From positions 36,669-100,668 of the IMG/VR virus record IMGVR_UViG_3300043473_000069: a DNA stretch of 64,000 nt. One strand, written 5' to 3'. The position numbers were made by a program, and so were the translations under genes. The notes under the pieces are model-generated. The model ran no database searches, was not told where the DNA came from, and saw only the letters and a list, made by a program, of their open reading frames with translations. The DNA is from a virus (taxonomy: Duplodnaviria > Caudoviricetes). Below, one piece after another: positions 1 to 64,000 of the stretch; positions within the stretch are counted from its first letter, which is position 1, and each line of letters starts with the position of its first letter.

Positions 1-513
1 GGCATCTACACGGAGGTCACGGCGATGGGCGCCGTGGTCCGTGCGCTGTGGTCGCTGGCTCTGGAGTTGTCACTCGACATCGACGTCTCCACGCCCGAGG
101 GCATGTACATCCCGGCACGCCAGCGCTACCAGCAGGTGATGCAGATGATGCAGTACTGGGAGAACGAGTACGCCACTCGTGCCCAGGCGCTCAACATCGG
201 CCTCGGCCAACTGGAGCAGTTCCAACTGCGTCGGGTGGCGTATCTCACGAACCGCTACGTGCCGGTGTACAAGGCCCGTGAGGTCGATGACCCACGCTGG
301 CCGCAGCGGCTCTACCCGCCCATCCCTGACGGCACGATGAACACCCCCACCCAGGCTGACTGGGACATCGTGGAGGTGGTGGCCGAGTCGGAGCCCGGTG
401 ACCTCGCCAACCGTGCCGTGACCGGTCCCACCGGCCGCTGGTACGGCGGTCAGGACATCGGCTGGACGTCCATCGGGACCCGTGGTGATACGGAGTACCT
501 GGAGGGCCGCTGA
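1..513 (+). CDS. Virion neck/head-tail adaptor-like protein (probably 5' truncated)
   Basis: Reading frame is open to the window edge. It lies upstream of the neck and tail genes and its stop overlaps the next start (TGATG). Confidence 0.45.
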   Translation, partial: GIYTEVTAMGAVVRALWSLALELSLDIDVSTPEGMYIPARQRYQQVMQMMQYWENEYATRAQALNIGLGQLEQFQLRRVAYLTNRYVPVYKAREVDDPRWPQRLYPPIPDGTMNTPTQADWDIVEVVAESEPGDLANRAVTGPTGRWYGGQDIGWTSIGTRGDTEYLEGR

Positions 514-1031
514 TGGGCAAGCGCAAGCAGGCCGATCCCAACCAGTTGCGGATGTTCATGTCCGCCCACGAGATCATGCAGAGCCACGCTCCCAACGAGC
601 CCGACCGGCTGTGGCACGGCACCCGCTTCGGTGTGCGGGAGGCGATGGGTGGGGCGTACGCACGGGAAGAGACGGCAGGCTTCGGCCGACAGACCCAGCG
701 CTCGTCACGGACTGACGGTGGTATCAACTTCGTGCACCCTGAGGGCGGCTACTCACGGGCGCCCAAGCGCACAAAGGCCCCGCCTGAGACAGACGAACAG
801 TTGTACTCCCGTAAGCGCACTGAGGCGGAGGAGACGGGGCTGGCTACATCGATCGCCCAGCACGGTGTGCAGGTGCCGATCGCTCTTGGTCAGACCGAGA
901 GCCCGAGTGGTCGGCCCAGCCTCGCTGGCGGTCACCATCGTGTTGCCGTGATGGCGCACCTCAGTCCCGACCAGTTGCTGCCCGTCACGCACGTCGCTGA
1001 CGTGCTTGAGGCCAAGAAGTTGAAGCTCTGA
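513..1031 (+). CDS. ParB/Srx-like N-terminal domain protein
   Basis: C-terminal SIAQHGVQVPI...LAGGHHRVAV matches the ParB-like G(H)HR motif. Confidence 0.6.
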   Translation: MGKRKQADPNQLRMFMSAHEIMQSHAPNEPDRLWHGTRFGVREAMGGAYAREETAGFGRQTQRSSRTDGGINFVHPEGGYSRAPKRTKAPPETDEQLYSRKRTEAEETGLATSIAQHGVQVPIALGQTESPSGRPSLAGGHHRVAVMAHLSPDQLLPVTHVADVLEAKKLKL

Positions 1032-1555
1032 TGGACACTCGACGTGAGGTCCGTGAGATATGGCGGCACTTCGGCCGCTACCAGGACGACATCGGTGAGG
1101 CATGCATCTACTTCAAGTTCGACGCCGACACCTCCAAGTACGACGACGTCTACGACGAGGGCTTCCGGCGTTACGAGACGGGCATCCGGATCCCCATCCT
1201 GTGGGTGGACCAGAGCGAGAGTGCCGAGGACTACAGCCCCGAGGGTCGTCGGCCCACCATGCGGGTCCGCTTCGCTGTGTCGGCTCTTGACCTGCACGAG
1301 GCGGGCATCTCCGTCACCGAGGCGCACGGCAATCGGCTCACCGATGGCAGCCCGTCGTTGGTGTGGAGGTATGACCGTGTGCACGACATCGTGTACTACG
1401 ACAACCGTTACTACGAAGTGAGCGCCTTCCAGATCCGAGGGCGGGCCAAGGGCGAGGACGTCATCATCGGGATCACGGGCATCGAGACGTTCCCGGCCGA
1501 CGACATGCTCTTCGACTTCCAGCCCGGCTCGATCTTCCCCGAGGTGACCCCATGA
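1031..1555 (+). CDS. Putative head-closure/head-tail connector protein
   Basis: Translationally coupled. Beta-rich C-terminus (DIVYYDNRYYEV) and position before the tail genes. Confidence 0.5.
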   Translation: MDTRREVREIWRHFGRYQDDIGEACIYFKFDADTSKYDDVYDEGFRRYETGIRIPILWVDQSESAEDYSPEGRRPTMRVRFAVSALDLHEAGISVTEAHGNRLTDGSPSLVWRYDRVHDIVYYDNRYYEVSAFQIRGRAKGEDVIIGITGIETFPADDMLFDFQPGSIFPEVTP

Positions 1556-2547
1556 GTGTTGACCAGTCCCTACCCACCACAGCGCCCTACGGCAAGGCGA
1601 CGTGGACCGACTACGAGGACAACTGGCGCAACAAGGACGCCAACTGGCTGCAGACCCGATCGATCCTGCGCTACGCCAACCCGGCCGCTCGTGACGCCGA
1701 CATCACGTCGCCGGAGGTCGGCCAGTTCGTCTTCTCCGCCGACGTGGACATCCTCACCTACCGCTCCGGTACTGGGGTATGGAAGTACTACAAGCCGCTT
1801 CCGCAGTTCACGACGACGACGCAGGACGACGCCGCTGGTGTGGCCCTCAGCCACCTCAACGCTGGCGGCAAGGGCGTCATCCTCGGTCCTGGCTCACCGG
1901 CTGGCACCGGCCTGGTGACGCTCAACGCTCCGCTCACCGTGATGGGCGGCGTGCTCACGGTCGGGGACACCACCGCTGGCGTCACGATCAAGACCGGCAC
2001 CAAGACGGTCAAGCTCACCACGAGCGCCACTGACCTCGTCAGTGACTCGCCGCTCACCGTGCCCAGCATCACGCTCGGTGGCACGGGCACTGTGATCTCC
2101 GCTGCGGGCAAGGTGGTGTCGGTCGGCACCATCAACGCCGACACGGGCACCATCACCAACGTCAACGTCTCGGGCATCGTGCAGGGCGGTACCTACAAGG
2201 GCGCCGTGGATGCCACCACGGTGAATGCCTCGACGGGTGGGACGATCGGCGGTGTCGCCATCAGTGGCAACACCGTGGTGGCGCCCGGTGGGTTCATCGG
2301 CCAGGGAGCGTTCCTGCGAGGTGACGCTGGAAGCGGCATCCTGAGCTACCGCAACCCCAGCGGTGGTGCGGTCGCAACGTCGGCCGTGACCGTGGACGCC
2401 ACGTACCTCCGCTTCCGTGCGCCCAACGGCATCCCTCTCGACAAGGGCGATGGTGCACACACCGGGGCATGGGTCGGCGGCGCTGTCGTCTCGGCCTCCG
2501 ATCCCGGCGCTGGCAACTTCCCCAACGGGACCATCTGGGTGTCGTAG
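1552..2547 (+). CDS. Virion fibre/structural protein
   Basis: Gly/Thr/Val-rich beta repeats. C-terminal VSASDPGAGNFPNGTIWV motif is typical of fibre proteins. Confidence 0.5.
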   Translation: MSVDQSLPTTAPYGKATWTDYEDNWRNKDANWLQTRSILRYANPAARDADITSPEVGQFVFSADVDILTYRSGTGVWKYYKPLPQFTTTTQDDAAGVALSHLNAGGKGVILGPGSPAGTGLVTLNAPLTVMGGVLTVGDTTAGVTIKTGTKTVKLTTSATDLVSDSPLTVPSITLGGTGTVISAAGKVVSVGTINADTGTITNVNVSGIVQGGTYKGAVDATTVNASTGGTIGGVAISGNTVVAPGGFIGQGAFLRGDAGSGILSYRNPSGGAVATSAVTVDATYLRFRAPNGIPLDKGDGAHTGAWVGGAVVSASDPGAGNFPNGTIWVS

Positions 2548-3447
2548 ATGGGCGTCTACGTCAAGCAGGGCGGGCTCGGCGGTGGCTCCTGGAAGGGGCC
2601 GATCGCTGCTGGCCTGCTCCGTGTGAAGTGGGGCAGTGACTGGTACACGCCAGCGGCGCTCTACGCCCGGCCGACGCCCGGCATCGGCAGCAACAGCAGT
2701 GGTTGGTACGACAGCGGATACCGGGGTTACCCGGCCACGCCATCGGCGCCGTGGGTGCACGCCTGGGACTACAACAACGTCGCCATCGGCTGGAACGCTG
2801 GCGGTGGTGGTGCTCCGGTAGCGGCGTATCAACTCGTCCAGACCGACTCCAACGGCAACTGGATGAACGCCCCCGAGGTCGGCGGCTCACCGTGGGGCAA
2901 CTTCTCGGTGGGGCCGGGTGGCTACTACCAGTTCTTCGTGCGGGCCAAGACGGCCGCTGGCCTCTACAGCCCTTTCGCTGGTCCGCTGCGGATCTACATC
3001 GGCCAGCCCAGTCAGTACTACGAGACGACCGAGACGGGCACCCGAGGGTGGTCGGAGTGGCACGACGTGGCCGGGTGGGGAATCAAGGACAACCTCGTCG
3101 GGCCTCGGCCACCGGGCGACGTCATCGTCTCCCAGATCCACTGGGATCTCGGCTGTCCCTACGGCATCTTGAGCCCGTTCAACAACCGCTCGATCGACAT
3201 CGTCGGCAACGAGGGTCAGTACGTGTGGCCCTCAGTGAGTTGGCAGGCCCAAGAGGTCCACGGTGATGACTACTTCTGGCACCAGAGCAACGGTGGACGG
3301 TGGGGGTTCATCTGCAGAGGTGCTGGCTGGACTGTGAGCTACGGCGGTGCGTCACGGGTGTGGGGCAGCTTCACCGTCTACGGCAGCCAGACGTATCAGT
3401 ACCAGCAGGGCCACTGGACTGCCGCCACCGGCAACGGCTACTGGTAG
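2548..3447 (+). CDS. Structural protein with FnIII-like domain
   Basis: Trp/Gly-rich; PATPSAP...YQFFVRAKTAAGLYSPF pattern resembles FnIII. Confidence 0.5.
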   Translation: MGVYVKQGGLGGGSWKGPIAAGLLRVKWGSDWYTPAALYARPTPGIGSNSSGWYDSGYRGYPATPSAPWVHAWDYNNVAIGWNAGGGGAPVAAYQLVQTDSNGNWMNAPEVGGSPWGNFSVGPGGYYQFFVRAKTAAGLYSPFAGPLRIYIGQPSQYYETTETGTRGWSEWHDVAGWGIKDNLVGPRPPGDVIVSQIHWDLGCPYGILSPFNNRSIDIVGNEGQYVWPSVSWQAQEVHGDDYFWHQSNGGRWGFICRGAGWTVSYGGASRVWGSFTVYGSQTYQYQQGHWTAATGNGYW

Positions 3448-3465
3448 CCGTGTCATAGTTACGGA

Positions 3466-3732
3466 GTGATTGACCGCATCGGACAGACCGCCATCCGCTC
3501 GCTCGGCGTGGACGTCGCCAACCTGTCGTCCCGCCTGGCGTTGACCCAGGCGATCATGGAGGAACTGTGCGAGATCGCTGCCTCCCTCAACATGCCCGAG
3601 TGGGATCACAAGCCGATCCCCAACGATGACGGCAGCCAGTCGAACGCCTACATGACGATCATCCCCGGCACGGAGATGGAGAAGGTGCAGGCGATCCTGA
3701 CGATCCTCTGGCGGGCAACGCAGGAGGGCTAG
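3466..3732 (+). CDS. Hypothetical protein
   Basis: Fills the gap between genes with phage-typical codon usage. Confidence 0.55.
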   Translation: MIDRIGQTAIRSLGVDVANLSSRLALTQAIMEELCEIAASLNMPEWDHKPIPNDDGSQSNAYMTIIPGTEMEKVQAILTILWRATQEG

Positions 3733-3790
3733 TGTGGCGGCGTCCGGCGTCGAGCGATGTCGGACCCCAACTGCCAGGAACGGAGCCCGA

Positions 3791-4198
3791 GTGGCCTCGA
3801 TTGAGATCGCCTCTGGATGGATTGATGCCGTCCAGCGATACGTCGATGGACTCATGGTTGATTCGATCCTGGCGGCGGAGAACGCCACGCAGTTCTTCCA
3901 CGAGCAGGTCGTCGCTCGTGCTCGTGAGGATGAGCAGTGGGCGTCACTTGCTGACAACATCGAGGTCTGGTCGCAGGACGGCCGACTGGTGATCGGCGTG
4001 CAGAACCCACTGTTCGCCTCCCAGGCGATGCTCCTGGAGTACGGCGACCTGGAGGCTCCGCCCAACCCGCTGTTCCGCACGCTGACGAGCGCCACCCGTG
4101 ACGCTGCTCAGCACATGCAGGACGAGATCGACTCCAAGTACGGCCCACGCATGGACGTGGGCGGTCCGAAGATCGAGGGGGTGCTCCGTGCCGGTTAG
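3791..4198 (+). CDS. Neck protein (HK97 gp10-like)
   Basis: GTG start after a GGAG RBS; SLADNI...LLEYG...PPNPLFR motif. Confidence 0.55.
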   Translation: MASIEIASGWIDAVQRYVDGLMVDSILAAENATQFFHEQVVARAREDEQWASLADNIEVWSQDGRLVIGVQNPLFASQAMLLEYGDLEAPPNPLFRTLTSATRDAAQHMQDEIDSKYGPRMDVGGPKIEGVLRAG

Positions 4199-4991
4199 GC
4201 CGCTCCGTGACAAGCCCAGCGTCTACGAGCACACCGGCTTCATCCTGGCCGAGGACGAGATGTTGAAGGCTCACCTCACCGGCATCACGGTGCCGGGACG
4301 AGAGCCCACCGATCCTGAGGTGGAGGTGGGCTGTTGGTTCCGCTGGCCCGAGGGCGAGCGCCAGATCAAGTACCCCTTCATCGCCATCGACCTGCTCTCC
4401 GCCGACCCGGCCTTCGACCTGTTCCACAGCGATCACCTGGAGCCCACCGAAGGGCTGTATCGGCCGGACAAGAGCCCCTACCTGCCACCGCCCCCCGGTG
4501 GCTGGGGTGTGGCGAACTACGCCGTCCGCAACTACCTCCCGTTCCGCCTGCAGTACCAGGTGGCCGTGCACACCCGCAACGCATTGCACGACCGCTACCT
4601 GCAGTCGATCTTCAAGACCGACGTCTTCCCGGTCCGGCCGTTCTGGCTCTGGATGGACGTCGATCAGACGTGGCGACGCACCGAACTGGTGGAATCCATC
4701 GCCTCAGATCTCTCGGAGACGACCGAGTCGGGCACCAAGCGGATCTTCCGCAAGGTGTACACCGTCTCGGTCCTGGCCGAGGTCCCGCAAGACCGCATCG
4801 TGGACTCCTGGGTCTACAAGGTGCTGCGGGTGTTGATCCCGGTCGTTGACCGGGACTGGTTCGACTCGTACTACGAGGAAGTCCTCAAGGGCGAGCCGGA
4901 CCCACTGGGTATCTCACAGGCCACTCGGGATGCGGAAGGCGAGTACTTCCACATCTGGCACGAGGGTCATGAGATGCCCGCCCCATCGTGA
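4188..4991 (+). CDS. Tail terminator/completion protein
   Basis: GTG at 4188 after GAGGGG; YPFIAIDL motif; directly upstream of the sheath gene. Confidence 0.55.
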   Translation: MPVRPLRDKPSVYEHTGFILAEDEMLKAHLTGITVPGREPTDPEVEVGCWFRWPEGERQIKYPFIAIDLLSADPAFDLFHSDHLEPTEGLYRPDKSPYLPPPPGGWGVANYAVRNYLPFRLQYQVAVHTRNALHDRYLQSIFKTDVFPVRPFWLWMDVDQTWRRTELVESIASDLSETTESGTKRIFRKVYTVSVLAEVPQDRIVDSWVYKVLRVLIPVVDRDWFDSYYEEVLKGEPDPLGISQATRDAEGEYFHIWHEGHEMPAPS

Positions 4992-5062
4992 CACTGCCGC
5001 CTGGCTCGTAGAACTCATCGTCGCAACTCTCTGGAACCCACGTCTATGAGCCAAGGAGCGAC

Positions 5063-6712
5063 ATGCCCATCACCTATCGACGGCCAGGCGTGTACCTGGA
5101 AGAGAGCCTGCTGGTCAACAGCGCTGACACGGCGTCCACCTTCACGGTGGCGGCGTTCATCGGAGTTGCTGGCAAGGGTCCCCTCAACACGCCGGTCCGT
5201 GTGGACTCCTGGAGCGACTACGTCAACATCTTCGGCGGCTTCGCTCCGATCCAGCCCCCAGGCACCTCCCCGGTGCCACCGAAGGTCCTCTCATACCTGC
5301 CTTTCAGCGTCTACTCGTTCTTCCAGAGCGGCGGACGCACAGCCTGGATCATCCGTGCCGCACCCACGGCGACGATCGATCAGGGCACGGCAGCCAAGAT
5401 CGCCGTCAACGGTGGGGATGCCTCTGAGACGCCCTTGATGGCGTTCCAGTTGAACGCCCTGTCGGCAGGTGTGTGGGGCAACAAGATCAAGTACAACCTC
5501 AGCACGCAGTCCACGGTGGGCACGGCGCCCAACGCCGACAACGTCTTCGCCCTGCAGATCCTCGTGGTCAACGCTGATGGCCGGGACGAGGTCGTGGAGA
5601 CGTTCAGCGGCCTCTCGGTGAAGGGTGAGATCCCCGGCTCCCGGCCGGTCGCCGCCACGATCAACGACCCCTCGGCGGGGTCGCAGTACGTCACCGTCAC
5701 CGACGTCAGCCCCGGTCAGGGTCAGCCGGTGGTGACGACCAACGCTGTGGCGCTGGCCGGTGGCATCGACCCCAAGATCCCCGACGCTTCGGCACTCACG
5801 TCTGCGTGCTCGTACGTGTCGCAGATCGAGGGTCCGGTGATCGTCAACATCGTCGGGTACCACAGCGACGTCTCCAAGGTCGAGACGTCAGAGGCCGTGA
5901 CCACCTACGTCTCGGGCACGGTGCCCTCCACGACGTGGGTCGATCGCCAGGACATCTTCGTGGTCAACGACTCGGCGCCACCCCGGCTCCCGAACCAGTC
6001 GTCGGCGGCGTACCTGTCCTCGATCACGACGAGCCTCGGGGCCAACACGGGCGACAGCTACAGCGCCAGTTACGGGCCGTGGATCATCGTCCCCAACCCG
6101 TCCGCTGTCGGTGAGACGGTCGCCATCCCGCCGGGTGGAGCGATGATGGGCGTGACGGCCCGCATCGACGCCACGGTCGGCGTGTTCCGGGCTCCGGCCG
6201 GGATCATCGCTGGCATCAGCAACGCCGTGGGCGTGCAGACGAAGTTCAGCGACACGGAGCTTGGGACGCTCAACTCGCAGAACATCAACGTCGTCCGCTC
6301 GGTGGTGGGCGCTGGCATCTGCGTCATGGGTGGCCGCACCCGCAAGACGTTCGGTGCCGACCGCTACGTCAGCGCTCGGCGCACGCTGATCTACATCAAG
6401 GAGGTGGTGCGTCGCTCGACGCAGTTCGCCGTCTTCGAGAACAACGATCAGCGTCTGTGGGCGTCGCTGAGGATGAGCGCAGAGCGCATCCTCCGCCCGC
6501 TGTGGGAGGCCGGGGGGCTCAAGGGCTCCAACACCAACGAGGCCTACTACATCCGGTGTGACGACACCATCAACACGCCCTCCGTCATCGCCTCCGGTGA
6601 GGTGCGGATGGAACTGGGCGTGGCCCTCCAGTACCCGGCTGAGTTCGTGATCATCCGGCTCACCCAGTACGACCAGGGCACGTTCACGACCGAAGTCCAG
6701 CCAGCGGCATAA
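5063..6712 (+). CDS. Contractile tail sheath protein
   Basis: N-terminal YRRPGVYLEE; C-terminal GVFRAPAG, RYVSARR, FAVFENND and VALQYPAEFV motifs; AGGAG RBS. Confidence 0.95.
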   Translation: MPITYRRPGVYLEESLLVNSADTASTFTVAAFIGVAGKGPLNTPVRVDSWSDYVNIFGGFAPIQPPGTSPVPPKVLSYLPFSVYSFFQSGGRTAWIIRAAPTATIDQGTAAKIAVNGGDASETPLMAFQLNALSAGVWGNKIKYNLSTQSTVGTAPNADNVFALQILVVNADGRDEVVETFSGLSVKGEIPGSRPVAATINDPSAGSQYVTVTDVSPGQGQPVVTTNAVALAGGIDPKIPDASALTSACSYVSQIEGPVIVNIVGYHSDVSKVETSEAVTTYVSGTVPSTTWVDRQDIFVVNDSAPPRLPNQSSAAYLSSITTSLGANTGDSYSASYGPWIIVPNPSAVGETVAIPPGGAMMGVTARIDATVGVFRAPAGIIAGISNAVGVQTKFSDTELGTLNSQNINVVRSVVGAGICVMGGRTRKTFGADRYVSARRTLIYIKEVVRRSTQFAVFENNDQRLWASLRMSAERILRPLWEAGGLKGSNTNEAYYIRCDDTINTPSVIASGEVRMELGVALQYPAEFVIIRLTQYDQGTFTTEVQPAA

Positions 6713-6724
6713 GGAGGTACCGAT

Positions 6725-7342
6725 ATGCCAACACCATCATTGGCTGACCGCACTCGGCTCCGTGCCGACCCGGTCCGCAACTTCAAGTTCCAGGTCCAGT
6801 TGTTCCACTCGGACGCCCAACTCCAGAACCAGATCGCAGAGATGGGGTTCATGACGGTGGAAGGCCTCTCGATGACGACCGAGATGGTTGCCTACCGAGA
6901 GGGTGGGTGGAACACCAACCCGCACAAGCTGCCGGGCATGACGGACTTCTCGCCGCTCACGATGAGCGCCGGGGTGTTCTACCGCAAGCCCGGCATGTGG
7001 AACCTGGCGAAGCAGATGTTCGCCGTCCAGTGGGGCCAGGGCACCATCGGCATGGGCGAGGAGTTCCGCTTCGACATGGCCGTGCGGATCATGGACCACC
7101 CGGTCACCGACAACCCCGGCTCGGGCTCGCCCGGCGACGGGATCAACGGTGCCGTGGTCGCCTTTGCGTTCTACAACGCCTGGGTGGCCTCGGTGGGCTT
7201 CAACGGCCTCAACGCCATGGACAACAGCGTGCTGATCCACCAGATGACGGTGCACCACGAGGGCTTCGACGTCTTCTACGGCACCTCCGACGCCATCAAC
7301 CTCCGCCACGGCGGGGCGATTGCTGGGTCCCGGCTCGTCTAG
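6725..7342 (+). CDS. Tail tube protein (T4 gp19-like)
   Basis: DPVRNFKF, YREGG..HKLPG and YNAW motifs; follows the sheath gene; AGGAGG RBS. Confidence 0.9.
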   Translation: MPTPSLADRTRLRADPVRNFKFQVQLFHSDAQLQNQIAEMGFMTVEGLSMTTEMVAYREGGWNTNPHKLPGMTDFSPLTMSAGVFYRKPGMWNLAKQMFAVQWGQGTIGMGEEFRFDMAVRIMDHPVTDNPGSGSPGDGINGAVVAFAFYNAWVASVGFNGLNAMDNSVLIHQMTVHHEGFDVFYGTSDAINLRHGGAIAGSRLV

Positions 7343-7378
7343 TCCCCATACCCTCGTATCACACAGGAGCATGACATC

Positions 7379-8215
7379 GTGACAGACGTCCGAGATGACC
7401 TCTCGACGGCAGAAGAACTCTTCCGGGACAAGGAGACGAGTCTGCAGCAGGCTCGTGAGAAGATCGCAGGTCCGGTGCCGCTCATGGAAGCGGCGCCGGA
7501 CTGCCATCTCACCCTCCCTCGTGGCCTCTTCGTACGAGGGGTGTTCAAGACCGACGTGGTGGTCCGGGAACTCAACGGCCTGGACGAGGAGGCCCTGGCG
7601 AAGCACCGGGATCCCTCCGACTACTACGACATGGTGGTGGCCCTCGGCACGGAGCAGGTCGATGACTTCGACCTGACCACCCTGCCGTTGGCCGACCGTC
7701 AGGGCTGGCTCCGCAACCTGCTCATCGGGGAGCGGGACCAGATCTACATCGCCATCATCAAGGCGACGTTCGGAGACTCCAAGACTCTCTCCTTCACCTG
7801 CATGCACTGCAGTCAGGAGCAGGAGATGGAACTGGTCCTCTCCGAGGACTTCAAGCCCAAGATCGTGGCCGACGTGGACAACGACGTCTTCGTGTTCACC
7901 ACGTCCAAGGGCGACGAGTTGCAGTACCGGCTCGTCACCGGGGAGGACCAGCGGGAGGCATACGCCCGTAAGGGCGCCACCACGGCTGAGCAGAACACGA
8001 TCCTGCTGAGCCGCTGCATCACCAAGGTCAACGGTGGGCTCATCCCCGACCCGCTCAACTACGTCCGCCACCTATCGATCCGTGATCGGCAGGCGGTGCT
8101 CACCGAGTTGGTCGATCACCAGCCCTCGATCAACCTGCGACTGACCACCACCTGTGTCGCCTGCGGTCTGGAGGTTCCGCTGGCCCTCGGATGGGGCGAC
8201 CTGTTTCGCACCTGA
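7379..8215 (+). CDS. Tail assembly chaperone / gp26-like baseplate hub assembly protein
   Basis: VRELNGLDEE motif and two CxxC pairs; lies between tube and tape measure genes. Confidence 0.75.
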   Translation: MTDVRDDLSTAEELFRDKETSLQQAREKIAGPVPLMEAAPDCHLTLPRGLFVRGVFKTDVVVRELNGLDEEALAKHRDPSDYYDMVVALGTEQVDDFDLTTLPLADRQGWLRNLLIGERDQIYIAIIKATFGDSKTLSFTCMHCSQEQEMELVLSEDFKPKIVADVDNDVFVFTTSKGDELQYRLVTGEDQREAYARKGATTAEQNTILLSRCITKVNGGLIPDPLNYVRHLSIRDRQAVLTELVDHQPSINLRLTTTCVACGLEVPLALGWGDLFRT

Positions 8216-8363
8216 CGAGCAGACCCTCTACCTCAACTACGACATCATTTCCGCCCACAACATCGGCTGGACCCTCAGTGAGATACGGCTGATGACATAC
8301 AGACAGCGGAACTACTGGCTCAAGATGATCACCTGGAAGCGGGACAAGAGAGCGAATGCCTGA
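8204..8363 (+). CDS. Second frame of the tail assembly chaperone, probably reached by a programmed frameshift
   Basis: Open in the +1 frame across the chaperone stop; GWTLSEIRLMTYRQRNYW motif; no clear start or RBS of its own. Confidence 0.55.
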
Positions 8364-11280
8364 CGAGCCGTCGGCTGCTGGCAACCCGCCAGGGCCGAAC
8401 ATCAACGTGAACATGCCCGGCATGGAGGGTGCCGCACGGGTCGTGGACTCCGTGAAGGACGCCCTCAACGGCCTCAAGGCCGCACTGCGGGACATGGGTT
8501 GGCAGACGGCGGCGTCCTCGCTCAACTCGATGCTGGATGGCATCACGAAGCGGGCCACCGAGGCTGCCGATGCGCTCGGCAAGGCCTCAACCGCTGCCAA
8601 CTCCGGTGGGTTCGCTGGAGGAGGCGGCGGTGGTGGGGGCGGAGGCGGTGCTGGCGGCGGTGGCGGCGGTTCGGGACCCCCCGCCTGGCAGACCGCTGCC
8701 GTCGCCAGCGCCACTGGTGCAGCAGGTGGGAGCGCTGGTGGAGGTACGGCTCCCGGTGGCCTCGACCTGACGTCAGCGATGATCGGCTCCGGTGCGGGCG
8801 GTGACTTCTCCAAGGCCCTCGCCCTGTTCCCGCTGCGCTTCATGCGGGACCAGATCAACACCAACCGGGCCAACGTCCTGACCCAGTCGGCGGCGCTCGG
8901 GCAGCAGGGCTTCGCCACGCACACCATCGATCAGTCGTTCCAGAACCAGTTGGCGACGATGCCTGGCTCAGTGCTGGGCACGGTCGGTGACCAACTGTCC
9001 CTCTTCGGCATGGCCCCGCAGTACGGCGCCATGTACGGCTGGGGCACGGGCGCCAACGCACCACGGGCCAAGGGCTACCTGGAGAGCGTCCGCCAGGCGC
9101 AGATGATCAACCCTGGCGCCCAGGTGTCCGAACTGGCCGGGATGATCGGTGAGCAGGGCCGTGCGCCCCGCCAGCAGCAGGCCCAGATGATGACCGGTGG
9201 GGCCTTCGGTCTGGTCAAGGCCGGTGGTGGTCAGAAGACGCTGCAGGAGTGGGCTGAGTCCATCCTGCGCTGGTTCGAAGGCCTCCGTGGTGGTGACGAC
9301 CGGGGCAAGCCGTTCAGCTACGGCCAGTTGATGGCGCAGTACTTCCCCGGCTCCAACATCGACGCCTGGTTCGACGCCAACGCCGTCACCGAGGACATGA
9401 AGTCGTACTGGTGGAGCTACGCCCTGGCGAAGACCCAGAACGGCAACGCCGACACGCAGTCCGAGTTCCAGATCACGCCGCAGACGGAGAACCTGGCGCA
9501 GAACCGGCTGCGAGCCACCACGGCCATGACGGTTGGACAGTTCCAACTGGGCGGCACGATGGGTGGCGCCTACAACAACCGAGAGCAGTCGAACCGCTGG
9601 TTCAACGAGATGTTCTCGTCCTTCATCAACAAGGTGATCCCGACCGCCACGTCGTCGGGTCCGCTCCAGAGCCTGCAGTACATGCCGGACACCATGGAGC
9701 AGATCCTCATGACGATGATGGAGAACTCCGGCAAGTTCGGTGAGATCTTCGGCGGCATCCTCGGCTACGGCCGGGCCGGTGGAGGTGTGGCCCAGGGCAT
9801 CGCCAACTGGGGCCTCGACGCACTGGATCCGCTCGGCCTGGTGCCTGGCAACACGGGTCGCTTCGGCATCGACCTGCCTGACGTCGGCAACCTGTGGGAC
9901 TCGCTCACGCCTGGCGACTACGACGTCGGGGACTACGGCCAATACGGGGGTACCACCACCGCCGGGCTGCACCCTGACATGCAGTCGAAGCTCGGGGCGA
10001 TGATGCGGGACAACCCGAAGCTCCGTATCACAAGCGGGCTGCGGGACAACGCCATGCAGAAGCGCCTCAAGAAGAAGGGCGTGGGCAGGGTGTCGGGGAA
10101 GCCCTCGGCGCACACCAGTGGCCTGGCTGCCGACCTCGGCCCGAAGAACCAGTACGACTGGATCACCAAGAACGCCAGCCGCTACGGCCTCAAGTCCGGC
10201 AAGAGCAAGGGCGAGCCGTGGCACGTCGGCATGGGCGACATGTCGAGCCCGTGGGTGGGCGACTACGACGCAGGCATCGGTGACCTCGACATCACCGACT
10301 GGATCAAGAGCATCAAGGACCTGCTCACCGGGAGCGACCCGATCGGTGGCGTCTCGGGGATGGCGACGCCGATCTTCGAACTGCTCGGCGGGCTCATGGC
10401 CGGTGGCGACGCTGACTTGAGCAAGCTGCAGTTCAAGGGCGACGTCTACTTCCAGTTGTACGAGAAGAGCAAGCAGGTCAGCTACGGCAAGGGCCTCGTC
10501 GCCAAGGTCTGGGACACGCTCAATCCGTTCGACCAGGGCAAGTCGTGGGGCTCGGACACCGGCCCCGGCTCGGGCGCCTCCGGCGGCGGTGGTGCTCGTG
10601 GAGCGGCATACGGGGCTTTCGAGTCAGCACCCCCGGACATCCTCCAGGCGCTCTCGTCCGGCGACCAGATGACCCGAGGCAAGGCCGTGGCGAAGTCGCT
10701 GTACCAGGCGGGCTTCCGGGGCACCGACCTCAAGAACATGACGGCCGTCTCCTTCCGGGAGAGCAGTTGGACCTCCAACGAGGCCGACAACTGGGTGGAG
10801 GACAGCGACGACGTGGGTGGTGGCCTGCTCGGCATCAACCAGTTGCCGTTCATCCGGGCCGGGATGACGCCGCCCTACACCAAGGGCGACATCCTCGATC
10901 CGTACATCAACGCCCGCATCGCCTACGACATGTTCACCCGCAGCCCCGAGGCCAAGGGCCGCATCGGTGCCGGACCCAAGGGCTACACGCCCTGGGACTT
11001 CCCCGGTGCCCCGGACTGGAAGCACAACGTGGACTTCGCCAAGGGCACGGCGGCGGTGCAGGCGGCAGGGCTGGGTGACATCGACTACGGCGCCATGCGC
11101 TACGACGACCTGATGGGGCACGCCAAGCCCGTCGAGCAGAAGCAGACGGTTGAGTTCCACAACACGTTCCAGATCGGTACCGGTGTATCAAACACCGGTA
11201 TCGACCTTCGGCGCACCGCTTCGACGATCGCCGATCACCTCGAAAACGAGATGAAGCAACGACTGCAGAGGGTGTCGTGA
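8356..11280 (+). CDS. Tape measure protein with C-terminal M15-like peptidase and SLT-like transglycosylase domains
   Basis: Position and helical Ala/Gly-rich N-terminus; ITSGLR..SAHTSGLAADL..EPWH (M15-like); FRESS..GGGLLGIN..DPYINARIAY (SLT-like). Confidence 0.85.
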   Translation: MPDEPSAAGNPPGPNINVNMPGMEGAARVVDSVKDALNGLKAALRDMGWQTAASSLNSMLDGITKRATEAADALGKASTAANSGGFAGGGGGGGGGGGAGGGGGGSGPPAWQTAAVASATGAAGGSAGGGTAPGGLDLTSAMIGSGAGGDFSKALALFPLRFMRDQINTNRANVLTQSAALGQQGFATHTIDQSFQNQLATMPGSVLGTVGDQLSLFGMAPQYGAMYGWGTGANAPRAKGYLESVRQAQMINPGAQVSELAGMIGEQGRAPRQQQAQMMTGGAFGLVKAGGGQKTLQEWAESILRWFEGLRGGDDRGKPFSYGQLMAQYFPGSNIDAWFDANAVTEDMKSYWWSYALAKTQNGNADTQSEFQITPQTENLAQNRLRATTAMTVGQFQLGGTMGGAYNNREQSNRWFNEMFSSFINKVIPTATSSGPLQSLQYMPDTMEQILMTMMENSGKFGEIFGGILGYGRAGGGVAQGIANWGLDALDPLGLVPGNTGRFGIDLPDVGNLWDSLTPGDYDVGDYGQYGGTTTAGLHPDMQSKLGAMMRDNPKLRITSGLRDNAMQKRLKKKGVGRVSGKPSAHTSGLAADLGPKNQYDWITKNASRYGLKSGKSKGEPWHVGMGDMSSPWVGDYDAGIGDLDITDWIKSIKDLLTGSDPIGGVSGMATPIFELLGGLMAGGDADLSKLQFKGDVYFQLYEKSKQVSYGKGLVAKVWDTLNPFDQGKSWGSDTGPGSGASGGGGARGAAYGAFESAPPDILQALSSGDQMTRGKAVAKSLYQAGFRGTDLKNMTAVSFRESSWTSNEADNWVEDSDDVGGGLLGINQLPFIRAGMTPPYTKGDILDPYINARIAYDMFTRSPEAKGRIGAGPKGYTPWDFPGAPDWKHNVDFAKGTAAVQAAGLGDIDYGAMRYDDLMGHAKPVEQKQTVEFHNTFQIGTGVSNTGIDLRRTASTIADHLENEMKQRLQRVS

Positions 11281-12806
11281 CAGGCAACAAGTACGGGATC
11301 AAGAACGTCTACCGGCCATCACAGTTGGCCCCCAGGGCTTACGGCTGGTCCACGGCCCCTCCGTACACGAGGGCTGACGTGCCCACGGCGCTCATGGAGC
11401 GACCGGCCAACATCACCTCGGACCAGTTGGCCCAGCAGTTCGCCTACGAGTGGTTCCAGAGCGGCGAGTCATCGATGGGCCTCTCCAACCCGCCCTTCGT
11501 GAGCGGCGCTGCCGGGCGTCTCCTGCCTGGCCTCAACGAGGGCTCCGGTGGACCGGCACGGATCCTGCGGGGCTACATCCGGCGCTCCCAGTACGAGGTG
11601 GGTGATGCCAAGAGCCGGGCTCGGCTCTACTTCATGTACAACCCCGAGATCATCAGCCGGGACTACGTGAGCTACCTCGACCAGGGAGCGCTCGACCCCT
11701 TCAACACCGTGTACCAGAGCGGCAACCTGGTGGCGCCGCCCAGCATCCTCGACTTCTCCTTCGACCTGTTCTTCGACCGCCAGGAGGAGGCGACGCAGAA
11801 GAGCCACCCTGGTGTCTTCGTGGACTACCAGTTCTTCGACCTCGTGGTCCGCAACGTGGTGCCCACCGACGTCAACGCCACCAGCAACACGCTCCCCGAC
11901 AACGGCGTGATGATGGTCAACCCCCGCAACATCACGGTGGTGTTCAGCCCGCAGTTGACGGTGGAGGGCCGACCGCTCAACGCACGGGTGACCTTCGAGA
12001 AGTTCACCCACCGTATGACACCGATCCGCATGCGTATCTCACTGACGATGCGTGCGGTGTACATGGGTCCGATCAAGGACATGACCGAGTACCGGGCCGA
12101 GGTCTTCCAGGCGGAGGCGTCCATCCCTACGGGTGAGGTCTTCAACCCCCCCTACATCTGGAACATGGAGGGCCTGCAGGAGGCTCAGGAGGCCTGGGCG
12201 GCTGACCCCACGGGCGCTGGGTCGTCCACCAACACCAGCACGCAGAACTACGGCAGCCAGCAGAGCTTCGCCAACACCAACAACGGCCAAGCCCGCAAGA
12301 ACGCCCTCGACTACGCCAAGGCCCACATCATCGAGGGCACCACTCGCTACGCCTCGGAGGGCTCGGGCCTCGGGCGCAACAACCTGCCGACGTCGGCGGA
12401 GTGCTCGGGTCTGATCACCGGGTGCTACAAGGCGGTGGGTCTGGCGGACGGGATGGGCTGGAGCGACCTGCCGGGCACTCACGTCATCATCTCCCGGCTC
12501 AACTCCAGCAACTACAAGAACGCCCAGAAGTTCTCCTACGACGACATCTACGCCGGGAAGCTGCAGTACGGGGACATCATCATCCGACCCGGCCACATGC
12601 GCTGGTTTGAGGAGTACACGGGTGGTACCGGGATACGGCTCACCGACGCCGCCTCGGCCTCGTCGTCCCCCCAGGTGGGCTCCCGTGTCCAGAACAGCAA
12701 GCTGACGACGGACTACTTCGCCTTCCGTCCCATGCCCCTGGGTGCCGACATGTCATACAACGCCACGAACAACCCCGCCTCCAGCAACGCACCGAGGGCT
12801 GTCTGA
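11277..12806 (+). CDS. Tail tube initiator fused to an NlpC/P60-like domain
   Basis: LYFMYNP and FTHRMTPIR in the N-terminal half; ECSGLI...YGDIIIRPGH in the C-terminal half. Confidence 0.7.
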   Translation: MTGNKYGIKNVYRPSQLAPRAYGWSTAPPYTRADVPTALMERPANITSDQLAQQFAYEWFQSGESSMGLSNPPFVSGAAGRLLPGLNEGSGGPARILRGYIRRSQYEVGDAKSRARLYFMYNPEIISRDYVSYLDQGALDPFNTVYQSGNLVAPPSILDFSFDLFFDRQEEATQKSHPGVFVDYQFFDLVVRNVVPTDVNATSNTLPDNGVMMVNPRNITVVFSPQLTVEGRPLNARVTFEKFTHRMTPIRMRISLTMRAVYMGPIKDMTEYRAEVFQAEASIPTGEVFNPPYIWNMEGLQEAQEAWAADPTGAGSSTNTSTQNYGSQQSFANTNNGQARKNALDYAKAHIIEGTTRYASEGSGLGRNNLPTSAECSGLITGCYKAVGLADGMGWSDLPGTHVIISRLNSSNYKNAQKFSYDDIYAGKLQYGDIIIRPGHMRWFEEYTGGTGIRLTDAASASSSPQVGSRVQNSKLTTDYFAFRPMPLGADMSYNATNNPASSNAPRAV

Positions 12807-13141
12807 TGACCGTGCAGTCGGGTTCCCGCTACCAGGACGCTGAGCACCAGTTCACGGGCAAGCACTACTACGACATGTGGAGCCACCCGCTGCTGCACAG
12901 CGAGGACGGCACGCTGCGCTTCATGGACACGAGCGTGGACACGCTCTACATGCTCACCACTCTTCCCCTCCCGCCCCCACCGCCAGCGGAGTACTACGCC
13001 AAGGACGGTGAGCACTTCCCGTTCCTGGCCTTCAAGTTCATGCAGGACTCCACCCGGTGGTGGGAGATCGCTGAGGTCAACCCAGGCGTGTGGTACCCGC
13101 TCGACCTGGAGATGGGGATGTACCTCCGGGTGCCGTCATGA
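12806..13141 (+). CDS. LysM/P2 gpX-like baseplate protein
   Basis: SRY N-terminus; LAFKF..WWEIAEVNP..GMYLRVP motif. Confidence 0.8.
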   Translation: MTVQSGSRYQDAEHQFTGKHYYDMWSHPLLHSEDGTLRFMDTSVDTLYMLTTLPLPPPPPAEYYAKDGEHFPFLAFKFMQDSTRWWEIAEVNPGVWYPLDLEMGMYLRVPS

Positions 13142-14313
13142 GCCTGACCGACCTGCTGTCGCAGCCTGACGCTCGCTCGACCAAGGGCAGGGTGCCGATC
13201 TTCCGGCCCATGCTCAACGGCGAGGAGTTCGACGTGACGTTCCAGGAGGCCGGGATCCAGATGGGCGAGGGCGCCCACGACACCGTGATCGTCCAGTGCC
13301 AGTCGTCCACGTTGACCGACACGGACGGCATGCTCAACTCGGCCATCAGCTTCTACTGGGGCCAGGCACCACGGACCGAACTGTTCTGCGGCTACATCGT
13401 GGGCGTCGGCATCACCAAGTCCGGTGAGGGCTCGCTCTCCTTCGGCCTGATCATCCTCGGTGCGACCAAGGTGATGCAGGAGGGCAAGCCTCGCTTCTGG
13501 ACCAACCGCACGGTGCCCTCTGCGATCACGACGTTGGCCTACTCCAACAACCTCGGCGTGCACACCCACCAGCACGACTTCGTGTGGGGCTCGATGGCGC
13601 AGACCGATCAGTCTGACTGGAAGATGCTCGACATCCAGGTGGGTCGGCTCGGCTGGTCCACCTTCAACCGGTACGGTGTGATACTCGCCTATGACGCACT
13701 GCAGTTGTTCCAGGACTCGGGGAGCTACTGCACCCTCCAGTCGTCGCAGGACCAGGACTTCGATCCCACGGCGGAGCGGCGGCTGATCGAGTTCTCACCC
13801 AACGAGGAGTCGGACGAGAACCCTGACTCGATGGGCACCAAGGTCGCCTACTTCACCGACCGCAACGACGTCCAGGTCACCAAGCAGGCGGGTGACCACA
13901 GCAGGTACAAGTTCATCACCCAGTGGGTGCTGCGGAACGCCGAGGAAGCAGCCCTCTACGCCAACGCTCCGACGGTCAAGCCTGGCTCATGGGACCAGAC
14001 GGCCACGGCCCGCATCTGGGGTGACTCCGACATCTACCCCGGCCTGTGCGTGGACGTCGTCACGACCAACAACACCTACCTCAAGAACAAGTACGACGGG
14101 CGCTGGCTCGTGCTGGCGGTGCAGCACAAGATGGACCGCCAGTCCTTCCAGACGCAGTTGGCGATGGCCCGCCCAGCGAGTGATACACGGGTAACACAGG
14201 AGTCCTACCGTCCGTTCTGGGCTGTCGCTGGGAAGCCCCGCCCAGGCCTGTCGCTGCTCGATGGCGTGTGGACGTCGTCGTGGACCGACCCACGAGTGCA
14301 GAGCGTGATGTGA
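13138..14313 (+). CDS. Baseplate hub protein (gp27/P2 gpD-like)
   Basis: QTDQSDW motif; GDSDIYPG...YDGRWLVLAVQH C-terminus; ATGA overlap with the upstream gene. Confidence 0.75.
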   Translation: MSLTDLLSQPDARSTKGRVPIFRPMLNGEEFDVTFQEAGIQMGEGAHDTVIVQCQSSTLTDTDGMLNSAISFYWGQAPRTELFCGYIVGVGITKSGEGSLSFGLIILGATKVMQEGKPRFWTNRTVPSAITTLAYSNNLGVHTHQHDFVWGSMAQTDQSDWKMLDIQVGRLGWSTFNRYGVILAYDALQLFQDSGSYCTLQSSQDQDFDPTAERRLIEFSPNEESDENPDSMGTKVAYFTDRNDVQVTKQAGDHSRYKFITQWVLRNAEEAALYANAPTVKPGSWDQTATARIWGDSDIYPGLCVDVVTTNNTYLKNKYDGRWLVLAVQHKMDRQSFQTQLAMARPASDTRVTQESYRPFWAVAGKPRPGLSLLDGVWTSSWTDPRVQSVM

Positions 14314-14747
14314 GAGCGATCCAGTACCCCTTCCATCTCGACCGCAACAAGAACGTGGCCGAGTGCGTGAGCTACGACGACGTCGTCCGTGGACAGGTCA
14401 TCGATGCTCTCATGACCAACCAGGGCGAGCGTGTGTTCCGCCCCCGCTACGGCTGCGACGTGCAGGCGGCACTGTTCGACCCCACCGACGAGTTGGTGCG
14501 CCGGGACGCAGCGGCCTTCCTCAAGACCAAGCTGGAGAACACGGTGACCCGTGCCATCATCCGCTCGGTCACCCTGGACCCGCAGTTGGGCTTCTCCCAG
14601 CCGACGCCGCTGTATCACAGCGACCCCTCTGCTGTGGTCATCACCGTCGTCTACCGGGCCTCGCTCTACGCCACCGACACAACGATCAACATCCCCGTGG
14701 CGTCTGAGTACGTCCGCCGACAGCTTGAAGGAGGGGTCTTCGAATGA
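14310..14747 (+). CDS. Baseplate wedge protein, gp25/GPW family
   Basis: TNQGERVFRPRYGC motif. Confidence 0.9.
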   Translation: MRAIQYPFHLDRNKNVAECVSYDDVVRGQVIDALMTNQGERVFRPRYGCDVQAALFDPTDELVRRDAAAFLKTKLENTVTRAIIRSVTLDPQLGFSQPTPLYHSDPSAVVITVVYRASLYATDTTINIPVASEYVRRQLEGGVFE

Positions 14748-16645
14748 GTGATACAGGGATCCTTGTCTCACTGGAGAACGAGGACGCCTACCGCTCCAGC
14801 GTCGTCCTCGACTACACGAGCCGTGACTTCACGGCCATCCGTGCCCAGTTGGTGGGCCTCGCCCAAGGACTCATGCCCGACTGGGAGACGGTCGGGGAGG
14901 CCAGCGACTTCGGGACGCTGCTCCTGGAGTTGTTCAGCTACATGGGCGACGTCATGCACTTCTACATCGACCGGACGGCGTCGGAGGCGTTCCTCGGTAC
15001 GGCACTACGGCGGCAGAGCGTGCTCTACATCGCTGACATGCTGGGATACCGCCCTATCGGTCAGCAAGCCGCCTCGGTGATGGTGGAGTTCACGCTCGAC
15101 GCCAACGCCACGGAGCAGATCGTCATCCCCCAGGGCGCTCGGGTCTACAACGAGGCGAGCAACGCTGACGATCTCATCGTCTTCGAAACTGACTACCCGA
15201 TGAAGGTGACACCGGGCGAGACGCTGGGTGTGTTCTGCACCGAGGGCATCACCCAGCACGACCGCCTGCTCGGCGTGAGCAAGGGCGCCCCCAACGCTGA
15301 GTACGTCATCCCCGACAAGGGGATCGTCTTCAACACGGTGAGCATCCGCAGCAACGAGGCCGGGCAGACGTTGCCGTGGGCCTTCGTCACCGACCTGTCG
15401 CTGGCTCGTCCCACGCAGCCAGCGTTCACCACGTTCCTGGACGACGCCGACTTCACCCACGTCATCTTCGGGGACAACTCTGCTGGCCGCATCCCACCAG
15501 TCAATGCCGAACTGTTCGTGACATACAGGTTCGGTCGTGGTGCCCAGGCGAACGACCTTGCCTCCGACTCCATCAACTCACTGGCGGCAAGCTCGGCGCC
15601 CGGTGTGGACCTGTGGGGTGTCACCGTCCGCAACCCCGAGAGCCCGACCGGTGGCACCGACCCCGAGACGGTGGACGCCATGCGTCAGTCGATCCCCCGT
15701 GCCGCTGCCCGCATCAAGAGCCGGGCTGTGACGCTCAACGACTACGCCGACCTCGCCATGCAGGTGCCCGGCGTCGCCAAGAGCGTGGCCCACGGCACCG
15801 TCTACACGGCCGTGCACGTTCGCATCGCACCGACCGGTGGCGTCGCCAGCCAGAACACGATGACCCGCCTCATCGCCTCGGTCGAGGACTACATGAAGGA
15901 CAAGATCATCGTCGGCTCGACGGTGTACGCCGACCCCGAGGACGTCGATGACCTGTGGCAGCCCATCTTCATCCGGGTGCTCGTGCACGTCACCGAGGGC
16001 TTCAACCAGACCAGCGTGCGGCTGCAGGTGGAGTCGGTCATCCGCCAGATGCTGAGCTTCGATGCCGTGGACTTCGGCCGGGCGGTGACGATCGGCAAGG
16101 TCTACCGCTCGGCCCTCGCTGTGCAGGGTGCGGACTACGCCGAACTCATGTGGCTCGACACCACGGAGCCCACCGTGGCCCAGGACAAGGCGATGGCACC
16201 GATCGACACCACCGCTGACCCCACGCCGAACCCCACGCACATCAAGGACATCCACACCGACCCGCTGCTGATCCCCCGCATCCAGCCCCCGCTGGAGATC
16301 AAGACGGGCAACGTGAGCAACAAGGCGCTGACGTCCAACGTCGCCACGTTGACCTACAGCACCGCCGACATGCTCAACCCGACGTTCAAGGTGGGCGACC
16401 TCGTGGACGTGTCGGGCGTGGACGCCACCTTCAACGGGCGCTTCACCCTCACCGCTGCCACCGGCACGACGGTGAGCTACGCCAAGACCAACGCCAACAT
16501 CACAGCGGTTGCTGCGACCGGCAAGATCACGCTGGTCGATCCCCATGCCCCCGAGTTGGAGACGGACTTCCCCGGCCTCGATGAGGTGGAGCGCACGCAC
16601 GACGGCCTGTGGGTGTGGGCTGATGGAGGTGTGCCCGGCACATGA
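14744..16645 (+). CDS. Baseplate J-like wedge protein
   Basis: DYTSRDF, DFGTLLLELF, FGDNSAGRIP, GGTDPET and RAVTLNDY motifs. Confidence 0.9.
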   Translation: MSDTGILVSLENEDAYRSSVVLDYTSRDFTAIRAQLVGLAQGLMPDWETVGEASDFGTLLLELFSYMGDVMHFYIDRTASEAFLGTALRRQSVLYIADMLGYRPIGQQAASVMVEFTLDANATEQIVIPQGARVYNEASNADDLIVFETDYPMKVTPGETLGVFCTEGITQHDRLLGVSKGAPNAEYVIPDKGIVFNTVSIRSNEAGQTLPWAFVTDLSLARPTQPAFTTFLDDADFTHVIFGDNSAGRIPPVNAELFVTYRFGRGAQANDLASDSINSLAASSAPGVDLWGVTVRNPESPTGGTDPETVDAMRQSIPRAAARIKSRAVTLNDYADLAMQVPGVAKSVAHGTVYTAVHVRIAPTGGVASQNTMTRLIASVEDYMKDKIIVGSTVYADPEDVDDLWQPIFIRVLVHVTEGFNQTSVRLQVESVIRQMLSFDAVDFGRAVTIGKVYRSALAVQGADYAELMWLDTTEPTVAQDKAMAPIDTTADPTPNPTHIKDIHTDPLLIPRIQPPLEIKTGNVSNKALTSNVATLTYSTADMLNPTFKVGDLVDVSGVDATFNGRFTLTAATGTTVSYAKTNANITAVAATGKITLVDPHAPELETDFPGLDEVERTHDGLWVWADGGVPGT

Positions 16646-18222
16646 GCAACGACTGGTGGCCGCTCGACTACGCCAACCCGGCGTTCCAGGTCCAGCGTCA
16701 GGAGTACGGCCTGGCGACGGGCGGCGACTACGTCCGTGGCTCGTCGGTGTCCACGCTGCCGAACACAGCGCTGCGCTACCCCACGTCGAAGAAGGGCTAC
16801 GACGCTGTCCGCAACAAGGGGTACCTCACGATCCGCCCCTTCGACTACTTCACGGCCGAGATCGCCTGGGGCTGGCCGCTCGGTATCACCGAGGAGTGGC
16901 TGGAGATGGCGCTCGTGCGCTCCGGCTTCGGTGACCCGGTCACGGTGAACGATGGCGAGACGGTGCTGTACGGCAACCGTGCTGCGTTCACCGCCGACGC
17001 CACGCTGATCCCGCCACCCATCGTGTACGACCAGCCGCTGCAGCCCGGCCACTGGTACTACTACTCGCTGTTCTTCAAGACGACGCCGCTCGACTGGGTC
17101 CAGGCGATGACCGGCAACGTGCTGATCCCCCGCAACTACGGCCACGCCGACCACCTGTGGAACGCCGTGCCGCCCTTCTACCAGACCACCGACTCCAACC
17201 TCCGTGAGGGCAACGGGCCACTGCGCCAGTTCCTCACGGTCTTCGGTTTCGAGATGGACCAGACCCGCTCCTTCGTGGAGTCGTGGCAGGAGACGTATCA
17301 CATCGACACCTGTCCCATGCCGTTGCTCAAGCGGGTGGGCGAGAACTTCGGTGAGCCCTACGCCGGGGGTATCGGTGGTGTCCGATACCGGGGTTTGCTG
17401 GCAGCCCTGCCGGAAGCCCTCTCGATGCGTGGCACCACGGTGGCGCTGCGTCAGATCATCGAGGCGGCATCGAAGTACGACTGCGACCTCTCGGTCGGCG
17501 GCAACCTCTTGCTGCTGCCCGACGACAGCGACTTCTACTACGGCACCGGGTCGTGGGCGGCGCTCAACCCCACCGTGGGCTATCCCAACCCGTACACGGT
17601 CTACACGTCGGTCTTCCTGTCGAGCACGTCACCCGGCATGGTCGCACCACCAACCAACGCTGGACGTGGATCGATGCTCGTTCGCACGACCAAGGCCGCA
17701 GCGACACAGGACCTCGTGATCACCTGCGGCGACGGCATCAACACGGAGCGCCAGATCATCCCGCTCTACACAGGCGTGCCGGTGGAGCCCAACGCCACGT
17801 ACGGCTTCTCGGTCCAGGTGAAGATGGAGAACCCCTCGGCGGTGGTGGCGGAGCTTCTGTGGTTCGGGGAGGGAGGCAACCCCTCGGACTACCTGGGCTA
17901 CACCCCCGGTGTCTCCAGCGCTCCCGCCAACAACACGGCCTGGTTCACCTACCAGGCACAGGGCGCAGCCCCGGCGGGCGCTGTCTACATGGTGCCTGCG
18001 ATCCGTGTCACCAACCGCATCTCCGGGTCGGATCCCAACTACTCGTCCTCGCTGTGGATGGCCGGGGCGATGTCGTACCTGCTGGCTGCGGGCGGCGAGG
18101 TCACGGTGCCTCCGCCGGACTCGTATCTCACGATGGGCGATCCGGCGGAGCCCCTGGGTGCGCTCGACGCCTCGGGTCACCCGACCTTCAAGCCCTACAT
18201 CATCGGGACTCCGAACACATGA
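16642..18222 (+). CDS. Baseplate wedge/tail protein (P2 gpI-like) with a carbohydrate-binding-like domain
   Basis: LWNAVPPFY..GPLRQFL..MRGT motif; follows the J-like gene. Confidence 0.7.
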   Translation: MSNDWWPLDYANPAFQVQRQEYGLATGGDYVRGSSVSTLPNTALRYPTSKKGYDAVRNKGYLTIRPFDYFTAEIAWGWPLGITEEWLEMALVRSGFGDPVTVNDGETVLYGNRAAFTADATLIPPPIVYDQPLQPGHWYYYSLFFKTTPLDWVQAMTGNVLIPRNYGHADHLWNAVPPFYQTTDSNLREGNGPLRQFLTVFGFEMDQTRSFVESWQETYHIDTCPMPLLKRVGENFGEPYAGGIGGVRYRGLLAALPEALSMRGTTVALRQIIEAASKYDCDLSVGGNLLLLPDDSDFYYGTGSWAALNPTVGYPNPYTVYTSVFLSSTSPGMVAPPTNAGRGSMLVRTTKAAATQDLVITCGDGINTERQIIPLYTGVPVEPNATYGFSVQVKMENPSAVVAELLWFGEGGNPSDYLGYTPGVSSAPANNTAWFTYQAQGAAPAGAVYMVPAIRVTNRISGSDPNYSSSLWMAGAMSYLLAAGGEVTVPPPDSYLTMGDPAEPLGALDASGHPTFKPYIIGTPNT

Positions 18223-19619
18223 CCGCTGTCTTCTCCAACTTCTTCCGCACGCAGTTGGCGACCACGCCGACGCTCATGGACACGGCCAAGATCACGATGC
18301 TGTTCTTCAGAGAGGCCCCTGACTTCAGCGGCAACGATCCTCGATACGCCGGTTTCGATGAAGCCGAGGACCTGTTCAACCAGTCGGGTTGGGTCCCCGC
18401 TGCTGGCACCGGCCTGCCCCTCCCGTCACCGGCCAACGACCTCACCGTCAGCGTGCGCCCGCAGGGTGTGAACCGCTACGTGATGTGGTCGCAGTACCTC
18501 CTGCCTGCCAACGTCTCGCCGGTCGAGGTGAAGGCGGTGGCCTTCGTCTACAAGGGCACCGTCGCTGGCGTCTCGGACCCGGTGATCTTCATCTCCAACA
18601 CGCCGTTCGGTGATCGTGAGGTGGTCAAGGGCAACGATGGCATCACGTCGGCGCCGGACCCCACGCTCACCGGCTCCAACCGGTGGCTGTTCTCGTGGGC
18701 CATCCCAGCCGGTGGTGTCACGCAGGTGACGGCGATCGAGGGCTCGCTGGCCCTCACCAAGAGCCCGCCGTCTTTCGAGACGAGCCACACTCAGCACGTC
18801 TGGCTGTACCCGCAGCGGGCCAACATGATCGCCAACCCCAGCTTCGAAGCGCCCGGCACCAACTTCTGGTCCTGTAACGGCAGTATCACACGAGTCGCTG
18901 AACCGGCTCCTCTGGGCGACGGTCGTCAGAGTGGCGGCGCCTGGGCAGGGCGGTTCACCGGCACGTCCCCGCTCATCCTGGAGTCCAACGTCTTCCCGAC
19001 CCAGCGGGAGGAGTACTGGACGGTGCAGTTCATGGCGAAGGGTGCAGGCACCGTCAAGGTGGGGCTCGTGTGGTGGGACGACGACTACGCCGAGACGGCG
19101 GTGGACTGGGGCACCGAGACGTGGACGCTCAACACCGCCAGCTACATCCACGTCGTCATCTGCCGCACGCTGTACCAGACCTACCAGGCGATGCTCCGCA
19201 TCGAGGTCCAGGGCACCTCCATCACGCTCGATCGTGTGCTCGTGGAGCGGGGCTTCCTCAAGGACTGGCCGTACTTCGACGGTGGCACCACCTACGGCGC
19301 CCGTGATGACTTCTCCTGGTACGGCGGTGCCGCTCGCCAGGGTGCGACGTACTCCCTCTGGTACAACAACAAGCGGGCCACCTACGGTCGGCTGTTCCAG
19401 CGGGACGTGGCTGACAACGTGCTGCTCACCGACGAGGTGGAGGCGGCGCAGGGCAAGGTCTACCAGTGGGTGCCCGCCGGGACCATCGTGGTGCCGCACA
19501 TCGACGTGCTCTACCCCAACGACCTGCAGGCCCCGGTGATCCCCAAGACGCCCGGCGTGGTCATCCCCTACCGCAGCAACATCTCGGACGCTGACAAGGT
19601 ACGGAACCCTTGGGTGTAG
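18219..19619 (+). CDS. Tail/baseplate structural protein with a CBM-like domain
   Basis: True start is probably ATG 18219 (overlap); NMIANPSFE...YFDG motif. Confidence 0.65.
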   Translation: MTAVFSNFFRTQLATTPTLMDTAKITMLFFREAPDFSGNDPRYAGFDEAEDLFNQSGWVPAAGTGLPLPSPANDLTVSVRPQGVNRYVMWSQYLLPANVSPVEVKAVAFVYKGTVAGVSDPVIFISNTPFGDREVVKGNDGITSAPDPTLTGSNRWLFSWAIPAGGVTQVTAIEGSLALTKSPPSFETSHTQHVWLYPQRANMIANPSFEAPGTNFWSCNGSITRVAEPAPLGDGRQSGGAWAGRFTGTSPLILESNVFPTQREEYWTVQFMAKGAGTVKVGLVWWDDDYAETAVDWGTETWTLNTASYIHVVICRTLYQTYQAMLRIEVQGTSITLDRVLVERGFLKDWPYFDGGTTYGARDDFSWYGGAARQGATYSLWYNNKRATYGRLFQRDVADNVLLTDEVEAAQGKVYQWVPAGTIVVPHIDVLYPNDLQAPVIPKTPGVVIPYRSNISDADKVRNPWV

Positions 19620-19632
19620 CCTCGCCCCCTTC

Positions 19633-19896
19633 ATGGTGGAGCAGGTCGTCGTCGTCTTCGGTGTGTGGGCTCTGTGGAGCCTCATCGCTGCGTTCTGGGA
19701 GGCCTCACCGTGGGTGTGGATCGTCGTCCCGCTGGCCCTGGGGGTCGTTGGACAGGTCCTGATCGACTACGACAGGTGGTGGCTGGGGATCGGCCTCGGA
19801 GGCGCAGCACTCTTCCTCATGCGACTAGCAGACCTGTTGCTGGTAACTACCGACTGGATTAGGGTCCTCGTGCTGCGGGCGCAGAGAACGAGATAG
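19633..19896 (+). CDS. Small multi-pass membrane protein
   Basis: About three hydrophobic segments and a basic C-terminus. Confidence 0.6.
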   Translation: MVEQVVVVFGVWALWSLIAAFWEASPWVWIVVPLALGVVGQVLIDYDRWWLGIGLGGAALFLMRLADLLLVTTDWIRVLVLRAQRTR

Positions 19897-19907
19897 GAGA
19901 ACCCATC

Positions 19908-20786
19908 GTGGCAATGCATGTGGTACTCGGTGACGGGGAGATGACCCGCAAGGAACTCACCGAGACGTTGAAGGACCTGTGGGACAAGGCGGGCGACGAG
20001 GCCTTCTGGTTCGTCCTGCTCGGCAAGAGCGAGCCCAGCGACACCGATCAAGCCCTGGTGTCGTGGCTGCACAAGAACGAGATCTACTACGAGATCGTGA
20101 CCGACGACGCCGACTCGGTGTCGGACGTCTACTCCCAGGCGCAGGAGACGCACACCGCCAAGAGGCTGGCGCAGAAGATCGGGAACCTCCTGCAGACCAA
20201 GCCCGAGGACGATGAGGACGCCCTGATCCTGGCTCTCTTCGTGTCGGAGGATCCCTCGGCCGAAGAGGACCGGTGGCTCAACACCATCATCCGCTCGGCC
20301 ATGGACGAGGGCTTCCGTGCTCTCGCCCTCAACGACGGCCTCGTGGAGGTCCAGGTGGATGGCGGTGCTCCCGCCAAGGAAGAGGAAGCAGTGGCCGAGA
20401 CGCCCAAGAAGACCCCGGCCAAGAAGGCTGCTGCCCGTCCGGCGGAGCCGGAGCCGGAGACGGAGCAGATGACCCTGCCCGGCACCGGGGGCTACACACG
20501 GGAGCAACTGGAAGACCTGGACATGGGGGCGCTCAAGGAGATCGCCGCCGGGATGGGCATCGAGTTGCCGCCCAGGACACGGATGAACACCTACATCGAC
20601 CACATCCTGGGCGAGGTCAAGGGCGAGGCCCCGGCCGTCGAGGTGACGGAGCCGCCCGTGACGAAGGTGATCGAGCACGAGGTCCCGCTGTCCGGCTCGT
20701 CCGGCACCAACGGTGACCTGCCCCCGGTCGATGAGATCGTGGAGCAGGTCCTGGATCGACTGGCGAAGCTCCTCCAGGAGCGGTAG
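19908..20786 (+). CDS. Hypothetical protein with a Rho-N/SAP-like helical motif
   Basis: AGGAG RBS; YTREQLEDLDMGALKEIAAGMGI motif. Confidence 0.6.
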   Translation: MAMHVVLGDGEMTRKELTETLKDLWDKAGDEAFWFVLLGKSEPSDTDQALVSWLHKNEIYYEIVTDDADSVSDVYSQAQETHTAKRLAQKIGNLLQTKPEDDEDALILALFVSEDPSAEEDRWLNTIIRSAMDEGFRALALNDGLVEVQVDGGAPAKEEEAVAETPKKTPAKKAAARPAEPEPETEQMTLPGTGGYTREQLEDLDMGALKEIAAGMGIELPPRTRMNTYIDHILGEVKGEAPAVEVTEPPVTKVIEHEVPLSGSSGTNGDLPPVDEIVEQVLDRLAKLLQER

Positions 20787-20817
20787 GCGTCACCCACCAC
20801 GCTGAGCCAGTACGGCC

Positions 20818-20852
20818 AACAGCCCCCTGCCCCTTCCGGCGGGGGGCTGTTT
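20818..20852 (+). terminator. Intrinsic terminator
   Basis: AACAGCCCCCTGCC-loop-GGCGGGGGGCTGTTT directly after the stop codon. Confidence 0.75.
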
Positions 20853-20975
20853 GCGTTCTCCGGAGGTTTCGGAATCGAAATCTCCAAGAAGGCATACCTC
20901 TGTATCACACGTAGACGGACCCCCCAAGGATCGTTGCGTCCTGTGGTGTCAATGTGACGTAGGTCACTGTCGCTT

Positions 20976-21002
20976 CTGTCAAAGATACGGTATCTTTGAC
21001 AG
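20976..21002. promoter_or_regulatory. 27-bp palindrome, candidate operator/promoter
   Basis: CTGTCAAAGATAC-G-GTATCTTTGACAG; contains TTGACA on both strands. Confidence 0.65.
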
Positions 21003-21022
21003 TGACACACAGCCGAGCAAGG

Positions 21023-22129
21023 ATGGGCGACGTGGATCTCTCCGAACTGACCTCACAACTGAACCAGGGGTACGACGTCCCCGACGATGTCATGGAGTCG
21101 ATCCTCAACCGGGACGTCCGGGCCATCGCCCTGATCGCCATCGGACTCGGCTGGCGGGTCGGCAAGGCCAAGGGGATCAACCTCACGGCCGAGGACGGCA
21201 CTGCCGTACAGCTTCCGACCAACGCCGGGCTCAACTTCAAGGTCTTCCGCTCTCGCATCCGCACTGTCGTCCGCCACGGCGTGATCCGCACCCGTCTCCC
21301 CTTCACCGAATGGGTCGAGCAGTGCATCGTGATCACCAAGCTGGAGCACTCGCACGCCAACCTCGTGCGGGAGGCAGTCGCTGCCATCACGTCGGAGCAG
21401 CACTGGCAGAACGTCGGCGGCGGTGTCCTGGAGAAGGACGACATCGTGGTCACCCACGGGAAGCCGACTCGGTCAGAAGCGAATCGGCCAGATGTGGCCG
21501 ATTCCCCTGCCCCTGACCACATCACTCGGGAAGAGCCGTGGAGCGCCCATGGTCGGGTCCGCTCCGGTGGTTCCGAGACGTACCCCAGCGACGCCGTGAT
21601 GGAGCGGGTGTGGAGCAGCGGCAAGCACGACTACATCTGCCGCTGGCCCGACTGCGACTACGTCAGCGACATCCCCCGCTCGACGGCTGCCCACTACGGG
21701 TCGCACGTCCGGGGTCAGGGCAAGGCGCCGCAGCCCGAGGCCGATGGCATCGACCCGGCGTGGGCGCCCCGCCAGACTGCTCGTATCACACGGTTGCGCC
21801 GTGAACTTGACGGAGCCCTGCTCGCCGCCCTCGCTGCTGGGCTGGACCTGCGGACCCCGGAGTTCTCCCACTTCCTGGCGCAGTGGATCATCGACCACCG
21901 CATCGAGTCAGCCGGTGGCGATGTCGATGGCGGCGAGGACGAGGGACCTCTGTCCACGGAGCAGATCCTGGACAAGATCTCCGCTCTGGCCGACCGTGGC
22001 CGCTCCAAGATCCTGCGTGAGCAGTTGGACACCCTGAACGCCCTCCTGGACGAGAGTGAGGGAGCCCGCCGCAAAGCCGAGGGGAACCTCCATGCTCTCC
22101 GGGACCTACTGAACGAGGAAGAGAACTGA
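21023..22129 (+). CDS. Hypothetical protein with a C2H2-like zinc finger
   Basis: YICRWPDCDY...AAHYGSH; coiled-coil C-terminus. Confidence 0.65.
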   Translation: MGDVDLSELTSQLNQGYDVPDDVMESILNRDVRAIALIAIGLGWRVGKAKGINLTAEDGTAVQLPTNAGLNFKVFRSRIRTVVRHGVIRTRLPFTEWVEQCIVITKLEHSHANLVREAVAAITSEQHWQNVGGGVLEKDDIVVTHGKPTRSEANRPDVADSPAPDHITREEPWSAHGRVRSGGSETYPSDAVMERVWSSGKHDYICRWPDCDYVSDIPRSTAAHYGSHVRGQGKAPQPEADGIDPAWAPRQTARITRLRRELDGALLAALAAGLDLRTPEFSHFLAQWIIDHRIESAGGDVDGGEDEGPLSTEQILDKISALADRGRSKILREQLDTLNALLDESEGARRKAEGNLHALRDLLNEEEN

Positions 22130-22284
22130 TGGCGAAGATCCGACTTGTCCTGAGCATCGACTGCGAGAACGAGCAGATGGCGACCAAGGTGCAGGACCAG
22201 TACCTGCCCAACCTCAACGACCTGCTGCAGGTCGATGGCATCTTCGCCGTCAAGGCCGAGTGGCTGGCCGAACGTGAGCAATGA
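22129..22284 (+). CDS. Small hypothetical protein (51 aa, not in the ORF track)
   Basis: MAKIRLVLSIDCENE...; TGATG coupling and GAGG RBS. Confidence 0.6.
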   Translation: MAKIRLVLSIDCENEQMATKVQDQYLPNLNDLLQVDGIFAVKAEWLAEREQ

Positions 22285-22660
22285 CGTCCGGGCCAAGCCC
22301 TGCCTGGCCTGCCCCTACCGCATCGACGTGCCCTCCGGGGTGTGGTCGTGGTCCGAGTACGAGAAGCTGCGGCCCTACGACAACCCCACAGGGGAGCAGC
22401 CGTTCGAACCGTTCGCCTGCCACGCCGGATCCGACCAGTTGTGCAACGGCTGGGCTGTGTGTCACACGACGAGGGGCAACGAGCACGACCTTCTGTCGTT
22501 GCGCCTGATCGGATACCCCGATATCCCCGTCAGCAAGATCCCCCTCCACCCGTCCGGCAACGACGCCGCTGACTTCGGCCAGCAGGACATCGAAGAGCCG
22601 ACCGACGAGGCCAAGGCCGTCGTGGACAAGCTCATGCAGCGTCACGAACGGCTGCGATGA
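22274..22660 (+). CDS. DUF6283-like Cys-rich protein
   Basis: PCLACPYRIDVPSGVW..EYEKL..YD..FACH..LCNGW pattern. Confidence 0.7.
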   Translation: MSNDVRAKPCLACPYRIDVPSGVWSWSEYEKLRPYDNPTGEQPFEPFACHAGSDQLCNGWAVCHTTRGNEHDLLSLRLIGYPDIPVSKIPLHPSGNDAADFGQQDIEEPTDEAKAVVDKLMQRHERLR

Positions 22661-22739
22661 AGACCGACTACTACCGGCTGACGCTGCTGGCCCTGCTCTT
22701 CGGCCTCCTGGCCGTTGCCTTCGTCATGGTCCTAGCGTT

Positions 22740-22958
22740 GTGACGGTGTCCTACTTCCAAGACGACGAGCACGCACTGCACACAGGGATGTTCATCGGCT
22801 CGCTGATGAAGGCCGGATTCCAGGTCATCGTGGAGATGGACGCCGAGCAGAACTACACCAACCTGATGACGATCGTCTTCCCCGGCGATCGCTTCGTGGA
22901 CGAGTTCTCCCTGCATATTGCGGTGATGCCGGGTCCAGCGGAGCCGCCTCCGGCCTGA
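22740..22958 (+). CDS. Hypothetical protein
   Basis: Coupled ORF with typical codon usage. Confidence 0.5.
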   Translation: MTVSYFQDDEHALHTGMFIGSLMKAGFQVIVEMDAEQNYTNLMTIVFPGDRFVDEFSLHIAVMPGPAEPPPA

Positions 22959-23162
22959 CCTTCGTGTGATACAGGCGTATGCCTGGAGAGTTGCTGGCAA
23001 CAATTTCGCTCTTCGTCTTGCTTCGCTCTTACCCATCGTCTACGGTGTCCCCCGTGCCGGGCGGCACAGAGAGGGAGGGAGGCGGGACGTGAACAACACT
23101 CTCGGCGGACCTCTGTTCTGCGATGCCTGGTACTTCCAATCCAACCCATAGGGAGTAGCTAC

Positions 23163-24221
23163 ATGCATCGCAGGAACACGAAGCGGGTCGCCGCAGTGCT
23201 GGCGGTGGCTGGCTTCGGCCTCGCCACCGCACACGGCGCCAACGCCGCAGACGCAGTCGCCCAGTCGCAGGGCCACCACGACGAGGAGGTGGCGCCGACC
23301 GAGTCGAGCGTCGATGACCTCGTCGTCCAGGATGCCGACGTCAGCGTGGAGGTCGATCAGTACGACCACGCCAACTCGGGCGACAACGTGGCGTTCAACT
23401 GGACGGACCAGTACAACGACTCGTGGCAGCACTCGGACTCGGATGCCAACGGCGGCGACAGCTACGCCGACGCCTTCGACTTCGACTTCGATGAGGCTGC
23501 CGATGCGTCGGCGGCGGGTTCCCCGGCTGCGGCCGAGGCCACCGCCACGGCCGACTCGACCGGCGGCGACGCCGGGACGGCCGACTCGTCCAACGGCAAC
23601 GAGGGCACCAACGACGCCACGGTGGACAACACCATCTCGGCGGGCGCTGCTTCGGCCACGAACACCATCACCGGTGGCGTGACCCAGACCCAGGACAACA
23701 CGTCGGCCAACACGGCGACGGCGACCGGCGGAGCGGCCACGTCGGCCTCCTCGGCCGGTGGCGCCACGGCTGCGTCCAGCACCCCGACCCCGGCCTCGGC
23801 CGAGGTCGAGGCGACGGTCATCCAGAAGGCCAGCACCGACATCTACGTCAGCCAGGGCGCCAGCGCCAACAGCGGTGGCAACGTGGCGGTCAACGTCACG
23901 TCCCAGGGCAACTCGTCGGGCCAGGGCTCCAGCAGCGATGCCAACGGCGGCAACTCGTCCGCCGAGGCCTCGACGCCGGAGGCCAGCACGGCCAGCACGG
24001 GCGCCTCGTCGGCGTCCGCCTCGGGTGAGGCCACGTCGGCCGGTGGTGCGGGTGGCGAGTCCACCAGCGCCAACACCAACGTGGGCGCCAACACGGCGGC
24101 GGCGACCAACAGCATCACGACGGGTGCGGCCACGGCCAGCAACTCGGCGTCGTTCACGGTCAGCCAGAGCCAGACCAACAGCAGCACCAACACGGCGGAG
24201 GCCACGGCCGACGGCGGCTGA
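23163..24221 (+). CDS. Secreted Ala/Ser/Thr/Asn-rich repeat protein
   Basis: Signal peptide; duplicated ANSG(D/G)NVA(F/V)N..SDANGG..I(S/T)xGAA repeats; GGGAG RBS. Confidence 0.75.
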   Translation: MHRRNTKRVAAVLAVAGFGLATAHGANAADAVAQSQGHHDEEVAPTESSVDDLVVQDADVSVEVDQYDHANSGDNVAFNWTDQYNDSWQHSDSDANGGDSYADAFDFDFDEAADASAAGSPAAAEATATADSTGGDAGTADSSNGNEGTNDATVDNTISAGAASATNTITGGVTQTQDNTSANTATATGGAATSASSAGGATAASSTPTPASAEVEATVIQKASTDIYVSQGASANSGGNVAVNVTSQGNSSGQGSSSDANGGNSSAEASTPEASTASTGASSASASGEATSAGGAGGESTSANTNVGANTAAATNSITTGAATASNSASFTVSQSQTNSSTNTAEATADGG

Positions 24222-24240
24222 TCTCTCTCCACTGTGAGGT

Positions 24241-24273
24241 GACAGGGGCGGGGGCTTCGGCCCCCGCCCCGTC
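24241..24273 (+). terminator. Strong hairpin (terminator or attenuator)
   Basis: GGGGCGGGGGC-TTCG-GCCCCCGCCCC with a cUUCGg loop. Confidence 0.7.
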
Positions 24274-24295
24274 TCTGTTGAAGGGCGGCTACGAC

Positions 24296-26395
24296 ATGTA
24301 CAGGACCAAGACCATCGTGGGGGCGGCGCTCGTCGCCACGATCACGATGTTCACGACGACCGTGGCACGGGCCGAGGGTGAGGATCCGGCCCCCACGACC
24401 ACGGTCGTAGAACAGGAGGAAGCTCCCACCACGACGATGCAGATCGTCGTCCCCGTGGCTGATCCGGAGCCTCAGGCCGCTGAGCCTGAGCCCGCACCGG
24501 CCACCACCACGCCGACCACGGAGGACACCAAGCCCCCCGTGGTCGAGCCGGACCCCAACATGGAGCAGATGCCGGTCATCGTTGATGACTCGGCCACCCC
24601 GGCGACGGGGTCCATGGTGGAGGTCACGGCGCCGCCGACGACCAACGTCCAGCAGACGCATGATCAGGAGACGGTGATCACCGGGACCCAGGTGGCGCAG
24701 GCCACCACGGGGAACAACACGGCGATCAACGACCAGGATCAGCCGAGCGGGGTTGCGGTCGGGGCTGGTACCTCCGTATCGACCGGCGAAGCCGATGCCA
24801 TCGGCAGCCGGGACGAGAACACGGTGACCCAGACGGCGGACGTGGTGCTGACCGGCGAGGCCGTCGCCAACCTGCTGCAGATCGCTCTGATCCTCAACAT
24901 CGGAGCGGCCCTGGCGAACAGCGGGTCGAACGGCGTCCTCTCGACACCAGGAGGCTCCAGCAACCCTGGGGCCATCGGTAGCGGTGACGCCACGGCGATC
25001 GGCAACTCGATCGCCAGCTACATCACCCAGGCGGCGAACACGACGGCCGACAACGCCGTCGATGACTCCGCCTCGCAGTTGGCGATCAGCCTGTTCCTCG
25101 GGCTGGCGATCGCCAACAGTGGTACCAACTCGGTCCTCGGGAACGGCGTCGCCGGGTCCGGTGGCGGGATCGGTACGGGCGATGCGATGGCGATCGGGAA
25201 CGACTCCATCACCGACATCACGCAGCGGGCCATCCTGCTGGGTGCTGATCAGGCGACGCTGAACGTGCTGCAGCGGGCCACGGTGCTCAACCTCGGGTTC
25301 GCCCTCGCCAACAGTGGCCTCAACGACATCTCAGGTGTCGCTGGGAGCCTGCTGGCGGCGAGCGACGAAGAGGATGACCTCCTGGCCCAGCAGTTGTTCA
25401 GCATGCTCCTGCCAGCGCTCCTGCAGAGCTACGGCTATGGCGCAGGGTCGGGCACCATCCAGAGCGGTGACGCCGCTGCCATCGGCAACCAGAGCGACAC
25501 GCAGATCCTCCAGACGGCTGGGGCGATGGCGACGGGGGACGGGATCGCTTCCATCCTCCAAGACGTCCTGGTGGCGAACGTGGGTGGCGCTGCGGCCAAC
25601 TCAGGGCTCAACAGCCTCGGGTCGGCCAAGACGCTGGACCCGCAGACGGCCACAGCGGTCGTCCAGATGGCTGCGTTCCTCGCCCAACTGCTGGCGATGG
25701 TGCACCACTCATCGAGCACGGCCACGCAACTGGCCGCTCAGACCCAGAGCATCCAGATCCCCTTCGGGGACCTGATCTTGACGCTCGACGGTCAGTTCGG
25801 TGCGATGGACACCTTCCTGCAGCAGGGTGAGGCGAGGGCCAACATCCGGCAGATCAGCATCATCGTCAGCCTCGGTGTGGCGCAGGCCAACAGCGGCCTC
25901 AACGCCGTGGCGACGATGTCGGACAGCAGGTTGCTGGCGGCGGTGAACGCCGTCCTCCCCGATGTCATCGGGTCGGGCGACGCCGACGCACGCAACCGGA
26001 CCGTGGTCCAGATCTGTCAGCGGATCAACTCCATCAGCGTGGAGTGCCTGGCCCCGCCGGTCGATGAGCCGGAGACACCGGTGACTCCTCCGACGCCAAC
26101 GGGTGATACACCGGTTACGCCACCGTCTGACCCCGGTATCCTCCCGGACACAGGCGAGGCTCCCAACACGGTGATCATGCTCGATCCCGAGCCGATCCCG
26201 CAGGGGTTCCGGGCGCCGACTGCGGTGCCCACGTCGGACTCGTCCACGCACGGACGGCAGGGGCTGCTGGCAGTCAGCGGCTCCAACGTCGGCAACATCC
26301 TCTGGGGTGCCAGCATGCTGGTCCTCCTGGGTGTGCTGCTGGCGTGCCTGGGCATCCGGCGCAGGCCGGTTGTCGGTACTCACTTCCGCAGCTAG
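24296..26395 (+). CDS. Secreted repeat protein with a sortase-type C-terminal anchor
   Basis: Signal peptide; repeated ANSGxN / IxSGDAxAIGN units; C-terminal LAVSG, TM helix and RRR. Confidence 0.75.
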   Translation: MYRTKTIVGAALVATITMFTTTVARAEGEDPAPTTTVVEQEEAPTTTMQIVVPVADPEPQAAEPEPAPATTTPTTEDTKPPVVEPDPNMEQMPVIVDDSATPATGSMVEVTAPPTTNVQQTHDQETVITGTQVAQATTGNNTAINDQDQPSGVAVGAGTSVSTGEADAIGSRDENTVTQTADVVLTGEAVANLLQIALILNIGAALANSGSNGVLSTPGGSSNPGAIGSGDATAIGNSIASYITQAANTTADNAVDDSASQLAISLFLGLAIANSGTNSVLGNGVAGSGGGIGTGDAMAIGNDSITDITQRAILLGADQATLNVLQRATVLNLGFALANSGLNDISGVAGSLLAASDEEDDLLAQQLFSMLLPALLQSYGYGAGSGTIQSGDAAAIGNQSDTQILQTAGAMATGDGIASILQDVLVANVGGAAANSGLNSLGSAKTLDPQTATAVVQMAAFLAQLLAMVHHSSSTATQLAAQTQSIQIPFGDLILTLDGQFGAMDTFLQQGEARANIRQISIIVSLGVAQANSGLNAVATMSDSRLLAAVNAVLPDVIGSGDADARNRTVVQICQRINSISVECLAPPVDEPETPVTPPTPTGDTPVTPPSDPGILPDTGEAPNTVIMLDPEPIPQGFRAPTAVPTSDSSTHGRQGLLAVSGSNVGNILWGASMLVLLGVLLACLGIRRRPVVGTHFRS

Positions 26396-26417
26396 AGTTG
26401 CTAGCAAGCGGGAACCC

Positions 26418-26453
26418 AAAGAGGCCCACTCCCAATCGGGGGTGGGCCTCTTT
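26418..26453. terminator. Intrinsic terminator, possibly bidirectional
   Basis: AAAGAGGCCCACTCC-loop-GGGGTGGGCCTCTTT. Confidence 0.8.
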
Positions 26454-26549
26454 CGTGTCCGGGGGTATGTGCGGTACCGTGCCCGGACAAGCAGAGAGGC
26501 CGGGATGTTCACGGCCCGGCCTCTCCAAGATCCCGAAGGACCCAACTCG

Positions 26550-27461
26550 ATGGCAGAACGTACTAGAAGGCCGACCCGCTCACAAGTCTTCCGCTTCCTG
26601 AGAGAGCTTCAACGACCTGAGAGCATCAGCCGACGCCAGTGGCCGGGCGTCAAGGCCTTCCTCTACGTCGTTGCAAGGGCGTACCCGCACCCCTACAAGA
26701 GCCAGGCGACCCTGGCTGACGAGATGGGTGTGACGGTCCGTTCAGTGAAGCGGTACGTCCGGTTGGCGAGAGACGCAGGGTTGCTAGTAGTAGAGGCAGA
26801 CGCCGGGATGAAGCGTCCCTGGAGCCCTCGTCGGACCAACCTGTATCACATCATGTGTGATACGAAAATGTCCCCTTCCAAACAGGGCAAATTGTCCCCC
26901 AAAGAAGAAGGGATACTGACGTATCCCTCCCGCCCAGCGAAAGGTCCTCCGGACCAGACTTCGTCTGGTCCATCGGCCCGGCCCGGCCAAGCCGGGCCAA
27001 CAAGAGTCCGTAGGATCCCCCGGATGCCAGAGCCCGCCCGCACGGCCAGTGAAGCCATCGCAGCAGCCAACGAGAAGGGTCGTATCACACGGCGTCCGAG
27101 GAAGGGCGACAAGGATCCCTCACGGCGGATGGAGGAGCACTTCCTCAACCAGTGGGACTGGGTGGTGGAGTCGGTCCCCTCCCTGGCGCCAGTGCGAGTG
27201 CTCGACAACCGTCACGAGCCGAGGGGGTACCTCCGTGCGACCTTCTTCGCTCCCTCGGCCGGACGGACGTACACCGAGGACGAGGTGCACGAGTTCATCG
27301 ATGAGTTCATGAAGGCCGTGGTGCGAGGGCTGCGGCCGAGGCCGCAGCAGTCGGCGTGGAAGCTCTTTACCGGGTGGTGGGGGCGCAAGCCCGTCGCCAC
27401 GGACGCCGCCGCCGTGGCCGGTGAGTACTTCCGCTTGACGGGTCCCGCCGACCCGGCGTAG
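26550..27461 (+). CDS. HTH replication initiator-like protein
   Basis: SQATLADEMGVTVRSVKRYV..ARDAGLL..TNLY winged-HTH pattern; first gene of the replication module. Confidence 0.7.
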   Translation: MAERTRRPTRSQVFRFLRELQRPESISRRQWPGVKAFLYVVARAYPHPYKSQATLADEMGVTVRSVKRYVRLARDAGLLVVEADAGMKRPWSPRRTNLYHIMCDTKMSPSKQGKLSPKEEGILTYPSRPAKGPPDQTSSGPSARPGQAGPTRVRRIPRMPEPARTASEAIAAANEKGRITRRPRKGDKDPSRRMEEHFLNQWDWVVESVPSLAPVRVLDNRHEPRGYLRATFFAPSAGRTYTEDEVHEFIDEFMKAVVRGLRPRPQQSAWKLFTGWWGRKPVATDAAAVAGEYFRLTGPADPA

Positions 27462-27571
27462 CGTCACAACCCTTCACCGAGTACCAGTCCCCCCAGGGCC
27501 AGCGAGCGATTGCAACGGTCCTGGGGAAACCCCTGGGGGGCGTCTCGGCTGAGGCCGACAGAAAGGTACTG

Positions 27572-28111
27572 GTGAAGATGACCGTCACGTTCAAGACGCT
27601 GCATGCCCATCAGCAGGAAGCACTGCGGGAGTGGCGGCGCAACGTCGAGGCGGGCAAGGGCCAGGTCGGCCTGTGGGTCTACGGTGCACGCCGTGCTGGG
27701 ACCACATCGATCGCCTTGCTGGCTGCCGAGTCGGCCATGAGGGTGGCGGATCTCGACACGCTGCAGGTGATCACCGCCCACCGGCTGTGTGGCTCCATCA
27801 GGCAGGGCTGGTCGGCCGATGGGGTGTCGAGAGCCCTCCCGAACGACTACGACCTGTACGTCGAGGCACAGCGGGCACAGGACGCCGTGCTGTCACTCTG
27901 GGACGCCGACATGCTCGTGGTGGACGACTTCCACGAGGAGACGACCGACATGCCGTTCTGGCGCAAGCATGTCCAGGCTGAGATCAACGAGCGCATGAAG
28001 GTACGCAAGCCGCTCGTGGTCGCCACCGACATGGCGCCGAACCATCCGTATCTCTCGGGCCTCCAGGGCTTCATCGAGGATCTGTTCGTGACCTGCTATG
28101 CAGAACGGTGA
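27572..28111 (+). CDS. DnaC/IstB-like helicase loader with a degenerate Walker A
   Basis: GLWVYGARRAGTT, LVVDDF, INER..KPLVVATD motifs. Confidence 0.7.
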   Translation: MKMTVTFKTLHAHQQEALREWRRNVEAGKGQVGLWVYGARRAGTTSIALLAAESAMRVADLDTLQVITAHRLCGSIRQGWSADGVSRALPNDYDLYVEAQRAQDAVLSLWDADMLVVDDFHEETTDMPFWRKHVQAEINERMKVRKPLVVATDMAPNHPYLSGLQGFIEDLFVTCYAER

Positions 28112-28514
28112 CCTGGAAGCCCACGACCGGGACCGCATCATCGTGGTCGTGGAAGGCGTGCTTTGCCTCCCGATCCAGGAGCACGCTCGCAAGTGGGGCC
28201 GTGACAAGGTCGTGGCGTATCACATCAACTGGTACGAGGTGCCGATGAAGCGGCTCATCGTCATCAACGAGCGCAACCCTGAGCTTGACGTGGAGTTGGT
28301 CAGCTTCCTCAGTCAGGATTTCGTGGACCGAGCAGCCGAGTACCTGGATATGGCGGGCATCCCATACGCCGGTATCAAGTTCTGGGACTTCAAGACATTC
28401 GTCGACCTGCTCAAGTTCCAAAGGAACCTGCGGGCCATCTACGACACCGATCCCGATCAACTGGACCGGTACGGCCAAGTGGGCGTGCAGGTGCAGCAGG
28501 GCGCCGACTTCTAG
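28098..28514 (+). CDS. HAD-fold-like hypothetical protein
   Basis: IIVVVEGVL resembles a degenerate HAD motif I. Confidence 0.45.
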   Translation: MQNGDLEAHDRDRIIVVVEGVLCLPIQEHARKWGRDKVVAYHINWYEVPMKRLIVINERNPELDVELVSFLSQDFVDRAAEYLDMAGIPYAGIKFWDFKTFVDLLKFQRNLRAIYDTDPDQLDRYGQVGVQVQQGADF

Positions 28515-29833
28515 TGGCTGACTGGCAGGCAGCGTTCCTCTCCAAGGTGATCCTGGACGAGGAGATGCAGGCGGCGGTGGCCGCTGGCATCACCACGGAG
28601 TTCTTCCGGGACGAGCGCTACCAGCGGGTGTACGAGTTCCTGACGGCCCACTACGGCAAGCACGGCACGGCGCCGGACACCGAGGTGGTGGCCCAGGCCT
28701 TCCCCACGATGGAGTGGAAGCCCCAGCGCCAGGCACTGAGCTACCTCATTGAGCAGATGCGGCGGGACCGCAAGTTCGTGCTGCTGACCCAGGGCCTGAC
28801 CATGGCTGCCGACCACATCGAGTCCGAGGATGCGGACGAGATGGAGGTTGCCATGCACTCCGCCCTCGTGCAGGCCCGGCTGGAGACGTCGCAGTCCCAG
28901 GACGCCGACTTCACGGAGCGGCAGGTGCACGTCGAGGAACGTCTGCTTGACCGCATGGACAACCCCGGCATGCTGCGTGGCATCAGCACGGGGTTCAAAG
29001 GAATTGATTTCGTGACCGGTGGTTTGCAACCGGAGCAGTTCATCGTCTTGCTGGGCACGCCCAAGTCATTCAAGAGCGCCACGTTGCTGGCAATGGCACT
29101 GGCTGTGCATGCTCAGGCCAAGTCTCCGCTGTTCATCGGCTTTGAGATGTCCGGCATCGAACAGGAGGACCGCACGACGTCGCTCCTGTCCGGTGTGGGG
29201 CTCACGAAGATCATGAACGGCACCCTGTCCCAGAAAGAGTTTGATGCTGTTCAGCGAGCGCTACGGGCCATTGAACCAATGCGCCCATTCGTATTCTCGA
29301 CGGACATCTCGTCGGCCACCACCGTTTCCGGCGTACAGGCCAAGATCCAGGAGTACCAACCCGACGTGGTGTTCGTGGACGGTGCTTATCTCATGCAATC
29401 GGAGATCCAAGGGGTCGAACAAGGATCACCCCAAGCCCTGACATCAATCAGCCGTGGGTTGAAGCGGTTGGCGCAGTCGAGCAAGATCCCGATCGTCGTC
29501 ACCACTCAGGCCTCCCTCGTTCGCTCCCGTAGCGGGCTATCACTAGCCTCCGGGATGTACACGCAGGCCTGGGGGCAGGACTGCGACGTGTTCCTCGGTG
29601 TGGAGCGGCAGACCGAGGACAAGGACAGGGAGCCGGACCACGCTGGCCCGGCCAAGGTGAAGTTCAGGGTCATCGAGTCCCGCTCGGGACCCCGCAAGGA
29701 CACGCTGCTGGAGTGGGACTGGGCTCACGGCAGCGTCACGGAACTGGACCCGGAGGCCATCCGGGCGATGCTGAGTACGAAGCGCCGCAAGCAACTGGCG
29801 CACGAAGACGACGACGACGACTGGAACCCCTGA
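28514..29833 (+). CDS. dnaB: DnaB-like replicative helicase
   Basis: GISTGF..GGLQP, GTPKSFKS, FEMS, VFVDGAYLM and ISRGLKRLA motifs. Confidence 0.9.
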   Translation: MADWQAAFLSKVILDEEMQAAVAAGITTEFFRDERYQRVYEFLTAHYGKHGTAPDTEVVAQAFPTMEWKPQRQALSYLIEQMRRDRKFVLLTQGLTMAADHIESEDADEMEVAMHSALVQARLETSQSQDADFTERQVHVEERLLDRMDNPGMLRGISTGFKGIDFVTGGLQPEQFIVLLGTPKSFKSATLLAMALAVHAQAKSPLFIGFEMSGIEQEDRTTSLLSGVGLTKIMNGTLSQKEFDAVQRALRAIEPMRPFVFSTDISSATTVSGVQAKIQEYQPDVVFVDGAYLMQSEIQGVEQGSPQALTSISRGLKRLAQSSKIPIVVTTQASLVRSRSGLSLASGMYTQAWGQDCDVFLGVERQTEDKDREPDHAGPAKVKFRVIESRSGPRKDTLLEWDWAHGSVTELDPEAIRAMLSTKRRKQLAHEDDDDDWNP

Positions 29834-30753
29834 TGGACCTCACAGCGGTACTTGAACAGGCAGGTATCACACCCCTGCGGACGAACAGGCAGGAGGTCAT
29901 CGCTCGCTGTCCGCAGCATGAGGTTCGTACCGGCAAGGCCGACGTCCACCCCTCGTGGTCGATCAACAGCGTGACATACACGCACTTCTGCTTCTCATGT
30001 GGTTACCGAGGGACGCTGACCAGCCTGCTCATCGACATGACGGGCTCAGCACCAGAGGACCTGGAGAAGACGCTCGCCAAGGACTCGTTCCTGCGGAAGA
30101 TGGCGGGCGTCCGGGCCGACCCCGAGACGACCCTGGCTCCGGTCATCCCACTGCTCACCGAGTGGGTGCTGCTCAACATCATGGGCGACGTGCCCGCCAA
30201 GCTGCTCAGCTTTCGGCACCTCCAGCGGGACGCCGTCGATGCGTACCAGGTGCGCTGGGACACGGACACGCACCGCTGGGTGCTTCCTCTACGCTCGACG
30301 GCTGGTGACCTCCTGGGCGCTCAGTACAGGCAGAAGGGCAGCGTCTACACGCTCCCCGAGGGCATGGAGAAGAAGAAGACGCTCTTCGGCTTCGCCCAGT
30401 GCTGCGATCATTCGTACTGCGCCATCGTGGAGTCGCCACTGGACGCCGTCCGTCTCTTCGGACTGGGCATACCGGCGCTCTCTCCACTCGGGGCGTGGGT
30501 CAGCAACGAGCAGGTGCGTCTCCTGGCTTGCACGTTCACCCGTGTGTACATGGCTCTCGACAACGACAAGGCGGGACGTGAGTCTGCTGAGCGGTTGGCT
30601 CCGGCTCTCCGCAAGGCGGGCACGGTCCCGATCCCGTGGTCATACGAGGGCCTGGTGGACGAGGACGGCGACCCGGCCAAGGACCCCGGCGACGTAGACG
30701 ATGATGACCTGCTGCTAGCAAGTTGGAGTCGCACCCTGCGTATGGGACTATGA
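29833..30753 (+). CDS. DNA primase (CHC2 zinc finger + TOPRIM)
   Basis: CPQH..CFSCG; IVESPLDAV; LDNDKAG; KDPGD. Confidence 0.9.
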   Translation: MDLTAVLEQAGITPLRTNRQEVIARCPQHEVRTGKADVHPSWSINSVTYTHFCFSCGYRGTLTSLLIDMTGSAPEDLEKTLAKDSFLRKMAGVRADPETTLAPVIPLLTEWVLLNIMGDVPAKLLSFRHLQRDAVDAYQVRWDTDTHRWVLPLRSTAGDLLGAQYRQKGSVYTLPEGMEKKKTLFGFAQCCDHSYCAIVESPLDAVRLFGLGIPALSPLGAWVSNEQVRLLACTFTRVYMALDNDKAGRESAERLAPALRKAGTVPIPWSYEGLVDEDGDPAKDPGDVDDDDLLLASWSRTLRMGL

Positions 30754-30762
30754 TTCCGATTC

Positions 30763-31044
30763 ATGGCCGACCCGTACATCCGTAGCACGCCAGGGTCTGA
30801 CCGCACCAAGAGCGGCGGCGGCATCCGGCAGAAGCGTGAGGTACGGGTCGATGAGCACACGATGCCGACGACGGTGGAGGACATCGTCAAGGACATCGAG
30901 TGGCTGGTGGAGCACGAGTTGCAGTTCCTCTGGGGCAAGGACCGCATCGCTGACCCCGACCTGCAGCGGGCAGTGAACGTGCTCGTCGCCGTGCACCGCC
31001 GCCTGCGGCCGCAGGAGCGGCGCCGTAGCATCCCTCGGCAGTGA
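30763..31044 (+). CDS. Hypothetical protein
   Basis: Fills the operon gap and overlaps the next start. Confidence 0.5.
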   Translation: MADPYIRSTPGSDRTKSGGGIRQKREVRVDEHTMPTTVEDIVKDIEWLVEHELQFLWGKDRIADPDLQRAVNVLVAVHRRLRPQERRRSIPRQ

Positions 31045-32600
31045 CACTGGAGCTTCGGCCGTACCAGGAGGAAGCGGTCGAGCGCATCCTCGATCGCAGC
31101 AGCCTGCTGCTCGCCCTCACGATGGGTGCTGGCAAGACCGCCACCTCGATCGCTGCCATCCGCAAGCTGCGGCGTGAAAGGGCGGTATCACACGGCGTGG
31201 TCTTCGCTCTCAAGTCGACCAAGTGGCAGTGGGTACGTGAGATACACAAGTGGGACCCTCGGGCACGGGTGCAGGTGGTGGACGGCGACAAGGCTGAGCG
31301 CACCAGGGCCATCAAGCGAGCCCAGCACTACGAGTACACGATCCTCCACTACCAGTGCCTGATCCACGACTGGGACGTCATCACGACGCACCTGCCGATC
31401 GACTTCGTGGTGCTGGACGAGGTCACCACGATCAAGAACTTCTCGGCCAAGACCACCAAGCGAGCCAAGATCCTGGGGAAGCATACGGAGGTACGGCTCG
31501 GGCTCTCCGGCCAGCCCGTGGAAGGGGTGCCCGAACACCTGTACTCCATCATGGAGTTCATCGACCCTGACGTGCTGGGTGGCTTCCACAAGTTCGACCG
31601 CACCTTCATCGAGCGGGACCACTGGGGCAAGCCTGTAAGATACAAGAACCTCCACCTGATCAAGGACCGCCTCGGGCCTGCGATGTACCGCAAGAGCCGG
31701 GAGGACATCAGCGAGTGGCTGCCGGACATGATCGAGCTACCGATGCCGGTGGAGCTAGAGCCTGAGCACATGGCGCTGCACGACCTGGTCAAGGACGAGT
31801 TGAGTGCGGCCATCGACAAGGCCCTGGCGGCAGGGGCCAGGGGAGGGAGCTTCGACATCCAGGCGCACTACGGCCGTACACCTGGAGGACATGACGCTGG
31901 GCTCATGGGTGCTGTCATGTCACGGATGCTCGCCATGAGGATGCTCAGTAGCCATCCGGCTCTCCTCAAGGTGTCGGCCGACAACTTCGATAGCCCGGTA
32001 TCGAGGTCTGGCAGCCAGTACGCATCTGAACTGCGAGCCGCTGGGGTTCTCGACTCCCTCCCTCCGACTCACGCCAAGTTGGACTCCCTACTGGAGATGG
32101 TCAGGGAGATCGTGGACGAGGACCCTCGGCACAAGGTGGTGATCTTCTCGTTCTTCAAGCCGATGCTGTCGATCCTCGGTATCGAGCTACGAAAGCTCGG
32201 TATCACACACTCGACCATCACCGGCGACGTGTCAGGGCTGGAGCGGGACAAGCGGATCCAGTCCTTCAACACCAACCCCGACCACCGTGTGTTCCTGTCG
32301 TCGGACGCAGGCGCCTACGGCATCAGCCTCGGTGCTGGCAGCCACCTCATCTGCTACGACCTGCCGTGGAGCAGTGGAGCCCTGGCTCAGCGCATCAGCC
32401 GCATCGATCGGACCGACAGCCTCTTCGACCAGATCATGATCGGCTACATGTTCGGCCAGGACACCATCGAGGAACGCATGTTCAACATGCTCCAGCAGAA
32501 GCGCAAGATCGCTCGTGCGTTCATCGACGGGGAGTTCGACTACAAGAGCGGCACGCTGACGCTGGACCTGCAGAGCCTTCGTGAGTTCCTGGATGCCTGA
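31041..32600 (+). CDS. SNF2-family helicase
   Basis: LRPYQ, MGAGKT, LDEV, LSGQP, DLPW..QRISRIDR motifs. Confidence 0.9.
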   Translation: MTLELRPYQEEAVERILDRSSLLLALTMGAGKTATSIAAIRKLRRERAVSHGVVFALKSTKWQWVREIHKWDPRARVQVVDGDKAERTRAIKRAQHYEYTILHYQCLIHDWDVITTHLPIDFVVLDEVTTIKNFSAKTTKRAKILGKHTEVRLGLSGQPVEGVPEHLYSIMEFIDPDVLGGFHKFDRTFIERDHWGKPVRYKNLHLIKDRLGPAMYRKSREDISEWLPDMIELPMPVELEPEHMALHDLVKDELSAAIDKALAAGARGGSFDIQAHYGRTPGGHDAGLMGAVMSRMLAMRMLSSHPALLKVSADNFDSPVSRSGSQYASELRAAGVLDSLPPTHAKLDSLLEMVREIVDEDPRHKVVIFSFFKPMLSILGIELRKLGITHSTITGDVSGLERDKRIQSFNTNPDHRVFLSSDAGAYGISLGAGSHLICYDLPWSSGALAQRISRIDRTDSLFDQIMIGYMFGQDTIEERMFNMLQQKRKIARAFIDGEFDYKSGTLTLDLQSLREFLDA

Positions 32601-32637
32601 GCTAATCTGTCTCTCCTACTAGTAAGGGGAGGAACCA

Positions 32638-33219
32638 GTGAAGAGAGTCCTAGCCATGAGCGTGCTCGTGGTATCGGCGGTGGGCCTCGTTGCCTGCGGT
32701 GACGACGACGATGACGGTCCCGATGCCATCACGACGGAAGCGGGGACGGTGCCTGTAGCGGCGTCGATCCCAGGCACCAACATCGTCACCGTGGTCGCCA
32801 CCGACTACAAGTTCAGCGAGCTTCCGGCCGAGGTCCCGGCGGGCACCAAGTTCGCACTGCAGAACGACAGCACGGCCGAGGCGCACGAGATGATCGTGAT
32901 CCGCATCCCCGACGACGAGAAGCGCACCATCGGCCAACTTGCTGCGCTCCCGGAGGCCGAGAGCGACGCTGTGTTCGCAGGAGTCGAGCCCTCCACGGTG
33001 ATCGTGGCGCTACCTGGTGAGACAGGCCAGGCCGTTGAGGGTGACGGCACCGTGACGGAGCCCGGCCGCTACGCCGTGGTGTGCTTCATCCCCAAGGGCG
33101 CCGACCCTGACGTGCTGGCCGAGGCGATGAGCAACACCGCCGCCACCGGCCCGCCCGACATGGGCACCGGCCCGCCCCACATCACGCAGGGCATGTACGC
33201 CGAGACGGTGGTCAAGTAG
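32638..33219 (+). CDS. Cupredoxin-like lipoprotein
   Basis: Lipobox LVAC; HEM...GRYAVVCFIP...PHITQGM supplies His, Cys, His and Met type-1 copper ligands. Confidence 0.75.
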   Translation: MKRVLAMSVLVVSAVGLVACGDDDDDGPDAITTEAGTVPVAASIPGTNIVTVVATDYKFSELPAEVPAGTKFALQNDSTAEAHEMIVIRIPDDEKRTIGQLAALPEAESDAVFAGVEPSTVIVALPGETGQAVEGDGTVTEPGRYAVVCFIPKGADPDVLAEAMSNTAATGPPDMGTGPPHITQGMYAETVVK

Positions 33220-34656
33220 TCAGACCCGCTTGCGCCTCGCCACGACGGCCAGCGTCGCTCCAGCAGCGAGCACGAGGGCTGCCGTGGCGGGGATGAGCGG
33301 GTCGTTGCCGGTGGGAGGCAGGCCGGGCTTGGGAGGCGTGCCAGGCCGTGTGGTGGGCGCTCCCGGAGGCGCAGGTGGGTTCTCCGGGTTGGCGCAGGCG
33401 CTCGACTCGGGCGGGTAGGTGATGAACGCCGTGGCCGTGGGGTTCACCGTGTAGGTGAGTCGAATGCCGTCACGGAGATATTCGTCAGAGGGATCACGTA
33501 CCCAAAGACCAGCATCCGTGAGTATCCATCCAGGGACGTCATCGATGCTCCCGTCAGCATTGACGGTGGTGCCAGGATACAGAAGCTCGACATGACCACC
33601 GGGCTGGTAGACGAGGGGCTGGGTGGAGACGACGTTGCCGTTGATGTCACTCATCGTCAACGTACCGGTCTGCCCAGCCAGCGAGGGGAAGCCAGGTGTG
33701 GCGAAGTCGATGACGATGGTCGGGACCTCAGCCCGGCAGACCGTCGCCGCCCCGCTGAACTGGAACGTCGCCGGGAGGGTCGTCGTGGTTCCTGGCAGGG
33801 TGGTTGTAGTGGTGCCAGAGATCGTCGTCGTCGTCACGCCAGTGGATGTCGTGGTAGAGCCAGGCATCGTCGTCGTCGGCCCAGTCGTAGATGTGGGGCT
33901 GGTCGTCGTCGTCGTTGTCGATGGCGTGCTCGTTGTGGTCGTGGTGGTCCCACAGTTTGGTGTCAACTCCACCGTGGCGGTCGCTGTCTGACCCTGGATC
34001 CGGTAGGTCAGCGTCAGCGGTGACTGGAGGCTGGCGGGCCAGGGGATCGTGATGCTCCCCCCGGAGCGGTACACGAGCGGGCCGTACGACGTGCCATCCG
34101 AGAAGTCGAGGATGCCTGACTGGCCGTTGAGGGCGGCGTTGACCGGGAAGTTGATCTGGATGCCGGGCAGGAAGTCCGAGGTGCAGACAGCGAAGACGTT
34201 GATCCCGAACGGCGTGATGACCGGGCCGGTGGTTGTGGTGCCCGCCTGCGTGGTAGTCGTTGTCCCACCACCGCCCGTCGTCGTGGTCGTCGCCAGCGTT
34301 GTCGTCGTCTGCGATGGGGCGGTGGTCGTCGTCTGGTGAGGTGGCTTGGTGGTCGTCGTGGCTGCCGCAGTGGTCGTCGTCTCGTGAGGCGGCTTCATCG
34401 TCGTCGTCGGATGAGGCTTCTCCGTCGTCGTCGGGTGCTCGCAGCCGTGACCACCTCCACCGGATCTGTAGCCATCCGGACACTCGGTCGTCGTTGGGTG
34501 CTCGTACGGCTTCGTCGTTGTCGTTTCGTGCGGCTTGGCCGTGGTCGTTGTGTTACCGCCGTATCCACCGTCGTCGGGAGCATCGTTCCCGGTGGCTGCA
34601 GCCTGGGCGGCACACCCTGCTAGCAGAACAGCGAGTAATACGAGTGCTCGGCGCAT
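33220..34656 (-). CDS. Thr-rich cell-surface protein with an LPXTG anchor
   Basis: N-terminal signal/lipobox LAGC; poly-Thr linkers; two related beta domains; LPPTG, TM helix and RRKR. Confidence 0.8.
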   Translation of the reverse strand: MRRALVLLAVLLAGCAAQAAATGNDAPDDGGYGGNTTTTAKPHETTTTKPYEHPTTTECPDGYRSGGGGHGCEHPTTTEKPHPTTTMKPPHETTTTAAATTTTKPPHQTTTTAPSQTTTTLATTTTTGGGGTTTTTQAGTTTTGPVITPFGINVFAVCTSDFLPGIQINFPVNAALNGQSGILDFSDGTSYGPLVYRSGGSITIPWPASLQSPLTLTYRIQGQTATATVELTPNCGTTTTTTSTPSTTTTTTSPTSTTGPTTTMPGSTTTSTGVTTTTISGTTTTTLPGTTTTLPATFQFSGAATVCRAEVPTIVIDFATPGFPSLAGQTGTLTMSDINGNVVSTQPLVYQPGGHVELLYPGTTVNADGSIDDVPGWILTDAGLWVRDPSDEYLRDGIRLTYTVNPTATAFITYPPESSACANPENPPAPPGAPTTRPGTPPKPGLPPTGNDPLIPATAALVLAAGATLAVVARRKRV

Positions 34657-34678
34657 GAACCGGGACCTTATAACGCAG

Positions 34679-34708
34679 AGAGCCCCCGCTCCGAAGAACG
34701 GGGGCTCT
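34679..34708 (-). terminator. Hairpin downstream of Ro60
   Basis: AGAGCCCCCG...CGGGGGCTCT, a 10-bp inverted repeat. Confidence 0.6.
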
Positions 34709-34736
34709 ACTCCTGAACTTGGGAGGACAGGGGTAC

Positions 34737-36329
34737 TCAGACCCTACCCGCCGAGAAGTCAGCGATCAGGGCCGGGGCTGCGTTGTCGAAGCCCACGACG
34801 TCCAGCATTCCAGCGTCGCTGGGGTCAGCGATGCTGAACTGGTTGGAGCACATGCCGACCACGACCAGCTTGGCCGGGATGCCGGAGAGCTTGCGGTACT
34901 CCTGCAGCGCCTGCACCGGGTGCGACCGTCCGGCGTACGTCTCCGAGTCCGTGTAGATCACGAAGGTGTCCACGCTGACACCGTTCTTGATCGCCCACAG
35001 CATGGGGAGAGCGCAGTCCGTCCGGTCGAACGGCAGACGGCGGGTCATCTCCACCGTCTGGGCCAGGGACATGCCCTGATGGAGGGCCAGGGGGATGAAG
35101 CCCCCCGAGAACGCCATCACAGCCGTCTGCGGCTCGGTCGCCAGCGTCACCAGCGCCATCGCACTCGACGCCTCACGGGCCGAGAGGAAGGTGCCAGCGA
35201 TCTGGCTGCCGTCCATGGAGCCCGACACGTCGAGCGCCACGAGCGTCCGCTTGTTGGCGGGCTCGACGTTGGCGAACGCCATGCCGAACGTCTTGTCCAG
35301 CGAGGCCAGCACCTTGCCCGAGGGCTGCCAGGTGAGGCTCCCCTTGAAGCCACGCCCGTGGGCGTAGGTCACCGCAGCGGTGAGGACGTTGAGCGGGTGG
35401 ATCCGGCTGCCCTTCACCATGCGCTCCGCCACCAGTCGCTCGGCCACCATGGCCTCGGCCCCCGACATCGGCTTGATGGTGCCGTTGGCGGTGAGCCGAC
35501 CGAGGTTCCGCACGAGTGCGCCCATACCGAGGTTCGGGAGCATGGCGTGCCAGACCTTGGGGTCAGCCAGCATCTCGGACGGCACCACCTCCCAGGGGAG
35601 GCGGTACTGCTCGATCAACTGGACGGCCTCGTCCACCGTGGTGCCGTTGTCGTGGAGCTTGTCCACGGCGCCGAGGAACGTGCCCTCGACTCCCGGCACC
35701 TTGTTGACGGCCCAGCCCAGCGCCTTGGCCTTGGACGAGCCCACGGTGGGGCGGGGCTTGGACAGGCGCAGGAGGTCACGGTGCGACCAGCCCTCACGGC
35801 TCTGGTACTTCGCCACCTGGAGGCACAGGTCATCCAGGTCACGATTCATGTACCAGTCACCGATGGCCGTCCGCAGCGAGCGGCCCCAGCCCCGGAACTG
35901 CTCGACGTAGGAGGCGAACAGGAAGAGGTGGGTACCGGTGCGGCAGACCAGCGGCAGTGCATCGAGCGCCGCCTGACGCACGGTCAGGTCCTCGGCCCCG
36001 GCGCACGCAGCGAGGGCGAACATCGTCGGGTGCTGCTTGGGCGCCCGTCCGTTGACGGAGATGTCCACGATCGTCTGCACGACACGGTCACCGTCCTTGG
36101 CGATGCAGCGCAGGAGCGCAGCGGCGGCGTCCTTGGTGAGCTTCTGCTCCGACGTGTAGTACGTCCCGCCCTCCGTGCCCAGCACGAGGAAGCGGTTGAG
36201 CAGCGTCCAGTCGTCCACCTTGAACGACCAGCCACCGGCAGCGTTGGGCGCCTGGTCGAGGATGCGACCGGGCAGCGGCTCCGTCTGCGGCGTGGCTCGG
36301 GTGGAAACGTTGTGATACGGCGTGGGCAT
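34737..36329 (-). CDS. rsr: Ro60/TROVE-domain RNA-binding protein (Rsr orthologue)
   Basis: NAAGG..RFLVLGTEGGTYY, VCRTGTHLF, KYQSREGWSHRDLLRL, ALVRNL, RIHP, vWA MIDAS DVSGSM, TDCALPM, TDSET and IADP..MLDVVGFD. The ATG at 36329 has GGAGG 7 nt upstream. Confidence 0.97.
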   Translation of the reverse strand: MPTPYHNVSTRATPQTEPLPGRILDQAPNAAGGWSFKVDDWTLLNRFLVLGTEGGTYYTSEQKLTKDAAAALLRCIAKDGDRVVQTIVDISVNGRAPKQHPTMFALAACAGAEDLTVRQAALDALPLVCRTGTHLFLFASYVEQFRGWGRSLRTAIGDWYMNRDLDDLCLQVAKYQSREGWSHRDLLRLSKPRPTVGSSKAKALGWAVNKVPGVEGTFLGAVDKLHDNGTTVDEAVQLIEQYRLPWEVVPSEMLADPKVWHAMLPNLGMGALVRNLGRLTANGTIKPMSGAEAMVAERLVAERMVKGSRIHPLNVLTAAVTYAHGRGFKGSLTWQPSGKVLASLDKTFGMAFANVEPANKRTLVALDVSGSMDGSQIAGTFLSAREASSAMALVTLATEPQTAVMAFSGGFIPLALHQGMSLAQTVEMTRRLPFDRTDCALPMLWAIKNGVSVDTFVIYTDSETYAGRSHPVQALQEYRKLSGIPAKLVVVGMCSNQFSIADPSDAGMLDVVGFDNAAPALIADFSAGRV

Positions 36330-36336
36330 GGTGGGT

Positions 36337-36424
36337 CCTCCGGTCAAGTGAGTGACGGCCCTACAGGCGGGGCTTTGAACCCCGGACCTCTCCCAAAGAG
36401 AACAGGCCGTCTCCGGCCCGAAGG
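36337..36424 (-). ncRNA. Y RNA element 5, overlapping the Ro60 RBS
   Basis: CCUUCGG/CCGGAGG stem and Ro helix; T-like arm CGGGG-UUCAAAG-CCCCG. Confidence 0.82.
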
Positions 36425-36439
36425 TGGGCCAGACTGAGC

Positions 36440-36562
36440 GCTGCGGGCAAGTGAGTGCCAGCCGGTATCCCCAGCCGAAGCTGGGGTCCCGGTTCGGTAG
36501 ATCCGGGTTGGCGGATTCGAAACCGCCTGGTACCTGGTAACCGGATGACTCCGGCCCGCAGC
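36440..36562 (-). ncRNA. Y RNA element 4
   Basis: GCUGCGGG/CCCGCAGC stem and Ro helix; T-like arm GGCGG-UUUCGAAU-CCGCC; two further hairpins, one with a cUUCGg loop. Confidence 0.85.
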
Positions 36563-36574
36563 TATGAGTTGTGT

Positions 36575-36683
36575 GTTACGGACAAGTTGTGCGACCCGAG
36601 TCCCCAACCAACAGGGGTTCGGGAGCCTTGCGGCCCCCGGTAGGAATCGAACCAACGATGAACGGACCACTCCGGCCCGTAAC
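36575..36683 (-). ncRNA. Y RNA element 3, YrlA-type
   Basis: GUUACGG/CCGUAAC stem with GCCGGAG/ACUUG; T loop UUCGAUU; CGGGGGCC-GCAA-GGCUCCCG; D-like arm CCCC-UGUUGGUU-GGGG. Confidence 0.87.
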
Positions 36684-36691
36684 GAGTAGGT

Positions 36692-36818
36692 GCTGAGGTC
36701 AAGTGATGCTGCTCGGGGTTTGCCGCTCTACCAACTGAGCTAACGGGTTGCCCCGTACGGGATTCGAACCCGTGACCTGCCCTTTACAAGAGGTAACCGA
36801 ACTGCTCCGGCCCTCAGC
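36692..36818 (-). ncRNA. Y RNA element 2, YrlA-type permuted tRNA mimic
   Basis: GCUGAGG/CCUCAGC terminal stem and Ro helix; T arm ACGGG-UUCGAAU-CCCGU; GCAA-capped acceptor stem; D arm GCUC-AGUUGGUA-GAGC. Confidence 0.92.
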
Positions 36819-36833
36819 GAGATCTGTTGTCAA

Positions 36834-36908
36834 TGCTCCGGTCAAGTGAGTGCCAGCGGGGTGGATGTGTTTCAGATACAGGTAACCCGCTAGCTCCGGC
36901 CCGGAGCA
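36834..36908 (-). ncRNA. Y RNA-like element 1 (short, no T/D arms)
   Basis: UGCUCCGG-GCCGGAG...CACUCACUUGA-CCGGAGCA: terminal stem plus Ro60-binding helix; starts just after a sigma70-type promoter. Confidence 0.8.
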
Positions 36909-36914
36909 CTGCAC

Positions 36915-36943
36915 AAGATACGGGATCTTTGAGCGAAGCGCAA
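36915..36943 (-). promoter_or_regulatory. Sigma70-type promoter for the Y RNA-Ro60 operon
   Basis: TTGCGC-17 bp-TATCTT on the minus strand, 6 nt before element 1. Confidence 0.65.
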
Positions 36944-36947
36944 CCCC

Positions 36948-36969
36948 AATCGGCCACATGTGGCCGATT
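36948..36969. promoter_or_regulatory. Perfect 22-bp palindrome next to the -35 element
   Basis: AATCGGCCACATGTGGCCGATT. Confidence 0.55.
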
Positions 36970-37429
36970 ACTGAGGACCCGGTGGCAGCGCCCTCGGCTG
37001 CGTCTTCCGGCGCAGCTTCAACTTCGCTTCGATCTCAACGAGGCAACGCTCGATGACCCCGACTCGATCGGGGATGCCCTGTAGGGCGGTATGGATCGAT
37101 GCGAGTAGCGCCTCACGATCAGCCAGCCTGTCACTCAGGGCGCCGGTCTGAGCCAGGAGTTCTTCGTGCCGGTCGGAGGCAGCCTTCAAGGCGATGGTGG
37201 AGCGGGCGATCTCGCCTCGCCAGATGACGGTGGCGGCGGCGTGCTCGGCGTACTTGGTCTGCTGCGCCTCCAACTCCACCAGGCGAGCTTCCACCTGCTC
37301 CAGCCTGGTCAAGGGGGTGACCACCGGGTCCATCTCGTGGTCGTCCCACGGACAGCACACCTCTCCGGTGTCGGTCAGCTTCTCCGTGCAATCAGCGAGA
37401 CTCATTCCGCAGACCGTGCAGTAACTCAA
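36968..37429 (-). CDS. Coiled-coil hypothetical protein with N-terminal Cys motifs
   Basis: CTVC...CC motifs followed by heptad repeats. Confidence 0.5.
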   Translation of the reverse strand: MSYCTVCGMSLADCTEKLTDTGEVCCPWDDHEMDPVVTPLTRLEQVEARLVELEAQQTKYAEHAAATVIWRGEIARSTIALKAASDRHEELLAQTGALSDRLADREALLASIHTALQGIPDRVGVIERCLVEIEAKLKLRRKTQPRALPPGPQ

Positions 37430-37564
37430 CTTGCTCGCCCTCCCCAGGCTTCACCTGCTCCGACACCGGATCCTTCGTGTTCCAGACGTAGTCGTCCAGC
37501 ACGCACGCAGGGCTAGTCGGTCTACCCGGCTCCCAGGGAGGACGAGCGAGTTGATACTAACTGG

Positions 37565-37957
37565 CTAGCGCCACGCTGCCAGTCCCCGTGCGTTGTACTC
37601 CGTGGCGGCGCACTGCATCTGCAGTTCGACGTTGCCCTTGATGGAGTCGATCGTGGCTCCGCACAGGTTGAGCCAGTAGCCCTTCATGCCTCCGATGAAG
37701 TTCAGCCCGAACAGCCCGCCCCCGTTGTCGTCGTGATCCACGACCCACGAGTGAGGGTTGCAGCCCGACTCTCGCCAGGCGATGCGGCTGAACGTGTCCC
37801 ACGGCAGGCCAGCAGCGGCAGCTTCCTCAGCGAAGCTGCCACAGTCACCTGCCGTCCACTCGGACACCACTGCAGCGGGCTCGGCCACTGGCGTGCACTC
37901 GGGAGCGCACTGGGTGATGAGGAGTGCTGGGCTCAGCGCCAGCAGTCGCAGCCTCAT
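37565..37957 (-). CDS. Secreted SLT-like lytic transglycosylase
   Basis: Signal peptide MRLRLLALSP; IAWRESGCNP..GGGLFGLN..GLAAW; ATGA overlap with the Rpf gene. Confidence 0.75.
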   Translation of the reverse strand: MRLRLLALSPALLITQCAPECTPVAEPAAVVSEWTAGDCGSFAEEAAAAGLPWDTFSRIAWRESGCNPHSWVVDHDDNGGGLFGLNFIGGMKGYWLNLCGATIDSIKGNVELQMQCAATEYNARGLAAWR

Positions 37958-38664
37958 CCGACCGGGCACTGCCAGGCACGGGCAGCCCCTACCTCGGCGG
38001 CGATCCGCTCGGCCACGATGATCTGCTGACCACGGCTGGCCTGTCCTGCGGTTGGTGCGAACTCCTGACCACCGAACTGGCGCCATGCGCTATTCATGAT
38101 CATGAGTCCACCGCTGAACGTGCCGTAGCTGTTGGTCACGTTGCCGTGGCCCCACTGCTGTCCGCTCTCGCACTGAGCGACACGGTCCCAGTTGACGCCG
38201 CTGGCGCCACCGCCACCGCCTCCACTGTTGCTGGACCTGTTGCTGCCACCGCCGCCGTTGGACCTGCCAGATGTGGCAGGTTGCGGCGCCGGGTCTGGTG
38301 ACGGGTCCTCGGCCACGCCCGTGTAGGCGCTGACCATGTCGGCACCGAGGGCCGTGGCCGTCTCGGGTCCGACCTCACCGTCAGCGACGATGCCCGCCGC
38401 TTGTTGGAAGGCCGTGACGGCCCTCTCAGTCACTGGACCGAACCAACCGTCGATGGGACCGGTGTCGATCCCCTTGGCGGTGAGCACGGTCTGGAGGCAG
38501 AGCACATCGGCACTGTCTCGGATGCCGTTCTCCAGCCACGCACCGATGGCGCATGGCGTGGCGACGGCGGTCGGCGGCACCTCTTGGGCGCTCACGAGGG
38601 AGGGGACTCCTGCACAGAGTGCGGCAACAGCCGCCCCTGTGAGCAGTCGTCTCGTTCGTCTCAT
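37954..38664 (-). CDS. Resuscitation-promoting factor (Rpf) with a peptidoglycan-binding domain
   Basis: Signal peptide; DGWFGPVTERAVTAFQ..ADGEVGPET (PG_binding_1); WDRVAQCESG..GGL..W..GG..ASRGQQIIVAER (Rpf domain); AAGGAG RBS. Confidence 0.88.
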   Translation of the reverse strand: MRRTRRLLTGAAVAALCAGVPSLVSAQEVPPTAVATPCAIGAWLENGIRDSADVLCLQTVLTAKGIDTGPIDGWFGPVTERAVTAFQQAAGIVADGEVGPETATALGADMVSAYTGVAEDPSPDPAPQPATSGRSNGGGGSNRSSNSGGGGGGASGVNWDRVAQCESGQQWGHGNVTNSYGTFSGGLMIMNSAWRQFGGQEFAPTAGQASRGQQIIVAERIAAEVGAARAWQCPVG

Positions 38665-38746
38665 GTTGTCTCCTTACGGTTCCGTTACGAAGTCGGTACC
38701 GTAGCGTGTCGAGGGTGGTGTGGGGCAAGGTGCTACGTTGTGGGGC

Positions 38747-39223
38747 ATGCCCGCCCGCAGAGTCCTCCCCCGCCGCACCCCCTTTGACCTGGTGACGAAG
38801 CTCCAGGACTACCTGCAGAACCGGACGATGAAAGAACGGTCCTCGTACCACGAGGACACCGGCAAGAAGGACCTGATGGCCTACATCGAGACGACCGGCG
38901 AGTTGGAGGAAGGAGGCCACCGCCGGGTCGATCTCGACACCCCGCTGCCCCATGTGACATACAAGGGCGGCAAGCCGAAGGAGCAGTTGGTGACGGGCCT
39001 GCGGCGCCAGCGGCGACAGTCCACCACGCTCAACGAGGACCGCACGATGGCCTTCCTCAAGGAGATGGATCTGCTCGACGCCTGCACCGAGGTCGCCGTG
39101 ATCCTGAACGAGGACGCCGTGCTGGCAGCGAACTACGAGGGCAAGATCACCGACGAGCAACTGGCGGCGCTCTACGACGACAGCGAGACGTTCGCCTTCT
39201 ACCTGATCACCGAGGACGTGTGA
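38747..39223 (+). CDS. Hypothetical phage protein
   Basis: ATG preceded by TGcTACGTT, an extended -10, so probably leaderless. Confidence 0.65.
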   Translation: MPARRVLPRRTPFDLVTKLQDYLQNRTMKERSSYHEDTGKKDLMAYIETTGELEEGGHRRVDLDTPLPHVTYKGGKPKEQLVTGLRRQRRQSTTLNEDRTMAFLKEMDLLDACTEVAVILNEDAVLAANYEGKITDEQLAALYDDSETFAFYLITEDV

Positions 39224-39414
39224 GCGCCACCCCTCACCGGTCGTACCGTCGCTCCGTCAGCGACGATGAGGTCCAACTGCAGATCCGTCTGCCCCAGTCG
39301 CTCCGTGACCGGCTGATCGCTGAGGCGACCCGGCGCACGGTGTCCACCAATCTCCTGGCAGAGCGAGCGATCGAGCAGTCGGTCGCCGCCTGGGAGAAAC
39401 AGAAGCTCCCATAG
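39220..39414 (+). CDS. Ribbon-helix-helix (Arc-like) DNA-binding protein
   Basis: QLQIRLPQSLRDRLIAEA..VSTNLL pattern. Confidence 0.75.
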   Translation: MSATPHRSYRRSVSDDEVQLQIRLPQSLRDRLIAEATRRTVSTNLLAERAIEQSVAAWEKQKLP

Positions 39415-39429
39415 AGAGGTATCACACAC

Positions 39430-40140
39430 ATGCGAGACGCCACCCACATCACCCTCGTCATCGACCGCTCCGGTTCGATGTCTTCGATCAAGACCGACGC
39501 CGAGGGTGCGATCAACAGCTTCGTTGGGGAGCAGCAGAAGGTGCCCGGCGACTGCCGGTTGAAGCTGGTCGAGTTCGATGCGCCCGGCCACGGTGCTGAC
39601 TGGTACCACGTCGTCACCGACGCCGACCTGGCGAAGGCTCCGACGTACGTCCTCAACCCACGAGGCAACACGGCGCTGCTCGACGCCGTGGCCCGTGCGA
39701 TCAACGAGACGGGTCAGTACCTCGCCAACCTCAGCGAGGACCTGCGGCCCGACAAGGTCATCTTCGTCATCCAGACGGACGGCCAGGAGAACTCGTCCAA
39801 GGAGCACACCTGGGAGCAGGTGGCCGAGATGATCAAGGTCCAGACGGAGCAGTTCGCCTGGCAGTTCGTCTTCCTCGGCATGGGCCAGGACTCCTGGGGC
39901 CAGGGTCAGCGCCTCGGCGTGAGCAACGTCGTCCGGGCGGGGGGCACGGGTGAGGCCCATGCCCACACGCACTCGGTGATGAACGCCTACGCCGCCGACT
40001 ACCGAGTGGGTGCGGCGGCGACCATGGACAGCATGGCGGACCTGACGGTGGACGACCACGGTCAGGTGACCAACGCCCGTGGGCAGCGGGTCAACTCCGC
40101 CACCGGCAAGGTCGAGGACGACGACACCGCCAAGTCGTGA
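39430..40140 (+). CDS. vWA-domain protein
   Basis: DRSGSM, TALLDA, TDGQEN and FVFLG motifs. Confidence 0.9.
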   Translation: MRDATHITLVIDRSGSMSSIKTDAEGAINSFVGEQQKVPGDCRLKLVEFDAPGHGADWYHVVTDADLAKAPTYVLNPRGNTALLDAVARAINETGQYLANLSEDLRPDKVIFVIQTDGQENSSKEHTWEQVAEMIKVQTEQFAWQFVFLGMGQDSWGQGQRLGVSNVVRAGGTGEAHAHTHSVMNAYAADYRVGAAATMDSMADLTVDDHGQVTNARGQRVNSATGKVEDDDTAKS

Positions 40141-40161
40141 CATGACCTGCTAGCAACTGTA

Positions 40162-40202
40162 AGGTGTCTCTCGTGAGCGACCGTCGTTCACGGGAGACAC
40201 CT
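40162..40202 (+). terminator. Long RNA hairpin
   Basis: About 19-bp stem with two G-U pairs that form only on the + strand. Confidence 0.6.
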
Positions 40203-40257
40203 GCATCTGCAGTACCGGACAACCACGCAAGGAACAACCGATGATCAAGTTGGGGCT

Positions 40258-40566
40258 GTGAGCCTGGCTGCGTTCGAAACGACATGGGAGCACGAGAGGC
40301 GGGGCTACATCAAGTGCCGTGCGATCGGGCACTCGTGGCACGACTACGACAGCACCTGGGAGCCGATGTATGGCTTCCCTCTCACGCTGAGGTGTGAGCG
40401 CTGCGGCACTGAGCGGCGAGACTCCATCGGCACGAGCGGTCAGCTACTGAACCGGCACTACGTCAAGCCGGACAACTACGACCTGGCTCGTGACGACTTC
40501 AAGCCGACCCGTTCTGACTTCCGGCTCATGCTGCTAGCAGTACGAGGTGAAGTGGAGATCAAGTGA
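40258..40566 (+). CDS. Zinc-binding hypothetical protein
   Basis: CRAIGHSW...RCERCG. Confidence 0.6.
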   Translation: MSLAAFETTWEHERRGYIKCRAIGHSWHDYDSTWEPMYGFPLTLRCERCGTERRDSIGTSGQLLNRHYVKPDNYDLARDDFKPTRSDFRLMLLAVRGEVEIK

Positions 40567-40931
40567 GCGATCCCAGCGAGGTCCCGGAGTCCGCACCTCC
40601 TGAGGTGATACAACAGGAGGACCCATCACGGGAGCCGTGCCCTCACTGCGGTAAGTCGTTGACGCACAAGAGCCTGCCTGGTCACATCCGCAAACAGCAC
40701 GGGATCTACATCCGCCGACCACGGGGCCGTCCACCTGGCTCCACCAACAAACCGAAGGCGCCGCTCTCCCTCTTGCCCCGCCGACCCGACCCACTCACTG
40801 CCGAACAGATCACCCACGCCACTGCTGCCATGCTGTGGCCGGACGGGGTGCCGCTGGATCGACTGGAACGACTGCTCCGTTGGCACACTCAGACTGCCGT
40901 GTTCTTGGACATGGTGCAGGACAGCGAGTAA
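40563..40931 (+). CDS. C2H2 zinc finger + AT-hook protein
   Basis: CPHCGKSL..HIRKQH followed by RPRGRPPGSTNK. Confidence 0.7.
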   Translation: MSDPSEVPESAPPEVIQQEDPSREPCPHCGKSLTHKSLPGHIRKQHGIYIRRPRGRPPGSTNKPKAPLSLLPRRPDPLTAEQITHATAAMLWPDGVPLDRLERLLRWHTQTAVFLDMVQDSE

Positions 40932-40948
40932 CACACAGGAGCAACGCC

Positions 40949-41395
40949 ATGAGCAACCCAGCGGAGAAGTTCGCAGACCTGGACTACCCCGGAAGGAAGA
41001 GGCCGATGAACCGTGACACACAACCGGCCTCCACTGATACGGAGCTATGGGACGCCAAGCCCGTGTACTACCTGATCGGCGGCGAGCGTCAGGAGTTCTT
41101 CCTGATCAGCCACCTCGCCAAGGCACTGGACTACAGCGTCCAGAGCATCCGGGCGTGGGAAGCGCAGGGGTTGCTGGCAAGGACGCCGTACCGTTCGCCT
41201 CGGACGGCTCGACCGGTCGCTGGTGGGCGCAGCGACAAGGGCAAGCGTCTCTGGACACGGGAGCAGGTGATGGGTATCGTCCGGATTGCGAAGAAGCACA
41301 AGGTGATCTTCCCGGACCGCAAGGGCGTGAAGCACCCACCGACGCCAGCCTTCGCAGCCGAGGTTGGGGAGTTCTTCAACAGCCTCACCAAGTAA
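40949..41395 (+). CDS. MerR-like HTH DNA-binding protein
   Basis: ISHLAKALDYSVQSIRAWEAQGLL..RLWT; AGGAG RBS. Confidence 0.75.
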   Translation: MSNPAEKFADLDYPGRKRPMNRDTQPASTDTELWDAKPVYYLIGGERQEFFLISHLAKALDYSVQSIRAWEAQGLLARTPYRSPRTARPVAGGRSDKGKRLWTREQVMGIVRIAKKHKVIFPDRKGVKHPPTPAFAAEVGEFFNSLTK

Positions 41396-41434
41396 CACAC
41401 ACTGCACCCTGCACCTGACACACGAGGTCACAAC

Positions 41435-42166
41435 ATGCCGCCCACCAAGAAGCCTGCTCGACGCATCGTCGCCCAGGATCCGTTGACCGACGCCATCGAG
41501 CCCGATGACGACGCTGACGACGAGCGCCCAGAGCCGCAGATGAAGGCGGCTGCCAACGGGGAGGGCGCCATCCGTGGCGGCTGGACCGATGCCCAACGGC
41601 AGATGGACTCCACCTCCAGCTTCGCTCAGACGTTGAAGCTGGAAGAGAAGTCGATCTTCATCAAGTTCATGGACGACCTGCCGTACGCCAACTTCCGGCG
41701 TCACTGGATCGAGCGCTCCACCAAGGAGGGCAAGAGCCTGCGGGCCTACACCTGCCTCAAGACCATCGACAAGGACTGCCCGCTGTGCGACGGCGGCGAC
41801 CGGGCCTCGGCGGTGGCAGCGTTCAACGTGGCGCTGATCGGAGACGACGGGCAGTTGCTGCTCAAGTCCTGGGACTGTGGTCCCCGCCTCTACAACGTGC
41901 TCAAGGGCTACGCCAACGACCCCAAGATCGGCCCGCTCTCCCGTGGCTTCTTCATGGTGAGCAAGACGGGCAAGCGGGGTACGACTCAGCACAACGTCTC
42001 GCCCATCCGAGGCACGTCGCTGGAAGAGGACTACGACATCACGCCGCCGACGCAGGAGGAGATCGCTGCGCTCGGCAAGAACAAGTACGGACCGGAGATC
42101 ATCGAGATCCCGACCGTCAAGACGCTGCGAGAAGTGGCGGCGGAGCTTGACGACTACGACGGGTGA
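41435..42166 (+). CDS. Single-stranded DNA-binding protein (gp32-like, zinc-binding)
   Basis: HWI..YTCL..CPLC motif; directly upstream of the polymerase. Confidence 0.7.
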   Translation: MPPTKKPARRIVAQDPLTDAIEPDDDADDERPEPQMKAAANGEGAIRGGWTDAQRQMDSTSSFAQTLKLEEKSIFIKFMDDLPYANFRRHWIERSTKEGKSLRAYTCLKTIDKDCPLCDGGDRASAVAAFNVALIGDDGQLLLKSWDCGPRLYNVLKGYANDPKIGPLSRGFFMVSKTGKRGTTQHNVSPIRGTSLEEDYDITPPTQEEIAALGKNKYGPEIIEIPTVKTLREVAAELDDYDG

Positions 42167-42171
42167 TGACC

Positions 42172-42208
42172 GTGGGGTAGCCGACCTGGGGGGTGTCGGC
42201 TACCCCAC
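42172..42208 (+). terminator. Hairpin between SSB and polymerase genes
   Basis: GTGGGGTAGCCGAC-loop-GTCGGCTACCCCAC, 14-bp perfect stem. Confidence 0.65.
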
Positions 42209-42227
42209 TTCCCGTAGGCAGCCACGA

Positions 42228-44240
42228 GTGTTGCTGACACGGCGGGAGGTCGAGCGTGCGGTGGAGGACCTGCTCCAGGAACCGGCGTTCGTCATCGACA
42301 TCGAGACGACCAAGGCCCGACCCCGGCTGAACGAACTGCTGTGGGTCGGGCTCGGTGCTGCCGGTCGTACGTACCTCATCCCTTGCGGACATCCGAAAGG
42401 GTTGATCGTCCAGCCTGAGCACAAGGAGCGAACACCAGCGTGCGTTTTGTACGCAGGAGACGATAGGGGGCTAACGAAGGGCGGTAAGCCCAGTATGAGG
42501 ATGGTCGAGCACACGGTGCCTGCGACCTTCGACTCGCCTCCCAAACAACTGTTCCCCCATGAGGTCTGCGAGATCATCCAGCCCTTGCTGTGGTCGGACG
42601 CCGCCAAGATCGGGCACAACGTCAAGTTCGACCTGATGTCCCTGGCGAAGTACTACGGCCATGTGATACCGCCTGGCCCGTATCACGACACGATCGTCCT
42701 GCGGCATTGCCTGGCCGAGGACCTGGATCAGTACGACCTCAAGACTCTGACGTGTGAGTGGTTCAAGATCCACTGGAAGAAGCGGGCTGCCTTCTACCCC
42801 AACCTGGGAGACAAGGGCATCGAGAACTTCGGCCTGGACGAGGTAGCCCGGTACCTCAGCAAGGACCTGCGCTACTGCTGGCTGATGTTCCAGTCCTTCC
42901 ACCCCATGCTCACCAGGCGTGGGGTGCAAGACGTCTACGACTTTGAGATGTCCATCTACCCCGTGATCATGGACATGGAGTACGAGGGGTTCCCGGTGGA
43001 CCCGTCCAAGCTCGGCGTGGTCAAGGACTACCTGCAGGACACGATCGCTGGGGTCGAGCAGAAGGTGTGGTCGATGGCGGGCGACAAGTTCCCGCTCTCC
43101 AACACCGAGGCCAAGCGCTGGGTCATGTTCGGGGAGGGCGTGCCGGTCTTCGGTGAGTCGAAGCGCCAACTCAAGAGCCAGAAGCTCAAGGTGCGGGACC
43201 GCACCAAGGAGACGAGGAAGCCCTCCGTCACCCAGGCCGTGCTGGAGTACTACTCCGACCGAGGCAAGAACATGGCGACCTGGCTGCTGGAGTGGTCAGC
43301 GCTGGAGAAGATGCGAGGCACCTTCATCGAGGGTCTGTCGGCCCACCTCCGATACCCGGCTAAGGGACTACCGACCATCCACACCTCCTTCAAGCAGCAT
43401 GGGACGGTGACGGGACGGCTGTCTGCCTCGGAGCCCAACCTCCAGCAGCTACCTCGGGGCACCCTCATCCGTGATCTGTTCGTGGCCGACGAGGGCTACT
43501 CCCTGATCGTGGCCGACTACGACCAGATCGAACTGCGCTGCGCTGGCTGGGCCTCCCAGGACCCCGAGATGATGCGGGTCTTCAAGGCGGGCCAGGACAT
43601 CCACGCCCTCGCTGCCTCGGCCATGTTGCAGGTACCCATCGATCAGGTGACGAGGGACCAACGGCAGGTTGGCAAGACGCAGAACTTCGGCACGCTGTAC
43701 GGCGCTGGGCCGGAGAAGATCGCACAGGTGGCAGGTGTCAACGTGCGACGTGCCGAGGAGTTCATCGCCAACTACTTCGCCATGTTCTACGGCCTGGAGG
43801 ACTGGAAGGCAGAGGAACTGGCACTGGCTCGGGCCAGGGGAGACAAGACAGATCCCCTGGTCAGACCCCCCTACGTGGAGATCCCACCCAACGGGAGGCG
43901 ACGACGGCTACCTGATCTGTATCACATCGATGACTGGCTCCGATGGAGGGCTGAACGACAGGCGATCAACGCTTACGTCCAGGGCTTTGCCAGCAACATC
44001 ACCAAGCTGGCGATGCGGGACCTGCACCCGAAGCTCAACGAGTACGGCGCCAAGATGGTGGCTCAGGTGCACGACGAAATCGTTGTGCGAGTTGCTAGTG
44101 AGTCCGCTCAGGAGGTGTTGGGCCTGGTTGAATCGGTTATGGGAGACGTCCGTAACCCAGAAGGAGAGCCGATCCTTGGTGAGATACCGCTGGTGGCCTC
44201 GGCTTCCATCGGGCGGAGTTGGGCCGAAGCCAAAGGTTGA
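42228..44240 (+). CDS. polA: Family A DNA polymerase with 3'-5' exonuclease
   Basis: DIETT, GHNVKFD, TGRLS..PNLQQLP, ADYDQIELR, KTQNFGTLYG and VHDEI motifs. The start codon is uncertain. Confidence 0.95.
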   Translation: MLLTRREVERAVEDLLQEPAFVIDIETTKARPRLNELLWVGLGAAGRTYLIPCGHPKGLIVQPEHKERTPACVLYAGDDRGLTKGGKPSMRMVEHTVPATFDSPPKQLFPHEVCEIIQPLLWSDAAKIGHNVKFDLMSLAKYYGHVIPPGPYHDTIVLRHCLAEDLDQYDLKTLTCEWFKIHWKKRAAFYPNLGDKGIENFGLDEVARYLSKDLRYCWLMFQSFHPMLTRRGVQDVYDFEMSIYPVIMDMEYEGFPVDPSKLGVVKDYLQDTIAGVEQKVWSMAGDKFPLSNTEAKRWVMFGEGVPVFGESKRQLKSQKLKVRDRTKETRKPSVTQAVLEYYSDRGKNMATWLLEWSALEKMRGTFIEGLSAHLRYPAKGLPTIHTSFKQHGTVTGRLSASEPNLQQLPRGTLIRDLFVADEGYSLIVADYDQIELRCAGWASQDPEMMRVFKAGQDIHALAASAMLQVPIDQVTRDQRQVGKTQNFGTLYGAGPEKIAQVAGVNVRRAEEFIANYFAMFYGLEDWKAEELALARARGDKTDPLVRPPYVEIPPNGRRRRLPDLYHIDDWLRWRAERQAINAYVQGFASNITKLAMRDLHPKLNEYGAKMVAQVHDEIVVRVASESAQEVLGLVESVMGDVRNPEGEPILGEIPLVASASIGRSWAEAKG

Positions 44241-44270
44241 GAATCAGAGGCGTGTGATACCGTCATACGT

Positions 44271-44471
44271 ATGGGCAGCGTGATGGCTATCCGAGAGCGT
44301 TCTGTGCTCGACCAGGTCGTGGACCTGGCCGATGGGTATGCCGATGCCCTCATCGCCTCGCTGCCTGCTGTAGCTTCGGAAGAGATGATGCACCAGGTAG
44401 TCGCAGGTACTCTGCTGGCCTTCCTGGCTGAGGCTCTGACGAAGGCGCAGATCGATGAGCGACACCGCTAG
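44271..44471 (+). CDS. Hypothetical protein
   Basis: Short ORF within the operon. Confidence 0.5.
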   Translation: MGSVMAIRERSVLDQVVDLADGYADALIASLPAVASEEMMHQVVAGTLLAFLAEALTKAQIDERHR

Positions 44472-44901
44472 CTGGTACCAACGCAAGCTCGCTCAGATGC
44501 GAGGAGGGCCACAGCAGCAGCCCTACCCGCAGGCCAGGGCAAACCCCGGTATGCCCCCTCAGCAGTGGGCACCTCAAGTACAGCCCGTACAAGCTCCCGT
44601 ACAGCAAGGGCAGTTCGTACCGCAGCAGTACGCCCAGCCTCAGCAGACGTACGACGAGACGCAGAAGATGGAAGGTGCGTCTCTGACCACGCTTCTGGAC
44701 GTCCAGCGTGCGACGGGTACAGCAAGGCCTGGACAAGGTGAGCGACTGAACCCAGACCCCTGTCCCAACTGTGGCAAGGGCCTCTTCTACGCCAACCTCG
44801 GCAAGACCAGACGTGGTCCGCCGCCTGCCCCGCACTGCTTCAACTGCGGCTTCAACGGGCTGTTCGAACAGGGCTTGGAGTCCTCCTGGGGAGGCCAGTA
44901 G
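44455..44901 (+). CDS. Gln/Pro-rich protein with a zinc ribbon
   Basis: CPNCG...CFNCG. Confidence 0.6.
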   Translation: MSDTASWYQRKLAQMRGGPQQQPYPQARANPGMPPQQWAPQVQPVQAPVQQGQFVPQQYAQPQQTYDETQKMEGASLTTLLDVQRATGTARPGQGERLNPDPCPNCGKGLFYANLGKTRRGPPPAPHCFNCGFNGLFEQGLESSWGGQ

Positions 44902-45052
44902 AACTGGCTGGACGACTGGACCAAGGTTCCGTATCTTGGTAGGCTCCCACTGCAGGCACCGGGGGCCTTGATACCCGGCGTGACGTGGGGGCCTCGCTGT
45001 CTTGGACTCCCTCCCAGACGGCTGAGGCCCCCGCCTCTCCGAGTACGGAAGG

Positions 45053-46123
45053 ATGGTGAGCATGCCCAACGAGATCGACGCCCTCATCGCTTCCATCAAC
45101 CGCAAAGCGAAGGAGGACGTCCTGGTCAGGGGCTCAGCGCTCCGCCACCTCACCTGGCAGAGGGCCACGACGGGGGCTCTCGCCTTGGATCTGGGGCTTG
45201 GCGGAGGCTGGCCTCTGAACTGCTGGAACGAGGTCATTGGCAACGAGTCCTCGGGCAAGACCAGCCTCATCCTCAAGACCATCGCCGCCCAGCAGGCAGC
45301 GAACCCGGAGTATCACACGCTGTGGCTCGCCAGCGAGGACTTCGACCCGGAGTGGGCAGCCACCCTCGGTGTGGACGTGGACCGCATGACGTTCGTGATG
45401 ACCAACGTCATGGAGTTGGCCTACGACGCAGCGCTGGCCGTGATGGAGGAGCGAGCGACCGACGCCGTGGTGCTCGACTCGTACCCCGCTCTGGTCCCGT
45501 CCGACGAGGACGAGAAGACGATGCAGGAACTGACGGTGGGGCGGGGTGCGTACTACACCAACAAGTTCATGCGGAAGTCGTACGCCGCTATGAGACGGAG
45601 CCTCAGCGAGTACGACCGTCCGGTGCTGGGCCTCTTCGTCAACCAGTGGCGGGAGCGCATCGGTGTGTTCCAGGGTGACCCCCGTATCACACCGGGAGGG
45701 AAGGGGAAGAACTACTCCTTCCTCACCCGCTTGGAGGTGGCCCGGCTGGAGTGGATCTCCAACTCGGCCAAGCTCAAGGTCGGCCAGGTCATCCGCTGCC
45801 GCACGATCAAGAACAAGACGGCACCGCCGCAGCGTGACGCTGTCCTCGACTTCTACTTCGATGACCACAAGGCGCACACCGCTGGCTCGTATGACACACT
45901 CAAGCAGGTGCACTCCATCGCCCTCGTCACCGGGATCCTGGAGCAGTCCGGGTCCTGGTACAAGTTCCGGGACCGCAAGTGGCACGGCGAAGAGAAGGTG
46001 CTGGCCGACATGCAGGGCGACCAACTGCTCACCGCTGCGCTGACCAACGAGGTCCGTCACCTGCTCCTGGGTGAGCCCCTGGTTGAGTATGAGCCAGCAC
46101 CCAAGCGTCGGCGCACGGTGTGA
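45053..46123 (+). CDS. RecA/UvsX-like recombinase
   Basis: TGALALDLGLGGG, GNESSGKT, VLDS, NQWRE and TPGG motifs. Confidence 0.92.
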   Translation: MVSMPNEIDALIASINRKAKEDVLVRGSALRHLTWQRATTGALALDLGLGGGWPLNCWNEVIGNESSGKTSLILKTIAAQQAANPEYHTLWLASEDFDPEWAATLGVDVDRMTFVMTNVMELAYDAALAVMEERATDAVVLDSYPALVPSDEDEKTMQELTVGRGAYYTNKFMRKSYAAMRRSLSEYDRPVLGLFVNQWRERIGVFQGDPRITPGGKGKNYSFLTRLEVARLEWISNSAKLKVGQVIRCRTIKNKTAPPQRDAVLDFYFDDHKAHTAGSYDTLKQVHSIALVTGILEQSGSWYKFRDRKWHGEEKVLADMQGDQLLTAALTNEVRHLLLGEPLVEYEPAPKRRRTV

Positions 46124-46404
46124 AGGAGTGGGAGCGCCAGGAGCAGCGCATCGCCAAGCAGTACGGGGGCAGGAGACAGCCGGGCTCTGGCTCCGGCTGG
46201 CTGCACACCAACGACGTGGTGGACGAGCGGTACCTGCACGAGGCCAAGCAGGGCGCCAAGATGGTCACCATCAAGGCGGAGGACTGGGAGAAGCTGCGGC
46301 GCAACGCCATGCTGATGGGCAGGGAGCCCCTGTTCCACATCCAGGTGGGCAACAGGCGCCTGGTCCTGCACGACGAGGGCACTCCGTATGATCCACCCGA
46401 TTGA
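46120..46404 (+). CDS. PD-(D/E)XK resolvase-like nuclease
   Basis: QE..IAK..QPGSG..ND...EAK. Confidence 0.65.
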   Translation: MKEWERQEQRIAKQYGGRRQPGSGSGWLHTNDVVDERYLHEAKQGAKMVTIKAEDWEKLRRNAMLMGREPLFHIQVGNRRLVLHDEGTPYDPPD

Positions 46405-46615
46405 GGTCCATGACGAGCAGGGCCTCAGGGCCTGGGCCTTCGAAGCCGACACCGACCCGGACATGGTGCTGTGGGCGGTGATGATGACCTACGCCAAGGG
46501 CCTCGGGTCGCTGTGCAACTGGGACTGTCCGGCCAGGACGGGCGGCTACTGCCTGGAGTGCCACGCCACGGCGTACGTAGCGAAGGAAGAGCTTGGACGC
46601 CGGGGCTACAAGTGA
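46388..46615 (+). CDS. Hypothetical Cys-containing protein
   Basis: Coupled ORF. Confidence 0.45.
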   Translation: MIHPIEVHDEQGLRAWAFEADTDPDMVLWAVMMTYAKGLGSLCNWDCPARTGGYCLECHATAYVAKEELGRRGYK

Positions 46616-46620
46616 GGGAG

Positions 46621-47592
46621 ATGAAGGCGTCCGCCCTCAAGCGCCTCAAGGACACCTACAAGTCCGACGATGTGATACTCCCGTATCTGCAGAGGCATGT
46701 GATGCGGTCGCTCGACGGCGAGAGCACACGCTCCCCGCTGATGCACCCCTCCGACATGTCACACAAGGAGTGGTGCGGGCGGCACGACTACTACCGCATG
46801 GTGGGCACCCCGGTGGAGCGCAAGGGCCAGGCCAACCCCAGCTTCACCATGGAGAACCTGTTTGCCGAGGGCCACACCATCCACGCCAAGTACCAGACGT
46901 GGCTGTGGGAGATGGGCGTCCTCTTCGGCCAGTGGTACTGCCACAACTGCACCAACCTCTGGGAGGGGCTGTCGCCCAAGGGCTGTCCGAGGTGTGAGTC
47001 ACTGCGTCTGTCCTATAGGGAGGTACCACTGCGGAGAGCGGGGTATCTGATCGAGGGCCACGCCGATGGTGCGGTGCACAACCTCGACGGGTGGTCGGGG
47101 CTGATCGAGATCAAGTCCATCGGCATCGGCACGCTGCGCTTCGAAGCGCCCCGGCTCTACAACAGGTACCAGGACGGCGCCGAGACGCTGGAGAACGTGT
47201 GGTGGAAGATCAGCCGCCCCTTCGGCAGCCACGTCAGACAGGGTCAGTTGTACCTGTGGATGGCGTGGCCCAAGTACGAGTGGATCACGTTCATCTACGA
47301 GTCGAAGTTCCACCAGCAGACCAAGGAGTTCAAGGTTGCCTACAACCCCACACTCATCGCCCCCTTGCTAGAAACTGCCCGTGAAGTAACATCGGCGGTG
47401 ACGACAGGGATCACACCTCGCAGGCCGACGTGGGCCGAGGACGCAGTCAGTAAGGTCTGCGTCTCCTGCGAGTACCGGAGAACATGTTGGAGCATCGATG
47501 ACGACACGAACCAGGACGATCCCACCGGGTCCGTCAGAGTTCGACGGGTCAGAGCCCCCGCTCGCAAGCGTCAGCTTGGGCGCCCAGCCTGA
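46621..47592 (+). CDS. Cas4/RecB-like PD-(D/E)XK exonuclease
   Basis: HPSD..C, GHTIH, GHADG, IEIKS, QGQLY and CVSCEYRRTC motifs. Confidence 0.85.
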   Translation: MKASALKRLKDTYKSDDVILPYLQRHVMRSLDGESTRSPLMHPSDMSHKEWCGRHDYYRMVGTPVERKGQANPSFTMENLFAEGHTIHAKYQTWLWEMGVLFGQWYCHNCTNLWEGLSPKGCPRCESLRLSYREVPLRRAGYLIEGHADGAVHNLDGWSGLIEIKSIGIGTLRFEAPRLYNRYQDGAETLENVWWKISRPFGSHVRQGQLYLWMAWPKYEWITFIYESKFHQQTKEFKVAYNPTLIAPLLETAREVTSAVTTGITPRRPTWAEDAVSKVCVSCEYRRTCWSIDDDTNQDDPTGSVRVRRVRAPARKRQLGRPA

Positions 47593-47995
47593 GTACGAGA
47601 TCCCCGACGTCCCTCGGGACATCACCGTCATCTCCGACAAGAAGCTGATGACCCTGTTCAGCGAGTACGTGTCGTGGCAGAACTACGCCGCCACTCGCCT
47701 GGCCGAGTGCGAGGTCGAGGAAGAGCGGGCCGGTGCCGCTGTGAGATACGAAGAGGCCATCGCCATGTCGATGGCGCCCGCCAACGCCAAGGTCACCGTG
47801 ACCCGAGCGAACATGGCGACGTCGAAGACGATGCAGACAGCACGGGAGCGGGCCTTGGAGGCCTACGCCGCCCGCAAGCTGACGCAGGTGGTGTACGCCA
47901 ACTGCGAGCGTGTCGTAGCACTGATCAGTAGGGAGTTGACCCGGCGTGTCGGCCGGGAAGGACCAGAGCGGAGGAACGCACGGTGGAATCCATGA
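47498..47995 (+). CDS. UvsY-like helical recombination mediator (tentative)
   Basis: All-helical with a C-terminal ISRELTRR motif; near the RecA gene. Confidence 0.5.
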   Translation: MTTRTRTIPPGPSEFDGSEPPLASVSLGAQPEYEIPDVPRDITVISDKKLMTLFSEYVSWQNYAATRLAECEVEEERAGAAVRYEEAIAMSMAPANAKVTVTRANMATSKTMQTARERALEAYAARKLTQVVYANCERVVALISRELTRRVGREGPERRNARWNP

Positions 47996-48288
47996 CCGTC
48001 AACGAGAAGTACATCGTCTTCAAGCGAAGAGAGTTCATGCAGACGGTGGGTGACATCGACGGCCTGACGGAACGCTACGAGGGCTTGGAGGTCCCTGACG
48101 CTGTTGTGATACGGAGGCAGGACAAGTTCGCCAGCCCGTGCCTCGCCACGTACGCCAGCATGATCGCTCTCGTGGCGCAGAACATCAGCGACACCAACGT
48201 GGGCAAGGAACTGCTCGCCATCGCTGACTACTTCGAAGACCAGGCGCAGTTGGCTGCCGCCGAGGGCTACAAGCTGCCGGACCGATGA
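47983..48288 (+). CDS. Hypothetical protein
   Basis: KYIVFKR..VVIRRQDKFA motif. Confidence 0.6.
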   Translation: MESMTVNEKYIVFKRREFMQTVGDIDGLTERYEGLEVPDAVVIRRQDKFASPCLATYASMIALVAQNISDTNVGKELLAIADYFEDQAQLAAAEGYKLPDR

Positions 48289-48443
48289 CCCGGCACCTCA
48301 CCTGCGCCCAGCTACTGGAGCAAGCCCACGCCCTGCTCACCCGGATCCACGAGGATGATCTGGGCTGGCAGGACGAGTCGGTGCTGTGGGCCAGACGTTA
48401 CGAGGACTGGAAGGCGGAGCAGAGTCTTGCCGGGTCTGACTGA
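48285..48443 (+). CDS. Small hypothetical protein (not in the ORF track)
   Basis: ATGA overlap; 52 aa. Confidence 0.45.
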   Translation: MTRHLTCAQLLEQAHALLTRIHEDDLGWQDESVLWARRYEDWKAEQSLAGSD

Positions 48444-48714
48444 CACCACCGACGCCATGGTGTGGGCGGAGGAGTTCTGCCGCATCTTCACCGGCCACAC
48501 GATCTTGCCCGAGGGTGCCGCCGCCGAGAAGTTCAAGGAGACTCGGGGTGTCGTGGACGAGGGTGGGATGGTGGCTTGGTTCGCCAGTGCCATCGAGACA
48601 GGGCGCAACGCTGGCCGCAAGGAGACGTGCCCCCACCCCACCTACCACGTCGTGTCGGAGGAGATGATGCTCTGCACCACCTGTGGGCTGGCCGTGTATG
48701 GCGAACCCGACTAA
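48427..48714 (+). CDS. Hypothetical protein
   Basis: DAMVWAEEF..MVAWFASAIETG motif. Confidence 0.55.
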   Translation: MPGLTDTTDAMVWAEEFCRIFTGHTILPEGAAAEKFKETRGVVDEGGMVAWFASAIETGRNAGRKETCPHPTYHVVSEEMMLCTTCGLAVYGEPD

Positions 48715-49114
48715 GGGTCTGGGCACTGGGCACGAGACAGCCATCGTCCGCTGGCTCAAGGAGCACGGCTGGCCGTGGGCTCATCGCCGCACGCAGAAGG
48801 GCAGCGCCGACGAGGGAGACGTGTGTCTCTCGGAGCGCATCCCGTTCACGATCGAGGCCAAGACGGCACGCAAGACGACTGACCGCATGGCTGTCGGTAC
48901 CTGGGTACGAGAGCTTGAGGCGGAGGTCACCGCCGTCGGTGACGTGGCCGGTGCGGTCATCTTCAAGCGCCGGGGTACCACCGACGTGGGCGAGTACATC
49001 GCCATCATGCCGGTCAAGTACCTGAACCACCTGCTAGAGGCCACCTTCGGTGAGGATCAAGTTCCTCTAGAGAAATCTGCGAAGCGGGTGAGAGTCATAC
49101 CTCGGTACCAGTGA
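48698..49114 (+). CDS. Holliday junction resolvase (Hjc-like)
   Basis: GTGHE..DEGD..IEAK..KRRG. Confidence 0.8.
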   Translation: MANPTKGLGTGHETAIVRWLKEHGWPWAHRRTQKGSADEGDVCLSERIPFTIEAKTARKTTDRMAVGTWVRELEAEVTAVGDVAGAVIFKRRGTTDVGEYIAIMPVKYLNHLLEATFGEDQVPLEKSAKRVRVIPRYQ

Positions 49115-49155
49115 TGGCGTACGCTCCTATCGGACCTTGTCCCTTAGGAGCATCC

Positions 49156-49443
49156 GTGGCTGTAACAACCGAGCCTGTCGAGAACCTGCTGCGGGTGTCG
49201 GCCACGACTCCACCGCAGGCCATCGCCCAGTCCATCAACCGAGCGCTGATGGACGGTGGCCCGCCCATCATCCGTGCCATCGGTGCTGGCGCCGTGGCGC
49301 AGGCCTGCAAGGGCATCGCCATCGCTCGTGGGATCGTCGCCACCCGAGGGCGTGACCTCGCCACGACGATCGGCTTCGACACGGTGACCGGTGACTCGGG
49401 ACAGGAGATCTCGGCACAGACCTTCCACCTGTTCCTGCGGTAA
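49156..49443 (+). CDS. spoVS: SpoVS-family (Alba-fold) protein
   Basis: LRVSA..AIGAGAVAQACKGIAIARG..ISA; AGGAG RBS before GTG. Confidence 0.85.
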   Translation: MAVTTEPVENLLRVSATTPPQAIAQSINRALMDGGPPIIRAIGAGAVAQACKGIAIARGIVATRGRDLATTIGFDTVTGDSGQEISAQTFHLFLR

Positions 49444-49449
49444 CACACG

Positions 49450-50454
49450 GTGGCCTACCCGTCCATCTACCGGGCGAAGGCCGTCCAGTACGACGGCACC
49501 ACGCTCATCGCCTACGTCCCGCAGGTGTTCGGTGACGTGACGATCGAGATCACTGACCTCATCGGTGAGATCGAGCAGGGCATGGGCTGGGTGTTCTTCC
49601 AGGCTGGCAACCCCGAGTTCCCGGTGTGGATGTCGGGCGTGTTCGCTGGCGCTGCCTTCGAAGGCGGCGGGGAGGTGGACGAGGGCGGGACCGTCTTCAT
49701 CACCCGTGACTACCGCTGGCTCAACAACGTCACCGCCACCGATCCCGGCAGCGGCAGGGTCAAGGTCAACAACCTGGACCCAGCGCTGGCGACCGAGGTG
49801 TACATCTCAGCGTACGACCAGAACGCCACGGCGTATCTTACGCTGCTATCGCTGACTCCTGGTGACCTGTTCGCCGTGTACCTGCAGGGCAACGTTGGCA
49901 CTCGCATCGAGTACAAGTTGGCCGGTCCTGCCGTCAACAACACGGGCTGGCTGACGATCCCGGTGACGGTGGGCGCCAACTACGGCTTCGCTTCGGGCAC
50001 GCCGGGCAACAACGCTCAGGTCAAGGTGACCGTGCAGACCACGGGCAGCGTCATCGCACCCAACGAGGTGTGGATCAGCCCCAACGAGCCCACGGACCCC
50101 AACGTGGAACTCTGGTATGACACGGACGAGTACATCCCGACCTCTCGTCAGGTGGTCGAGCCCAAGGGAACGATCACGTCATACACGGTGCAGTTGGCTG
50201 ACGAGAACAAGGTGCTCTGGTTCACATCGTCCACGGCGATCGCTCTCACCATCCCGACGTTCGCCACGACGGCCTTCGGTGACGGTGTTCGCATCGACAT
50301 CCTGCAGACCGGTGCCGGTCGCATCACGGTCAGCGGTGCTGGCGGCGTGTCGGTCATCGCTACACCTACCGCTGTCCTTCGGGCCACGGGTTCGGTGGCG
50401 AGCCTGCTCAAGCTCAGCACCAACACCTGGTTGGTCACGGGAGACATGGGCTGA
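49450..50454 (+). CDS. Baseplate spike-like protein (gp5/gpV N-terminal OB fold) with a fibre-like C-terminus
   Basis: YRAKAV..VPQVFG..WVFFQAGNPEFPVW.G motif. Confidence 0.65.
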   Translation: MAYPSIYRAKAVQYDGTTLIAYVPQVFGDVTIEITDLIGEIEQGMGWVFFQAGNPEFPVWMSGVFAGAAFEGGGEVDEGGTVFITRDYRWLNNVTATDPGSGRVKVNNLDPALATEVYISAYDQNATAYLTLLSLTPGDLFAVYLQGNVGTRIEYKLAGPAVNNTGWLTIPVTVGANYGFASGTPGNNAQVKVTVQTTGSVIAPNEVWISPNEPTDPNVELWYDTDEYIPTSRQVVEPKGTITSYTVQLADENKVLWFTSSTAIALTIPTFATTAFGDGVRIDILQTGAGRITVSGAGGVSVIATPTAVLRATGSVASLLKLSTNTWLVTGDMG

Positions 50455-51137
50455 TGCCTTTCACCCTTGGTGTCGAGGCGTCGGCCATCTCAGCGCTGAT
50501 CGCTGGCGGTCCCTACCTGGACCCCGCTGTGGGATACGCCGCTACCCCTGACGCAGCAGCGTTCACGATCTTCGGGGACTTCTGCCTCACGGCACGGGCT
50601 GTCCTCCCGGCAGCGGTCGGTGCCAACAGGATGCTCGCCTGTCAGTGGCCGACCGGCCCGTCGTCAGACCAGGCGTTCCTGTGGTTCATCACCACGGCGG
50701 GCATCATGCAGATCACACTGCGTGCCCCCAACATCACGCAGTCCACGGCCAACGTCCTCACCGCCGCCGAGGTCAACGCCTTCGGTGGGAGCCCGGTGTA
50801 CATCGGCGTGCGGTGTCGAGCCAGCACCGGACGATTCGCTGCCATCACGTCGACCGACGGCATCATCTGGAACGAGGTCGGTACCCCGGTAACGACGACG
50901 TCGTTCCCGAGCGGCGTCATCAACTCCACCACGCCGCTGCACATCGGGAGCCGTTCGGTGTCCGGGGCTGACCGGTGGAACCAACCCATCTTCTGGGCCG
51001 AGATGAGGATGAGCCTCAACCCTGGTACGGGGACCCGAGCGTTCCGGTTCGACGCATCGGAAGCACTAGGAACATCTTGGACCGATCCCCGTGGGATCCC
51101 TTGGTCCCTCAGCGCAGCAGGAGCGATTCACTCATGA
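50454..51137 (+). CDS. LamG/concanavalin-like structural protein
   Basis: Beta-sandwich pattern; INSTTPLHIG motif. Confidence 0.55.
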   Translation: MPFTLGVEASAISALIAGGPYLDPAVGYAATPDAAAFTIFGDFCLTARAVLPAAVGANRMLACQWPTGPSSDQAFLWFITTAGIMQITLRAPNITQSTANVLTAAEVNAFGGSPVYIGVRCRASTGRFAAITSTDGIIWNEVGTPVTTTSFPSGVINSTTPLHIGSRSVSGADRWNQPIFWAEMRMSLNPGTGTRAFRFDASEALGTSWTDPRGIPWSLSAAGAIHS

Positions 51138-51403
51138 GCTATTCAGCACAGGCCCTACTCTCGGCGGACGGTGACTTCCTCAACCGTGTGATGGCGTGCG
51201 CCGCCGTCGAGGTGCCGATGACACATTCGCCCACGGTATGGGCGACCGACCACATCTGGCGTGTGTCAGCGGCGCCTGGCTTCGCTGACGCCTACGAGTA
51301 CGCCATCAACACCGACGTCGAGCGTCCCGGCAACGACCCGGCGGTGATCACCGACGCACAGATCCTCGGTGCGGTGCAGTACCAGTTGTCGCAGGAGACG
51401 TGA
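51134..51403 (+). CDS. Small fibre-associated protein
   Basis: DFLNRV..ITDAQILGAV motif; located among the fibre genes. Confidence 0.55.
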   Translation: MSYSAQALLSADGDFLNRVMACAAVEVPMTHSPTVWATDHIWRVSAAPGFADAYEYAINTDVERPGNDPAVITDAQILGAVQYQLSQET

Positions 51404-51407
51404 GCAC

Positions 51408-52319
51408 ATGCCGGGAGCGTTGAAGGCCAAGGTCGCCGGGAACTGGGTGCTGGCATCCAGTGCTGCCGGTGGTGGCGGTGCCGAAGAGGTCTACGTCGGT
51501 CCCATCGATCCCGGTGCTGCCTATGACCTGTGGATCGACACCGGCACGGCACAGACGTTGCCCCAGGACGCTCGATGGAACACGGCATGGGGTCAGGTCG
51601 CTGTCTCAGGTGGCTGGGACGCTGCGCTGGGTGCTGCGGGCAACGGCGTCTACACGTACGTCGGCACGATCACTGCTCAGTTGACGGCTGGACGGCAGTA
51701 CGTCCTCTCCCTCACGCAGAACTCCTCCTACGGCAGCGGTGTCGGTGAGACATGGGGGTGGCGCCCAGAGATCGACGCTGCACCTGTCGGCGGTGAGTTC
51801 TACTGGCAGATCGCCGTCGCTGGTGCGTACCTCGGTCCGAGCACGCAGGACATGCCCTTCACGGTGGCAACGACCGGCTCCAAGTCATTGCGGGTCGGCA
51901 TCCGTCGTGTCAACGGGGGCGGCACGTTGCAGGCCCGAGGTGCCTTCGTCATCTACGACACCGGTCCCGTCACTGGTGCGTTGGTGTCGCCTGAGCCAAC
52001 CCCACCCTGGATCTCGCTCCCCTACGCCACCGGCTGGCTGCACTATGACGCCAACACCTTCTACGGTGGTGCGTACCGCAGGATGGGGGACCTGGTGTAT
52101 CTCCGTGGCCTCGTCACCCAGGTTGGCGGGGCAGCAGCAACCATCGGCACGTTGCCTGCGGGCTATCGACCTGCTCGTCAAGTCATCCAGTCGCAACTGT
52201 GCTCGACCGGTCAGGCCCGCTATGACATCACCACGTCTGGTGTGATCACGACTTCGACGACCATCAGTGCTGGCAACTGGGTCTGCTTCGACGGCGTCTA
52301 CTTCTCGGTGACGGCATGA
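51408..52319 (+). CDS. Tail fibre/receptor-binding protein
   Basis: C-terminal YRRMGDLVYLRG..IGTLPAGYRP domain. Confidence 0.7.
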   Translation: MPGALKAKVAGNWVLASSAAGGGGAEEVYVGPIDPGAAYDLWIDTGTAQTLPQDARWNTAWGQVAVSGGWDAALGAAGNGVYTYVGTITAQLTAGRQYVLSLTQNSSYGSGVGETWGWRPEIDAAPVGGEFYWQIAVAGAYLGPSTQDMPFTVATTGSKSLRVGIRRVNGGGTLQARGAFVIYDTGPVTGALVSPEPTPPWISLPYATGWLHYDANTFYGGAYRRMGDLVYLRGLVTQVGGAAATIGTLPAGYRPARQVIQSQLCSTGQARYDITTSGVITTSTTISAGNWVCFDGVYFSVTA

Positions 52320-53128
52320 CTGTCGTCAAGGCACGGCTCAACAACCAATGGGTTGACGTCTCCGGCGGCAGCCAGTGGGACACAGCGTGGGGCATCCTGG
52401 CGGTGGGTTCGATCTTCGCAGCGAATCCTGTTGCCCTCGCCGGATCGTTCTCCAAGATCACCAACCCCATCAGCATCACCCTCCTCGCCGGTCGGCGTTA
52501 CCGCATCGTGTTCCAAGCTCGTGCAGTTGTCACCGCCTCGACAGGTGGACCAGATGCCTCAGCCAACTTCGCCCTCTACGACGGAGGTGCGCCGAGGCTC
52601 GATCTGGCTGACTGGTACTGCCTTACCAGTGAGGCCAGTGGCACTGCTTACAACGGTACCGAGTGGGGCACGATCATTGAAGGTGATGGGGCGGCGCACA
52701 ACTGGGAGATTTGGGGTCGAGCGTGGGGGACCAACGCCAACGTCCATGTCTCATCGAACTGCCGTTACTACATCGAGGACATGGGTCCGATCACTACGCT
52801 TTCGACGCAGTCCTTGACCACACCGTGGACGGGCGTCACATTCCAGGGGGGCTGGTATCAGTACCCTGATCCACAGTTTGCTCCCGTGCAGTACCGCAAG
52901 ATCGGTGACATCGTGTTCCTTCGTGGTCTGACCGCAGGTGGTACGCCGACGTTGCCGATCTTCACGCTCCCCGCTGGCTTCCGCTCTCCCTACACCCTCC
53001 ACGTTGCTTTTGCTAGCAACGCTGCGGCTGTCTACGGCCATGTGAAGAACAATGGAGAGGTGACGCCTTCGGGCGGTGCCACAGCGTGGGTGGATCTCAG
53101 TTCAGTACAGTTCTCGACCACACCGTGA
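52316..53128 (+). CDS. Tail fibre/receptor-binding protein (paralogue)
   Basis: YRKIGDIVFLRG..IFTLPAGFR domain. Confidence 0.7.
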   Translation: MTVVKARLNNQWVDVSGGSQWDTAWGILAVGSIFAANPVALAGSFSKITNPISITLLAGRRYRIVFQARAVVTASTGGPDASANFALYDGGAPRLDLADWYCLTSEASGTAYNGTEWGTIIEGDGAAHNWEIWGRAWGTNANVHVSSNCRYYIEDMGPITTLSTQSLTTPWTGVTFQGGWYQYPDPQFAPVQYRKIGDIVFLRGLTAGGTPTLPIFTLPAGFRSPYTLHVAFASNAAAVYGHVKNNGEVTPSGGATAWVDLSSVQFSTTP

Positions 53129-53138
53129 GGAGCAGGTC

Positions 53139-53696
53139 ATGACCGACTGGCAGCGCCACGACTACCCAGGCAGCGACGCTCCCTTCCGCATCGCTGAGAC
53201 GTTGGGGCCACGTCCGTACGCCCACGACCACCTCGATGCCCTCAGGATGAACTGGCGCCGGACCCCGGAAGCTCAGTACCCCGACGGCTACCTTGGCACC
53301 GTCCCCTCTCGGCGTGGCGACCGTCTCATGGACGGGCTCAAGGCACGCACGACCAACCGACCCAACACACGGGGCATTCACAAGGGTGAACGCCTCGACA
53401 TGCGAGACTACTTCTGGCCTGCCGAGTTCAACCTCTGGTCAGGCTTGGAAGCTGAGGCAGCCGGTGTGAAGTTCGTATCACCCGGCATCGGAGAACTACT
53501 GCAAGACGAGCGCTACCCCACGAACCGTCGTGTCGGACCACGCAGCGTCCCAGTTGGAGCCCGGTACCAGAACACCGGAGTCCCGCCAGCACCAACGAAC
53601 GCTGATCGCAACCCCGTTCTGAGGAGCCAGGCACCTCCCTGGGCAACCGGCATCCGAGGGAACCCAGGAATGGGAGTGCCCTACCCCGGCCGATAA
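53139..53696 (+). CDS. Hypothetical phage protein
   Basis: GAGGAG RBS; YPDGYLGT...RGIHKGER motif. Confidence 0.6.
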   Translation: MTDWQRHDYPGSDAPFRIAETLGPRPYAHDHLDALRMNWRRTPEAQYPDGYLGTVPSRRGDRLMDGLKARTTNRPNTRGIHKGERLDMRDYFWPAEFNLWSGLEAEAAGVKFVSPGIGELLQDERYPTNRRVGPRSVPVGARYQNTGVPPAPTNADRNPVLRSQAPPWATGIRGNPGMGVPYPGR

Positions 53697-53868
53697 CGAG
53701 GTAACAACTGATGGAGAGCACCGGCGCCGCCTACTCACCGAGGGCGACCAAGGCGACCGTGCAGCCGCCCGCACAGACGTCGTATCTCATGCCGTCTGTC
53801 GGATCCCGTCCGCCACGCCAGGCCCAGCCCGGCATGGACGCACAGGCATCCGAGCAGCAGGTGCAGGG

Positions 53869-54117
53869 ATGAGCGACGAGCCTGTTGAGTCCGAGGAGAC
53901 TCCCGAGACACCGGAGACACCGGAGACGGAGGAGACTCCCGAGTTCGGGGACATCGATCCCGACGATGCCGTCGATGACGGCGACGACGCCACCGACTGG
54001 TCCAACCTCGATGCCCTGCAGGTGCAGGTCGATGCGATCAACGCTGTCGAGGACGACGACGAACGTGTCGAGGCAGCGCAGCGGTGGGCCAGGGAACTGG
54101 AAGGCCAAGAGATCTGA
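53869..54117 (+). CDS. Small acidic protein
   Basis: ETP repeats; coupled to the endolysin start. Confidence 0.5.
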   Translation: MSDEPVESEETPETPETPETEETPEFGDIDPDDAVDDGDDATDWSNLDALQVQVDAINAVEDDDERVEAAQRWARELEGQEI

Positions 54118-55214
54118 TGGGATCCATCTGGCTCCACAACCTGCCCCAGGTCTTCGCTGGTCTGGCCGTCACCTGGTACCCAGGCTGGGAGACACGCTCC
54201 CGGTCCTCGGGCGGCTACGACGGGCTGTATGGCATCGCTGTGCATCACACAGCCAGCAGCACGACCACTGACCGTGACACTCGGTACCAGTGGGTGACGT
54301 GCCCCGAGCGGCCAGTCGGAGCGATGCTGTTGGGTCGTGCGGGCGAGATCATCGTCGGCGCTGCCGGAGCGACCAACTGTCAGGGCGTCGGCGGTCCTCG
54401 TAACACATCGAAGGGCACCATCCCGGCGAACCGGGGCAACCAGTACGCCTTCGCCATCGAGGCTGCCAACAACGGTGTCGGGGAGGCGTGGCCCGACATC
54501 CAGCAGGACAACTACATCGCCGTCGTGCAGCGCCTGTGCAATGCGTACGGCTTCATCGCCAGCGATGTGTTTGCCCACCGGGAGTGGACCACGAGGAAGA
54601 TCGATCCAGCAGGTCCGTCCCGCTGGGGCAGCGTCAATGCCAACCAGTCCTGGAACATGGACTCGTTCCGCAACGACGTGTCCGGTGCGCCGCCAGTTGT
54701 CACTCCTCCGCCGGTCATCCCTCCTCCGTCCGTACCTTGGTATGACACGCTGATGCAGCAGATGCCCGTGCTCACGCCTGGCATCGACAACCACTGGTTC
54801 GTGAAGCGAATGCAGCACCTACTTGCCAGCAACGGCTACATGAACGAGGCCAACGTCAGCAACTACGACGGTGCGTTCGGCAATGGCACGGCCAACGCCC
54901 TCAACAACTTCAAGGCTGCTGCTGGCGGCGGACGGGACAGCACCTGCGACTCGTGGACGTGGGGTGCGCTTATGCACACCGTGGACGGCATTCCGACGCT
55001 GACCAAGGGCATGAAGGGCTCCGACGTCAAGCGCATGCAGCACCTGCTCGCCGCCAACGGGTACATGGACGAGGGCAACACGAAGAACTACGACGGTGTC
55101 TGGGGCAACGGCACCGAGCAGGCCAAGATCAACTACGACAACGCCGCCGGACTCGTGCCGTCGCCGCCGTCAGACTGTGGGAAGAAGTCATGGACGTACC
55201 TGCTGACGGTGTAG
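54117..55214 (+). CDS. Endolysin: amidase_2 plus two peptidoglycan-binding repeats
   Basis: HHTA, IEAAN, HREW..RKIDP; two VKRMQHLL..DG.(F/W)GNGT repeats. Confidence 0.9.
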   Translation: MGSIWLHNLPQVFAGLAVTWYPGWETRSRSSGGYDGLYGIAVHHTASSTTTDRDTRYQWVTCPERPVGAMLLGRAGEIIVGAAGATNCQGVGGPRNTSKGTIPANRGNQYAFAIEAANNGVGEAWPDIQQDNYIAVVQRLCNAYGFIASDVFAHREWTTRKIDPAGPSRWGSVNANQSWNMDSFRNDVSGAPPVVTPPPVIPPPSVPWYDTLMQQMPVLTPGIDNHWFVKRMQHLLASNGYMNEANVSNYDGAFGNGTANALNNFKAAAGGGRDSTCDSWTWGALMHTVDGIPTLTKGMKGSDVKRMQHLLAANGYMDEGNTKNYDGVWGNGTEQAKINYDNAAGLVPSPPSDCGKKSWTYLLTV

Positions 55215-55489
55215 ATCCACCGCTCCCCGGTGAGCCGGTCCCCGTCCCGATCCGCTCCATCTGGCAACGGGAGCCGGTGCGGGTGATGAACGCCGTCTTC
55301 ACGCTGCTCGCCGGGATCAACGCCATCCTGATGGGTGCCGGGGTCTACGACGGCGGTGTCGCTGCAGCCATCACCGGGGTCATCGCTCTGCTGGCAGCGT
55401 TCACCAACGAGATCTTCACTCGTGCCGAAGTCGTGCCCCTTCGGCCCTTGGAGGACCTTGCCGCTGCGGAACTCCCGCCAGCGGCCTAG
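55190..55489 (+). CDS. Holin-like protein
   Basis: REPV motif, two TM helices and R..V.P; directly after the endolysin. Confidence 0.7.
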   Translation: MDVPADGVDPPLPGEPVPVPIRSIWQREPVRVMNAVFTLLAGINAILMGAGVYDGGVAAAITGVIALLAAFTNEIFTRAEVVPLRPLEDLAAAELPPAA

Positions 55490-55498
55490 GACTGATGT

Positions 55499-55864
55499 GT
55501 GTTGCTGGCGCTCAGCTTTGGAGAGGTCGCTGCCTTCCTGCCCCTCGGGGCGGTACTGGGCTTCGCCGCCCTGTTCCTCAAGCGCTGGTGGAAGCAGCAG
55601 GATGACGCCATGGCCGCAGCCATCGCTGCCAGCGACAAGGAGGGCGCCAAGTGCGAAGAGCGCATGCGGCGGCTGGAGGCCGAGCACGACGCTGACATGG
55701 CGCAGATCCGGGAGGACTTGGCTCGCACCCAGGCAGCCGTGCGCCAACTCATCCCGATGGTCCCCCCTGAGGCCCAAACCCAGCTATGGGACCTGATGTG
55801 GACGAGGAACAACAGTGACCAGTCCAACGCCCTTGCACCCGGACCCCCCGCCCCAACTGGATGA
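55499..55864 (+). CDS. Membrane-anchored coiled-coil protein (lysis cassette)
   Basis: N-terminal TM helix followed by a coiled coil. Confidence 0.6.
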
Positions 55865-56813
55865 GGTGCTTGACACCTCCACGCCGGAGGTTGAGAAGTA
55901 CCTCCAGATCCGCAAGCGCAACTTCCGGCTGTTCATCCTCGTTGGCGTTCTCGTCACCCTCTTCTTCACCGGTTGGGTCATCTGGCGCATCGCTGATCGT
56001 GCCAACGACAACTCCGATGCCATCGACGCCGCCGAGGCGCAGAACGTTGCCCAGCAGGAGTTGATCGACAAGCTCTCGGTGGCCGTGGACGAGGCCATCA
56101 ACCAGGGCGCTGCCGTGCAGACCCCGGAGGAGATCGCCAGCGACGTGCCCGACGCCGAGGTCACACCGGTTGCTCCCTCAGGAGGCCGTGGTGAGGCTGG
56201 CCCGCCAGGTCCTCAAGGAGAGCCCGGAGTCGTGTCCACGGCTGACGTCGAAGCGGCCGTGGCGTCGTATTGCGCCGGGGGACGTTGTGTCGGCCCGGTG
56301 GGTCTGACTGGCCCCTCCGGGGTAGACGGGAGTGATGGAGCCGCCGCCCCGCCCCCCACGGACGCCCAAGTGGCGGCGGCGGTCACGGCGTACTGCGCCA
56401 ACGGAGCCTGCATCGGACCACAAGGAGCAACGGGAGCGCAAGGGCCTCCCGGACCTCAAGGCAACACCGGAGATACCGGAGATCCCGGCAATCCTGGAGC
56501 CACAGGTAGTCAAGGCGATCCGGGACCGCCGGGTGCAACGGGTGATCCAGGGCCTCAAGGCCCGCAGGGCGCAACGGGCCCTGGACCGAGCGACCAGCAG
56601 GTAGCCGATGCCGTCGCTTCATACTGCTCTATCAACGCTTGTGCTCAAGGTCCGCCAGGTCCGCCAGGTCCACCAGGTGATCCCAGCACGGCGCCTGGAC
56701 CTCCCGGTCCGCCAGGCCCACCAGGTCCGCCAGGTGATACACCCTCCAACTTGTCGTGCACTCCCTCCAATCCTGCTGATCTATCCGCTCCGTGGTCCTG
56801 CACGGCTTCATAA
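55815..56813 (+). CDS. Membrane-anchored collagen-like protein
   Basis: TM helix, coiled coil and Gly-X-Y runs interrupted by three VAxAVxxYCxxxxC units. Confidence 0.8.
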
Positions 56814-56825
56814 GGAGATACACCC

Positions 56826-57026
56826 ATGCTGTTAGCACAAGCTGCAGAAGATGCCGAAGGCTTCGTCTCGCACAACGGAGACGTCGTTGACATCTTTCTG
56901 CTCGTCGCCACGATCCTCTTCCTGATCGCAGCGTTCTTGACGTTCCCGATCCAACCTCGCCCGTTGTGGGCGACGCTGATCGCCGTCGGCCTGGCCGCAA
57001 CGTCATTCGCACTGCTGTTTCTCTAG
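56826..57026 (+). CDS. Small two-TM membrane protein
   Basis: AAGGAG RBS; two hydrophobic helices. Confidence 0.65.
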   Translation: MLLAQAAEDAEGFVSHNGDVVDIFLLVATILFLIAAFLTFPIQPRPLWATLIAVGLAATSFALLFL

Positions 57027-57078
57027 CAGCGCTGTAGCTACAGTTCCCATACCGCCTTACCAGCAAGGAGAGCCAACC

Positions 57079-57309
57079 ATGGCAAAGGACAAGGACGTGG
57101 AGTCGAGGGAAGTGGTCGAGGACGAGGGTCCCCGCCAGAAGGTCGAGCGCATGCCCACCGAGGACACGACCGGCCCCTACTTCCCGAGCGGGATGAGCGC
57201 TCCCGAGGCGGCGCTCGCCGGAGCAACGGCCGACATGTCCGATGAGGACGTCGCCAAGCTCAAGGGCGAGACGCCCGAGGCCCAGCAGGAGCAGGTCGAG
57301 GACTCATGA
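57079..57309 (+). CDS. Small acidic hypothetical protein
   Basis: AAGGAG RBS. Confidence 0.6.
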   Translation: MAKDKDVESREVVEDEGPRQKVERMPTEDTTGPYFPSGMSAPEAALAGATADMSDEDVAKLKGETPEAQQEQVEDS

Positions 57310-57385
57310 GCAACGCCCCCGATCCCACCGAAGACCTCCCCGATCCGGAAGTTCCGGACGAGGAGGAGGACGACGACGAGGCCTG

Positions 57386-57628
57386 ATGGCAGCCAAGTCA
57401 CCACCACCCCCGGAGCCGGAAGAGCCTGCAGGCGGCACGACGGACGAACGTGAGGCTGAGACGCCCGAGCCCGACTCGGGTGAGCAGCGTCAGGAGACTC
57501 TGATCGCTGGCGTGCCCGAGGACCGGCCCGCACCCGAGGACTGGAAGGAGCCGGGCTGGAAGGAAGGGATGTTCCCAGGGGACCCCAACACCTATCCGGA
57601 CCCGGAGAACCCCCAGCAGTCGTACTGA
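57386..57628 (+). CDS. Small Pro/Glu-rich hypothetical protein
   Basis: TGATG coupling to a 26-aa acidic ORF at 57306-57386. Confidence 0.5.
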   Translation: MAAKSPPPPEPEEPAGGTTDEREAETPEPDSGEQRQETLIAGVPEDRPAPEDWKEPGWKEGMFPGDPNTYPDPENPQQSY

Positions 57629-57646
57629 GACGAGTAGCCTCCAGCC

Positions 57647-58060
57647 GTGGTTGTCCGTGTCGATCGAGAGATCTTCGACCCTGTCGGAGCGGGCTCGACG
57701 GCTGGGGGTTCGTCTTTCTATGAAGACGGGACCCGTCCGGCGCCTTGGCAGCCACGACCGTTCACGTCGAAGACGGAGTACATCGTCAGCGAGGCCATGC
57801 GTCTGATGTCGGTACCGGCGGATGTCATCCGCCAGCAGGTGCCGCCGCAGTCTCCCATGGGACTCTTCCCGCCCCAGGAGGGCTACGGCCCCGAGGTGCA
57901 GTTGACGATCGAGGATGTGTTGAACACCGACCGCTGGACGCCACAGCGCCGGTCGTGGGTGTCTGGGACCGTCCGACAACCACGCATGGTTGACTACCAA
58001 GAGGACATGTGGTCAGGAACCCTGCGTGGATTCAACGCCTCACCGAACTTTGCGGGGTAA
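57647..58060 (+). CDS. Hypothetical protein
   Basis: TAGCCT 6 nt upstream suggests a leaderless start. Confidence 0.55.
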   Translation: MVVRVDREIFDPVGAGSTAGGSSFYEDGTRPAPWQPRPFTSKTEYIVSEAMRLMSVPADVIRQQVPPQSPMGLFPPQEGYGPEVQLTIEDVLNTDRWTPQRRSWVSGTVRQPRMVDYQEDMWSGTLRGFNASPNFAG

Positions 58061-58064
58061 CACC

Positions 58065-58307
58065 ATGGCAGTCAACGACACCGAGAGCATGAACCTGGCC
58101 TTCGCCCAGGGCAGCGTGGATCGCACGTACATCCAACTGGCTCCCGATCGCAAGAACGTCGAGAACCCACCGCTCGACCGCTACTCGTGGCCGACGTACG
58201 GCCAGGCCGAGCGCCACATCGACCCACCGTTCATGGAGGCCCACCTCCGTCAGGCCTTGCGGCCCGTAGAGCACAAGGTCCGTACGGGCTCTGACCCCCG
58301 GTTCTAG
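58065..58307 (+). CDS. Hypothetical protein
   Basis: Tiles the operon. Confidence 0.5.
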   Translation: MAVNDTESMNLAFAQGSVDRTYIQLAPDRKNVENPPLDRYSWPTYGQAERHIDPPFMEAHLRQALRPVEHKVRTGSDPRF

Positions 58308-58309
58308 TC

Positions 58310-58522
58310 GTGCCCAGGACAGGGCGGAACTTCGACGCCTTCCAGCAGGGTGCTGGAACGGCCCCTGAGACGACGTCGTACTGCTGCGCCGAGTGTGGGT
58401 ACGCCTCGGACAACCGTCGCCACTTCAAGAGCGCCGAGGGTGGCAAGACCTGTTCCACGGGCCACTATGAAGACAAAGAGGGCAACGTCAAGCGGGCTCG
58501 CAACCCGTATGCCCACCGATAG
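58310..58522 (+). CDS. Small zinc-binding protein
   Basis: CAECG...CSTGH. Confidence 0.5.
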   Translation: MPRTGRNFDAFQQGAGTAPETTSYCCAECGYASDNRRHFKSAEGGKTCSTGHYEDKEGNVKRARNPYAHR

Positions 58523-58534
58523 GAGTATCACACA

Positions 58535-59164
58535 GTGCCACGTCTCGTCTGCTGCCACTTCTGCCATGTGCTACAGCGCATGCCGGACATCCCGCCTGAC
58601 ACTCCCAAGATCCCGTACATCTTGGAGTACACGACGGGAGAGCGCTTCGTGGTGCCAGACGACACCGGGCTCCCGCAGATGGTGCCTGCGTACGACCCGG
58701 TCCTGGAGGACTTCGTCACCAAGCACGACCACGGCATGCCCGATACCGCCGTAACACACGGCCAGATGATCGAGTCGTGGCAGGTCGACCAGAAGACCTG
58801 GGAGGCCATGGATGTGGTCACCAAGATCAAGAGTGAGTTGCAGAAGCAGCACAACACCGTCTACGAGGAGTCCGACGAGTACAAGGACGCCGCCCTTCGG
58901 TGCTACAACGCCCACAACAACCCCGATCTCGCCAGCGGCTGCATCGACTACATGGACGATTCCAAGCGGATCGGCCAGGCGACGTACGACGACGGTGACG
59001 GCCACACCATCACCGTGCCGCCCAAGTTCCGCCAGTACCTCTGCTACGTATGCCCGTATCAGCAGAGTGTGATACAGGTCGAGATCCGCCGTCGTAAGGG
59101 CCTCTACGACGACAACAAGAACCTCGCCCAGCGTGCCAAGCGACGCAAGCGCCACCGCCGATGA
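58535..59164 (+). CDS. Cys/His-rich hypothetical protein
   Basis: AGGAG RBS; CHFC and YLCYVCP motifs. Confidence 0.65.
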   Translation: MPRLVCCHFCHVLQRMPDIPPDTPKIPYILEYTTGERFVVPDDTGLPQMVPAYDPVLEDFVTKHDHGMPDTAVTHGQMIESWQVDQKTWEAMDVVTKIKSELQKQHNTVYEESDEYKDAALRCYNAHNNPDLASGCIDYMDDSKRIGQATYDDGDGHTITVPPKFRQYLCYVCPYQQSVIQVEIRRRKGLYDDNKNLAQRAKRRKRHRR

Positions 59165-61080
59165 CCGAAACCTACGTCAACGTCCCAGCGCCCCTCGGGG
59201 CGACCGAGCCCGGAGCACCAGTAGCACTGGCGACTTCGACGGAGCCGATCGTCCACGGGCTCGTGGGCGCCTACTACGGCGACTGGGAAGTGGACGTGGG
59301 CAAGAGCGTGCGGTGGTTGGAGTTCTACACCGACGACATCTTCGTTACCGACATCAACACAGGTGAGCAGCGGTACTGGATCGTCAACTGGGCGGAGAGC
59401 TTCCCGTTCTCGGAGCACGTCGTCACCGGCCGCAACTTCTTCCTCGACAACACCCTCTGGCGCAAGGAGCAGTTCCTCGCCGGGGACGCAGCGTTCCACT
59501 ACAACGACGAGGACTGGTGCCTCTTCATCGATGGGACCGAGGCGATCAGCTTCGACAACCGCTCGCTCCCCACCGACTACAACACGGCGCCCTTCATGTC
59601 CTGGGTCTACAGGGAGATCGCCCGTGCGGTCGCTGCGACCAAGGACGAGGTCGTGTTGCCGTTCTTCGCCTACCTCAAGAACAGCGACCTGCAGAACATC
59701 ACCTACGGCACGCAGGCCAACCAGGACAACCAGGTCCTCGGCATCCCCGACGTGCAGCAGGCTGTCTCCGTACCCTGGTATCTCCCCAACCTGGGCCTGC
59801 CTCGCCTGTTCAAGGTGAGCAAGCTGCGTCAGCCCGGCTTCGACTGGTCCAAGCTCGACAAGTTCGTGGCGCCCGATGCGGGAGCCAAGGCCCAGATCGT
59901 GAGTTACGCCTACGCTCACTGGCAACCCCTGGACGTGCCACCTGGTCAGATGACGGTGCCGCCGCTCGACGCCAACAACGACCTCGGCTACAAGATGCGG
60001 AACCTGATGTCGCTGCTGCGGCCTCTGCCCGGCGTGCCGTACGGGACACCTTGGAACGACCCAACCACCGATCCCACGACGCTGCCCGGCCCGTGGTGCA
60101 TCGACACCGTGGTCAGCACCGATCCATCGATCGTTGGAACGGTCGAAGAGGACGGCCACACGCCTCCCAACGCCGCCACGGCCGGTGTGACGACACCGCT
60201 GTATGACACGGTGATCCGCCTCAACCTGCGTGACGGACTGTGGTACCAGCAGGGCTCAAGCGGCAACATCCCGCTGGCTTGGGACGACGTCACACAGACC
60301 TGGGTACCCCGGTACAACCCCGATGAGTGGGAGAAGAGCGGTGTGGGCTCCTCACCCGAGGCGCCGCCGGATCCGTCCCCCATGTCGGTGCGCCTCGACG
60401 GTGCGTCCGGCACCTACATCCGCACAGCCGACGCCAACTACTTCGACTTCCAGTCGGCCATGACGCTGCTCACCGTGATGCGCTTCGATGACTGGACGCC
60501 CACGGCCCGCAAGGTGATCGTGTCGAAGTGGGGCGCCTCGGGGCAAAGGTCCTGGTACTGGGGTATCGAGCCCAGCGGCAAGCTCGTCTTTGTGATCTCC
60601 CGAGACGGCATCAACCCCATCGAGTTCGTGCAGGTGTCACCCTTCGGCTTCGTGGACGGGCACTCGGTGGCGATGGGTGTGAGCTTCGTGACACACGAGA
60701 CAGACCTCACCAACCCCGAGGTCCCGGAGTACTACGACCGGGTGCGGTTCTGGCTGTATGACAACGGCATCTGGATCCAGCAGGGTGTGGTGGTCCAGCA
60801 GGCCAACCCGGACGACCTCAAGATCTTCAACTCGAACGCCCAAGTGCAGATCGGGGCATACCTCGGTACCAACGGCAATGCCCCGTCGCTCTACCGGCAG
60901 GTGAGCTTGCGGGCTGGTGTGGCTGACGTTCCCACTGAGGTCGGCGGCGAAGAGGTGGGACTCATGCGTGGTGACCTCACCAACAACCCGACCTACGACC
61001 GCTACGGCAACCTGTGGACCAACGTGGGCGGCTGGACGTACGTGGAGATGGACGACTTCGATGAGATCGCCCACCCATGA
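59161..61080 (+). CDS. Large protein with a GT-A-like N-terminus (tentative) and a LamG-like C-terminus
   Basis: DWCLFIDGTE resembles the GT2 DWxLxxDxDE motif; C-terminal IVSKW..FNSNAQVQIG resembles the 50454 protein. Confidence 0.55.
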   Translation: MTETYVNVPAPLGATEPGAPVALATSTEPIVHGLVGAYYGDWEVDVGKSVRWLEFYTDDIFVTDINTGEQRYWIVNWAESFPFSEHVVTGRNFFLDNTLWRKEQFLAGDAAFHYNDEDWCLFIDGTEAISFDNRSLPTDYNTAPFMSWVYREIARAVAATKDEVVLPFFAYLKNSDLQNITYGTQANQDNQVLGIPDVQQAVSVPWYLPNLGLPRLFKVSKLRQPGFDWSKLDKFVAPDAGAKAQIVSYAYAHWQPLDVPPGQMTVPPLDANNDLGYKMRNLMSLLRPLPGVPYGTPWNDPTTDPTTLPGPWCIDTVVSTDPSIVGTVEEDGHTPPNAATAGVTTPLYDTVIRLNLRDGLWYQQGSSGNIPLAWDDVTQTWVPRYNPDEWEKSGVGSSPEAPPDPSPMSVRLDGASGTYIRTADANYFDFQSAMTLLTVMRFDDWTPTARKVIVSKWGASGQRSWYWGIEPSGKLVFVISRDGINPIEFVQVSPFGFVDGHSVAMGVSFVTHETDLTNPEVPEYYDRVRFWLYDNGIWIQQGVVVQQANPDDLKIFNSNAQVQIGAYLGTNGNAPSLYRQVSLRAGVADVPTEVGGEEVGLMRGDLTNNPTYDRYGNLWTNVGGWTYVEMDDFDEIAHP

Positions 61081-61523
61081 GCGGCGTCGCCATCTTCACG
61101 GTGGAGCATGTCCTCGCTGACGGTGACGACCTGCGCTCTGTGTTCCCACTGCCCTGGGGCAAGACGCTCTACGACGGCATTCGCAGCCAGTGCCGCACGG
61201 TGGCGTTGACCCGTGCCACCGACGAGATCGCCCGCTGGTGGCTGAGACGAGACGGCTTCGACAGTTGGTCGAGCGTGCTCTGTTGGAACCAGTCCATGTC
61301 ATACGAGGACTGGCGTGTGGACGTCATCCGGGACTTCCTCGCCAACGGCTGGGAGATCGACTTCTTCATCGACCCTGACCCCGATGTCGCCATCATTGCC
61401 CGTTCCATGGGCGTGCTGACGCTGTACGTCGGAGCGCCCCTCCAACGTGCAGGCTTCAAGGCCGAGGACACGTCATTCCGGTCCTGGGACGAAGTGGCAG
61501 CTACTGTGGACCCACGTCCCTAA
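61077..61523 (+). CDS. HAD-fold-like hypothetical protein
   Basis: IFTVEHVL..FFIDPDP..GVLTL. Confidence 0.55.
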   Translation: MSGVAIFTVEHVLADGDDLRSVFPLPWGKTLYDGIRSQCRTVALTRATDEIARWWLRRDGFDSWSSVLCWNQSMSYEDWRVDVIRDFLANGWEIDFFIDPDPDVAIIARSMGVLTLYVGAPLQRAGFKAEDTSFRSWDEVAATVDPRP

Positions 61524-61535
61524 GGGGGGTATGAA

Positions 61536-62270
61536 ATGTCCGACTGGGGCAACCTCGCATCCGGTGCTGCAGGTGACGCCGCCATGTCGGCCTACGGGAC
61601 CTACGGGCGGCACAAGAGCTTCATCCAGGGCTCGATCGACTCCGCTCAGGGCGCCATGCTGGGCGCAGACGTCGGCGGGCTCGCCACGGGTGGACCGACG
61701 ACGTGGGGCCTCGCCAAGGCTGGCTTCGGCGCTGCACGGGCTGGACTCGGGGCGGCGTTCAGTTCTGGTGCGAGCAGCGCAGCCGCAACTGGGGCGGCTG
61801 CTGCGTCCTCGGCCGGGGGTGGGGCTCTGGCGGCGCTGCCTGCCGCTGGGGCCACCACCATTGGCACCGGAGTGGGCTCAGGACTGGCCGCTGGTGCCGG
61901 TGGAGCGATCGCTGGAGAGGCTGCTGCGGTTGGAACGGGCTTGGCCCTGGCCGAGGGCGCAGGCCTCGCAGCGGGCGCTGCAGGAGGCGCTGCGGCCGGT
62001 GCAGCCGCTGGCTCCGTGGTGCCCATCGTTGGAACGGCCATCGGCGCCGTGGCTGGTGCGCTGCTGCCTCACGTCCTGCCCAAGATCCCGGTCGTGGGTG
62101 ACGCCGTCAACAAGATCCCCCTCATCGGCGGCATCCTCTCGCCCAAGAAGAAGCAGGCCGGTGGTGGGCACTTCGTGGCCCCCGCTGCGCCCAACCCGCA
62201 CCTCAAGTCCGGGGCGGAGTACGCCATGGGTGAGCGCTCCAAGTACGCCGCCGGAAGGGGCTACCGATGA
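61536..62270 (+). CDS. Gly/Ala-rich glycine-zipper protein
   Basis: GSVVPIVGTAIGAVAGALL motif. Confidence 0.6.
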   Translation: MSDWGNLASGAAGDAAMSAYGTYGRHKSFIQGSIDSAQGAMLGADVGGLATGGPTTWGLAKAGFGAARAGLGAAFSSGASSAAATGAAAASSAGGGALAALPAAGATTIGTGVGSGLAAGAGGAIAGEAAAVGTGLALAEGAGLAAGAAGGAAAGAAAGSVVPIVGTAIGAVAGALLPHVLPKIPVVGDAVNKIPLIGGILSPKKKQAGGGHFVAPAAPNPHLKSGAEYAMGERSKYAAGRGYR

Positions 62271-63217
62271 GCATCTTCGCTGAGATCGCCGGGATGGCTG
62301 CCCGTGAGGGCGCTGAGGCTGCCGGTGGTTGGGCGCTGCGTCGCCAGGCCGGGAAGATGGCGGCGGATCAAGCAGCCAAGTTCGCAGCGTCCAAGGTCGG
62401 CCAGCGTGCCGCCGCCCGTGTCGTGGGTGAGCGTGGAGCGAACTACCTCGCCTCGCAGAGCGGCCAGCGGGCCACCAGGTTCGTGGTCAACCAGGGCACC
62501 AAGTCGGTGCTGAGGGACGGCGGCGGGGGTGGTGGTGGAGGAACTGCCGCACCGAAGACCATCACCCCCGCACCGCCGTCCGACCCGTCCATGACCGCCT
62601 CGTCGCCCAGCACGACCAACCGCAAGAGCGACCAGACGAAGGGTCCGGGCTTCCATCCCCTCGGCGCCGGTACGCCGTGGTGGCAGATGGACACGCTCAA
62701 GGCCCCGCAGCAGGCGGGCTACAACTGGCGCACCTTGGATGACTCCACCGTGGCGAAGGGTCAGTCCCGGCCGTGGGGCCTCGGCACCGCTTTCAAGAGC
62801 GGGCTCAGCAAGGCCGTTCGCACGGGCTACTCACGGCCCGTGGACGAGGTCGAGATGCCTGCAGCCCAGGGCGCCATCGGACCCGCATCCATCGGCGCCC
62901 TGGGTCAAGGCAACCGAGAAGGACGACGAGTGACGTCGTTCCCGGAGCTTGGCCCCGGACCGTCATACGAGGGTTCCAGCAGCCGTAACGGCGCTTTCAA
63001 CGACGGCCGAGTGAACGGCGCCATCCCCGTGGCCCCACCGGCTGGCCTGGCTCGTGGTCCGCTCGTGGTGCCCCCGCCTCGTGCACTCGGTCCTGGTGCC
63101 ACCGCTCCGGTCGTGGATCCGGTGGCAGCGGCACGGGACCGTCCGGCCGGAGCCAATCCGCTGGCGATCAAGAAGGCTCGCACCGAATGGCCCGGCAATC
63201 CTGGCGTGAGGTACTGA
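62267..63217 (+). CDS. Ala/Gly/Pro-rich hypothetical protein
   Basis: ATGA coupling to the upstream gene. Confidence 0.55.
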   Translation: MSIFAEIAGMAAREGAEAAGGWALRRQAGKMAADQAAKFAASKVGQRAAARVVGERGANYLASQSGQRATRFVVNQGTKSVLRDGGGGGGGGTAAPKTITPAPPSDPSMTASSPSTTNRKSDQTKGPGFHPLGAGTPWWQMDTLKAPQQAGYNWRTLDDSTVAKGQSRPWGLGTAFKSGLSKAVRTGYSRPVDEVEMPAAQGAIGPASIGALGQGNREGRRVTSFPELGPGPSYEGSSSRNGAFNDGRVNGAIPVAPPAGLARGPLVVPPPRALGPGATAPVVDPVAAARDRPAGANPLAIKKARTEWPGNPGVRY

Positions 63218-64000
63218 GTGCAGATCTACTTCGCAGGGGTTGAGTCACCGACGCACTTGTCCTTGCTCAAGGCCTGTGGTGTGGAGCGGGTGGCGGTCAG
63301 CATCAACAACCTGTCTCGCCACACCAAGGCCTATGCCGAGTGGGCCAACAAGCAGCGCCTCGGAGGGCTCGACTGGATCTGCTACGCCGATAGCCCGACA
63401 TGCCCGGTGGACCCAGCGCTGCAGTTGCTGGCAGGTGCCGACGTGCAGTGTGAGTGGGTCGCTGGACCTGAACGGTGGGCCACCGACACCTGGCTCAAGG
63501 ACTCAGATCACGGGTTCCTCCCGATCTGGGACGGCCACGATGCGAGTGTCTTACGGCAGTATGCCGAGGACTATGAGGGAATTGTCCTGCCCGATTCCGT
63601 GGTCGACAACTCGACCGCTGTCCGCACCGCCAAGGCAGCTTTGCCCAGCATGGGGACCCTGGCCGGGCTGACCGGACGCTCCAAGGGCGTGGAGCGCTTC
63701 GACGTGCTCGTATCGAGTGCATGGTGGGCGGTCCAGAAGCATGGCGAAACCCAGGTATGGACTGGCAACAGGCTGGTACGCCTCAACAGCGAGGACAAGC
63801 ACCTCAAGCGGCAGCGCTACGCCGAGGCGATTGCCGCCCTCGGATGCGACGTCTCAGCCGTCCTGGCCGACGACCCGACCGAGACGGTGCGCTGCGCCGT
63901 GCTCTCCTGGATGAAGCTGGAGCAGCACGTCAACGCTCTGGGCAAGCACCCAGTAGTAACTAGCCACCCGTCAGCGCACCCTCCAGCAGTGGTGACGCCG
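63218..64000 (+). CDS. Hypothetical protein, possibly a degenerate TGT-like TIM barrel (3' truncated, not in the ORF track)
   Basis: GTG start giving MQIYFAGVESPTH...; open to the window edge. Confidence 0.55.
   Translation, partial: MQIYFAGVESPTHLSLLKACGVERVAVSINNLSRHTKAYAEWANKQRLGGLDWICYADSPTCPVDPALQLLAGADVQCEWVAGPERWATDTWLKDSDHGFLPIWDGHDASVLRQYAEDYEGIVLPDSVVDNSTAVRTAKAALPSMGTLAGLTGRSKGVERFDVLVSSAWWAVQKHGETQVWTGNRLVRLNSEDKHLKRQRYAEAIAALGCDVSAVLADDPTETVRCAVLSWMKLEQHVNALGKHPVVTSHPSAHPPAVVTP

Follow-up and report, generated by a model that had tools for sequence, protein, structure and literature searches.

The window, the whole stretch of DNA analysed here, is the last 64 kb of a 100,668-bp phage genome (G000; IMGVR_UViG_3300043473_000069). 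The source is an uncultured soil phage. Approximately 85–90% of the genes lie on one (plus) strand. The genome is only 85% complete, so gene absences in it are not absolute. A near-identity search of deposited phages returned no match to G000, and the nearest deposited relatives, the Streptomyces myophages BRock, Alone3 and GiJojo, share ~30–34% protein identity with it. No prophage relatives were found among 185,579 species genomes in a search that reaches close relatives only. Six-frame domain searches with working controls gave no match to a tyrosine integrase, a serine recombinase, a ParA ATPase or a ParB_N domain. The genes at issue are the following.

26550–27461, plus: lambda-O-like replication initiator with a winged HTH (HTH_36; phrog_270, replication initiation)
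40258–40566, plus: 102-aa zinc-binding protein (invariant C20, H25, C46 and C49; phrog_4480)
40563–40931, plus: 122-aa candidate reader with a C2H2 finger, an AT-hook-like RRPRGRPPG segment and a C-terminal two-helix hairpin

The window contains 17 exact copies of the 9-base word GTATCACAC, 12 on the plus strand and 5 on the minus strand (13676, 22964, 26855, 44252 and 59067), at the same coordinates and strands as reported in the first-pass annotation. The exact sites and related features are listed below.

7356–7364, plus: exact site in the full bipartite form (CCATACCCTC-GTATCACAC), intergenic, 13 nt past the stop of the tail-tube gene and directly followed by AGGAG
13676–13684, minus: exact site antisense in the tail gene 13090–14313, forcing an ATA Ile codon (2%); exact in G001
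18883–18891, plus: exact site within gene 17553–19619, with an ACA Thr codon (6%); one mismatch in G001
20902–20910, plus: exact site in the full form (GCATACCTCT-), intergenic, just 3' of a 10-bp-stem hairpin trailing gene 19908–20786 and 85 nt before gene 20996; exact in G001
21783–21791, plus: exact site within gene 20996–22129; exact in G001
22964–22972, minus: exact site in the full form, intergenic and reversed, 5 nt past the stop of gene 22740–22958
26843–26863, both strands: tail-to-tail inverted pair GTATCACAT / GTGTGATAC in the initiator gene, directly after the part coding for the winged HTH
26910–26927, no strand assigned: palindrome GGGATAC-TGAC-GTATCCC, read from the sequence, corresponding to the ATAC-N4-GTAT dyad alone
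27082–27090, plus: exact site within the initiator gene; not conserved in G001
29864–29872, plus: exact site near the 5' end of a primase-like gene, just after DnaB; exact in G001
31185–31193, plus: exact site within the SNF2 helicase gene, with rare GTA and TCA codons; exact in G001 and G005
32200–32208, plus: exact site within the SNF2 helicase gene; exact in G001
39419–39427, plus: exact site, intergenic, 4 nt past the RHH gene stop and before the ATG at 39430; the TAG stop of the RHH gene is part of the upstream ATAG box of the site
40928–40936, plus: variant GTAACACAC; its TAA doubles as the C2H2 gene's stop codon, and AGGAG and the MerR-like gene's ATG (40949) come next; same arrangement in G001, GTATCACA at this junction in G002
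41392–41400, plus: variant GTAACACAC that includes the MerR-like gene's TAA stop, 34 nt upstream of gene 41435
44252–44260, minus: exact site, reversed, 11 nt past the PolA stop; GTAACACAC there in G003
45310–45318, plus: exact site within recA, with a TAT Tyr codon (8%); exact in G002, one mismatch in G003
45684–45692, plus: exact site within recA
49440–49448, plus: variant GTAACACAC holding the TAA stop of gene 49111–49443, 1 nt before the start at 49450
58525–58533, plus: exact site, intergenic, 2 nt past the stop of gene 58310–58522 and upstream of the GTG at 58535, with AGGAG overlapping the 5' edge of the site
59067–59075, minus: exact site antisense in gene 58535–59164, forcing an ATA Ile codon

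Enrichment and form of the site

Dinucleotide shuffles of the window yield 0.35 expected copies of GTATCACAC (maximum 2), in agreement with the earlier estimate of less than one copy by chance, and the enrichment is ~50-fold. The whole 100.7-kb genome contains 25 exact copies (16 plus and 9 minus), which make GTATCACAC the joint commonest 9-mer, and about 70 copies of the motif family. The additional 8-mers (10025, 14612, 17295, 26843, 28217, 36310, 42661, 43919, 46670 and 48104) and the variants GTAACACAC and GTATGACAC listed by the first-pass annotation are all present.

The enrichment survives the codon-aware null for which that annotation had called. Twelve of the 25 exact genome copies lie in coding DNA, versus 0.62 (maximum 3) in a protein-preserving synonymous-codon shuffle (~20-fold) and 0.12 in a codon-order shuffle. 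Each of the 12 coding copies uses at least one rare codon, such as ACA (6% of Thr), ATA (2% of Ile), GTA (4% of Val) or TAT (8% of Tyr). GTATCACAC is found in all reading frames and on both strands, and its antisense copies (9 of 25 versus ~0.2 expected) are enriched as well. As an internal control, TTGGCGTAG occurs on the antisense strand only, in-frame as Tyr-Ala-Lys/Asn. This word, which is enriched in G001 and G005 and replaces the 27082 site in G001, was considered as a partner motif and rejected as a coding artefact.

The full site spans 18 bp and takes the form A-N5-GTATCACAC-R with a weak ATAC-N4-GTAT dyad. An A occupies position −6 in 19 of 25 sites, and a purine occupies position +9 in 21 of 25. 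The core is asymmetric; the A at −6 and, more weakly, the T at −7 and the A at −8 mirror GTAT.

Placement and conservation in related phages

Approximately 40% of the sites are non-coding, though non-coding DNA makes up 11–12%. The 133 intergenic sites in eight genomes are co-oriented with or opposed to the genes at a ratio of 58:42. Both orientations are enriched in intergenic DNA, and ~35% of copies overall are opposed to the genes. Inverted site pairs have variable spacing. The early small-gene region is the densest in sites and the head-gene block is sparse (G000, G002 and G003); the early-region cassettes in G002 recur every 0.6–0.9 kb. Some copies come after terminator-like hairpins. A generic promoter and terminator scan of the dense left end found nothing.

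A subclass of sites is located at translation starts. The copies at 7356, 39419 and 58525 end 14, 2 and 1 nt before start codons, as the first-pass annotation had recognized, and 19 of the 77 co-oriented intergenic sites (~25%) lie within −10 to +5 nt of a start codon. The motif core does not contain AGGAG; the Shine-Dalgarno sequence either follows the core or sits in the N4 spacer. Two start-adjacent forms are observed, ATAC-GGAG-GTATCACA-ATG (G002 and G003, and 39419 and 58525 of the window) and motif-AGGAG-start (7356 and 40928).

The GTATCACA core is the top enriched word in G000 and seven metagenomic relatives (G001, G002, G003, G005, G008, G009 and G010), where it occurs at 10–28 times expectation and is likewise accompanied by the upstream TA and the spacer. 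The core does not change among phages that share 30–65% protein identity. In the closest relative, G001, seven of 11 alignable sites are exact at a flank identity of 73–87%. Between relatives there is turnover of individual sites, some of them even inverted in place; the 7356 site, for example, is exact in G001, reads CTATCACAC in G003 and is inverted in G002. Five further contigs that encode C2H2 homologues of 27–44% identity contain 2–8 copies of the motif versus ~0.3 expected. Relatives without the motif carry dispersed words of their own, such as CATTGACACTGAC, which occurs 19 times in G006, and the different sharp words of other lineages argue for phage-encoded recognition.

Three relatives (G004, G006 and G007) are motif-poor. 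G004 is nested within the motif-bearing group in two independent module trees. Its motif density is 4–6 times below that of its sister clade, with a ~5-fold residual enrichment that could reflect relic sites or a second factor still using them. The motif is under clear selection, clade-specific, intergenically enriched, weakly oriented and co-distributed with the C2H2 gene.

The C2H2/AT-hook protein and competing explanations

Among the 142 ORFs of G000, only 40563–40931 occurs in all motif-bearing genomes with coverage of the region and in none of the three motif-poor genomes. Conversely, the motif is present in 10 of 10 genomes or contigs that carry the C2H2 gene. A profile search confirms the absence of the gene from the motif-poor genomes. 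G004 has a clean deletion of the C2H2 gene alone and retains both flanking genes. In evolutionary terms, this co-distribution amounts to only two independent contrasts, one with the outgroup and one from the deletion in G004. The C2H2 protein is the most likely reader because gene and motif come and go together across relatives.

The protein family has 30 members among 5.8 billion proteins. The zinc ligands C26, C29, H41 and H46 are invariant in all 30, and their spacing, C-x2-C-x11-H-x4-H, is one residue short of the canonical x12. In the AF2 model, two strands (residues 23–25 and 32–34) and a helix (residues 38–46) are arranged into a predicted ββα finger (pLDDT 83–87), and the C-terminal hairpin is modelled at pLDDT 98. 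An hmmsearch of the family profile against the PDB retrieved Aart (5.9e-16), a consensus finger (9.8e-9) and ZNF435 (6e-5). The nearest folds in Foldseek are CTCF, Tramtrack, GAGA-DNA and SALL4, individually non-significant (E 0.4 or worse). Pfam ROS_MUCR gave no match to the protein at E ≤ 0.05. A basic linker after the finger is common to the family. Only the G000 subgroup has the canonical RGRP AT-hook although the core motif is shared family-wide, which counts against the protein as the reader. So does the length of the site, at least 9 bp, since a single C2H2 finger normally reads 3–4 bp.

Other phage proteins fit the distribution less well. The 102-aa zinc-binding protein is very conserved, and its gene always lies directly upstream of the C2H2 gene and overlaps it; it was rejected as the reader because it is present in motif-less G006 and kept as a diverged homologue in G004. 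The 377-aa (20996–22129) and 72-aa (22740–22958) proteins were rejected because they are absent from motif-bearing G008–G010, in which the region is covered. The ParB-like (513), RHH (39220) and MerR-like (40949) proteins, named as candidates by the first-pass annotation, are all found in motif-poor G004, and the list did not include the C2H2/AT-hook protein, the best candidate. The ORF at 513 has only a weak PHROG match (E 5e-4) and is also present in motif-poor G006. The same annotation proposed a binding site for a phage repressor, nucleoid or partition protein. A phage-encoded DNA-binding protein is supported by selection, clade conservation, intergenic enrichment and joint gain and loss; partition is not, as ParB_N and ParA were not found.

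We assign a probability of roughly 0.5 to the reading that GTATCACAC is the core of an 18-bp dsDNA recognition site and that the 122-aa C2H2/AT-hook protein, as its most likely reader, regulates phage expression through it. The phage lineage would maintain the site at about 25–70 places per genome. The finger would read CAC(A/C) in the major groove, and the AT-hook or basic arm would read the adjacent TAT/ATA steps in the minor groove. The hairpin would dimerise the protein, and the long flexible linker would allow the dimer to take paired sites at variable spacing in either orientation or to bridge distant sites. Occupancy at gene boundaries, above all in the early small-gene region, may modulate transcription by the host RNA polymerase. 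The most likely effect would be shut-off or road-blocking of early and middle genes, with the site-poor head-gene block staying free. We infer binding, the respective roles of finger and hook, dimerisation and the regulatory direction, the last of which (repressor, activator or architectural) is deduced from the site distribution alone. Autoregulation through the site at the C2H2 gene boundary was rejected; this site is observed only in G000, G001 and G002 and is not fixed across genomes.

The replication initiator is the runner-up candidate for the binder. The sites would then be iterons of the lambda-O-like initiator, whose gene would contain the origin, and the dispersed copies would act like DnaA boxes, titrating or regulating the protein; this reading is unlikely. 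The initiator gene holds three sites internally. The 26843 pair encodes a conserved L-Y-H-I via a non-preferred TAT codon, and G002 (112871) and G003 (55959) have a site at the same L/W-Y-H-I position, so that the position and its rare codon are common to G000, G002 and G003. The 26910 palindrome lies ~45 bp past the inverted pair across a locally AT-richer stretch. This arrangement, with the pair, the further copy and the palindrome around an AT-richer stretch after the winged-HTH part, is origin-like and resembles lambda O, but the three sites and the dyad do not form a regularly spaced direct-repeat array. All motif-bearing genomes encode the initiator; G006 and G007 lack it. G004, however, keeps this gene, which the first-pass annotation had listed as its HTH candidate (26550), at ordinary divergence and has nevertheless lost most sites; its initiator is 32–34% identical to those of the sister clade, whose members are 35% identical among themselves (wHTH 38–44%). 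Moreover, the core motif is constant although the initiators are only ~30% identical, the G001 initiator gene has no exact sites at the orthologous positions, and iterons are normally confined to origins, whereas the sites here are spread 25–70 times genome-wide.

A little less probable is a phage-specific promoter or promoter element, at which transcripts would start at the purine after the motif and yield leaderless or AGGAG-first mRNAs, made either by the host polymerase with the help of a phage factor or by a phage polymerase not recognised as such. The 18-bp length, the upstream AT box and the +9 purine resemble promoters of single-subunit polymerases. Co-oriented intergenic copies often directly precede AGGAG or a start codon (25% within −10 to +5 nt), some copies trail terminator-like hairpins, and the G002 cassettes are spaced by 0.6–0.9 kb. 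Against a promoter, 42% of intergenic copies and ~35% of all copies are opposed to the genes and just as enriched, and about half of the copies lie inside genes. Sigma-70 region 2 had no match in the phage in searches with working controls. T7-like RNA polymerase (PF00940) was not matched either, a weak negative since the control was silent, and Pfam, PHROGs and the PDB revealed no polymerase among the large ORFs. A T7-like promoter was dropped on the orientation statistics and the absence of a polymerase or sigma factor. TATCAC was rejected as a sigma-70-type −10 element because its spacing to the putative starts, read from the sequences, does not fit. The conserved 639-aa protein (59161–61080), considered as a hidden polymerase, has no Pfam, PHROG or PDB match.

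Recognition by a regulator or nucleoid-associated protein of the actinobacterial host, with the lineage differences reflecting different hosts, is less probable again. The constancy of the core over phage proteins diverged to 30–65% identity would fit a host reader, and Lsr2-like silencers typically target AT-containing patches within GC-rich DNA (PMC7710501, table of silencers). The motif, however, is a sharply defined 9-mer and not generic AT-richness, and every motif-less relative has a different sharp word. In addition, G004, which is nested and has the same GC content, lost most sites together with one phage gene.

An action in RNA, as an SAS-like translation-initiation signal or a site for RNA processing or an RNA-binding protein, is very improbable; both start-adjacent forms would suit it, but antisense copies are ~40-fold enriched too, the position relative to the Shine-Dalgarno sequence and start varies (before, between or far away) and about half of the copies lie inside genes. 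Just as improbable are substrates for another DNA transaction (site-specific nicking, mosaicism-shaping recombination hot spots, or marks for packaging or condensation). The dispersed, roughly kilobase-spaced sites, their turnover and inversion in place and the indel-flanking repeats of Cluster O phages (PMC4351075) speak for this, but the sites have no associated nickase or recombinase, their enrichment at gene boundaries and depletion in the head block point to expression, and inspection of the G000–G001 indels revealed none bounded by sites.

Relation to known systems and significance

To our knowledge, several actinophage clusters have dispersed short repeats, of which only the stoperators have an identified reader. 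The 9-mer GTATCACAC appears in the literature only as incidental primer matches. Membership among the stoperators, SAS, parS or simple promoters is ruled out by placement, orientation and missing domains.

A close parallel in distribution is the repeat of Cluster O mycobacteriophages, a 17-bp sequence (TGTTCGGNNNCCGAACA) with a perfect 7-3-7 dyad (PMC4351075). Both systems have more than 30 dispersed copies in an actinophage, ~40% of them intergenic, with no meaningful orientation and with conservation in the cluster. About a third of the Cluster O repeats lie in genes and they are denser at one genome end, a feature shared here. Unlike the Cluster O dyad, the present site has an asymmetric 9-bp core, a weak 4-4-4 dyad and an unrelated sequence, and comparative genomics provides a specific candidate reader.

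Stoperators, the sites of temperate-phage immunity repressors, follow the direction of transcription and no longer function when reversed (PMC6550527, PMC9283540). Cluster A stoperators resemble the present sites as short asymmetric sequences with 20–30 or more dispersed copies, many in short intergenic gaps, and a consensus that drifts between related phages. The L5/TipsytheTRex repressor of Cluster A is phage-encoded and has two DNA-contacting modules, as proposed for the candidate reader. With protein bound, stoperators block transcription elongation. The analogy drawn by the first-pass annotation does not extend to membership, given the near-random intergenic orientation (58:42), the absence of a detected integrase or recombinase and a candidate reader that combines a C2H2 finger with an AT-hook in place of an HTH repressor.

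The second analogy of that annotation, to start-associated sequences, likewise covers a minority of sites. The Cluster K SAS (GGGATAGGAGCCC) are virtually all located 3–7 bp from starts in one orientation, contain a Shine-Dalgarno core and are restricted to one genome half (PMC3203893). The present sites share a subclass that is near start codons or embeds the upstream stop codon, and some have inverted repeats at variable spacing, as in the extended SAS (ESAS). However, about half of the copies are in genes, and only ~25% of the co-oriented intergenic copies abut a start.

Precedents for the candidate reader are the single- or few-finger C2H2 proteins GAGA factor (PDB 1yui), Tramtrack (2drp) and SALL4 on AT-rich DNA. 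GAGA uses one finger and basic arms, and by analogy, the ββα finger and a basic minor-groove-type arm could together specify a short asymmetric site. These proteins are all eukaryotic, and GAGA has its basic regions before the finger; the AT-hook here follows the finger, and its DNA contacts are predicted. Ros/MucR proteins are α-proteobacterial zinc-finger silencers (PMC7710501). They share with the candidate a small zinc finger of the prokaryotic world, a separate self-association domain (predicted here) and a flexible linker, and MucR, mainly a repressor, binds many AT-containing sites, as the candidate may. In MucR, N-terminal oligomerisation precedes a C-terminal βββαα finger with a degenerate AT-rich target, whereas the phage protein has the reversed order, a classical ββα finger and a sharp 9-mer.

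More tentatively, a lytic actinophage lineage may use a eukaryote-type C2H2 finger with an AT-hook to read a genome-wide 'self' tag, and this reader, a flexibly tethered dimer, would organise or time chromosome-wide expression. The motif occurs once per 1.5–4 kb in the phage, and the 9-mer would be expected to be far rarer in GC-rich host DNA by composition alone. Tag–reader pairs would be exchangeable, as relatives without the pair carry other sharp words.

Through comparative genomics alone, a new dispersed motif can be tied to one specific protein family, a very small and unusual one, and the key evidence is G004, a natural knock-out with decaying sites. The 122-aa protein and the 18-bp site constitute a candidate pair for studying the timing and organisation of whole-genome expression in phages, and could show how one C2H2 finger and an AT-hook reach high specificity. 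If the reading is true, phage genome-wide regulators would gain a new class, and recognition by a single C2H2 finger would have a rare natural example outside eukaryotes; the pair could also serve as a compact orthogonal DNA-binding part in GC-rich actinobacteria. The findings suggest that swappable tag-and-reader modules are general in this uncultured phage group.

A selected word dispersed over the phage genome

G000, the source phage genome, is a single 100,668-bp contig with 65% GC that is ~85% complete by CheckV. The contractile-tailed phage has Streptomyces myophages as its closest deposited phages, with a protein identity of only 30–34%, and the plus strand carries ~85–90% of its genes. 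The left arm encodes the terminase, portal and capsid. The window is the final 64 kb of the contig and contains tail genes (tail sheath, baseplate J and tape-measure-like protein), a replication block (O-like initiator, DnaB, primase-like protein, SNF2 helicase, PolA, RecA and Cas4-like exonuclease) and genes for Ro60/TROVE and an amidase endolysin. It also encodes a 639-aa protein (59161–61080) that is kept in the relatives G002, G003 and G004 (48–51% identity) and has no sequence match in Pfam, PHROG or PDB. Metagenomic relatives were gathered using the sheath protein as query. The many genomes retrieved include a motif-bearing set (G001, G002, G003, G005, G008, G009 and G010) and a motif-poor set (G004, 93% complete; G006 and G007, both complete).

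The window contains 17 exact copies of the 9-base word GTATCACAC (12 plus and 5 minus), each located where the first-pass annotation had placed it, and dinucleotide shuffles expect 0.35. In the whole of G000, the word occurs in 25 exact copies and is the joint most frequent 9-mer, although it is AT-rich and the genome is GC-rich. The claimed enrichment also survives a codon-aware null, with 12 coding copies against 0.62 expected from a shuffle that keeps every protein and the codon usage. Every coding copy contains at least one rare codon (ACA, ATA, GTA and TAT; 6, 2, 4 and 8% of the codon family, respectively). As an internal control, TTGGCGTAG is enriched solely in the antisense direction and in a single frame (Tyr-Ala-Lys/Asn), a codon-driven pattern that rules it out as a genuine second signal. 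Unlike TTGGCGTAG, GTATCACAC is present on both strands and in all frames. Antisense copies are ~40-fold enriched, which excludes an RNA-level signal and a simple promoter because both require one orientation. The motif probably represents a selected, protein-binding DNA site with phage-encoded specificity (probability of approximately 0.8).

Anatomy and placement of the sites

The site consensus was derived from an alignment of the 25 exact G000 sites. An adenine at −6 (19/25) and a purine at +9 (21/25) are conserved, and T(−7) and A(−8) are conserved more weakly, which extends the site to ~18 bp, (A)(T)A(C/G)-N4-GTATCACAC-R.

Example of a full-length site: CCATACCGCC-GTATCACAC-A

The ATAC-N4-GTAT portion forms a dyad, with a CACAC extension on one half only. 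The variants GTATCACA(T/A), GTATCTCAC, GTAACACAC and GTATGACAC are enriched in their own right, variant sites number roughly 45 in G000, and GTAACACAC at 40928, 41392 and 49440 has the TAA stop codon of the upstream gene built into the site. Inverted site pairs with variable spacing are found in G000 at genome positions 56/71 and 1218/1232 and window positions 26843/26855, and G002 contains head-to-head pairs with perfect 15-bp arms and tail-to-tail pairs with a 3–6 bp gap. Three intergenic cassettes of G002 (locus L049, 61.7–63.3 kb), spaced by 0.6–0.9 kb, each contain a perfect 15-bp inverted repeat of two motifs, TGTGATACCAGTGTA-N6-TACACTGGTATCACA and variants, in which stem changes are compensatory. 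The gene-side motif copy is followed by a Shine–Dalgarno sequence and start codon and the other copy by a conserved ACACGG...GATTTCT tail. At the extreme left contig end of G000 (locus L068, 56–113), a head-to-head motif pair (56–79) directly precedes three tandem 10-bp repeats, CCCTGTG(T/A)GG (84–113), and two further reversed sites are located past the repeats at 145 and 246. An early control region is one possible reading of this arrangement, and an end-related element is another.

By unbiased word statistics, the core GTATCACA ranks first in G000 and all seven motif-bearing relatives, with enrichments of 10–28 times the dinucleotide expectation. The relatives share TA 6–7 bp upstream of the core, and the flank flavor is lineage-specific, such as GGTATCACAAC in G002 and G003. 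The exact 9-mer is kept in G001 at 7 of the 11 alignable G000 sites, against a drift expectation of ~13%, with flanks that are 73–87% identical. Sites turn over at greater distance, and in G002 the one following the tail-tube gene has the opposite orientation. The non-coding 11–12% of the DNA contains ~40% of the sites, and this holds for all five genomes counted. Intergenic sites are co-oriented with the next gene in 58% of cases and not in 42% (133 sites, eight genomes), and one in four co-oriented sites directly adjoins a start codon, compared with 9% of those in the opposite orientation. Two junction designs recur, a stop codon followed by the site, AGGAG and the start codon, and ATAC-GGAG-GTATCACA-ATG. 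The head block (terminase to sheath) is site-poor in G000, G002 and G003, and the densest region consists of the early small genes beside the left helicase (16 sites in 13 kb in G002 and 6 in 2.2 kb in G003).

A candidate reader of the motif

When all 142 G000 ORFs were compared with the ten relatives by tblastn, a single ORF matched the motif distribution: all motif-bearing genomes in which its region is covered have it, and the three motif-poor genomes lack it.

Window 40563–40931, plus strand: 122-aa C2H2 zinc-finger/AT-hook protein
Finger of the 122-aa protein: CPHCGKSLTHKSLPGHIRKQH, with four ligands invariant in 30/30 family members
Basic linker: canonical RPRGRPPG AT-hook in the G000 subgroup
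C-terminal segment: conserved

A family profile search of G004, G006 and G007 retrieved no member, and G002 and G003 score 1e-29 and 9e-50, respectively. With 30 members among 5.8 billion proteins, the family is tiny. Members with only 27–44% identity are encoded in conserved synteny on five further contigs, and all five contain GTATCACA (2–8 copies per 13–20 kb against ~0.3 expected). Trees of ten tail proteins and six replication proteins, rooted on G006/G007, agree in placing G004 as sister to the G008/G009 clade, and thus nested among genomes that have both the gene and the motif. G004 retains the upstream neighbor, a diverged copy of a 102-aa zinc-binding protein (hhalign probability of 91%), and the downstream neighbor, a 91-aa gene that is 53% identical to its sister-clade counterpart. 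These two genes abut in G004, indicating that the zinc-finger gene alone was deleted. The site density of G004 is 4–6 times below that of the sister clade, with a residual enrichment of ~5-fold. The residual sites are as expected of relics decaying after reader loss, or a second factor could use them.

The 102-aa protein (phrog_4480; window 40258–40566) is always encoded directly ahead of the C2H2 gene, and the two genes overlap. Its C20, H25, C46 and C49 residues are invariant, its mean column identity across relatives (69%) is far above that of its neighbors, and it probably binds zinc and has some core function.

The runner-up reader is the O-like initiator, the HTH protein at 26550 that the first-pass annotation listed as a candidate binder. 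Its gene holds three sites internally in an origin-like setting, but it is retained in G004 with entirely ordinary divergence despite the low site density, which disfavors it. The region upstream of the initiator gene (window 26396–26550) contains two strong hairpins together with a TTGCTAGCAA palindrome, and the inverted motif pair inside the gene is accompanied by a locally AT-richer 45-bp segment and a GGGATAC-TGAC-GTATCCC dyad (window 26843–26930). By analogy with lambda, the gene is a candidate location for the replication origin. Taken as a whole, the explanation that the C2H2 protein reads the motif stands at even odds. The co-distribution of gene and motif comprises only two independent phylogenetic contrasts.

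In an AlphaFold2 model, the 122-aa protein consists of a beta-beta-alpha finger (pLDDT 83–87), a flexible linker and a C-terminal two-helix hairpin (residues 79–122; pLDDT 98). Solved structures of classical C2H2 fingers score 6e-16 to 6e-5 against the family profile, and the closest folds are CTCF, Tramtrack, GAGA-DNA and SALL4, each of these fold matches being individually weak. A domain search ruled out a Ros/MucR protein (PMC7710501). Some family members have two or three fingers, and the AT-hook is not universal. The G000 protein has one finger for a site of nine or more bases. In the major groove, the finger would read CAC(A/C), and the AT-hook or basic arm would recognize the TAT/ATA steps from the minor groove, much like GAGA factor. 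The hairpin would dimerize the protein, whose 30-residue tether would account for the many spacings, and the two orientations, in which paired sites occur. The early region and gene junctions are densely tagged and the head genes sparsely, which suggests that bound sites repress or road-block the transcription of early and middle genes. It is just as possible that the role is architectural or one of 'self-marking'.

Known systems and other dispersed words

The first-pass annotation had likened the motif to mycobacteriophage sequences and suggested a phage repressor, nucleoid or partition protein as the binder. Membership of the stoperators fails on orientation and lifestyle (PMC6550527, PMC9283540), and that of the start-associated sequences on position, orientation and content (PMC3203893). 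Domain searches of G000, in which the controls worked, found no sigma region 2, integrase, resolvase, ParB_N or ParA, which argues against its own transcription machinery, a temperate lifestyle and a partition-protein site. No T7-like polymerase was found either, with a control that was silent there. Among published patterns, the Cluster O 17-bp repeat, which has no assigned function, comes closest; it resembles the motif in copy numbers, intergenic/coding split and lack of orientation but is a perfect dyad of unrelated sequence (PMC4351075).

Several other words are dispersed in the phage group. The palindrome CTTCGAAG, an over-represented 8-bp word containing TTCGAA, has 10 sites in G000 (20 counted over both strands, against 1.6 expected), with counts of 11, 15 and 16 in G002, G003 and G004, and is nearly absent from G005–G010. 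GTGTTGGTTTCTGCTAGCAC is repeated ~8 times in the G004 early region (L067 region, 100.5–106.3 kb), the related GTTGCTAGAAAC/TTGCTAGCAA occur in G000 (window 26398–26407; L068 211–222) and G002, and TGCTAGCA is enriched in locus L092. GTGTTGGTTTCTGCTAGCAC and its related words may form a group-wide family of early promoters or operators. G007 (L076–L080; 45% GC) is enriched in TTATCCACA, the canonical DnaA-box word, with 11 copies where 0.8 are expected.

The motif-poor relatives have sharp words of their own. Across its whole record (L070–L075), G006 lacks GTATCACA entirely and contains CATTGACACTGAC in 19 copies (0.16 expected) and TGTGACAAC 21 times; these words are a separate genome-wide motif system. 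G004 has GGTTTCTGCTAGCA (~8 copies, early region), and G007 has TGTCAATGTC. Because relatives without the motif carry such words, genome-wide tags with lineage-specific readers may be common to this phage group in general, and exchangeable.

What the first reader, a model, noticed from the sequence alone, without database searches (positions are those of the whole stretch)
34737..36969. Phage Ro60 operon headed by a tandem array of five diversified Y RNAs
Seen: an unambiguous Ro60/TROVE gene is preceded on the same strand by five closely spaced structured units at 36834-36908, 36692-36818, 36575-36683, 36440-36562 and 36337-36424. Each has its own 7-8 bp closing stem, with different sequences but preserved pairing. 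Each also has an invariant 5' GGGCCGGAG and a 3' ACUUG, with a different internal domain. One TTGCGC-17-TATCTT promoter sits in front. Known: this 5'/3' pair matches the Ro60-binding helix of Y RNAs (GGUCCGA/CUUG in animals, GNCGAAG-like/CUUG in bacteria). Well-studied loci such as Salmonella rsr-yrlBA-rtcBA and Deinococcus Rsr have about two Y RNAs, and phage-borne Ro60/YrlA has been reported. Inference: this is a modular one-protein, many-adaptor-RNA cassette producing five distinct RNPs, plausibly for counter-defence or for redirecting host RNA decay. No RtcB or RtcA is visible in the window.
Basis: partly seen in the sequence, partly recalled or inferred. Interest (0 to 1): 0.95.

Follow-up and report, generated by a model that had tools for sequence, protein, structure and literature searches.

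The report
Phage Ro60 operon, five Y RNAs
A soil phage carries the ring-shaped RNA-binding protein Ro60 behind a row of five different small "Y RNA" genes. The identification holds, but rows of three to ten such RNAs turn out to be fairly common next to Ro60 genes, so this is a good example of an under-described pattern, not a one-off.

Summary
Five units on the minus strand (36337-36908) each have a 7-9 bp closing helix, the same 5' nonamer and 3' pentamer, and a different interior. They lie between a promoter-like site and a canonical Ro60 gene (34737-36329) that ends at a hairpin. Rfam's Y-RNA-type models hit all five. A covariance model built here hits only these five places in the 100.7-kb phage record.

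The closing and upper helices covary strongly. Four close relatives carry 4-6 units, with orthologues of the first, second and last units in the same positions.

The novelty claim weakens. With that model, 62 other viral Ro60 loci carry 0-7 units (median 2; five loci with six or seven). Thirteen of 80 bacterial loci carry 5-10. Cultured phages carry up to 8 (Rhodococcus phage Trina), none annotated as Y RNAs. Papers I could read describe one to three per phage. This scan has also noted arrays beside Ro60-like genes on other DNA.

One trait is specific to this clade. The Ro60 ribosome-binding site is the 3' strand of the last unit's closing helix. This holds in all five loci of the clade, and none of 45 other loci shows it.

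No data on transcripts or binding were available.

The parts
36948..36969 (-). Perfect 9-bp hairpin overlapping the stop codon of the upstream ORF (36968-37429). It is terminator-like and separates the operon from the gene before it.
   Evidence: Read from sequence. Not called by the T-tract-based scan.
36915..36943 (-). Promoter-like site, TTGCGC - 17 nt - TATCTT, ending 6 nt before unit 1.
   Evidence: The same TTGC-N19-TAnnTT layout sits 4-7 nt before unit 1 in L006-L009. It fails the E. coli consensus scan.
36834..36908 (-). Unit 1: a short Y RNA, one long bulged hairpin with no tRNA-like part (YrlB/Yrn2-like form).
   Evidence: RF01656 43 bits, above its gathering score. R2 67.7 bits. Fold z-score -3.4. 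Orthologue is first in L006-L009.
36692..36818 (-). Unit 2: YrlA-type Y RNA. It has the Ro helix, a hairpin with a 7-nt anticodon-like loop, a T arm, a capped 5-bp acceptor-like stem and a D arm.
   Evidence: RF02553 40.4 bits over model positions 24-84, below the gathering score of 69. ARAGORN miscalls it tRNA-Thr(tgt) at 36749-36823. It is 127/127 identical to L006 unit 2 while the rsr genes are 87.5% identical.
36575..36683 (-). Unit 3: YrlA-like, with a T arm, a 7-bp acceptor-like stem capped by a tetraloop, and a D-like arm.
   Evidence: RF02553 full-length match, 27.7 bits, E 0.0011. R2 36.7 bits. Fold. Best counterpart is L007 unit 4. Absent from L006.
36440..36562 (-). Unit 4: Ro helix plus a three-hairpin interior (a T-arm-like hairpin, a 5-bp hairpin, and a 7-bp stem with a UUCG loop).
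   Evidence: RF01656 41.1 bits, above its gathering score. R2 56.3 bits. Fold z-score -5.8.
36337..36424 (-). Unit 5: Ro helix plus a small hairpin and a T-arm-like hairpin. Its last five bases are the rsr Shine-Dalgarno.
   Evidence: R2 37.9 bits. RF01656 E 0.009. Alone, its fold is no better than shuffles (z-score -1.05). Support comes from the model and from orthologues.
36337..36341 (-). GGAGG Shine-Dalgarno, 7 nt before the ATG, paired in unit 5's closing helix with the unit's 5' end.
   Evidence: The same arrangement is found in L006-L009. It is absent from 45 other loci, most with a visible separate purine-rich site downstream of the last unit.
34737..36329 (-). rsr/Ro60 gene, 530 aa: TROVE ring plus vWA domain with an intact DxSxS metal site.
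   Evidence: Pfam. PDB human, Xenopus and Deinococcus Ro60 at E 1e-120 to 1e-111, full length. PHROG 850. Invariant D367, S369 and S371.
34679..34708 (-). GC-rich 10-bp hairpin 29 nt after the rsr stop codon. Terminator-like, without a U tract.
   Evidence: Read from sequence. Not called by the scan.

Best explanation
This is a self-contained phage transcription unit: promoter, five Y RNA genes, rsr (Ro60), terminator hairpin.

Each unit carries the same Ro60-binding module. That module is a closing helix, the conserved bulged helix formed by the 5' nonamer and the 3' ACUUG, an upper stem, and a GGUUAYC motif. Each unit has a different effector interior: one plain hairpin and four interiors with T-arm or tRNA-like parts.

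The likely mechanism follows the M. smegmatis precedent. One precursor is cut into separate Y RNAs. Each binds the phage Ro60 ring on its outer face and couples it to a different partner, such as a host exoribonuclease like PNPase or a tRNA-handling enzyme.

The last unit doubles as the rsr leader, because its closing helix sequesters the ribosome-binding site. Ro60 binding beside that helix, or cutting at the unit's 3' end, would lower rsr translation, which would be negative feedback.

Shown: sequence, structure, covariation, synteny, conservation. Inferred: transcription, processing, binding, partners, feedback.
For: Protein: a canonical full-length Ro60.

RNA module:
- All five units hit the Y-RNA-derived model RF01656, two above the gathering score. 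Units 2 and 3 hit YrlA RF02553.
- On 12 short units, the proposed helices are 87.7% paired and 13 of 20 pairs change on both sides. No shuffle of 500 reaches this, and slid controls give 33-52% paired.
- On 123 units from phages and many bacterial phyla, 92.5% are paired, with a covariation score of 0.73 against 0.22 for shuffles. This alignment was fitted to the model.

Specificity: model R2 finds only the five units in the 100.7-kb record. Of 363 hits in 144 sources, 359 lie on the rsr strand.

Operon: a conserved promoter-like site lies before unit 1, spacers are 8-15 nt, and hairpins lie before and after.

Selection: units 1, 2 and the last unit have positional orthologues in relatives at 55-86% protein identity. 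Unit 2 is 100% identical to its L006 orthologue, while the rsr genes are 87.5% identical at the DNA level.

Precedents:
- M. smegmatis YrlA and YrlB lie upstream of rsr and are processed from one precursor (PMC4201824).
- Thermus phage phiLo Ro60 binds two upstream Yrls and forms complexes with host PNPase in vitro (PMC12135203).

SD sequestration is conserved in all five loci of the clade.
Against: There is no transcript, processing or binding evidence for this phage. No unit reaches the YrlA gathering score. Unit 5 alone folds no better than shuffled sequence. The promoter is weak by the E. coli consensus. The host and the partner proteins are unknown. The feedback idea rests only on geometry and on conservation in five related loci. 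The covariation counts on A4 come from a model-fitted alignment of hits chosen by a model that contains the motifs.
Confidence: 0.75

Rival explanations
1. The five units are not released as separate RNAs. They form one long structured 5' leader of the rsr mRNA, whose repeated Ro60-binding helices serve only as operator sites for cooperative autoregulation or mRNA stabilisation.
For: Tight 8-15-nt spacing, a single promoter-like site and no internal terminators. The ribosome-binding site lies inside unit 5's helix.
Against: Units 2 and 3 carry YrlA-type tRNA-like domains, and these accumulate as free Ro60-bound RNAs in Salmonella and M. smegmatis (PMC4201824). In other loci the same units lie downstream of rsr (L054, L060) or are interleaved with tRNA genes (Trina, Blueeyedbeauty), where they cannot be an rsr leader. 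The distinct interiors are conserved by position, which a plain operator does not need.
Confidence: 0.12
2. The array is a set of tRNA genes or decayed tRNA genes (ARAGORN calls tRNA-Thr), unrelated to Ro60.
For: ARAGORN call at 36749-36823. Perfect T arm and D arm in unit 2. The equivalent unit is annotated as tRNA-Thr in prophiGD43A-5.
Against: The Rfam tRNA model gives 19.4 bits against a cut-off of 29. The acceptor-like stem is sealed by a loop, so there is no free 3' end. Unit 1 has no tRNA part. All units share a helix that is absent from tRNAs, and that helix tracks the rsr gene and its strand across phyla.
Confidence: 0.03
3. The Y RNAs are real and Ro60-bound, but they mainly serve as tRNA-shaped decoys. 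They would soak up host tRNA-cleaving or tRNA-modifying defence enzymes during infection, with Ro60 only protecting them from decay.
For: Four of five interiors mimic tRNA parts. Unit 2 includes an anticodon-like 7-nt loop. The setting is a phage that has no tRNA genes of its own. Interiors turn over quickly among relatives.
Against: Only unit 2 has an anticodon-like loop in this window. Unit 1 has no tRNA part. Large arrays also occur in bacterial chromosomes, where an anti-defence role is less obvious. There is no experimental precedent.
Confidence: 0.1

Closest known systems
Mycobacterium smegmatis rsr locus with YrlA and YrlB (Chen et al. 2014, PMC4201824)
   Same: Y RNAs lie directly upstream of rsr on the same strand and are processed from one precursor. 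One has a tRNA-like domain (T arm, capped acceptor-like stem, D arm) and one is simpler. The host lineage is actinobacterial in type.
   Different: Two RNAs there against five here. The window's Ro-binding helix keeps both strands in the animal and Deinococcus style, whereas only the 5' strand is recognisable in M. smegmatis. Here the rsr ribosome-binding site is built into the last Y RNA.
Thermus phage phiLo Ro60 with Yrl1 and Yrl2 (PMC12135203)
   Same: A phage-encoded Ro60 with Y-RNA-like genes upstream. Binding, and a ternary complex with host PNPase, were shown in vitro.
   Different: Two RNAs. The host phylum is different. No tRNA-like modules are reported in the passages I read.
Deinococcus radiodurans Rsr with Yrn1/Yrn2 and the RYPER complex with PNPase
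   Same: Several small RNAs upstream of rsr (four seen, two established). The helix motif on both strands resembles that of animal Y RNAs.
   Different: It is chromosomal and UV-induced. The tRNA-like part is arranged differently.
Animal Y RNAs and nematode stem-bulge RNAs (Rfam RF01656)
   Same: The same lower-helix layout and a UUAUC-type motif after the upper stem. Two units exceed the RF01656 gathering score.
   Different: Eukaryotic genes transcribed by RNA polymerase III, not clustered with Ro60. The match reflects the shared module, not membership.

Membership tests
Ro60 / Rsr (TROVE + vWA) protein | TROVE HEAT-repeat ring domain | tested here: met
   PF05731 at 3.3e-37, 129 bits against a cut-off of 23. 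Full-length matches to solved Ro60 structures at E 1e-120 to 1e-111.
Ro60 / Rsr (TROVE + vWA) protein | C-terminal vWA domain with a DxSxS metal site | tested here: met
   PF25045 at 1.1e-64. D367, S369 and S371 are invariant in 37 homologues.
Y RNA (Ro60-bound small RNA) | [quoted passage not shown] | tested here: met
   Helix 1 is 98% paired, with 7 of 11 pairs changed on both sides.
Y RNA (Ro60-bound small RNA) | Encoded near Ro60 on the same strand (bacteria and phages) | tested here: met
   All five units lie within 600 nt upstream of rsr. 359 of 363 model hits in 144 sources lie on the rsr strand.
Y RNA (Ro60-bound small RNA) | Accumulates as a discrete small RNA that is bound and stabilised by Ro60 | not testable with these tools
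   The only RNA runs that share words with the stretch hold pieces of relatives' rsr genes.
YrlA (Rfam RF02553) | Reaches the family's gathering score (69 bits) | tested here: not met
   Best matches are 40.4 bits (unit 2, tRNA-like core only) and 27.7 bits (unit 3, full length).
YrlA (Rfam RF02553) | tRNA-like domain in the order T arm, capped acceptor-like stem, D arm | tested here: met
   Units 2 and 3. Units 4 and 5 have only a T-arm-like hairpin plus other hairpins.
tRNA | Cloverleaf with an open acceptor stem; RF00005 at 29 bits or more | tested here: not met
   19.4 bits. The ARAGORN call borrows the Ro helix as its acceptor and D arms.

The most novel reading that the evidence does not exclude
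The operon is a programmable panel. One Ro60 ring is loaded with five interchangeable adaptor RNAs, among them a complete permuted tRNA look-alike with an anticodon loop. The phage uses the panel to decoy or redirect host tRNA-targeting defences and RNA decay, and the last adaptor throttles Ro60 synthesis by hiding its ribosome-binding site.
Probability: 0.12. Interest if true: 0.8.

Novelty: new variant of a known kind. Interest (0 to 1): 0.5.

Why it matters
Ro60/Y RNA particles are conserved from bacteria to humans, where Ro60 is a lupus and Sjogren's autoantigen. Their bacterial and phage roles are still poorly understood.

This locus, and the survey made around it, suggest that the usual picture of one or two Y RNAs per Ro60 gene understates reality. 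Many phages and bacteria encode 3-10 diversified Y RNAs that share one Ro60 handle, and these go unannotated or are mislabelled as tRNAs or small ORFs in GenBank phages.

The survey also points to cultured systems where function could be tested: Rhodococcus phage Trina, Streptomyces phage Blueeyedbeauty and Bxz1-type mycobacteriophages. The clade-specific burial of the rsr ribosome-binding site in a Y RNA helix gives a simple, testable feedback hypothesis.

Tried and rejected
1. Expression evidence. Two soil metatranscriptome runs share 11-15% of the stretch's words. When laid on the region, their contigs are 90-96% alike and cover only parts of rsr, so they come from relatives and may be DNA carry-over. 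They say nothing about the array.
3. The single metagenome scan gave only four short, distant loci.
4. A motif-plus-stem Python scanner was specific (152 hits on the rsr strand against 15 on the other) but missed divergent units. The covariance models superseded it.
5. Model R1, built from short units only, under-counted long units. R2 was used for the tallies.
6. A terminator-like hairpin inside unit 5 (36403-36420) is not conserved in L006 and was set aside as chance.
7. The Annual Review (PMC10870794) and the Microbiology Spectrum review on bacterial Y RNAs, and the supplementary tables of Chen et al. 2014, are not held. I therefore cannot exclude that larger arrays are mentioned there.
8. 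Neither RtcB nor any real tRNA gene is found in the phage record.
Full report
WHAT IS THERE. The window is part of a 100,668-b IMG/VR virus record (65% G+C, CheckV completeness 85%). The record encodes a tail sheath, a baseplate wedge, DNA polymerase, helicases and a primase. A leftward-transcribed block lies between the replication genes. In it, an ORF of 530 aa (34737-36329, minus strand) is a canonical Ro60. It matches Pfam TROVE and the Ro60 vWA domain far above their cut-offs. It aligns over its full length with human, Xenopus and Deinococcus Ro60 structures at E 1e-120 to 1e-111. Its DxSxS metal site is intact.

Five of the six copies of the 9-nt 5' motif in the window fall within these 500 nt. 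Each unit ends in ACUUG followed by the complement of its own 5' end. Spacers are 8-15 nt. A perfect hairpin closes the preceding gene (36948-36969). A TTGCGC-17-TATCTT site ends 6 nt before unit 1. A GC-rich hairpin follows the rsr stop codon (34679-34708).

ARE THEY Y RNAs? Rfam's nematode stem-bulge RNA model (RF01656) describes Y RNA homologues. It scores units 1 and 4 above its gathering threshold and hits all five at E below 0.02 in a local search. The YrlA model (RF02553) matches the tRNA-like core of unit 2 (40 bits) and the whole of unit 3 (28 bits), both below its threshold of 69. ARAGORN's only 'tRNA' in the whole record lies inside unit 2, and the Rfam tRNA model rejects it.

I aligned 12 short units from the window and relatives and wrote down the closing helix, the bulged Ro helix and the upper stem.
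- 87.7% of cells pair and 13 of 20 pairs change on both sides.
- No shuffle of 500 reaches these values, and sliding the partner drops pairing to 33-52%.

A covariance model from that alignment (R1), and a broader one from 123 of its hits (R2), gave these results.
- In the whole phage record they find exactly these five places.
- Elsewhere, R2 gives 159 of 159 hits on the rsr strand in 64 viral sources, and 200 of 204 in 80 bacterial loci.
- On the 123-unit alignment, 92.5% of cells pair, with a covariation score of 0.73 against 0.22 for shuffles. That alignment was fitted to the model.
- The consensus module is the 5' nonamer, a variable 7-9-bp upper stem, GGUUAYC (93-99% conserved, though by ascertainment), and the 3' ACU(U/C)G.

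By my own recollection of human Y1, Y4 and Y5, the same layout occurs in animal Y RNAs. That would explain the RF01656 hits.

ANATOMY OF THE FIVE.
- Unit 1 is a plain bulged hairpin.
- Unit 2 has a hairpin with a 7-nt anticodon-like loop, a perfect T arm, a capped 5-bp acceptor-like stem and a D arm.
- Unit 3 has a T arm, a 7-bp capped stem and a D-like arm.
- Unit 4 has a T-arm-like hairpin, a 5-bp hairpin and a 7-bp stem with a UUCG loop.
- Unit 5 has a small hairpin and a T-arm-like hairpin.

Interiors are 29-59% alike within the window, so this is not a recent duplication.

RELATIVES. Four IMG/VR contigs encode the closest Ro60 proteins available (86, 65, 59 and 55% identity). They carry 4, 6, 6 and 6 units.
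- The first unit (short form), the second (YrlA type, with the same closing-helix sequence in all five loci) and the last are positional orthologues.
- The middle cassettes vary.
- Unit 2 is 127/127 identical between the window and L006, although the rsr genes are 87.5% identical.
- The promoter-like site keeps its position in all five loci.

THE RIBOSOME-BINDING SITE. In all five loci of this clade, the last unit ends in GGAGG, 5-8 nt before the rsr ATG. These bases form the 3' strand of the closing helix. In the 45 other loci checked this arrangement is absent, and most have a visible separate purine-rich site downstream of the last unit. I noted this before reading the scan's notes. It implies one of two things: translation happens from the unprocessed precursor with the site masked, or cutting at the unit's 3' end strips the mRNA of its site. 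Either way, Y RNA folding or Ro60 binding is coupled to Ro60 synthesis. This is inference.

HOW UNUSUAL IS FIVE? R2 tallies at E up to 0.01 are as follows.
- Among 62 other viral loci: 0 units in 6 loci, 1 in 10, 2 in 19, 3 in 14, 4 in 8, 6 in 4 and 7 in 1. Some loci are cut by contig ends, so these are lower bounds.
- Among 80 bacterial loci from many phyla, 13 have 5-10 units. Examples are a Chloroflexota MAG with 10 and a Verrucomicrobiota MAG with 7.
- In cultured phages, with filters off: ET08 has 3, one overlapping the annotated gp219. Cashline, Sparky and Spilled have 2 each. Blueeyedbeauty has 5. Rhodococcus phage Trina has 8, two overlapping a 'tRNA-OTHER' pseudogene. M. abscessus prophage prophiGD43A-5 has 6, one annotated as tRNA-Thr.

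Five is therefore in the upper tenth of viral loci but is not exceptional.

LITERATURE. The papers I could read report the following.
- One YrlA per phage, and at least two Y RNAs per bacterium, with four small RNAs upstream of Deinococcus rsr (PMC4201824).
- Two Yrls in Thermus phage phiLo (PMC12135203).
- Three abundant candidate RNAs near an Rsr-like gene in a Listeria phage (PMC12282133).

I found no description of arrays of five or more. This scan has already noted RNA arrays beside Ro60-like genes in many other phages.

MECHANISM. The best-supported reading is one precursor, processed into Ro60-bound Y RNAs with different effector modules. The precedents are M. smegmatis (single precursor; RNase P cutting and CCA addition on a 7-bp capped stem) and phiLo (ternary complexes with host PNPase). 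Unit 5 would serve at least partly as a cis-acting leader. The partners, and the benefit to the phage, are unknown. No RtcB is present.

VERDICT. The identification is supported. The claim that the array is exceptional is not supported. It is a clear canonical example of an under-described, widespread multi-Y-RNA arrangement, with one clade-specific regulatory twist that is worth testing.

Noticed in passing
window 36692-36818 (-): Unit 2 reads as a complete tRNA turned inside out. The two bases after the D arm, together with the three bases after GGUUA, form a 5-bp stem under a 7-nt loop CUUGUAA (anticodon UGU), followed by a 5-nt variable loop and the T arm. Orthologues show other triplets at that place: UCC-like in L008, CAG-like in L009, and UGU again in prophiGD43A-5.
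   Followed up: partly
L175 2104-2451; L180 984-2412; L003 2363-3231: GenBank phage annotations miss these RNAs or mislabel them. ET08 gp219 (a 57-aa ORF), Trina's 'tRNA-OTHER' pseudogene and prophiGD43A-5's 'tRNA-Thr(tgt)' each overlap model hits.
   Followed up: partly
L054 5316-6037; L060 4865-5179; L132 5199-6545: In some loci the array lies downstream of rsr instead of upstream. One Chloroflexota MAG has about nine units downstream plus one upstream.
   Followed up: no
L106 5118-7337 (-): The only four opposite-strand model hits form their own cluster, downstream of and convergent with rsr, in a Chloroflexia MAG.
   Followed up: no
window 33220-34656 (-): The gene after the rsr terminator encodes a 478-aa protein with a lipoprotein-type signal (a hydrophobic stretch ending in Cys). 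It has no Pfam or PHROG match.
   Followed up: no
window 37954-38664 (-): An endolysin-like gene (peptidoglycan-binding domain plus transglycosylase-like domain) lies in the same leftward block, about 1 kb upstream of the Y RNA promoter.
   Followed up: no
L003 2340-3240: The units of the mycobacterial prophage use a different 5' motif (ACAGGA-type) and a 3' CACACG, yet keep the GGUUAYC motif. R2 scores them weakly (17-27 bits), so R2 tallies undercount this lineage.
   Followed up: partly

What the first reader, a model, noticed from the sequence alone, without database searches (positions are those of the whole stretch)
36327..36424. Ro60 ribosome-binding site is buried in the last Y RNA stem, suggesting built-in autoregulation
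Seen: the transcript reads ...CACUUGA-CCGGAGG-ACCCACC-AUG. The GGAGG Shine-Dalgarno, 7 nt before the Ro60 AUG, is the 3' strand of unit 5's closing stem (pairs with CCUUCGG) and lies next to the Ro-binding helix. Inference: Ro60 binding would lock the stem and repress its own translation, and excising unit 5 would strip the RBS. Either mechanism would match protein level to Y RNA supply. I know of no description of such a Y-RNA translational operator.
Basis: partly seen in the sequence, partly recalled or inferred. Interest (0 to 1): 0.8.

Follow-up and report, generated by a model that had tools for sequence, protein, structure and literature searches.

The report
Y-RNA leader switch before phage Ro60
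In this phage the ribosome-binding site of the Ro60 gene is one strand of the closing stem of the last of five Y RNAs. A conserved upstream 8-base element can undo that stem, so the leader looks like a two-state switch that probably controls Ro60 synthesis, though nothing has been tested at the bench.

Summary
On the minus strand, five Y-RNA-like units abut a clear Ro60 gene (ATG 36329). The GGAGG Shine-Dalgarno (SD; 36341-36337), 7 nt before the ATG, is the 3' strand of unit 5's closing stem.

- **Conservation:** the layout holds in all 8 members of one phage clade (54-86% Ro60 identity). It is absent in over 100 more distant loci, where the SD lies after the last Y unit.
- **New here:** all 8 also keep an invariant octamer (36433-36426), 3-6 nt upstream of unit 5. 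It is complementary to the Ro-binding 5' strand. In the unprocessed transcript this competing hairpin is predicted to abolish the closing stem and partly free the SD.
- **Specificity:** the effect is confined to last units. Both competing structures are conserved, which is typical of a switch.
- **Transcription:** one conserved promoter-like site sits at the head of the array and none lies inside it, so rsr is probably read from the Y-RNA transcript.
- **Open question:** whether Ro60 itself throws the switch is inference.
- **Independent support:** in 26 of 235 other rsr loci a strand-swapped Ro-helix hairpin sits 9-29 nt (mostly 9-17) before the ATG. This scan has already reported such leader hairpins on other DNA; I found no paper describing them.
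- **TTG 36347** is rejected as the start.

The parts
36915..36943 (-). Promoter-like site at the head of the array: -35 at 36943-36938, a 17-nt spacer, -10 at 36920-36915. Unit 1 begins 6-7 nt downstream.
   Evidence: Read. The same TTGNNN-17-TANNNT arrangement lies 5-7 nt before the first unit in all 7 clade loci examined. It is the only such match between that point and the rsr ATG. The stricter consensus scan found none.
36835..36908 (-). Y-RNA-like unit 1
   Evidence: Rfam RF01656 scores 43 bits. Model R1 scores 66.5 bits. Fold.
36692..36819 (-). Y-RNA-like unit 2 (tRNA-like body)
   Evidence: YrlA partial match of 40 bits and RF01656 at 24 bits. ARAGORN calls tRNA-Thr. Fold.
36575..36684 (-). 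Y-RNA-like unit 3
   Evidence: R1 19.4 bits.
36440..36563 (-). Y-RNA-like unit 4
   Evidence: RF01656 scores 41 bits. R1 scores 40 bits. Fold z-score is -5.8.
36426..36433 (-). Conserved octamer ('anti-Y' strand), complementary to the Ro-motif 5' strand of unit 5
   Evidence: Seven of its eight bases are invariant in all 8 clade members and the eighth is C or U, while the flanking spacer varies.
36412..36433 (-). Alternative 8-bp hairpin: octamer, then a 6-nt loop holding most of the closing-stem 5' strand, then the Ro-motif 5' strand at 36419-36412
   Evidence: It is the MFE and RNAalifold consensus whenever the 5' flank is present. P = 0.95 in the full 639-nt transcript fold.
36337..36424 (-). 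Y-RNA-like unit 5, which is also the leader of the Ro60 mRNA
   Evidence: R1 scores 27.5 bits. RF01656 scores 25 bits, below its cut-off. The closing stem and upper stem are conserved and covary.
36418..36424 (-). Closing-stem 5' strand of unit 5
36337..36343 (-). Closing-stem 3' strand of unit 5. Its last five bases (36341-36337) are the GGAGG Shine-Dalgarno.
36342..36354 (-). Ro-binding helix 3'-strand motif of unit 5. It contains the in-frame TTG at 36347-36345.
   Evidence: It is the same motif as in units 1 and 4.
34737..36329 (-). Ro60 (Rsr) gene, 530 aa, starting at ATG 36329
   Evidence: Pfam TROVE and vWA_Ro60, PHROG 850, PDB Ro60 and Rsr matches, start chosen by homologue alignment.

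Best explanation
Unit 5 is a Y-RNA-derived, two-state leader of the phage Ro60 mRNA.

**Transcription.** The array and rsr are read as one transcript from a promoter just before unit 1.

**State A (open).** State A forms first during transcription. The conserved octamer at 36433-36426 pairs with the Ro-motif 5' strand at 36419-36412. Most of the closing-stem 5' strand then sits in the hairpin loop, its last two bases in the stem. Unit 5 cannot close, the Ro-binding helix cannot form, and the SD is available for ribosomes.

**State B (closed).** Unit 5 adopts the ordinary Y-RNA fold. Its closing stem pairs every base of the SD, directly beside the Ro-binding helix.

**Proposed trigger.** Ro60 that is not taken up by units 1-4 binds and stabilises state B. 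This shuts off its own translation. It also commits that RNA to becoming a fifth Y RNA, because trimming at the unit's 3' end removes the SD from the ORF. The result would be negative feedback that ties the Ro60 level to the Y-RNA supply.

**Shown versus inferred.**
- Shown: the sequence geometry, conservation of both structures in 8 relatives, and the predicted energetics.
- Inferred: co-transcription, Ro60 binding to unit 5, repression, and the order of events.
For: 1. **SD in the stem.** The SD is the closing-stem 3' strand, 5-10 nt before the start, in 8 of 8 clade members (WIN, L003, L005, L163, L004, L006, L164, L323).
2. **The Y fold is selected.** The closing stem pairs in 100% of cells, with 3 variable positions all keeping pairing. 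L164 changes the SD strand itself and still pairs. In the upper stem, 8 of 9 pairs show changes on both sides. 0 of 500 shuffles reach the observed values.
3. **The competing hairpin is conserved.** All 8 members carry the octamer: seven of its eight bases are invariant (the eighth is C or U), in an otherwise variable spacer. RNAalifold picks this hairpin rather than the closing stem.
4. **The effect is specific to last units.** P(closing stem) falls from 0.90-0.99 alone to 0.00-0.05 with 20-nt flanks for 5 of 5 last units tested. None of 12 non-last clade units falls below 0.1 (median 1.0). Only 4-5% of 149 units from other loci do.
5. **Energetics.** State A is favoured by 3.5-7.4 kcal/mol. 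That is less than the roughly 11-12 kcal/mol implied if Ro60 binds with nanomolar affinity (assumed from general knowledge, not measured here). P(SD unpaired) is 0.13-0.44 in state A and 0.00 in state B.
6. **Ro-helix motifs.** Those of unit 5 match units 1 and 4, and the protein is a close Ro60 orthologue.
7. **Single promoter.** One conserved promoter-like site lies before unit 1 and none inside the array, in all 7 loci. All 202 model hits lie on the rsr strand. In M. smegmatis the Y RNAs upstream of rsr are processed from one precursor (PMC4201824).
8. **Independent architecture.** A strand-swapped Ro-helix hairpin lies 9-29 nt (mostly 9-17) before the ATG in 26 of 235 other loci. Of 32 motif occurrences near the ATG, 26 have a complementary arm, against 878 of 6139 elsewhere (Fisher p = 6e-17).
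Against: - There are no binding, structure-probing or expression data. Every structural statement rests on nearest-neighbour predictions for naked RNA.
- The octamer and its partner are invariant, so there is no covariation for the alternative hairpin. Its support is conservation plus specificity only.
- The eight sequences are related, so they are not eight independent events.
- In state A the SD is only partly open (0.13-0.44).
- Unit 5 scores low as a Y RNA: 27.5 bits with my model, below the cut-off in Rfam, and it lacks the usual motif after the Ro helix.
- More distant rsr loci do without SD-in-stem, so the layout is not required for Ro60 expression.
- A processing-driven switch explains the same features without Ro60 feedback.
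Confidence: 0.45

Rival explanations
1. Processing-driven switch without Ro60 feedback. The octamer keeps the SD open only while the precursor is intact. Endonucleolytic cleavage between units 4 and 5 removes the octamer. Unit 5 then snaps into the Y fold, the SD closes, and 3' trimming releases a fifth Y RNA. Translation per transcript is then set by processing kinetics. This still couples Ro60 output to Y-RNA production, but Ro60 does not sense itself.
For: The same structural facts apply. Y RNAs upstream of rsr are processed from one precursor in M. smegmatis. The octamer lies in the spacer that processing would remove. Cutting unit 5 at its 3' end must strip the SD.
Against: This reading does not explain why the competing strand targets the Ro-binding motif in particular rather than the SD's partner alone. 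It also does not explain why unrelated lineages place stand-alone Ro-helix mimics at the rsr SD. No processing sites are known.
Confidence: 0.25
2. No regulation. Genome compaction pushed the SD into the last Y unit's stem. The octamer evolved only as a constitutive anti-sequestor, or as a 5' stabilising hairpin, so that rsr can be translated at all. Unit 5 is then a fossil Y RNA that serves only as a leader.
For: Other lineages have the SD outside the last unit. Unit 5 is the weakest-scoring unit. State A is predicted to dominate.
Against: The Y fold of the last unit is itself under selection. Its upper stem covaries, the closing stem pairs in 100% of cells, and the Ro motifs are intact in all 8. 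A pure leader would not need these features. In L005 the last unit is a high-scoring Y unit (56 bits).
Confidence: 0.2
3. The premise is wrong. Translation starts at TTG 36347, or rsr has its own promoter, so the GGAGG is not the working ribosome-binding site.
For: TTG 36347 is in frame.
Against: Homologue N-termini align to ATG 36329. The in-frame upstream TTGs sit at different offsets in relatives (-18, -36, -42, -57), and each is the UUG of the Ro motif. No SD precedes TTG 36347. GGAGG at 7-nt spacing is canonical. No internal promoter-like site exists in 7 of 7 loci.
Confidence: 0.03

Closest known systems
Bacterial and phage Y RNAs encoded next to Ro60/Rsr (Chen et al. 2014, PMC4201824): D. 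radiodurans Yrn1/2, M. smegmatis YrlA/YrlB, mycobacteriophage ET08
   Same: Y-like RNAs lie on the same strand just upstream of rsr. They have a closing stem plus a conserved Ro-binding helix, and some have tRNA-like bodies. In M. smegmatis they are processed from one precursor upstream of rsr.
   Different: That paper mentions no overlap of a Y RNA with the rsr ribosome-binding site and no competing hairpin. Here both strands of the Ro helix are metazoan-like, since the units match the nematode sbRNA model RF01656. The M. abscessus prophage I checked has a different Y subtype, with its SD about 15 nt after the last unit.
Autogenous translational operators that mimic the protein's main RNA ligand: E. 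coli thrS operator, ribosomal-protein leaders such as L1, S8, S15, L20 (own knowledge)
   Same: The proposed logic is the same. The protein's binding site near its own SD copies its normal RNA partner, and excess protein blocks initiation.
   Different: Here the operator is not a partial mimic but an entire member of the ligand family, and it could itself mature into that ligand. Binding and repression are untested.
Phage MS2/Q-beta coat protein binding to the replicase operator hairpin (own knowledge)
   Same: A phage protein binds a hairpin that contains the translation initiation signals of a gene.
   Different: In MS2 the coat protein represses a different gene and the hairpin is constitutive. 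Here the target is the protein's own gene, and the SD stem competes with a second conserved hairpin.
Protein-dependent two-state leaders such as PyrR and TRAP (own knowledge)
   Same: Two mutually exclusive conserved structures exist, and the protein is proposed to stabilise one of them.
   Different: Those systems act mostly on transcription termination through anti-antiterminators. Here the output would be SD access, and there is no terminator. The terminator-like site inside unit 5 is not conserved (compared with L003).
Strand-swapped ('permuted') or miniature Ro-helix hairpins in rsr leaders, reported earlier by this scan on other DNA (e1-5884182, e1-5801706, e1-5659081, e1-2694084) and seen again here in 26 loci
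   Same: A Ro-binding helix is placed within a few bases of the rsr SD, and Ro60 autoregulation is proposed.
   Different: Those are small stand-alone hairpins with the SD on the 'body' side of the helix. Here the helix belongs to a complete Y unit, the SD is on the terminal side as a stem strand, and a dedicated competing hairpin exists.

Membership tests
Ro60/Rsr protein | TROVE domain followed by a vWA/MIDAS domain, with full-length similarity to solved Ro60 structures | tested here: met
   PF05731 at 3e-37 and PF25045 at 1e-64. E = 1.8e-120 to 9nen, 1.6e-119 to 1yvp and 8e-111 to 2nvo, over almost the whole length.
Y RNA (unit 5) | 5' and 3' ends pair to form a closing stem | tested here: met
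   A 7-bp stem in the isolated unit. It pairs in 100% of cells across 8 relatives. It is predicted not to form while the upstream octamer is attached.
Y RNA (unit 5) | Conserved Ro-binding helix with a bulged C, formed by both strand motifs | tested here: met
   Both motifs match units 1 and 4. RF01656 aligns them but scores 25.3 bits against a cut-off of 38. Model R1 gives 27.5 bits, E = 0.003.
Y RNA (unit 5) | Encoded next to, and on the same strand as, a Ro60 gene | tested here: met
   It abuts rsr. All 202 model hits in 160 loci are on the rsr strand.
Y RNA (unit 5) | Exists as a discrete RNA bound by Ro60 | not testable with these tools
   Needs RNA end mapping and Ro60 immunoprecipitation.
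YrlA family (Rfam RF02553) | Score at or above the family's gathering cut-off (69 bits) | tested here: not met
   There is no YrlA match for unit 5. Unit 2 reaches 40 bits and unit 3 reaches 28 bits. Unit 5 is therefore not filed as YrlA.
Autogenous translational operator | The regulator's RNA-binding site overlaps or abuts the SD or start of its own gene and mimics its normal ligand | tested here: met
   The SD begins directly after the Ro-helix 3' strand and is part of the same continuous stem.
Autogenous translational operator | Binding of the protein lowers translation of its own mRNA | not testable with these tools
   Needs toeprinting and reporter assays.
Two-state (riboswitch-like) leader | Two mutually exclusive structures, both conserved, one of which sequesters the SD | tested here: met
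   The closing stem is conserved with variation that keeps pairing. The alternative hairpin is present in 8 of 8, essentially unchanged, and is chosen by RNAalifold. The two share the bases at 36419-36418, and the closing-stem 5' strand lies mostly in the hairpin loop. P(SD unpaired) is 0.00 against 0.13-0.44.
Two-state (riboswitch-like) leader | A ligand or event shifts the equilibrium | not testable with these tools
   Ro60 binding or 5' processing are the candidates. Neither could be tested.

The most novel reading that the evidence does not exclude
One RNA segment has two exclusive fates, set by Ro60 itself. It is either the translated leader of the Ro60 mRNA or a mature Ro60-bound Y RNA. 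A dedicated anti-Y hairpin holds it in the leader state until free Ro60 captures the Y fold. Together with the strand-swapped Ro-helix hairpins at rsr ribosome-binding sites in unrelated bacteria and phages, this would mean that Ro60 synthesis is widely autoregulated by mimicry of its Y-RNA ligand. It would be an undescribed regulatory layer for a protein studied since the 1980s.
Probability: 0.35. Interest if true: 0.8.

Novelty: new variant of a known kind. Interest (0 to 1): 0.62.

Why it matters
How cells or phages set the amount of Ro60 relative to its Y RNAs is not known for any bacterium. The papers I could search describe no translational control of rsr.

This leader gives a concrete, mutable model of about 110 nt with three short elements: the octamer, the closing-stem 5' strand and the SD strand. 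Each has a clear predicted phenotype when mutated, so Ro60 feedback becomes directly testable.

It would also be an unusual case of a non-coding RNA gene and an mRNA leader sharing the same bases, with a built-in choice between the two fates.

Tried and rejected
- **TTG 36347 as start:** rejected, because it is part of the invariant Ro motif and homologues align to ATG 36329.
- **Internal promoter for rsr:** none found. The strict scan gave 0. The looser TTGNNN-16..18-TANNNT search gave only the array-head site in 7 of 7 loci.
- **Terminator-like hairpin inside unit 5** (36420-36403): the U-rich tail and stem are not kept in L003. I treat it as chance.
- **Rfam:** no family covers the octamer hairpin or the strand-swapped leader hairpins.
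- **GGAGG usage as SD across the window**: uninformative, because chance ORFs are too frequent in this GC-rich DNA.
After filtering for a Ro60 gene it returned the four known clade loci plus one new member, L323.
- **Whole-transcript fold of 639 nt**: agrees on the alternative hairpin, but it also predicts long-range pairings that I do not trust (unit 3 opened, SD paired to unit 3).
- **Model R1 on the M. abscessus prophage**: no hits, because that phage has a different Y subtype. Its SD lies outside the last unit by eye.
- **The look-up of encoding contigs:** The loci of closer homologues P0003-P0020 (57-72% identity) could not be fetched.
- **Paper searches** for Ro60 or Rsr autoregulation or SD overlap: nothing relevant found. 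One search failed on syntax.

Full report
**What is there.** The window is part of a 100.7-kb IMG/VR virus record. Its neighbours point to an actinobacterial phage: an Rpf-type transglycosylase with a peptidoglycan-binding domain, and an SNF2 helicase.

On the minus strand, five tandem Y-RNA-like units (36908-36337) run straight into a 530-aa ORF. That ORF is an unmistakable Ro60:
- It has TROVE and Ro60 vWA domains.
- It matches human and Xenopus Ro60 at E = 1e-120 and D. radiodurans Rsr at 8e-111.

Each unit folded alone gives a 7-bp closing stem followed by the Ro-binding helix motifs. Units 1 and 4 pass the Rfam cut-off of the nematode Y-RNA homologue family RF01656. Y RNAs beside Ro60 genes in bacteria and phages are known (PMC4201824).

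**The observation.** It is correct at the stated coordinates.
- The closing-stem 3' strand of unit 5 is at 36343-36337 and ends in GGAGG.
- A 7-nt A/C-rich spacer follows, then ATG 36329.
- The partner strand is at 36424-36418.
- The SD starts directly after the Ro-helix 3' motif (36354-36342).

Homologue N-termini align to this ATG. The in-frame TTG at 36347 is simply the UUG of the invariant Ro motif, and it sits at inconsistent offsets in relatives.

**Is it conserved?** I collected 235 usable rsr loci from viral, genome and metagenome collections. I then built a covariance model of the Y-unit ends (R1).
- In the first 160 loci (viral and genome collections), all 202 hits lie on the rsr strand, and most are upstream of it.
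- The gap between the end of the last unit's stem and the start codon is 5-8 nt in only five loci: this window, L003, L004, L005 and L006.
- Every other locus has a gap of at least 13 nt, with the SD outside the unit.
- Three further members turned up: L163 and L164 and L323.

So 8 of 8 members of one clade (54-86% Ro60 identity) share the layout. The next relatives (L165, L166) and a published M. abscessus prophage do not.

Across the eight, the closing stem pairs in every cell and three positions vary while keeping pairing. L164 changes the SD strand itself and still pairs. The upper stem has changes on both sides at 8 of 9 pairs.

All eight loci carry an octamer, 3-6 nt upstream of the last unit, in an otherwise variable spacer. 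Seven of its bases are invariant; the eighth is C or U. Here it is at 36433-36426.

The octamer is the complement of the Ro-motif 5' strand (36419-36412). The resulting 8-bp hairpin holds most of the closing-stem 5' strand in its loop, so it excludes both the closing stem and the Ro-binding helix.

| Measure | Result |
|---|---|
| P(closing stem), last unit alone | 0.90-0.99 |
| P(closing stem), last unit with 20-nt flanks (5 of 5 tested) | 0.00-0.05 |
| Non-last clade units falling below 0.1 | 0 of 12 (median 1.0) |
| Units from other loci falling below 0.1 | 4-5% of 149 |
| Ensemble free-energy advantage of the hairpin state | 3.5-7.4 kcal/mol |
| P(SD unpaired), hairpin state | 0.13-0.44 |
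| P(SD unpaired), Y fold | 0.00 |

RNAalifold on the eight leaders also returns the hairpin rather than the closing stem. The full 639-nt transcript fold does the same.

Two mutually exclusive structures, both conserved, with one burying the SD, are the usual signature of a regulatory switch.

**Transcription.** A TTGNNN-17-TANNNT site lies 5-7 nt before the first unit in all seven clade loci examined. It is the only such site up to the rsr ATG. Only 5-10 nt separate the last unit from the start codon, so rsr is most likely translated from the Y-array transcript. This is inference.

**Mechanism.**
- *Best reading (0.45).* The hairpin forms first during transcription and keeps the SD open. Ro60 in excess over units 1-4 binds and stabilises the Y fold of unit 5. 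This closes the SD and commits the RNA to Y-RNA maturation, which removes the SD from the ORF.
- *Main rival (0.25).* Cleavage between units 4 and 5, rather than Ro60, removes the octamer and flips the switch.
- *Second rival (0.20).* The octamer is only a constitutive anti-sequestor. This fits poorly with the clear selection on the Y fold of the last unit.

No tool here can show binding or repression.

**Independent comparative support.** In 26 of 235 other rsr loci a small hairpin sits 9-29 nt (mostly 9-17) before the ATG. These loci include Armatimonadota, Myxococcota, Chloroflexota and other phage contigs. The hairpin carries the Ro-helix 3'-strand motif first and the 5'-strand motif second.
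- Of 32 occurrences of the 5'-strand motif in that position, 26 have the complementary arm, against 878 of 6139 elsewhere (Fisher p = 6e-17).
- The stems covary.
- In several loci the motif itself supplies the SD.
- Rfam has no family for it.

This scan has already reported such leader hairpins on other DNA. My result agrees with those reports and was obtained independently here.

The present window adds a different architecture: a whole Y unit as operator, plus a dedicated competing hairpin.

**Novelty.** Autogenous control by ligand mimicry and two-state leaders are both known kinds. I found no paper describing a Y-RNA-based version for Ro60.

**Limits.**
- The structures are predictions only.
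- The eight sequences are related.
- The alternative hairpin is invariant, so it shows no covariation.

Noticed in passing
L087, L103, L106, L112, L125, L128, L142, L146, L147, L153, L154, L187, L190, L213 and others; positions listed: A strand-swapped Ro-helix hairpin lies immediately before the rsr SD in 26 of 235 loci. The stems covary. In L142, L153, L216 and L218 the Ro-motif 5' strand itself supplies the GGAGG. No Rfam family covers it. The scan has reported it earlier on other DNA.
   Followed up: partly
L106, L112, L125, L128, L142, L147, L153: In these bacterial loci rsr sits inside long same-strand arrays of tRNA genes. In L147 and L106 the leader hairpin begins 1-8 nt after a tRNA 3' end. 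This raises the possibility of a tRNA-plus-Ro-hairpin RNA.
   Followed up: no
window 36915-36943 (minus strand) and the equivalent sites in L003, L004, L005, L006, L163, L164: A conserved promoter-like site places the likely transcription start at or within a few bases of the first nucleotide of Y unit 1. Unit 1 may therefore need no 5' processing.
   Followed up: partly
L099, L110, L131, L133, L160: Verrucomicrobial loci share a conserved GC-rich hairpin between the last Y unit and the rsr SD. It is different from both architectures described here.
   Followed up: no
L108, L116, L124, L145, L194: Longimicrobiaceae and Gemmatimonadota leaders have a hairpin whose 3' arm overlaps the end of the SD, followed by tandem ATG ATG.
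   Followed up: no
L060, L061: After the last Y unit, a short hairpin can pair a pyrimidine run with the SD. It resembles the closing stem of the window's unit 5 without the Y body.
   Followed up: no
window 33220-34656 (minus strand): A 478-aa ORF lies 80 nt downstream of rsr on the same strand. It has no Pfam or PHROG match.
   Followed up: partly
L362 (Mycobacterium phage prophiGD43A-5), 600-1360: This published prophage has five or more Y-like units of a different subtype before its Ro gene. Only one is annotated, as tRNA-Thr. Model R1 finds none of them.
   Followed up: partly
window 36403-36420 (minus strand): A terminator-like hairpin with a U-rich tail lies inside unit 5. It competes with the unit's upper stem and is not conserved in L003.
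   Followed up: partly
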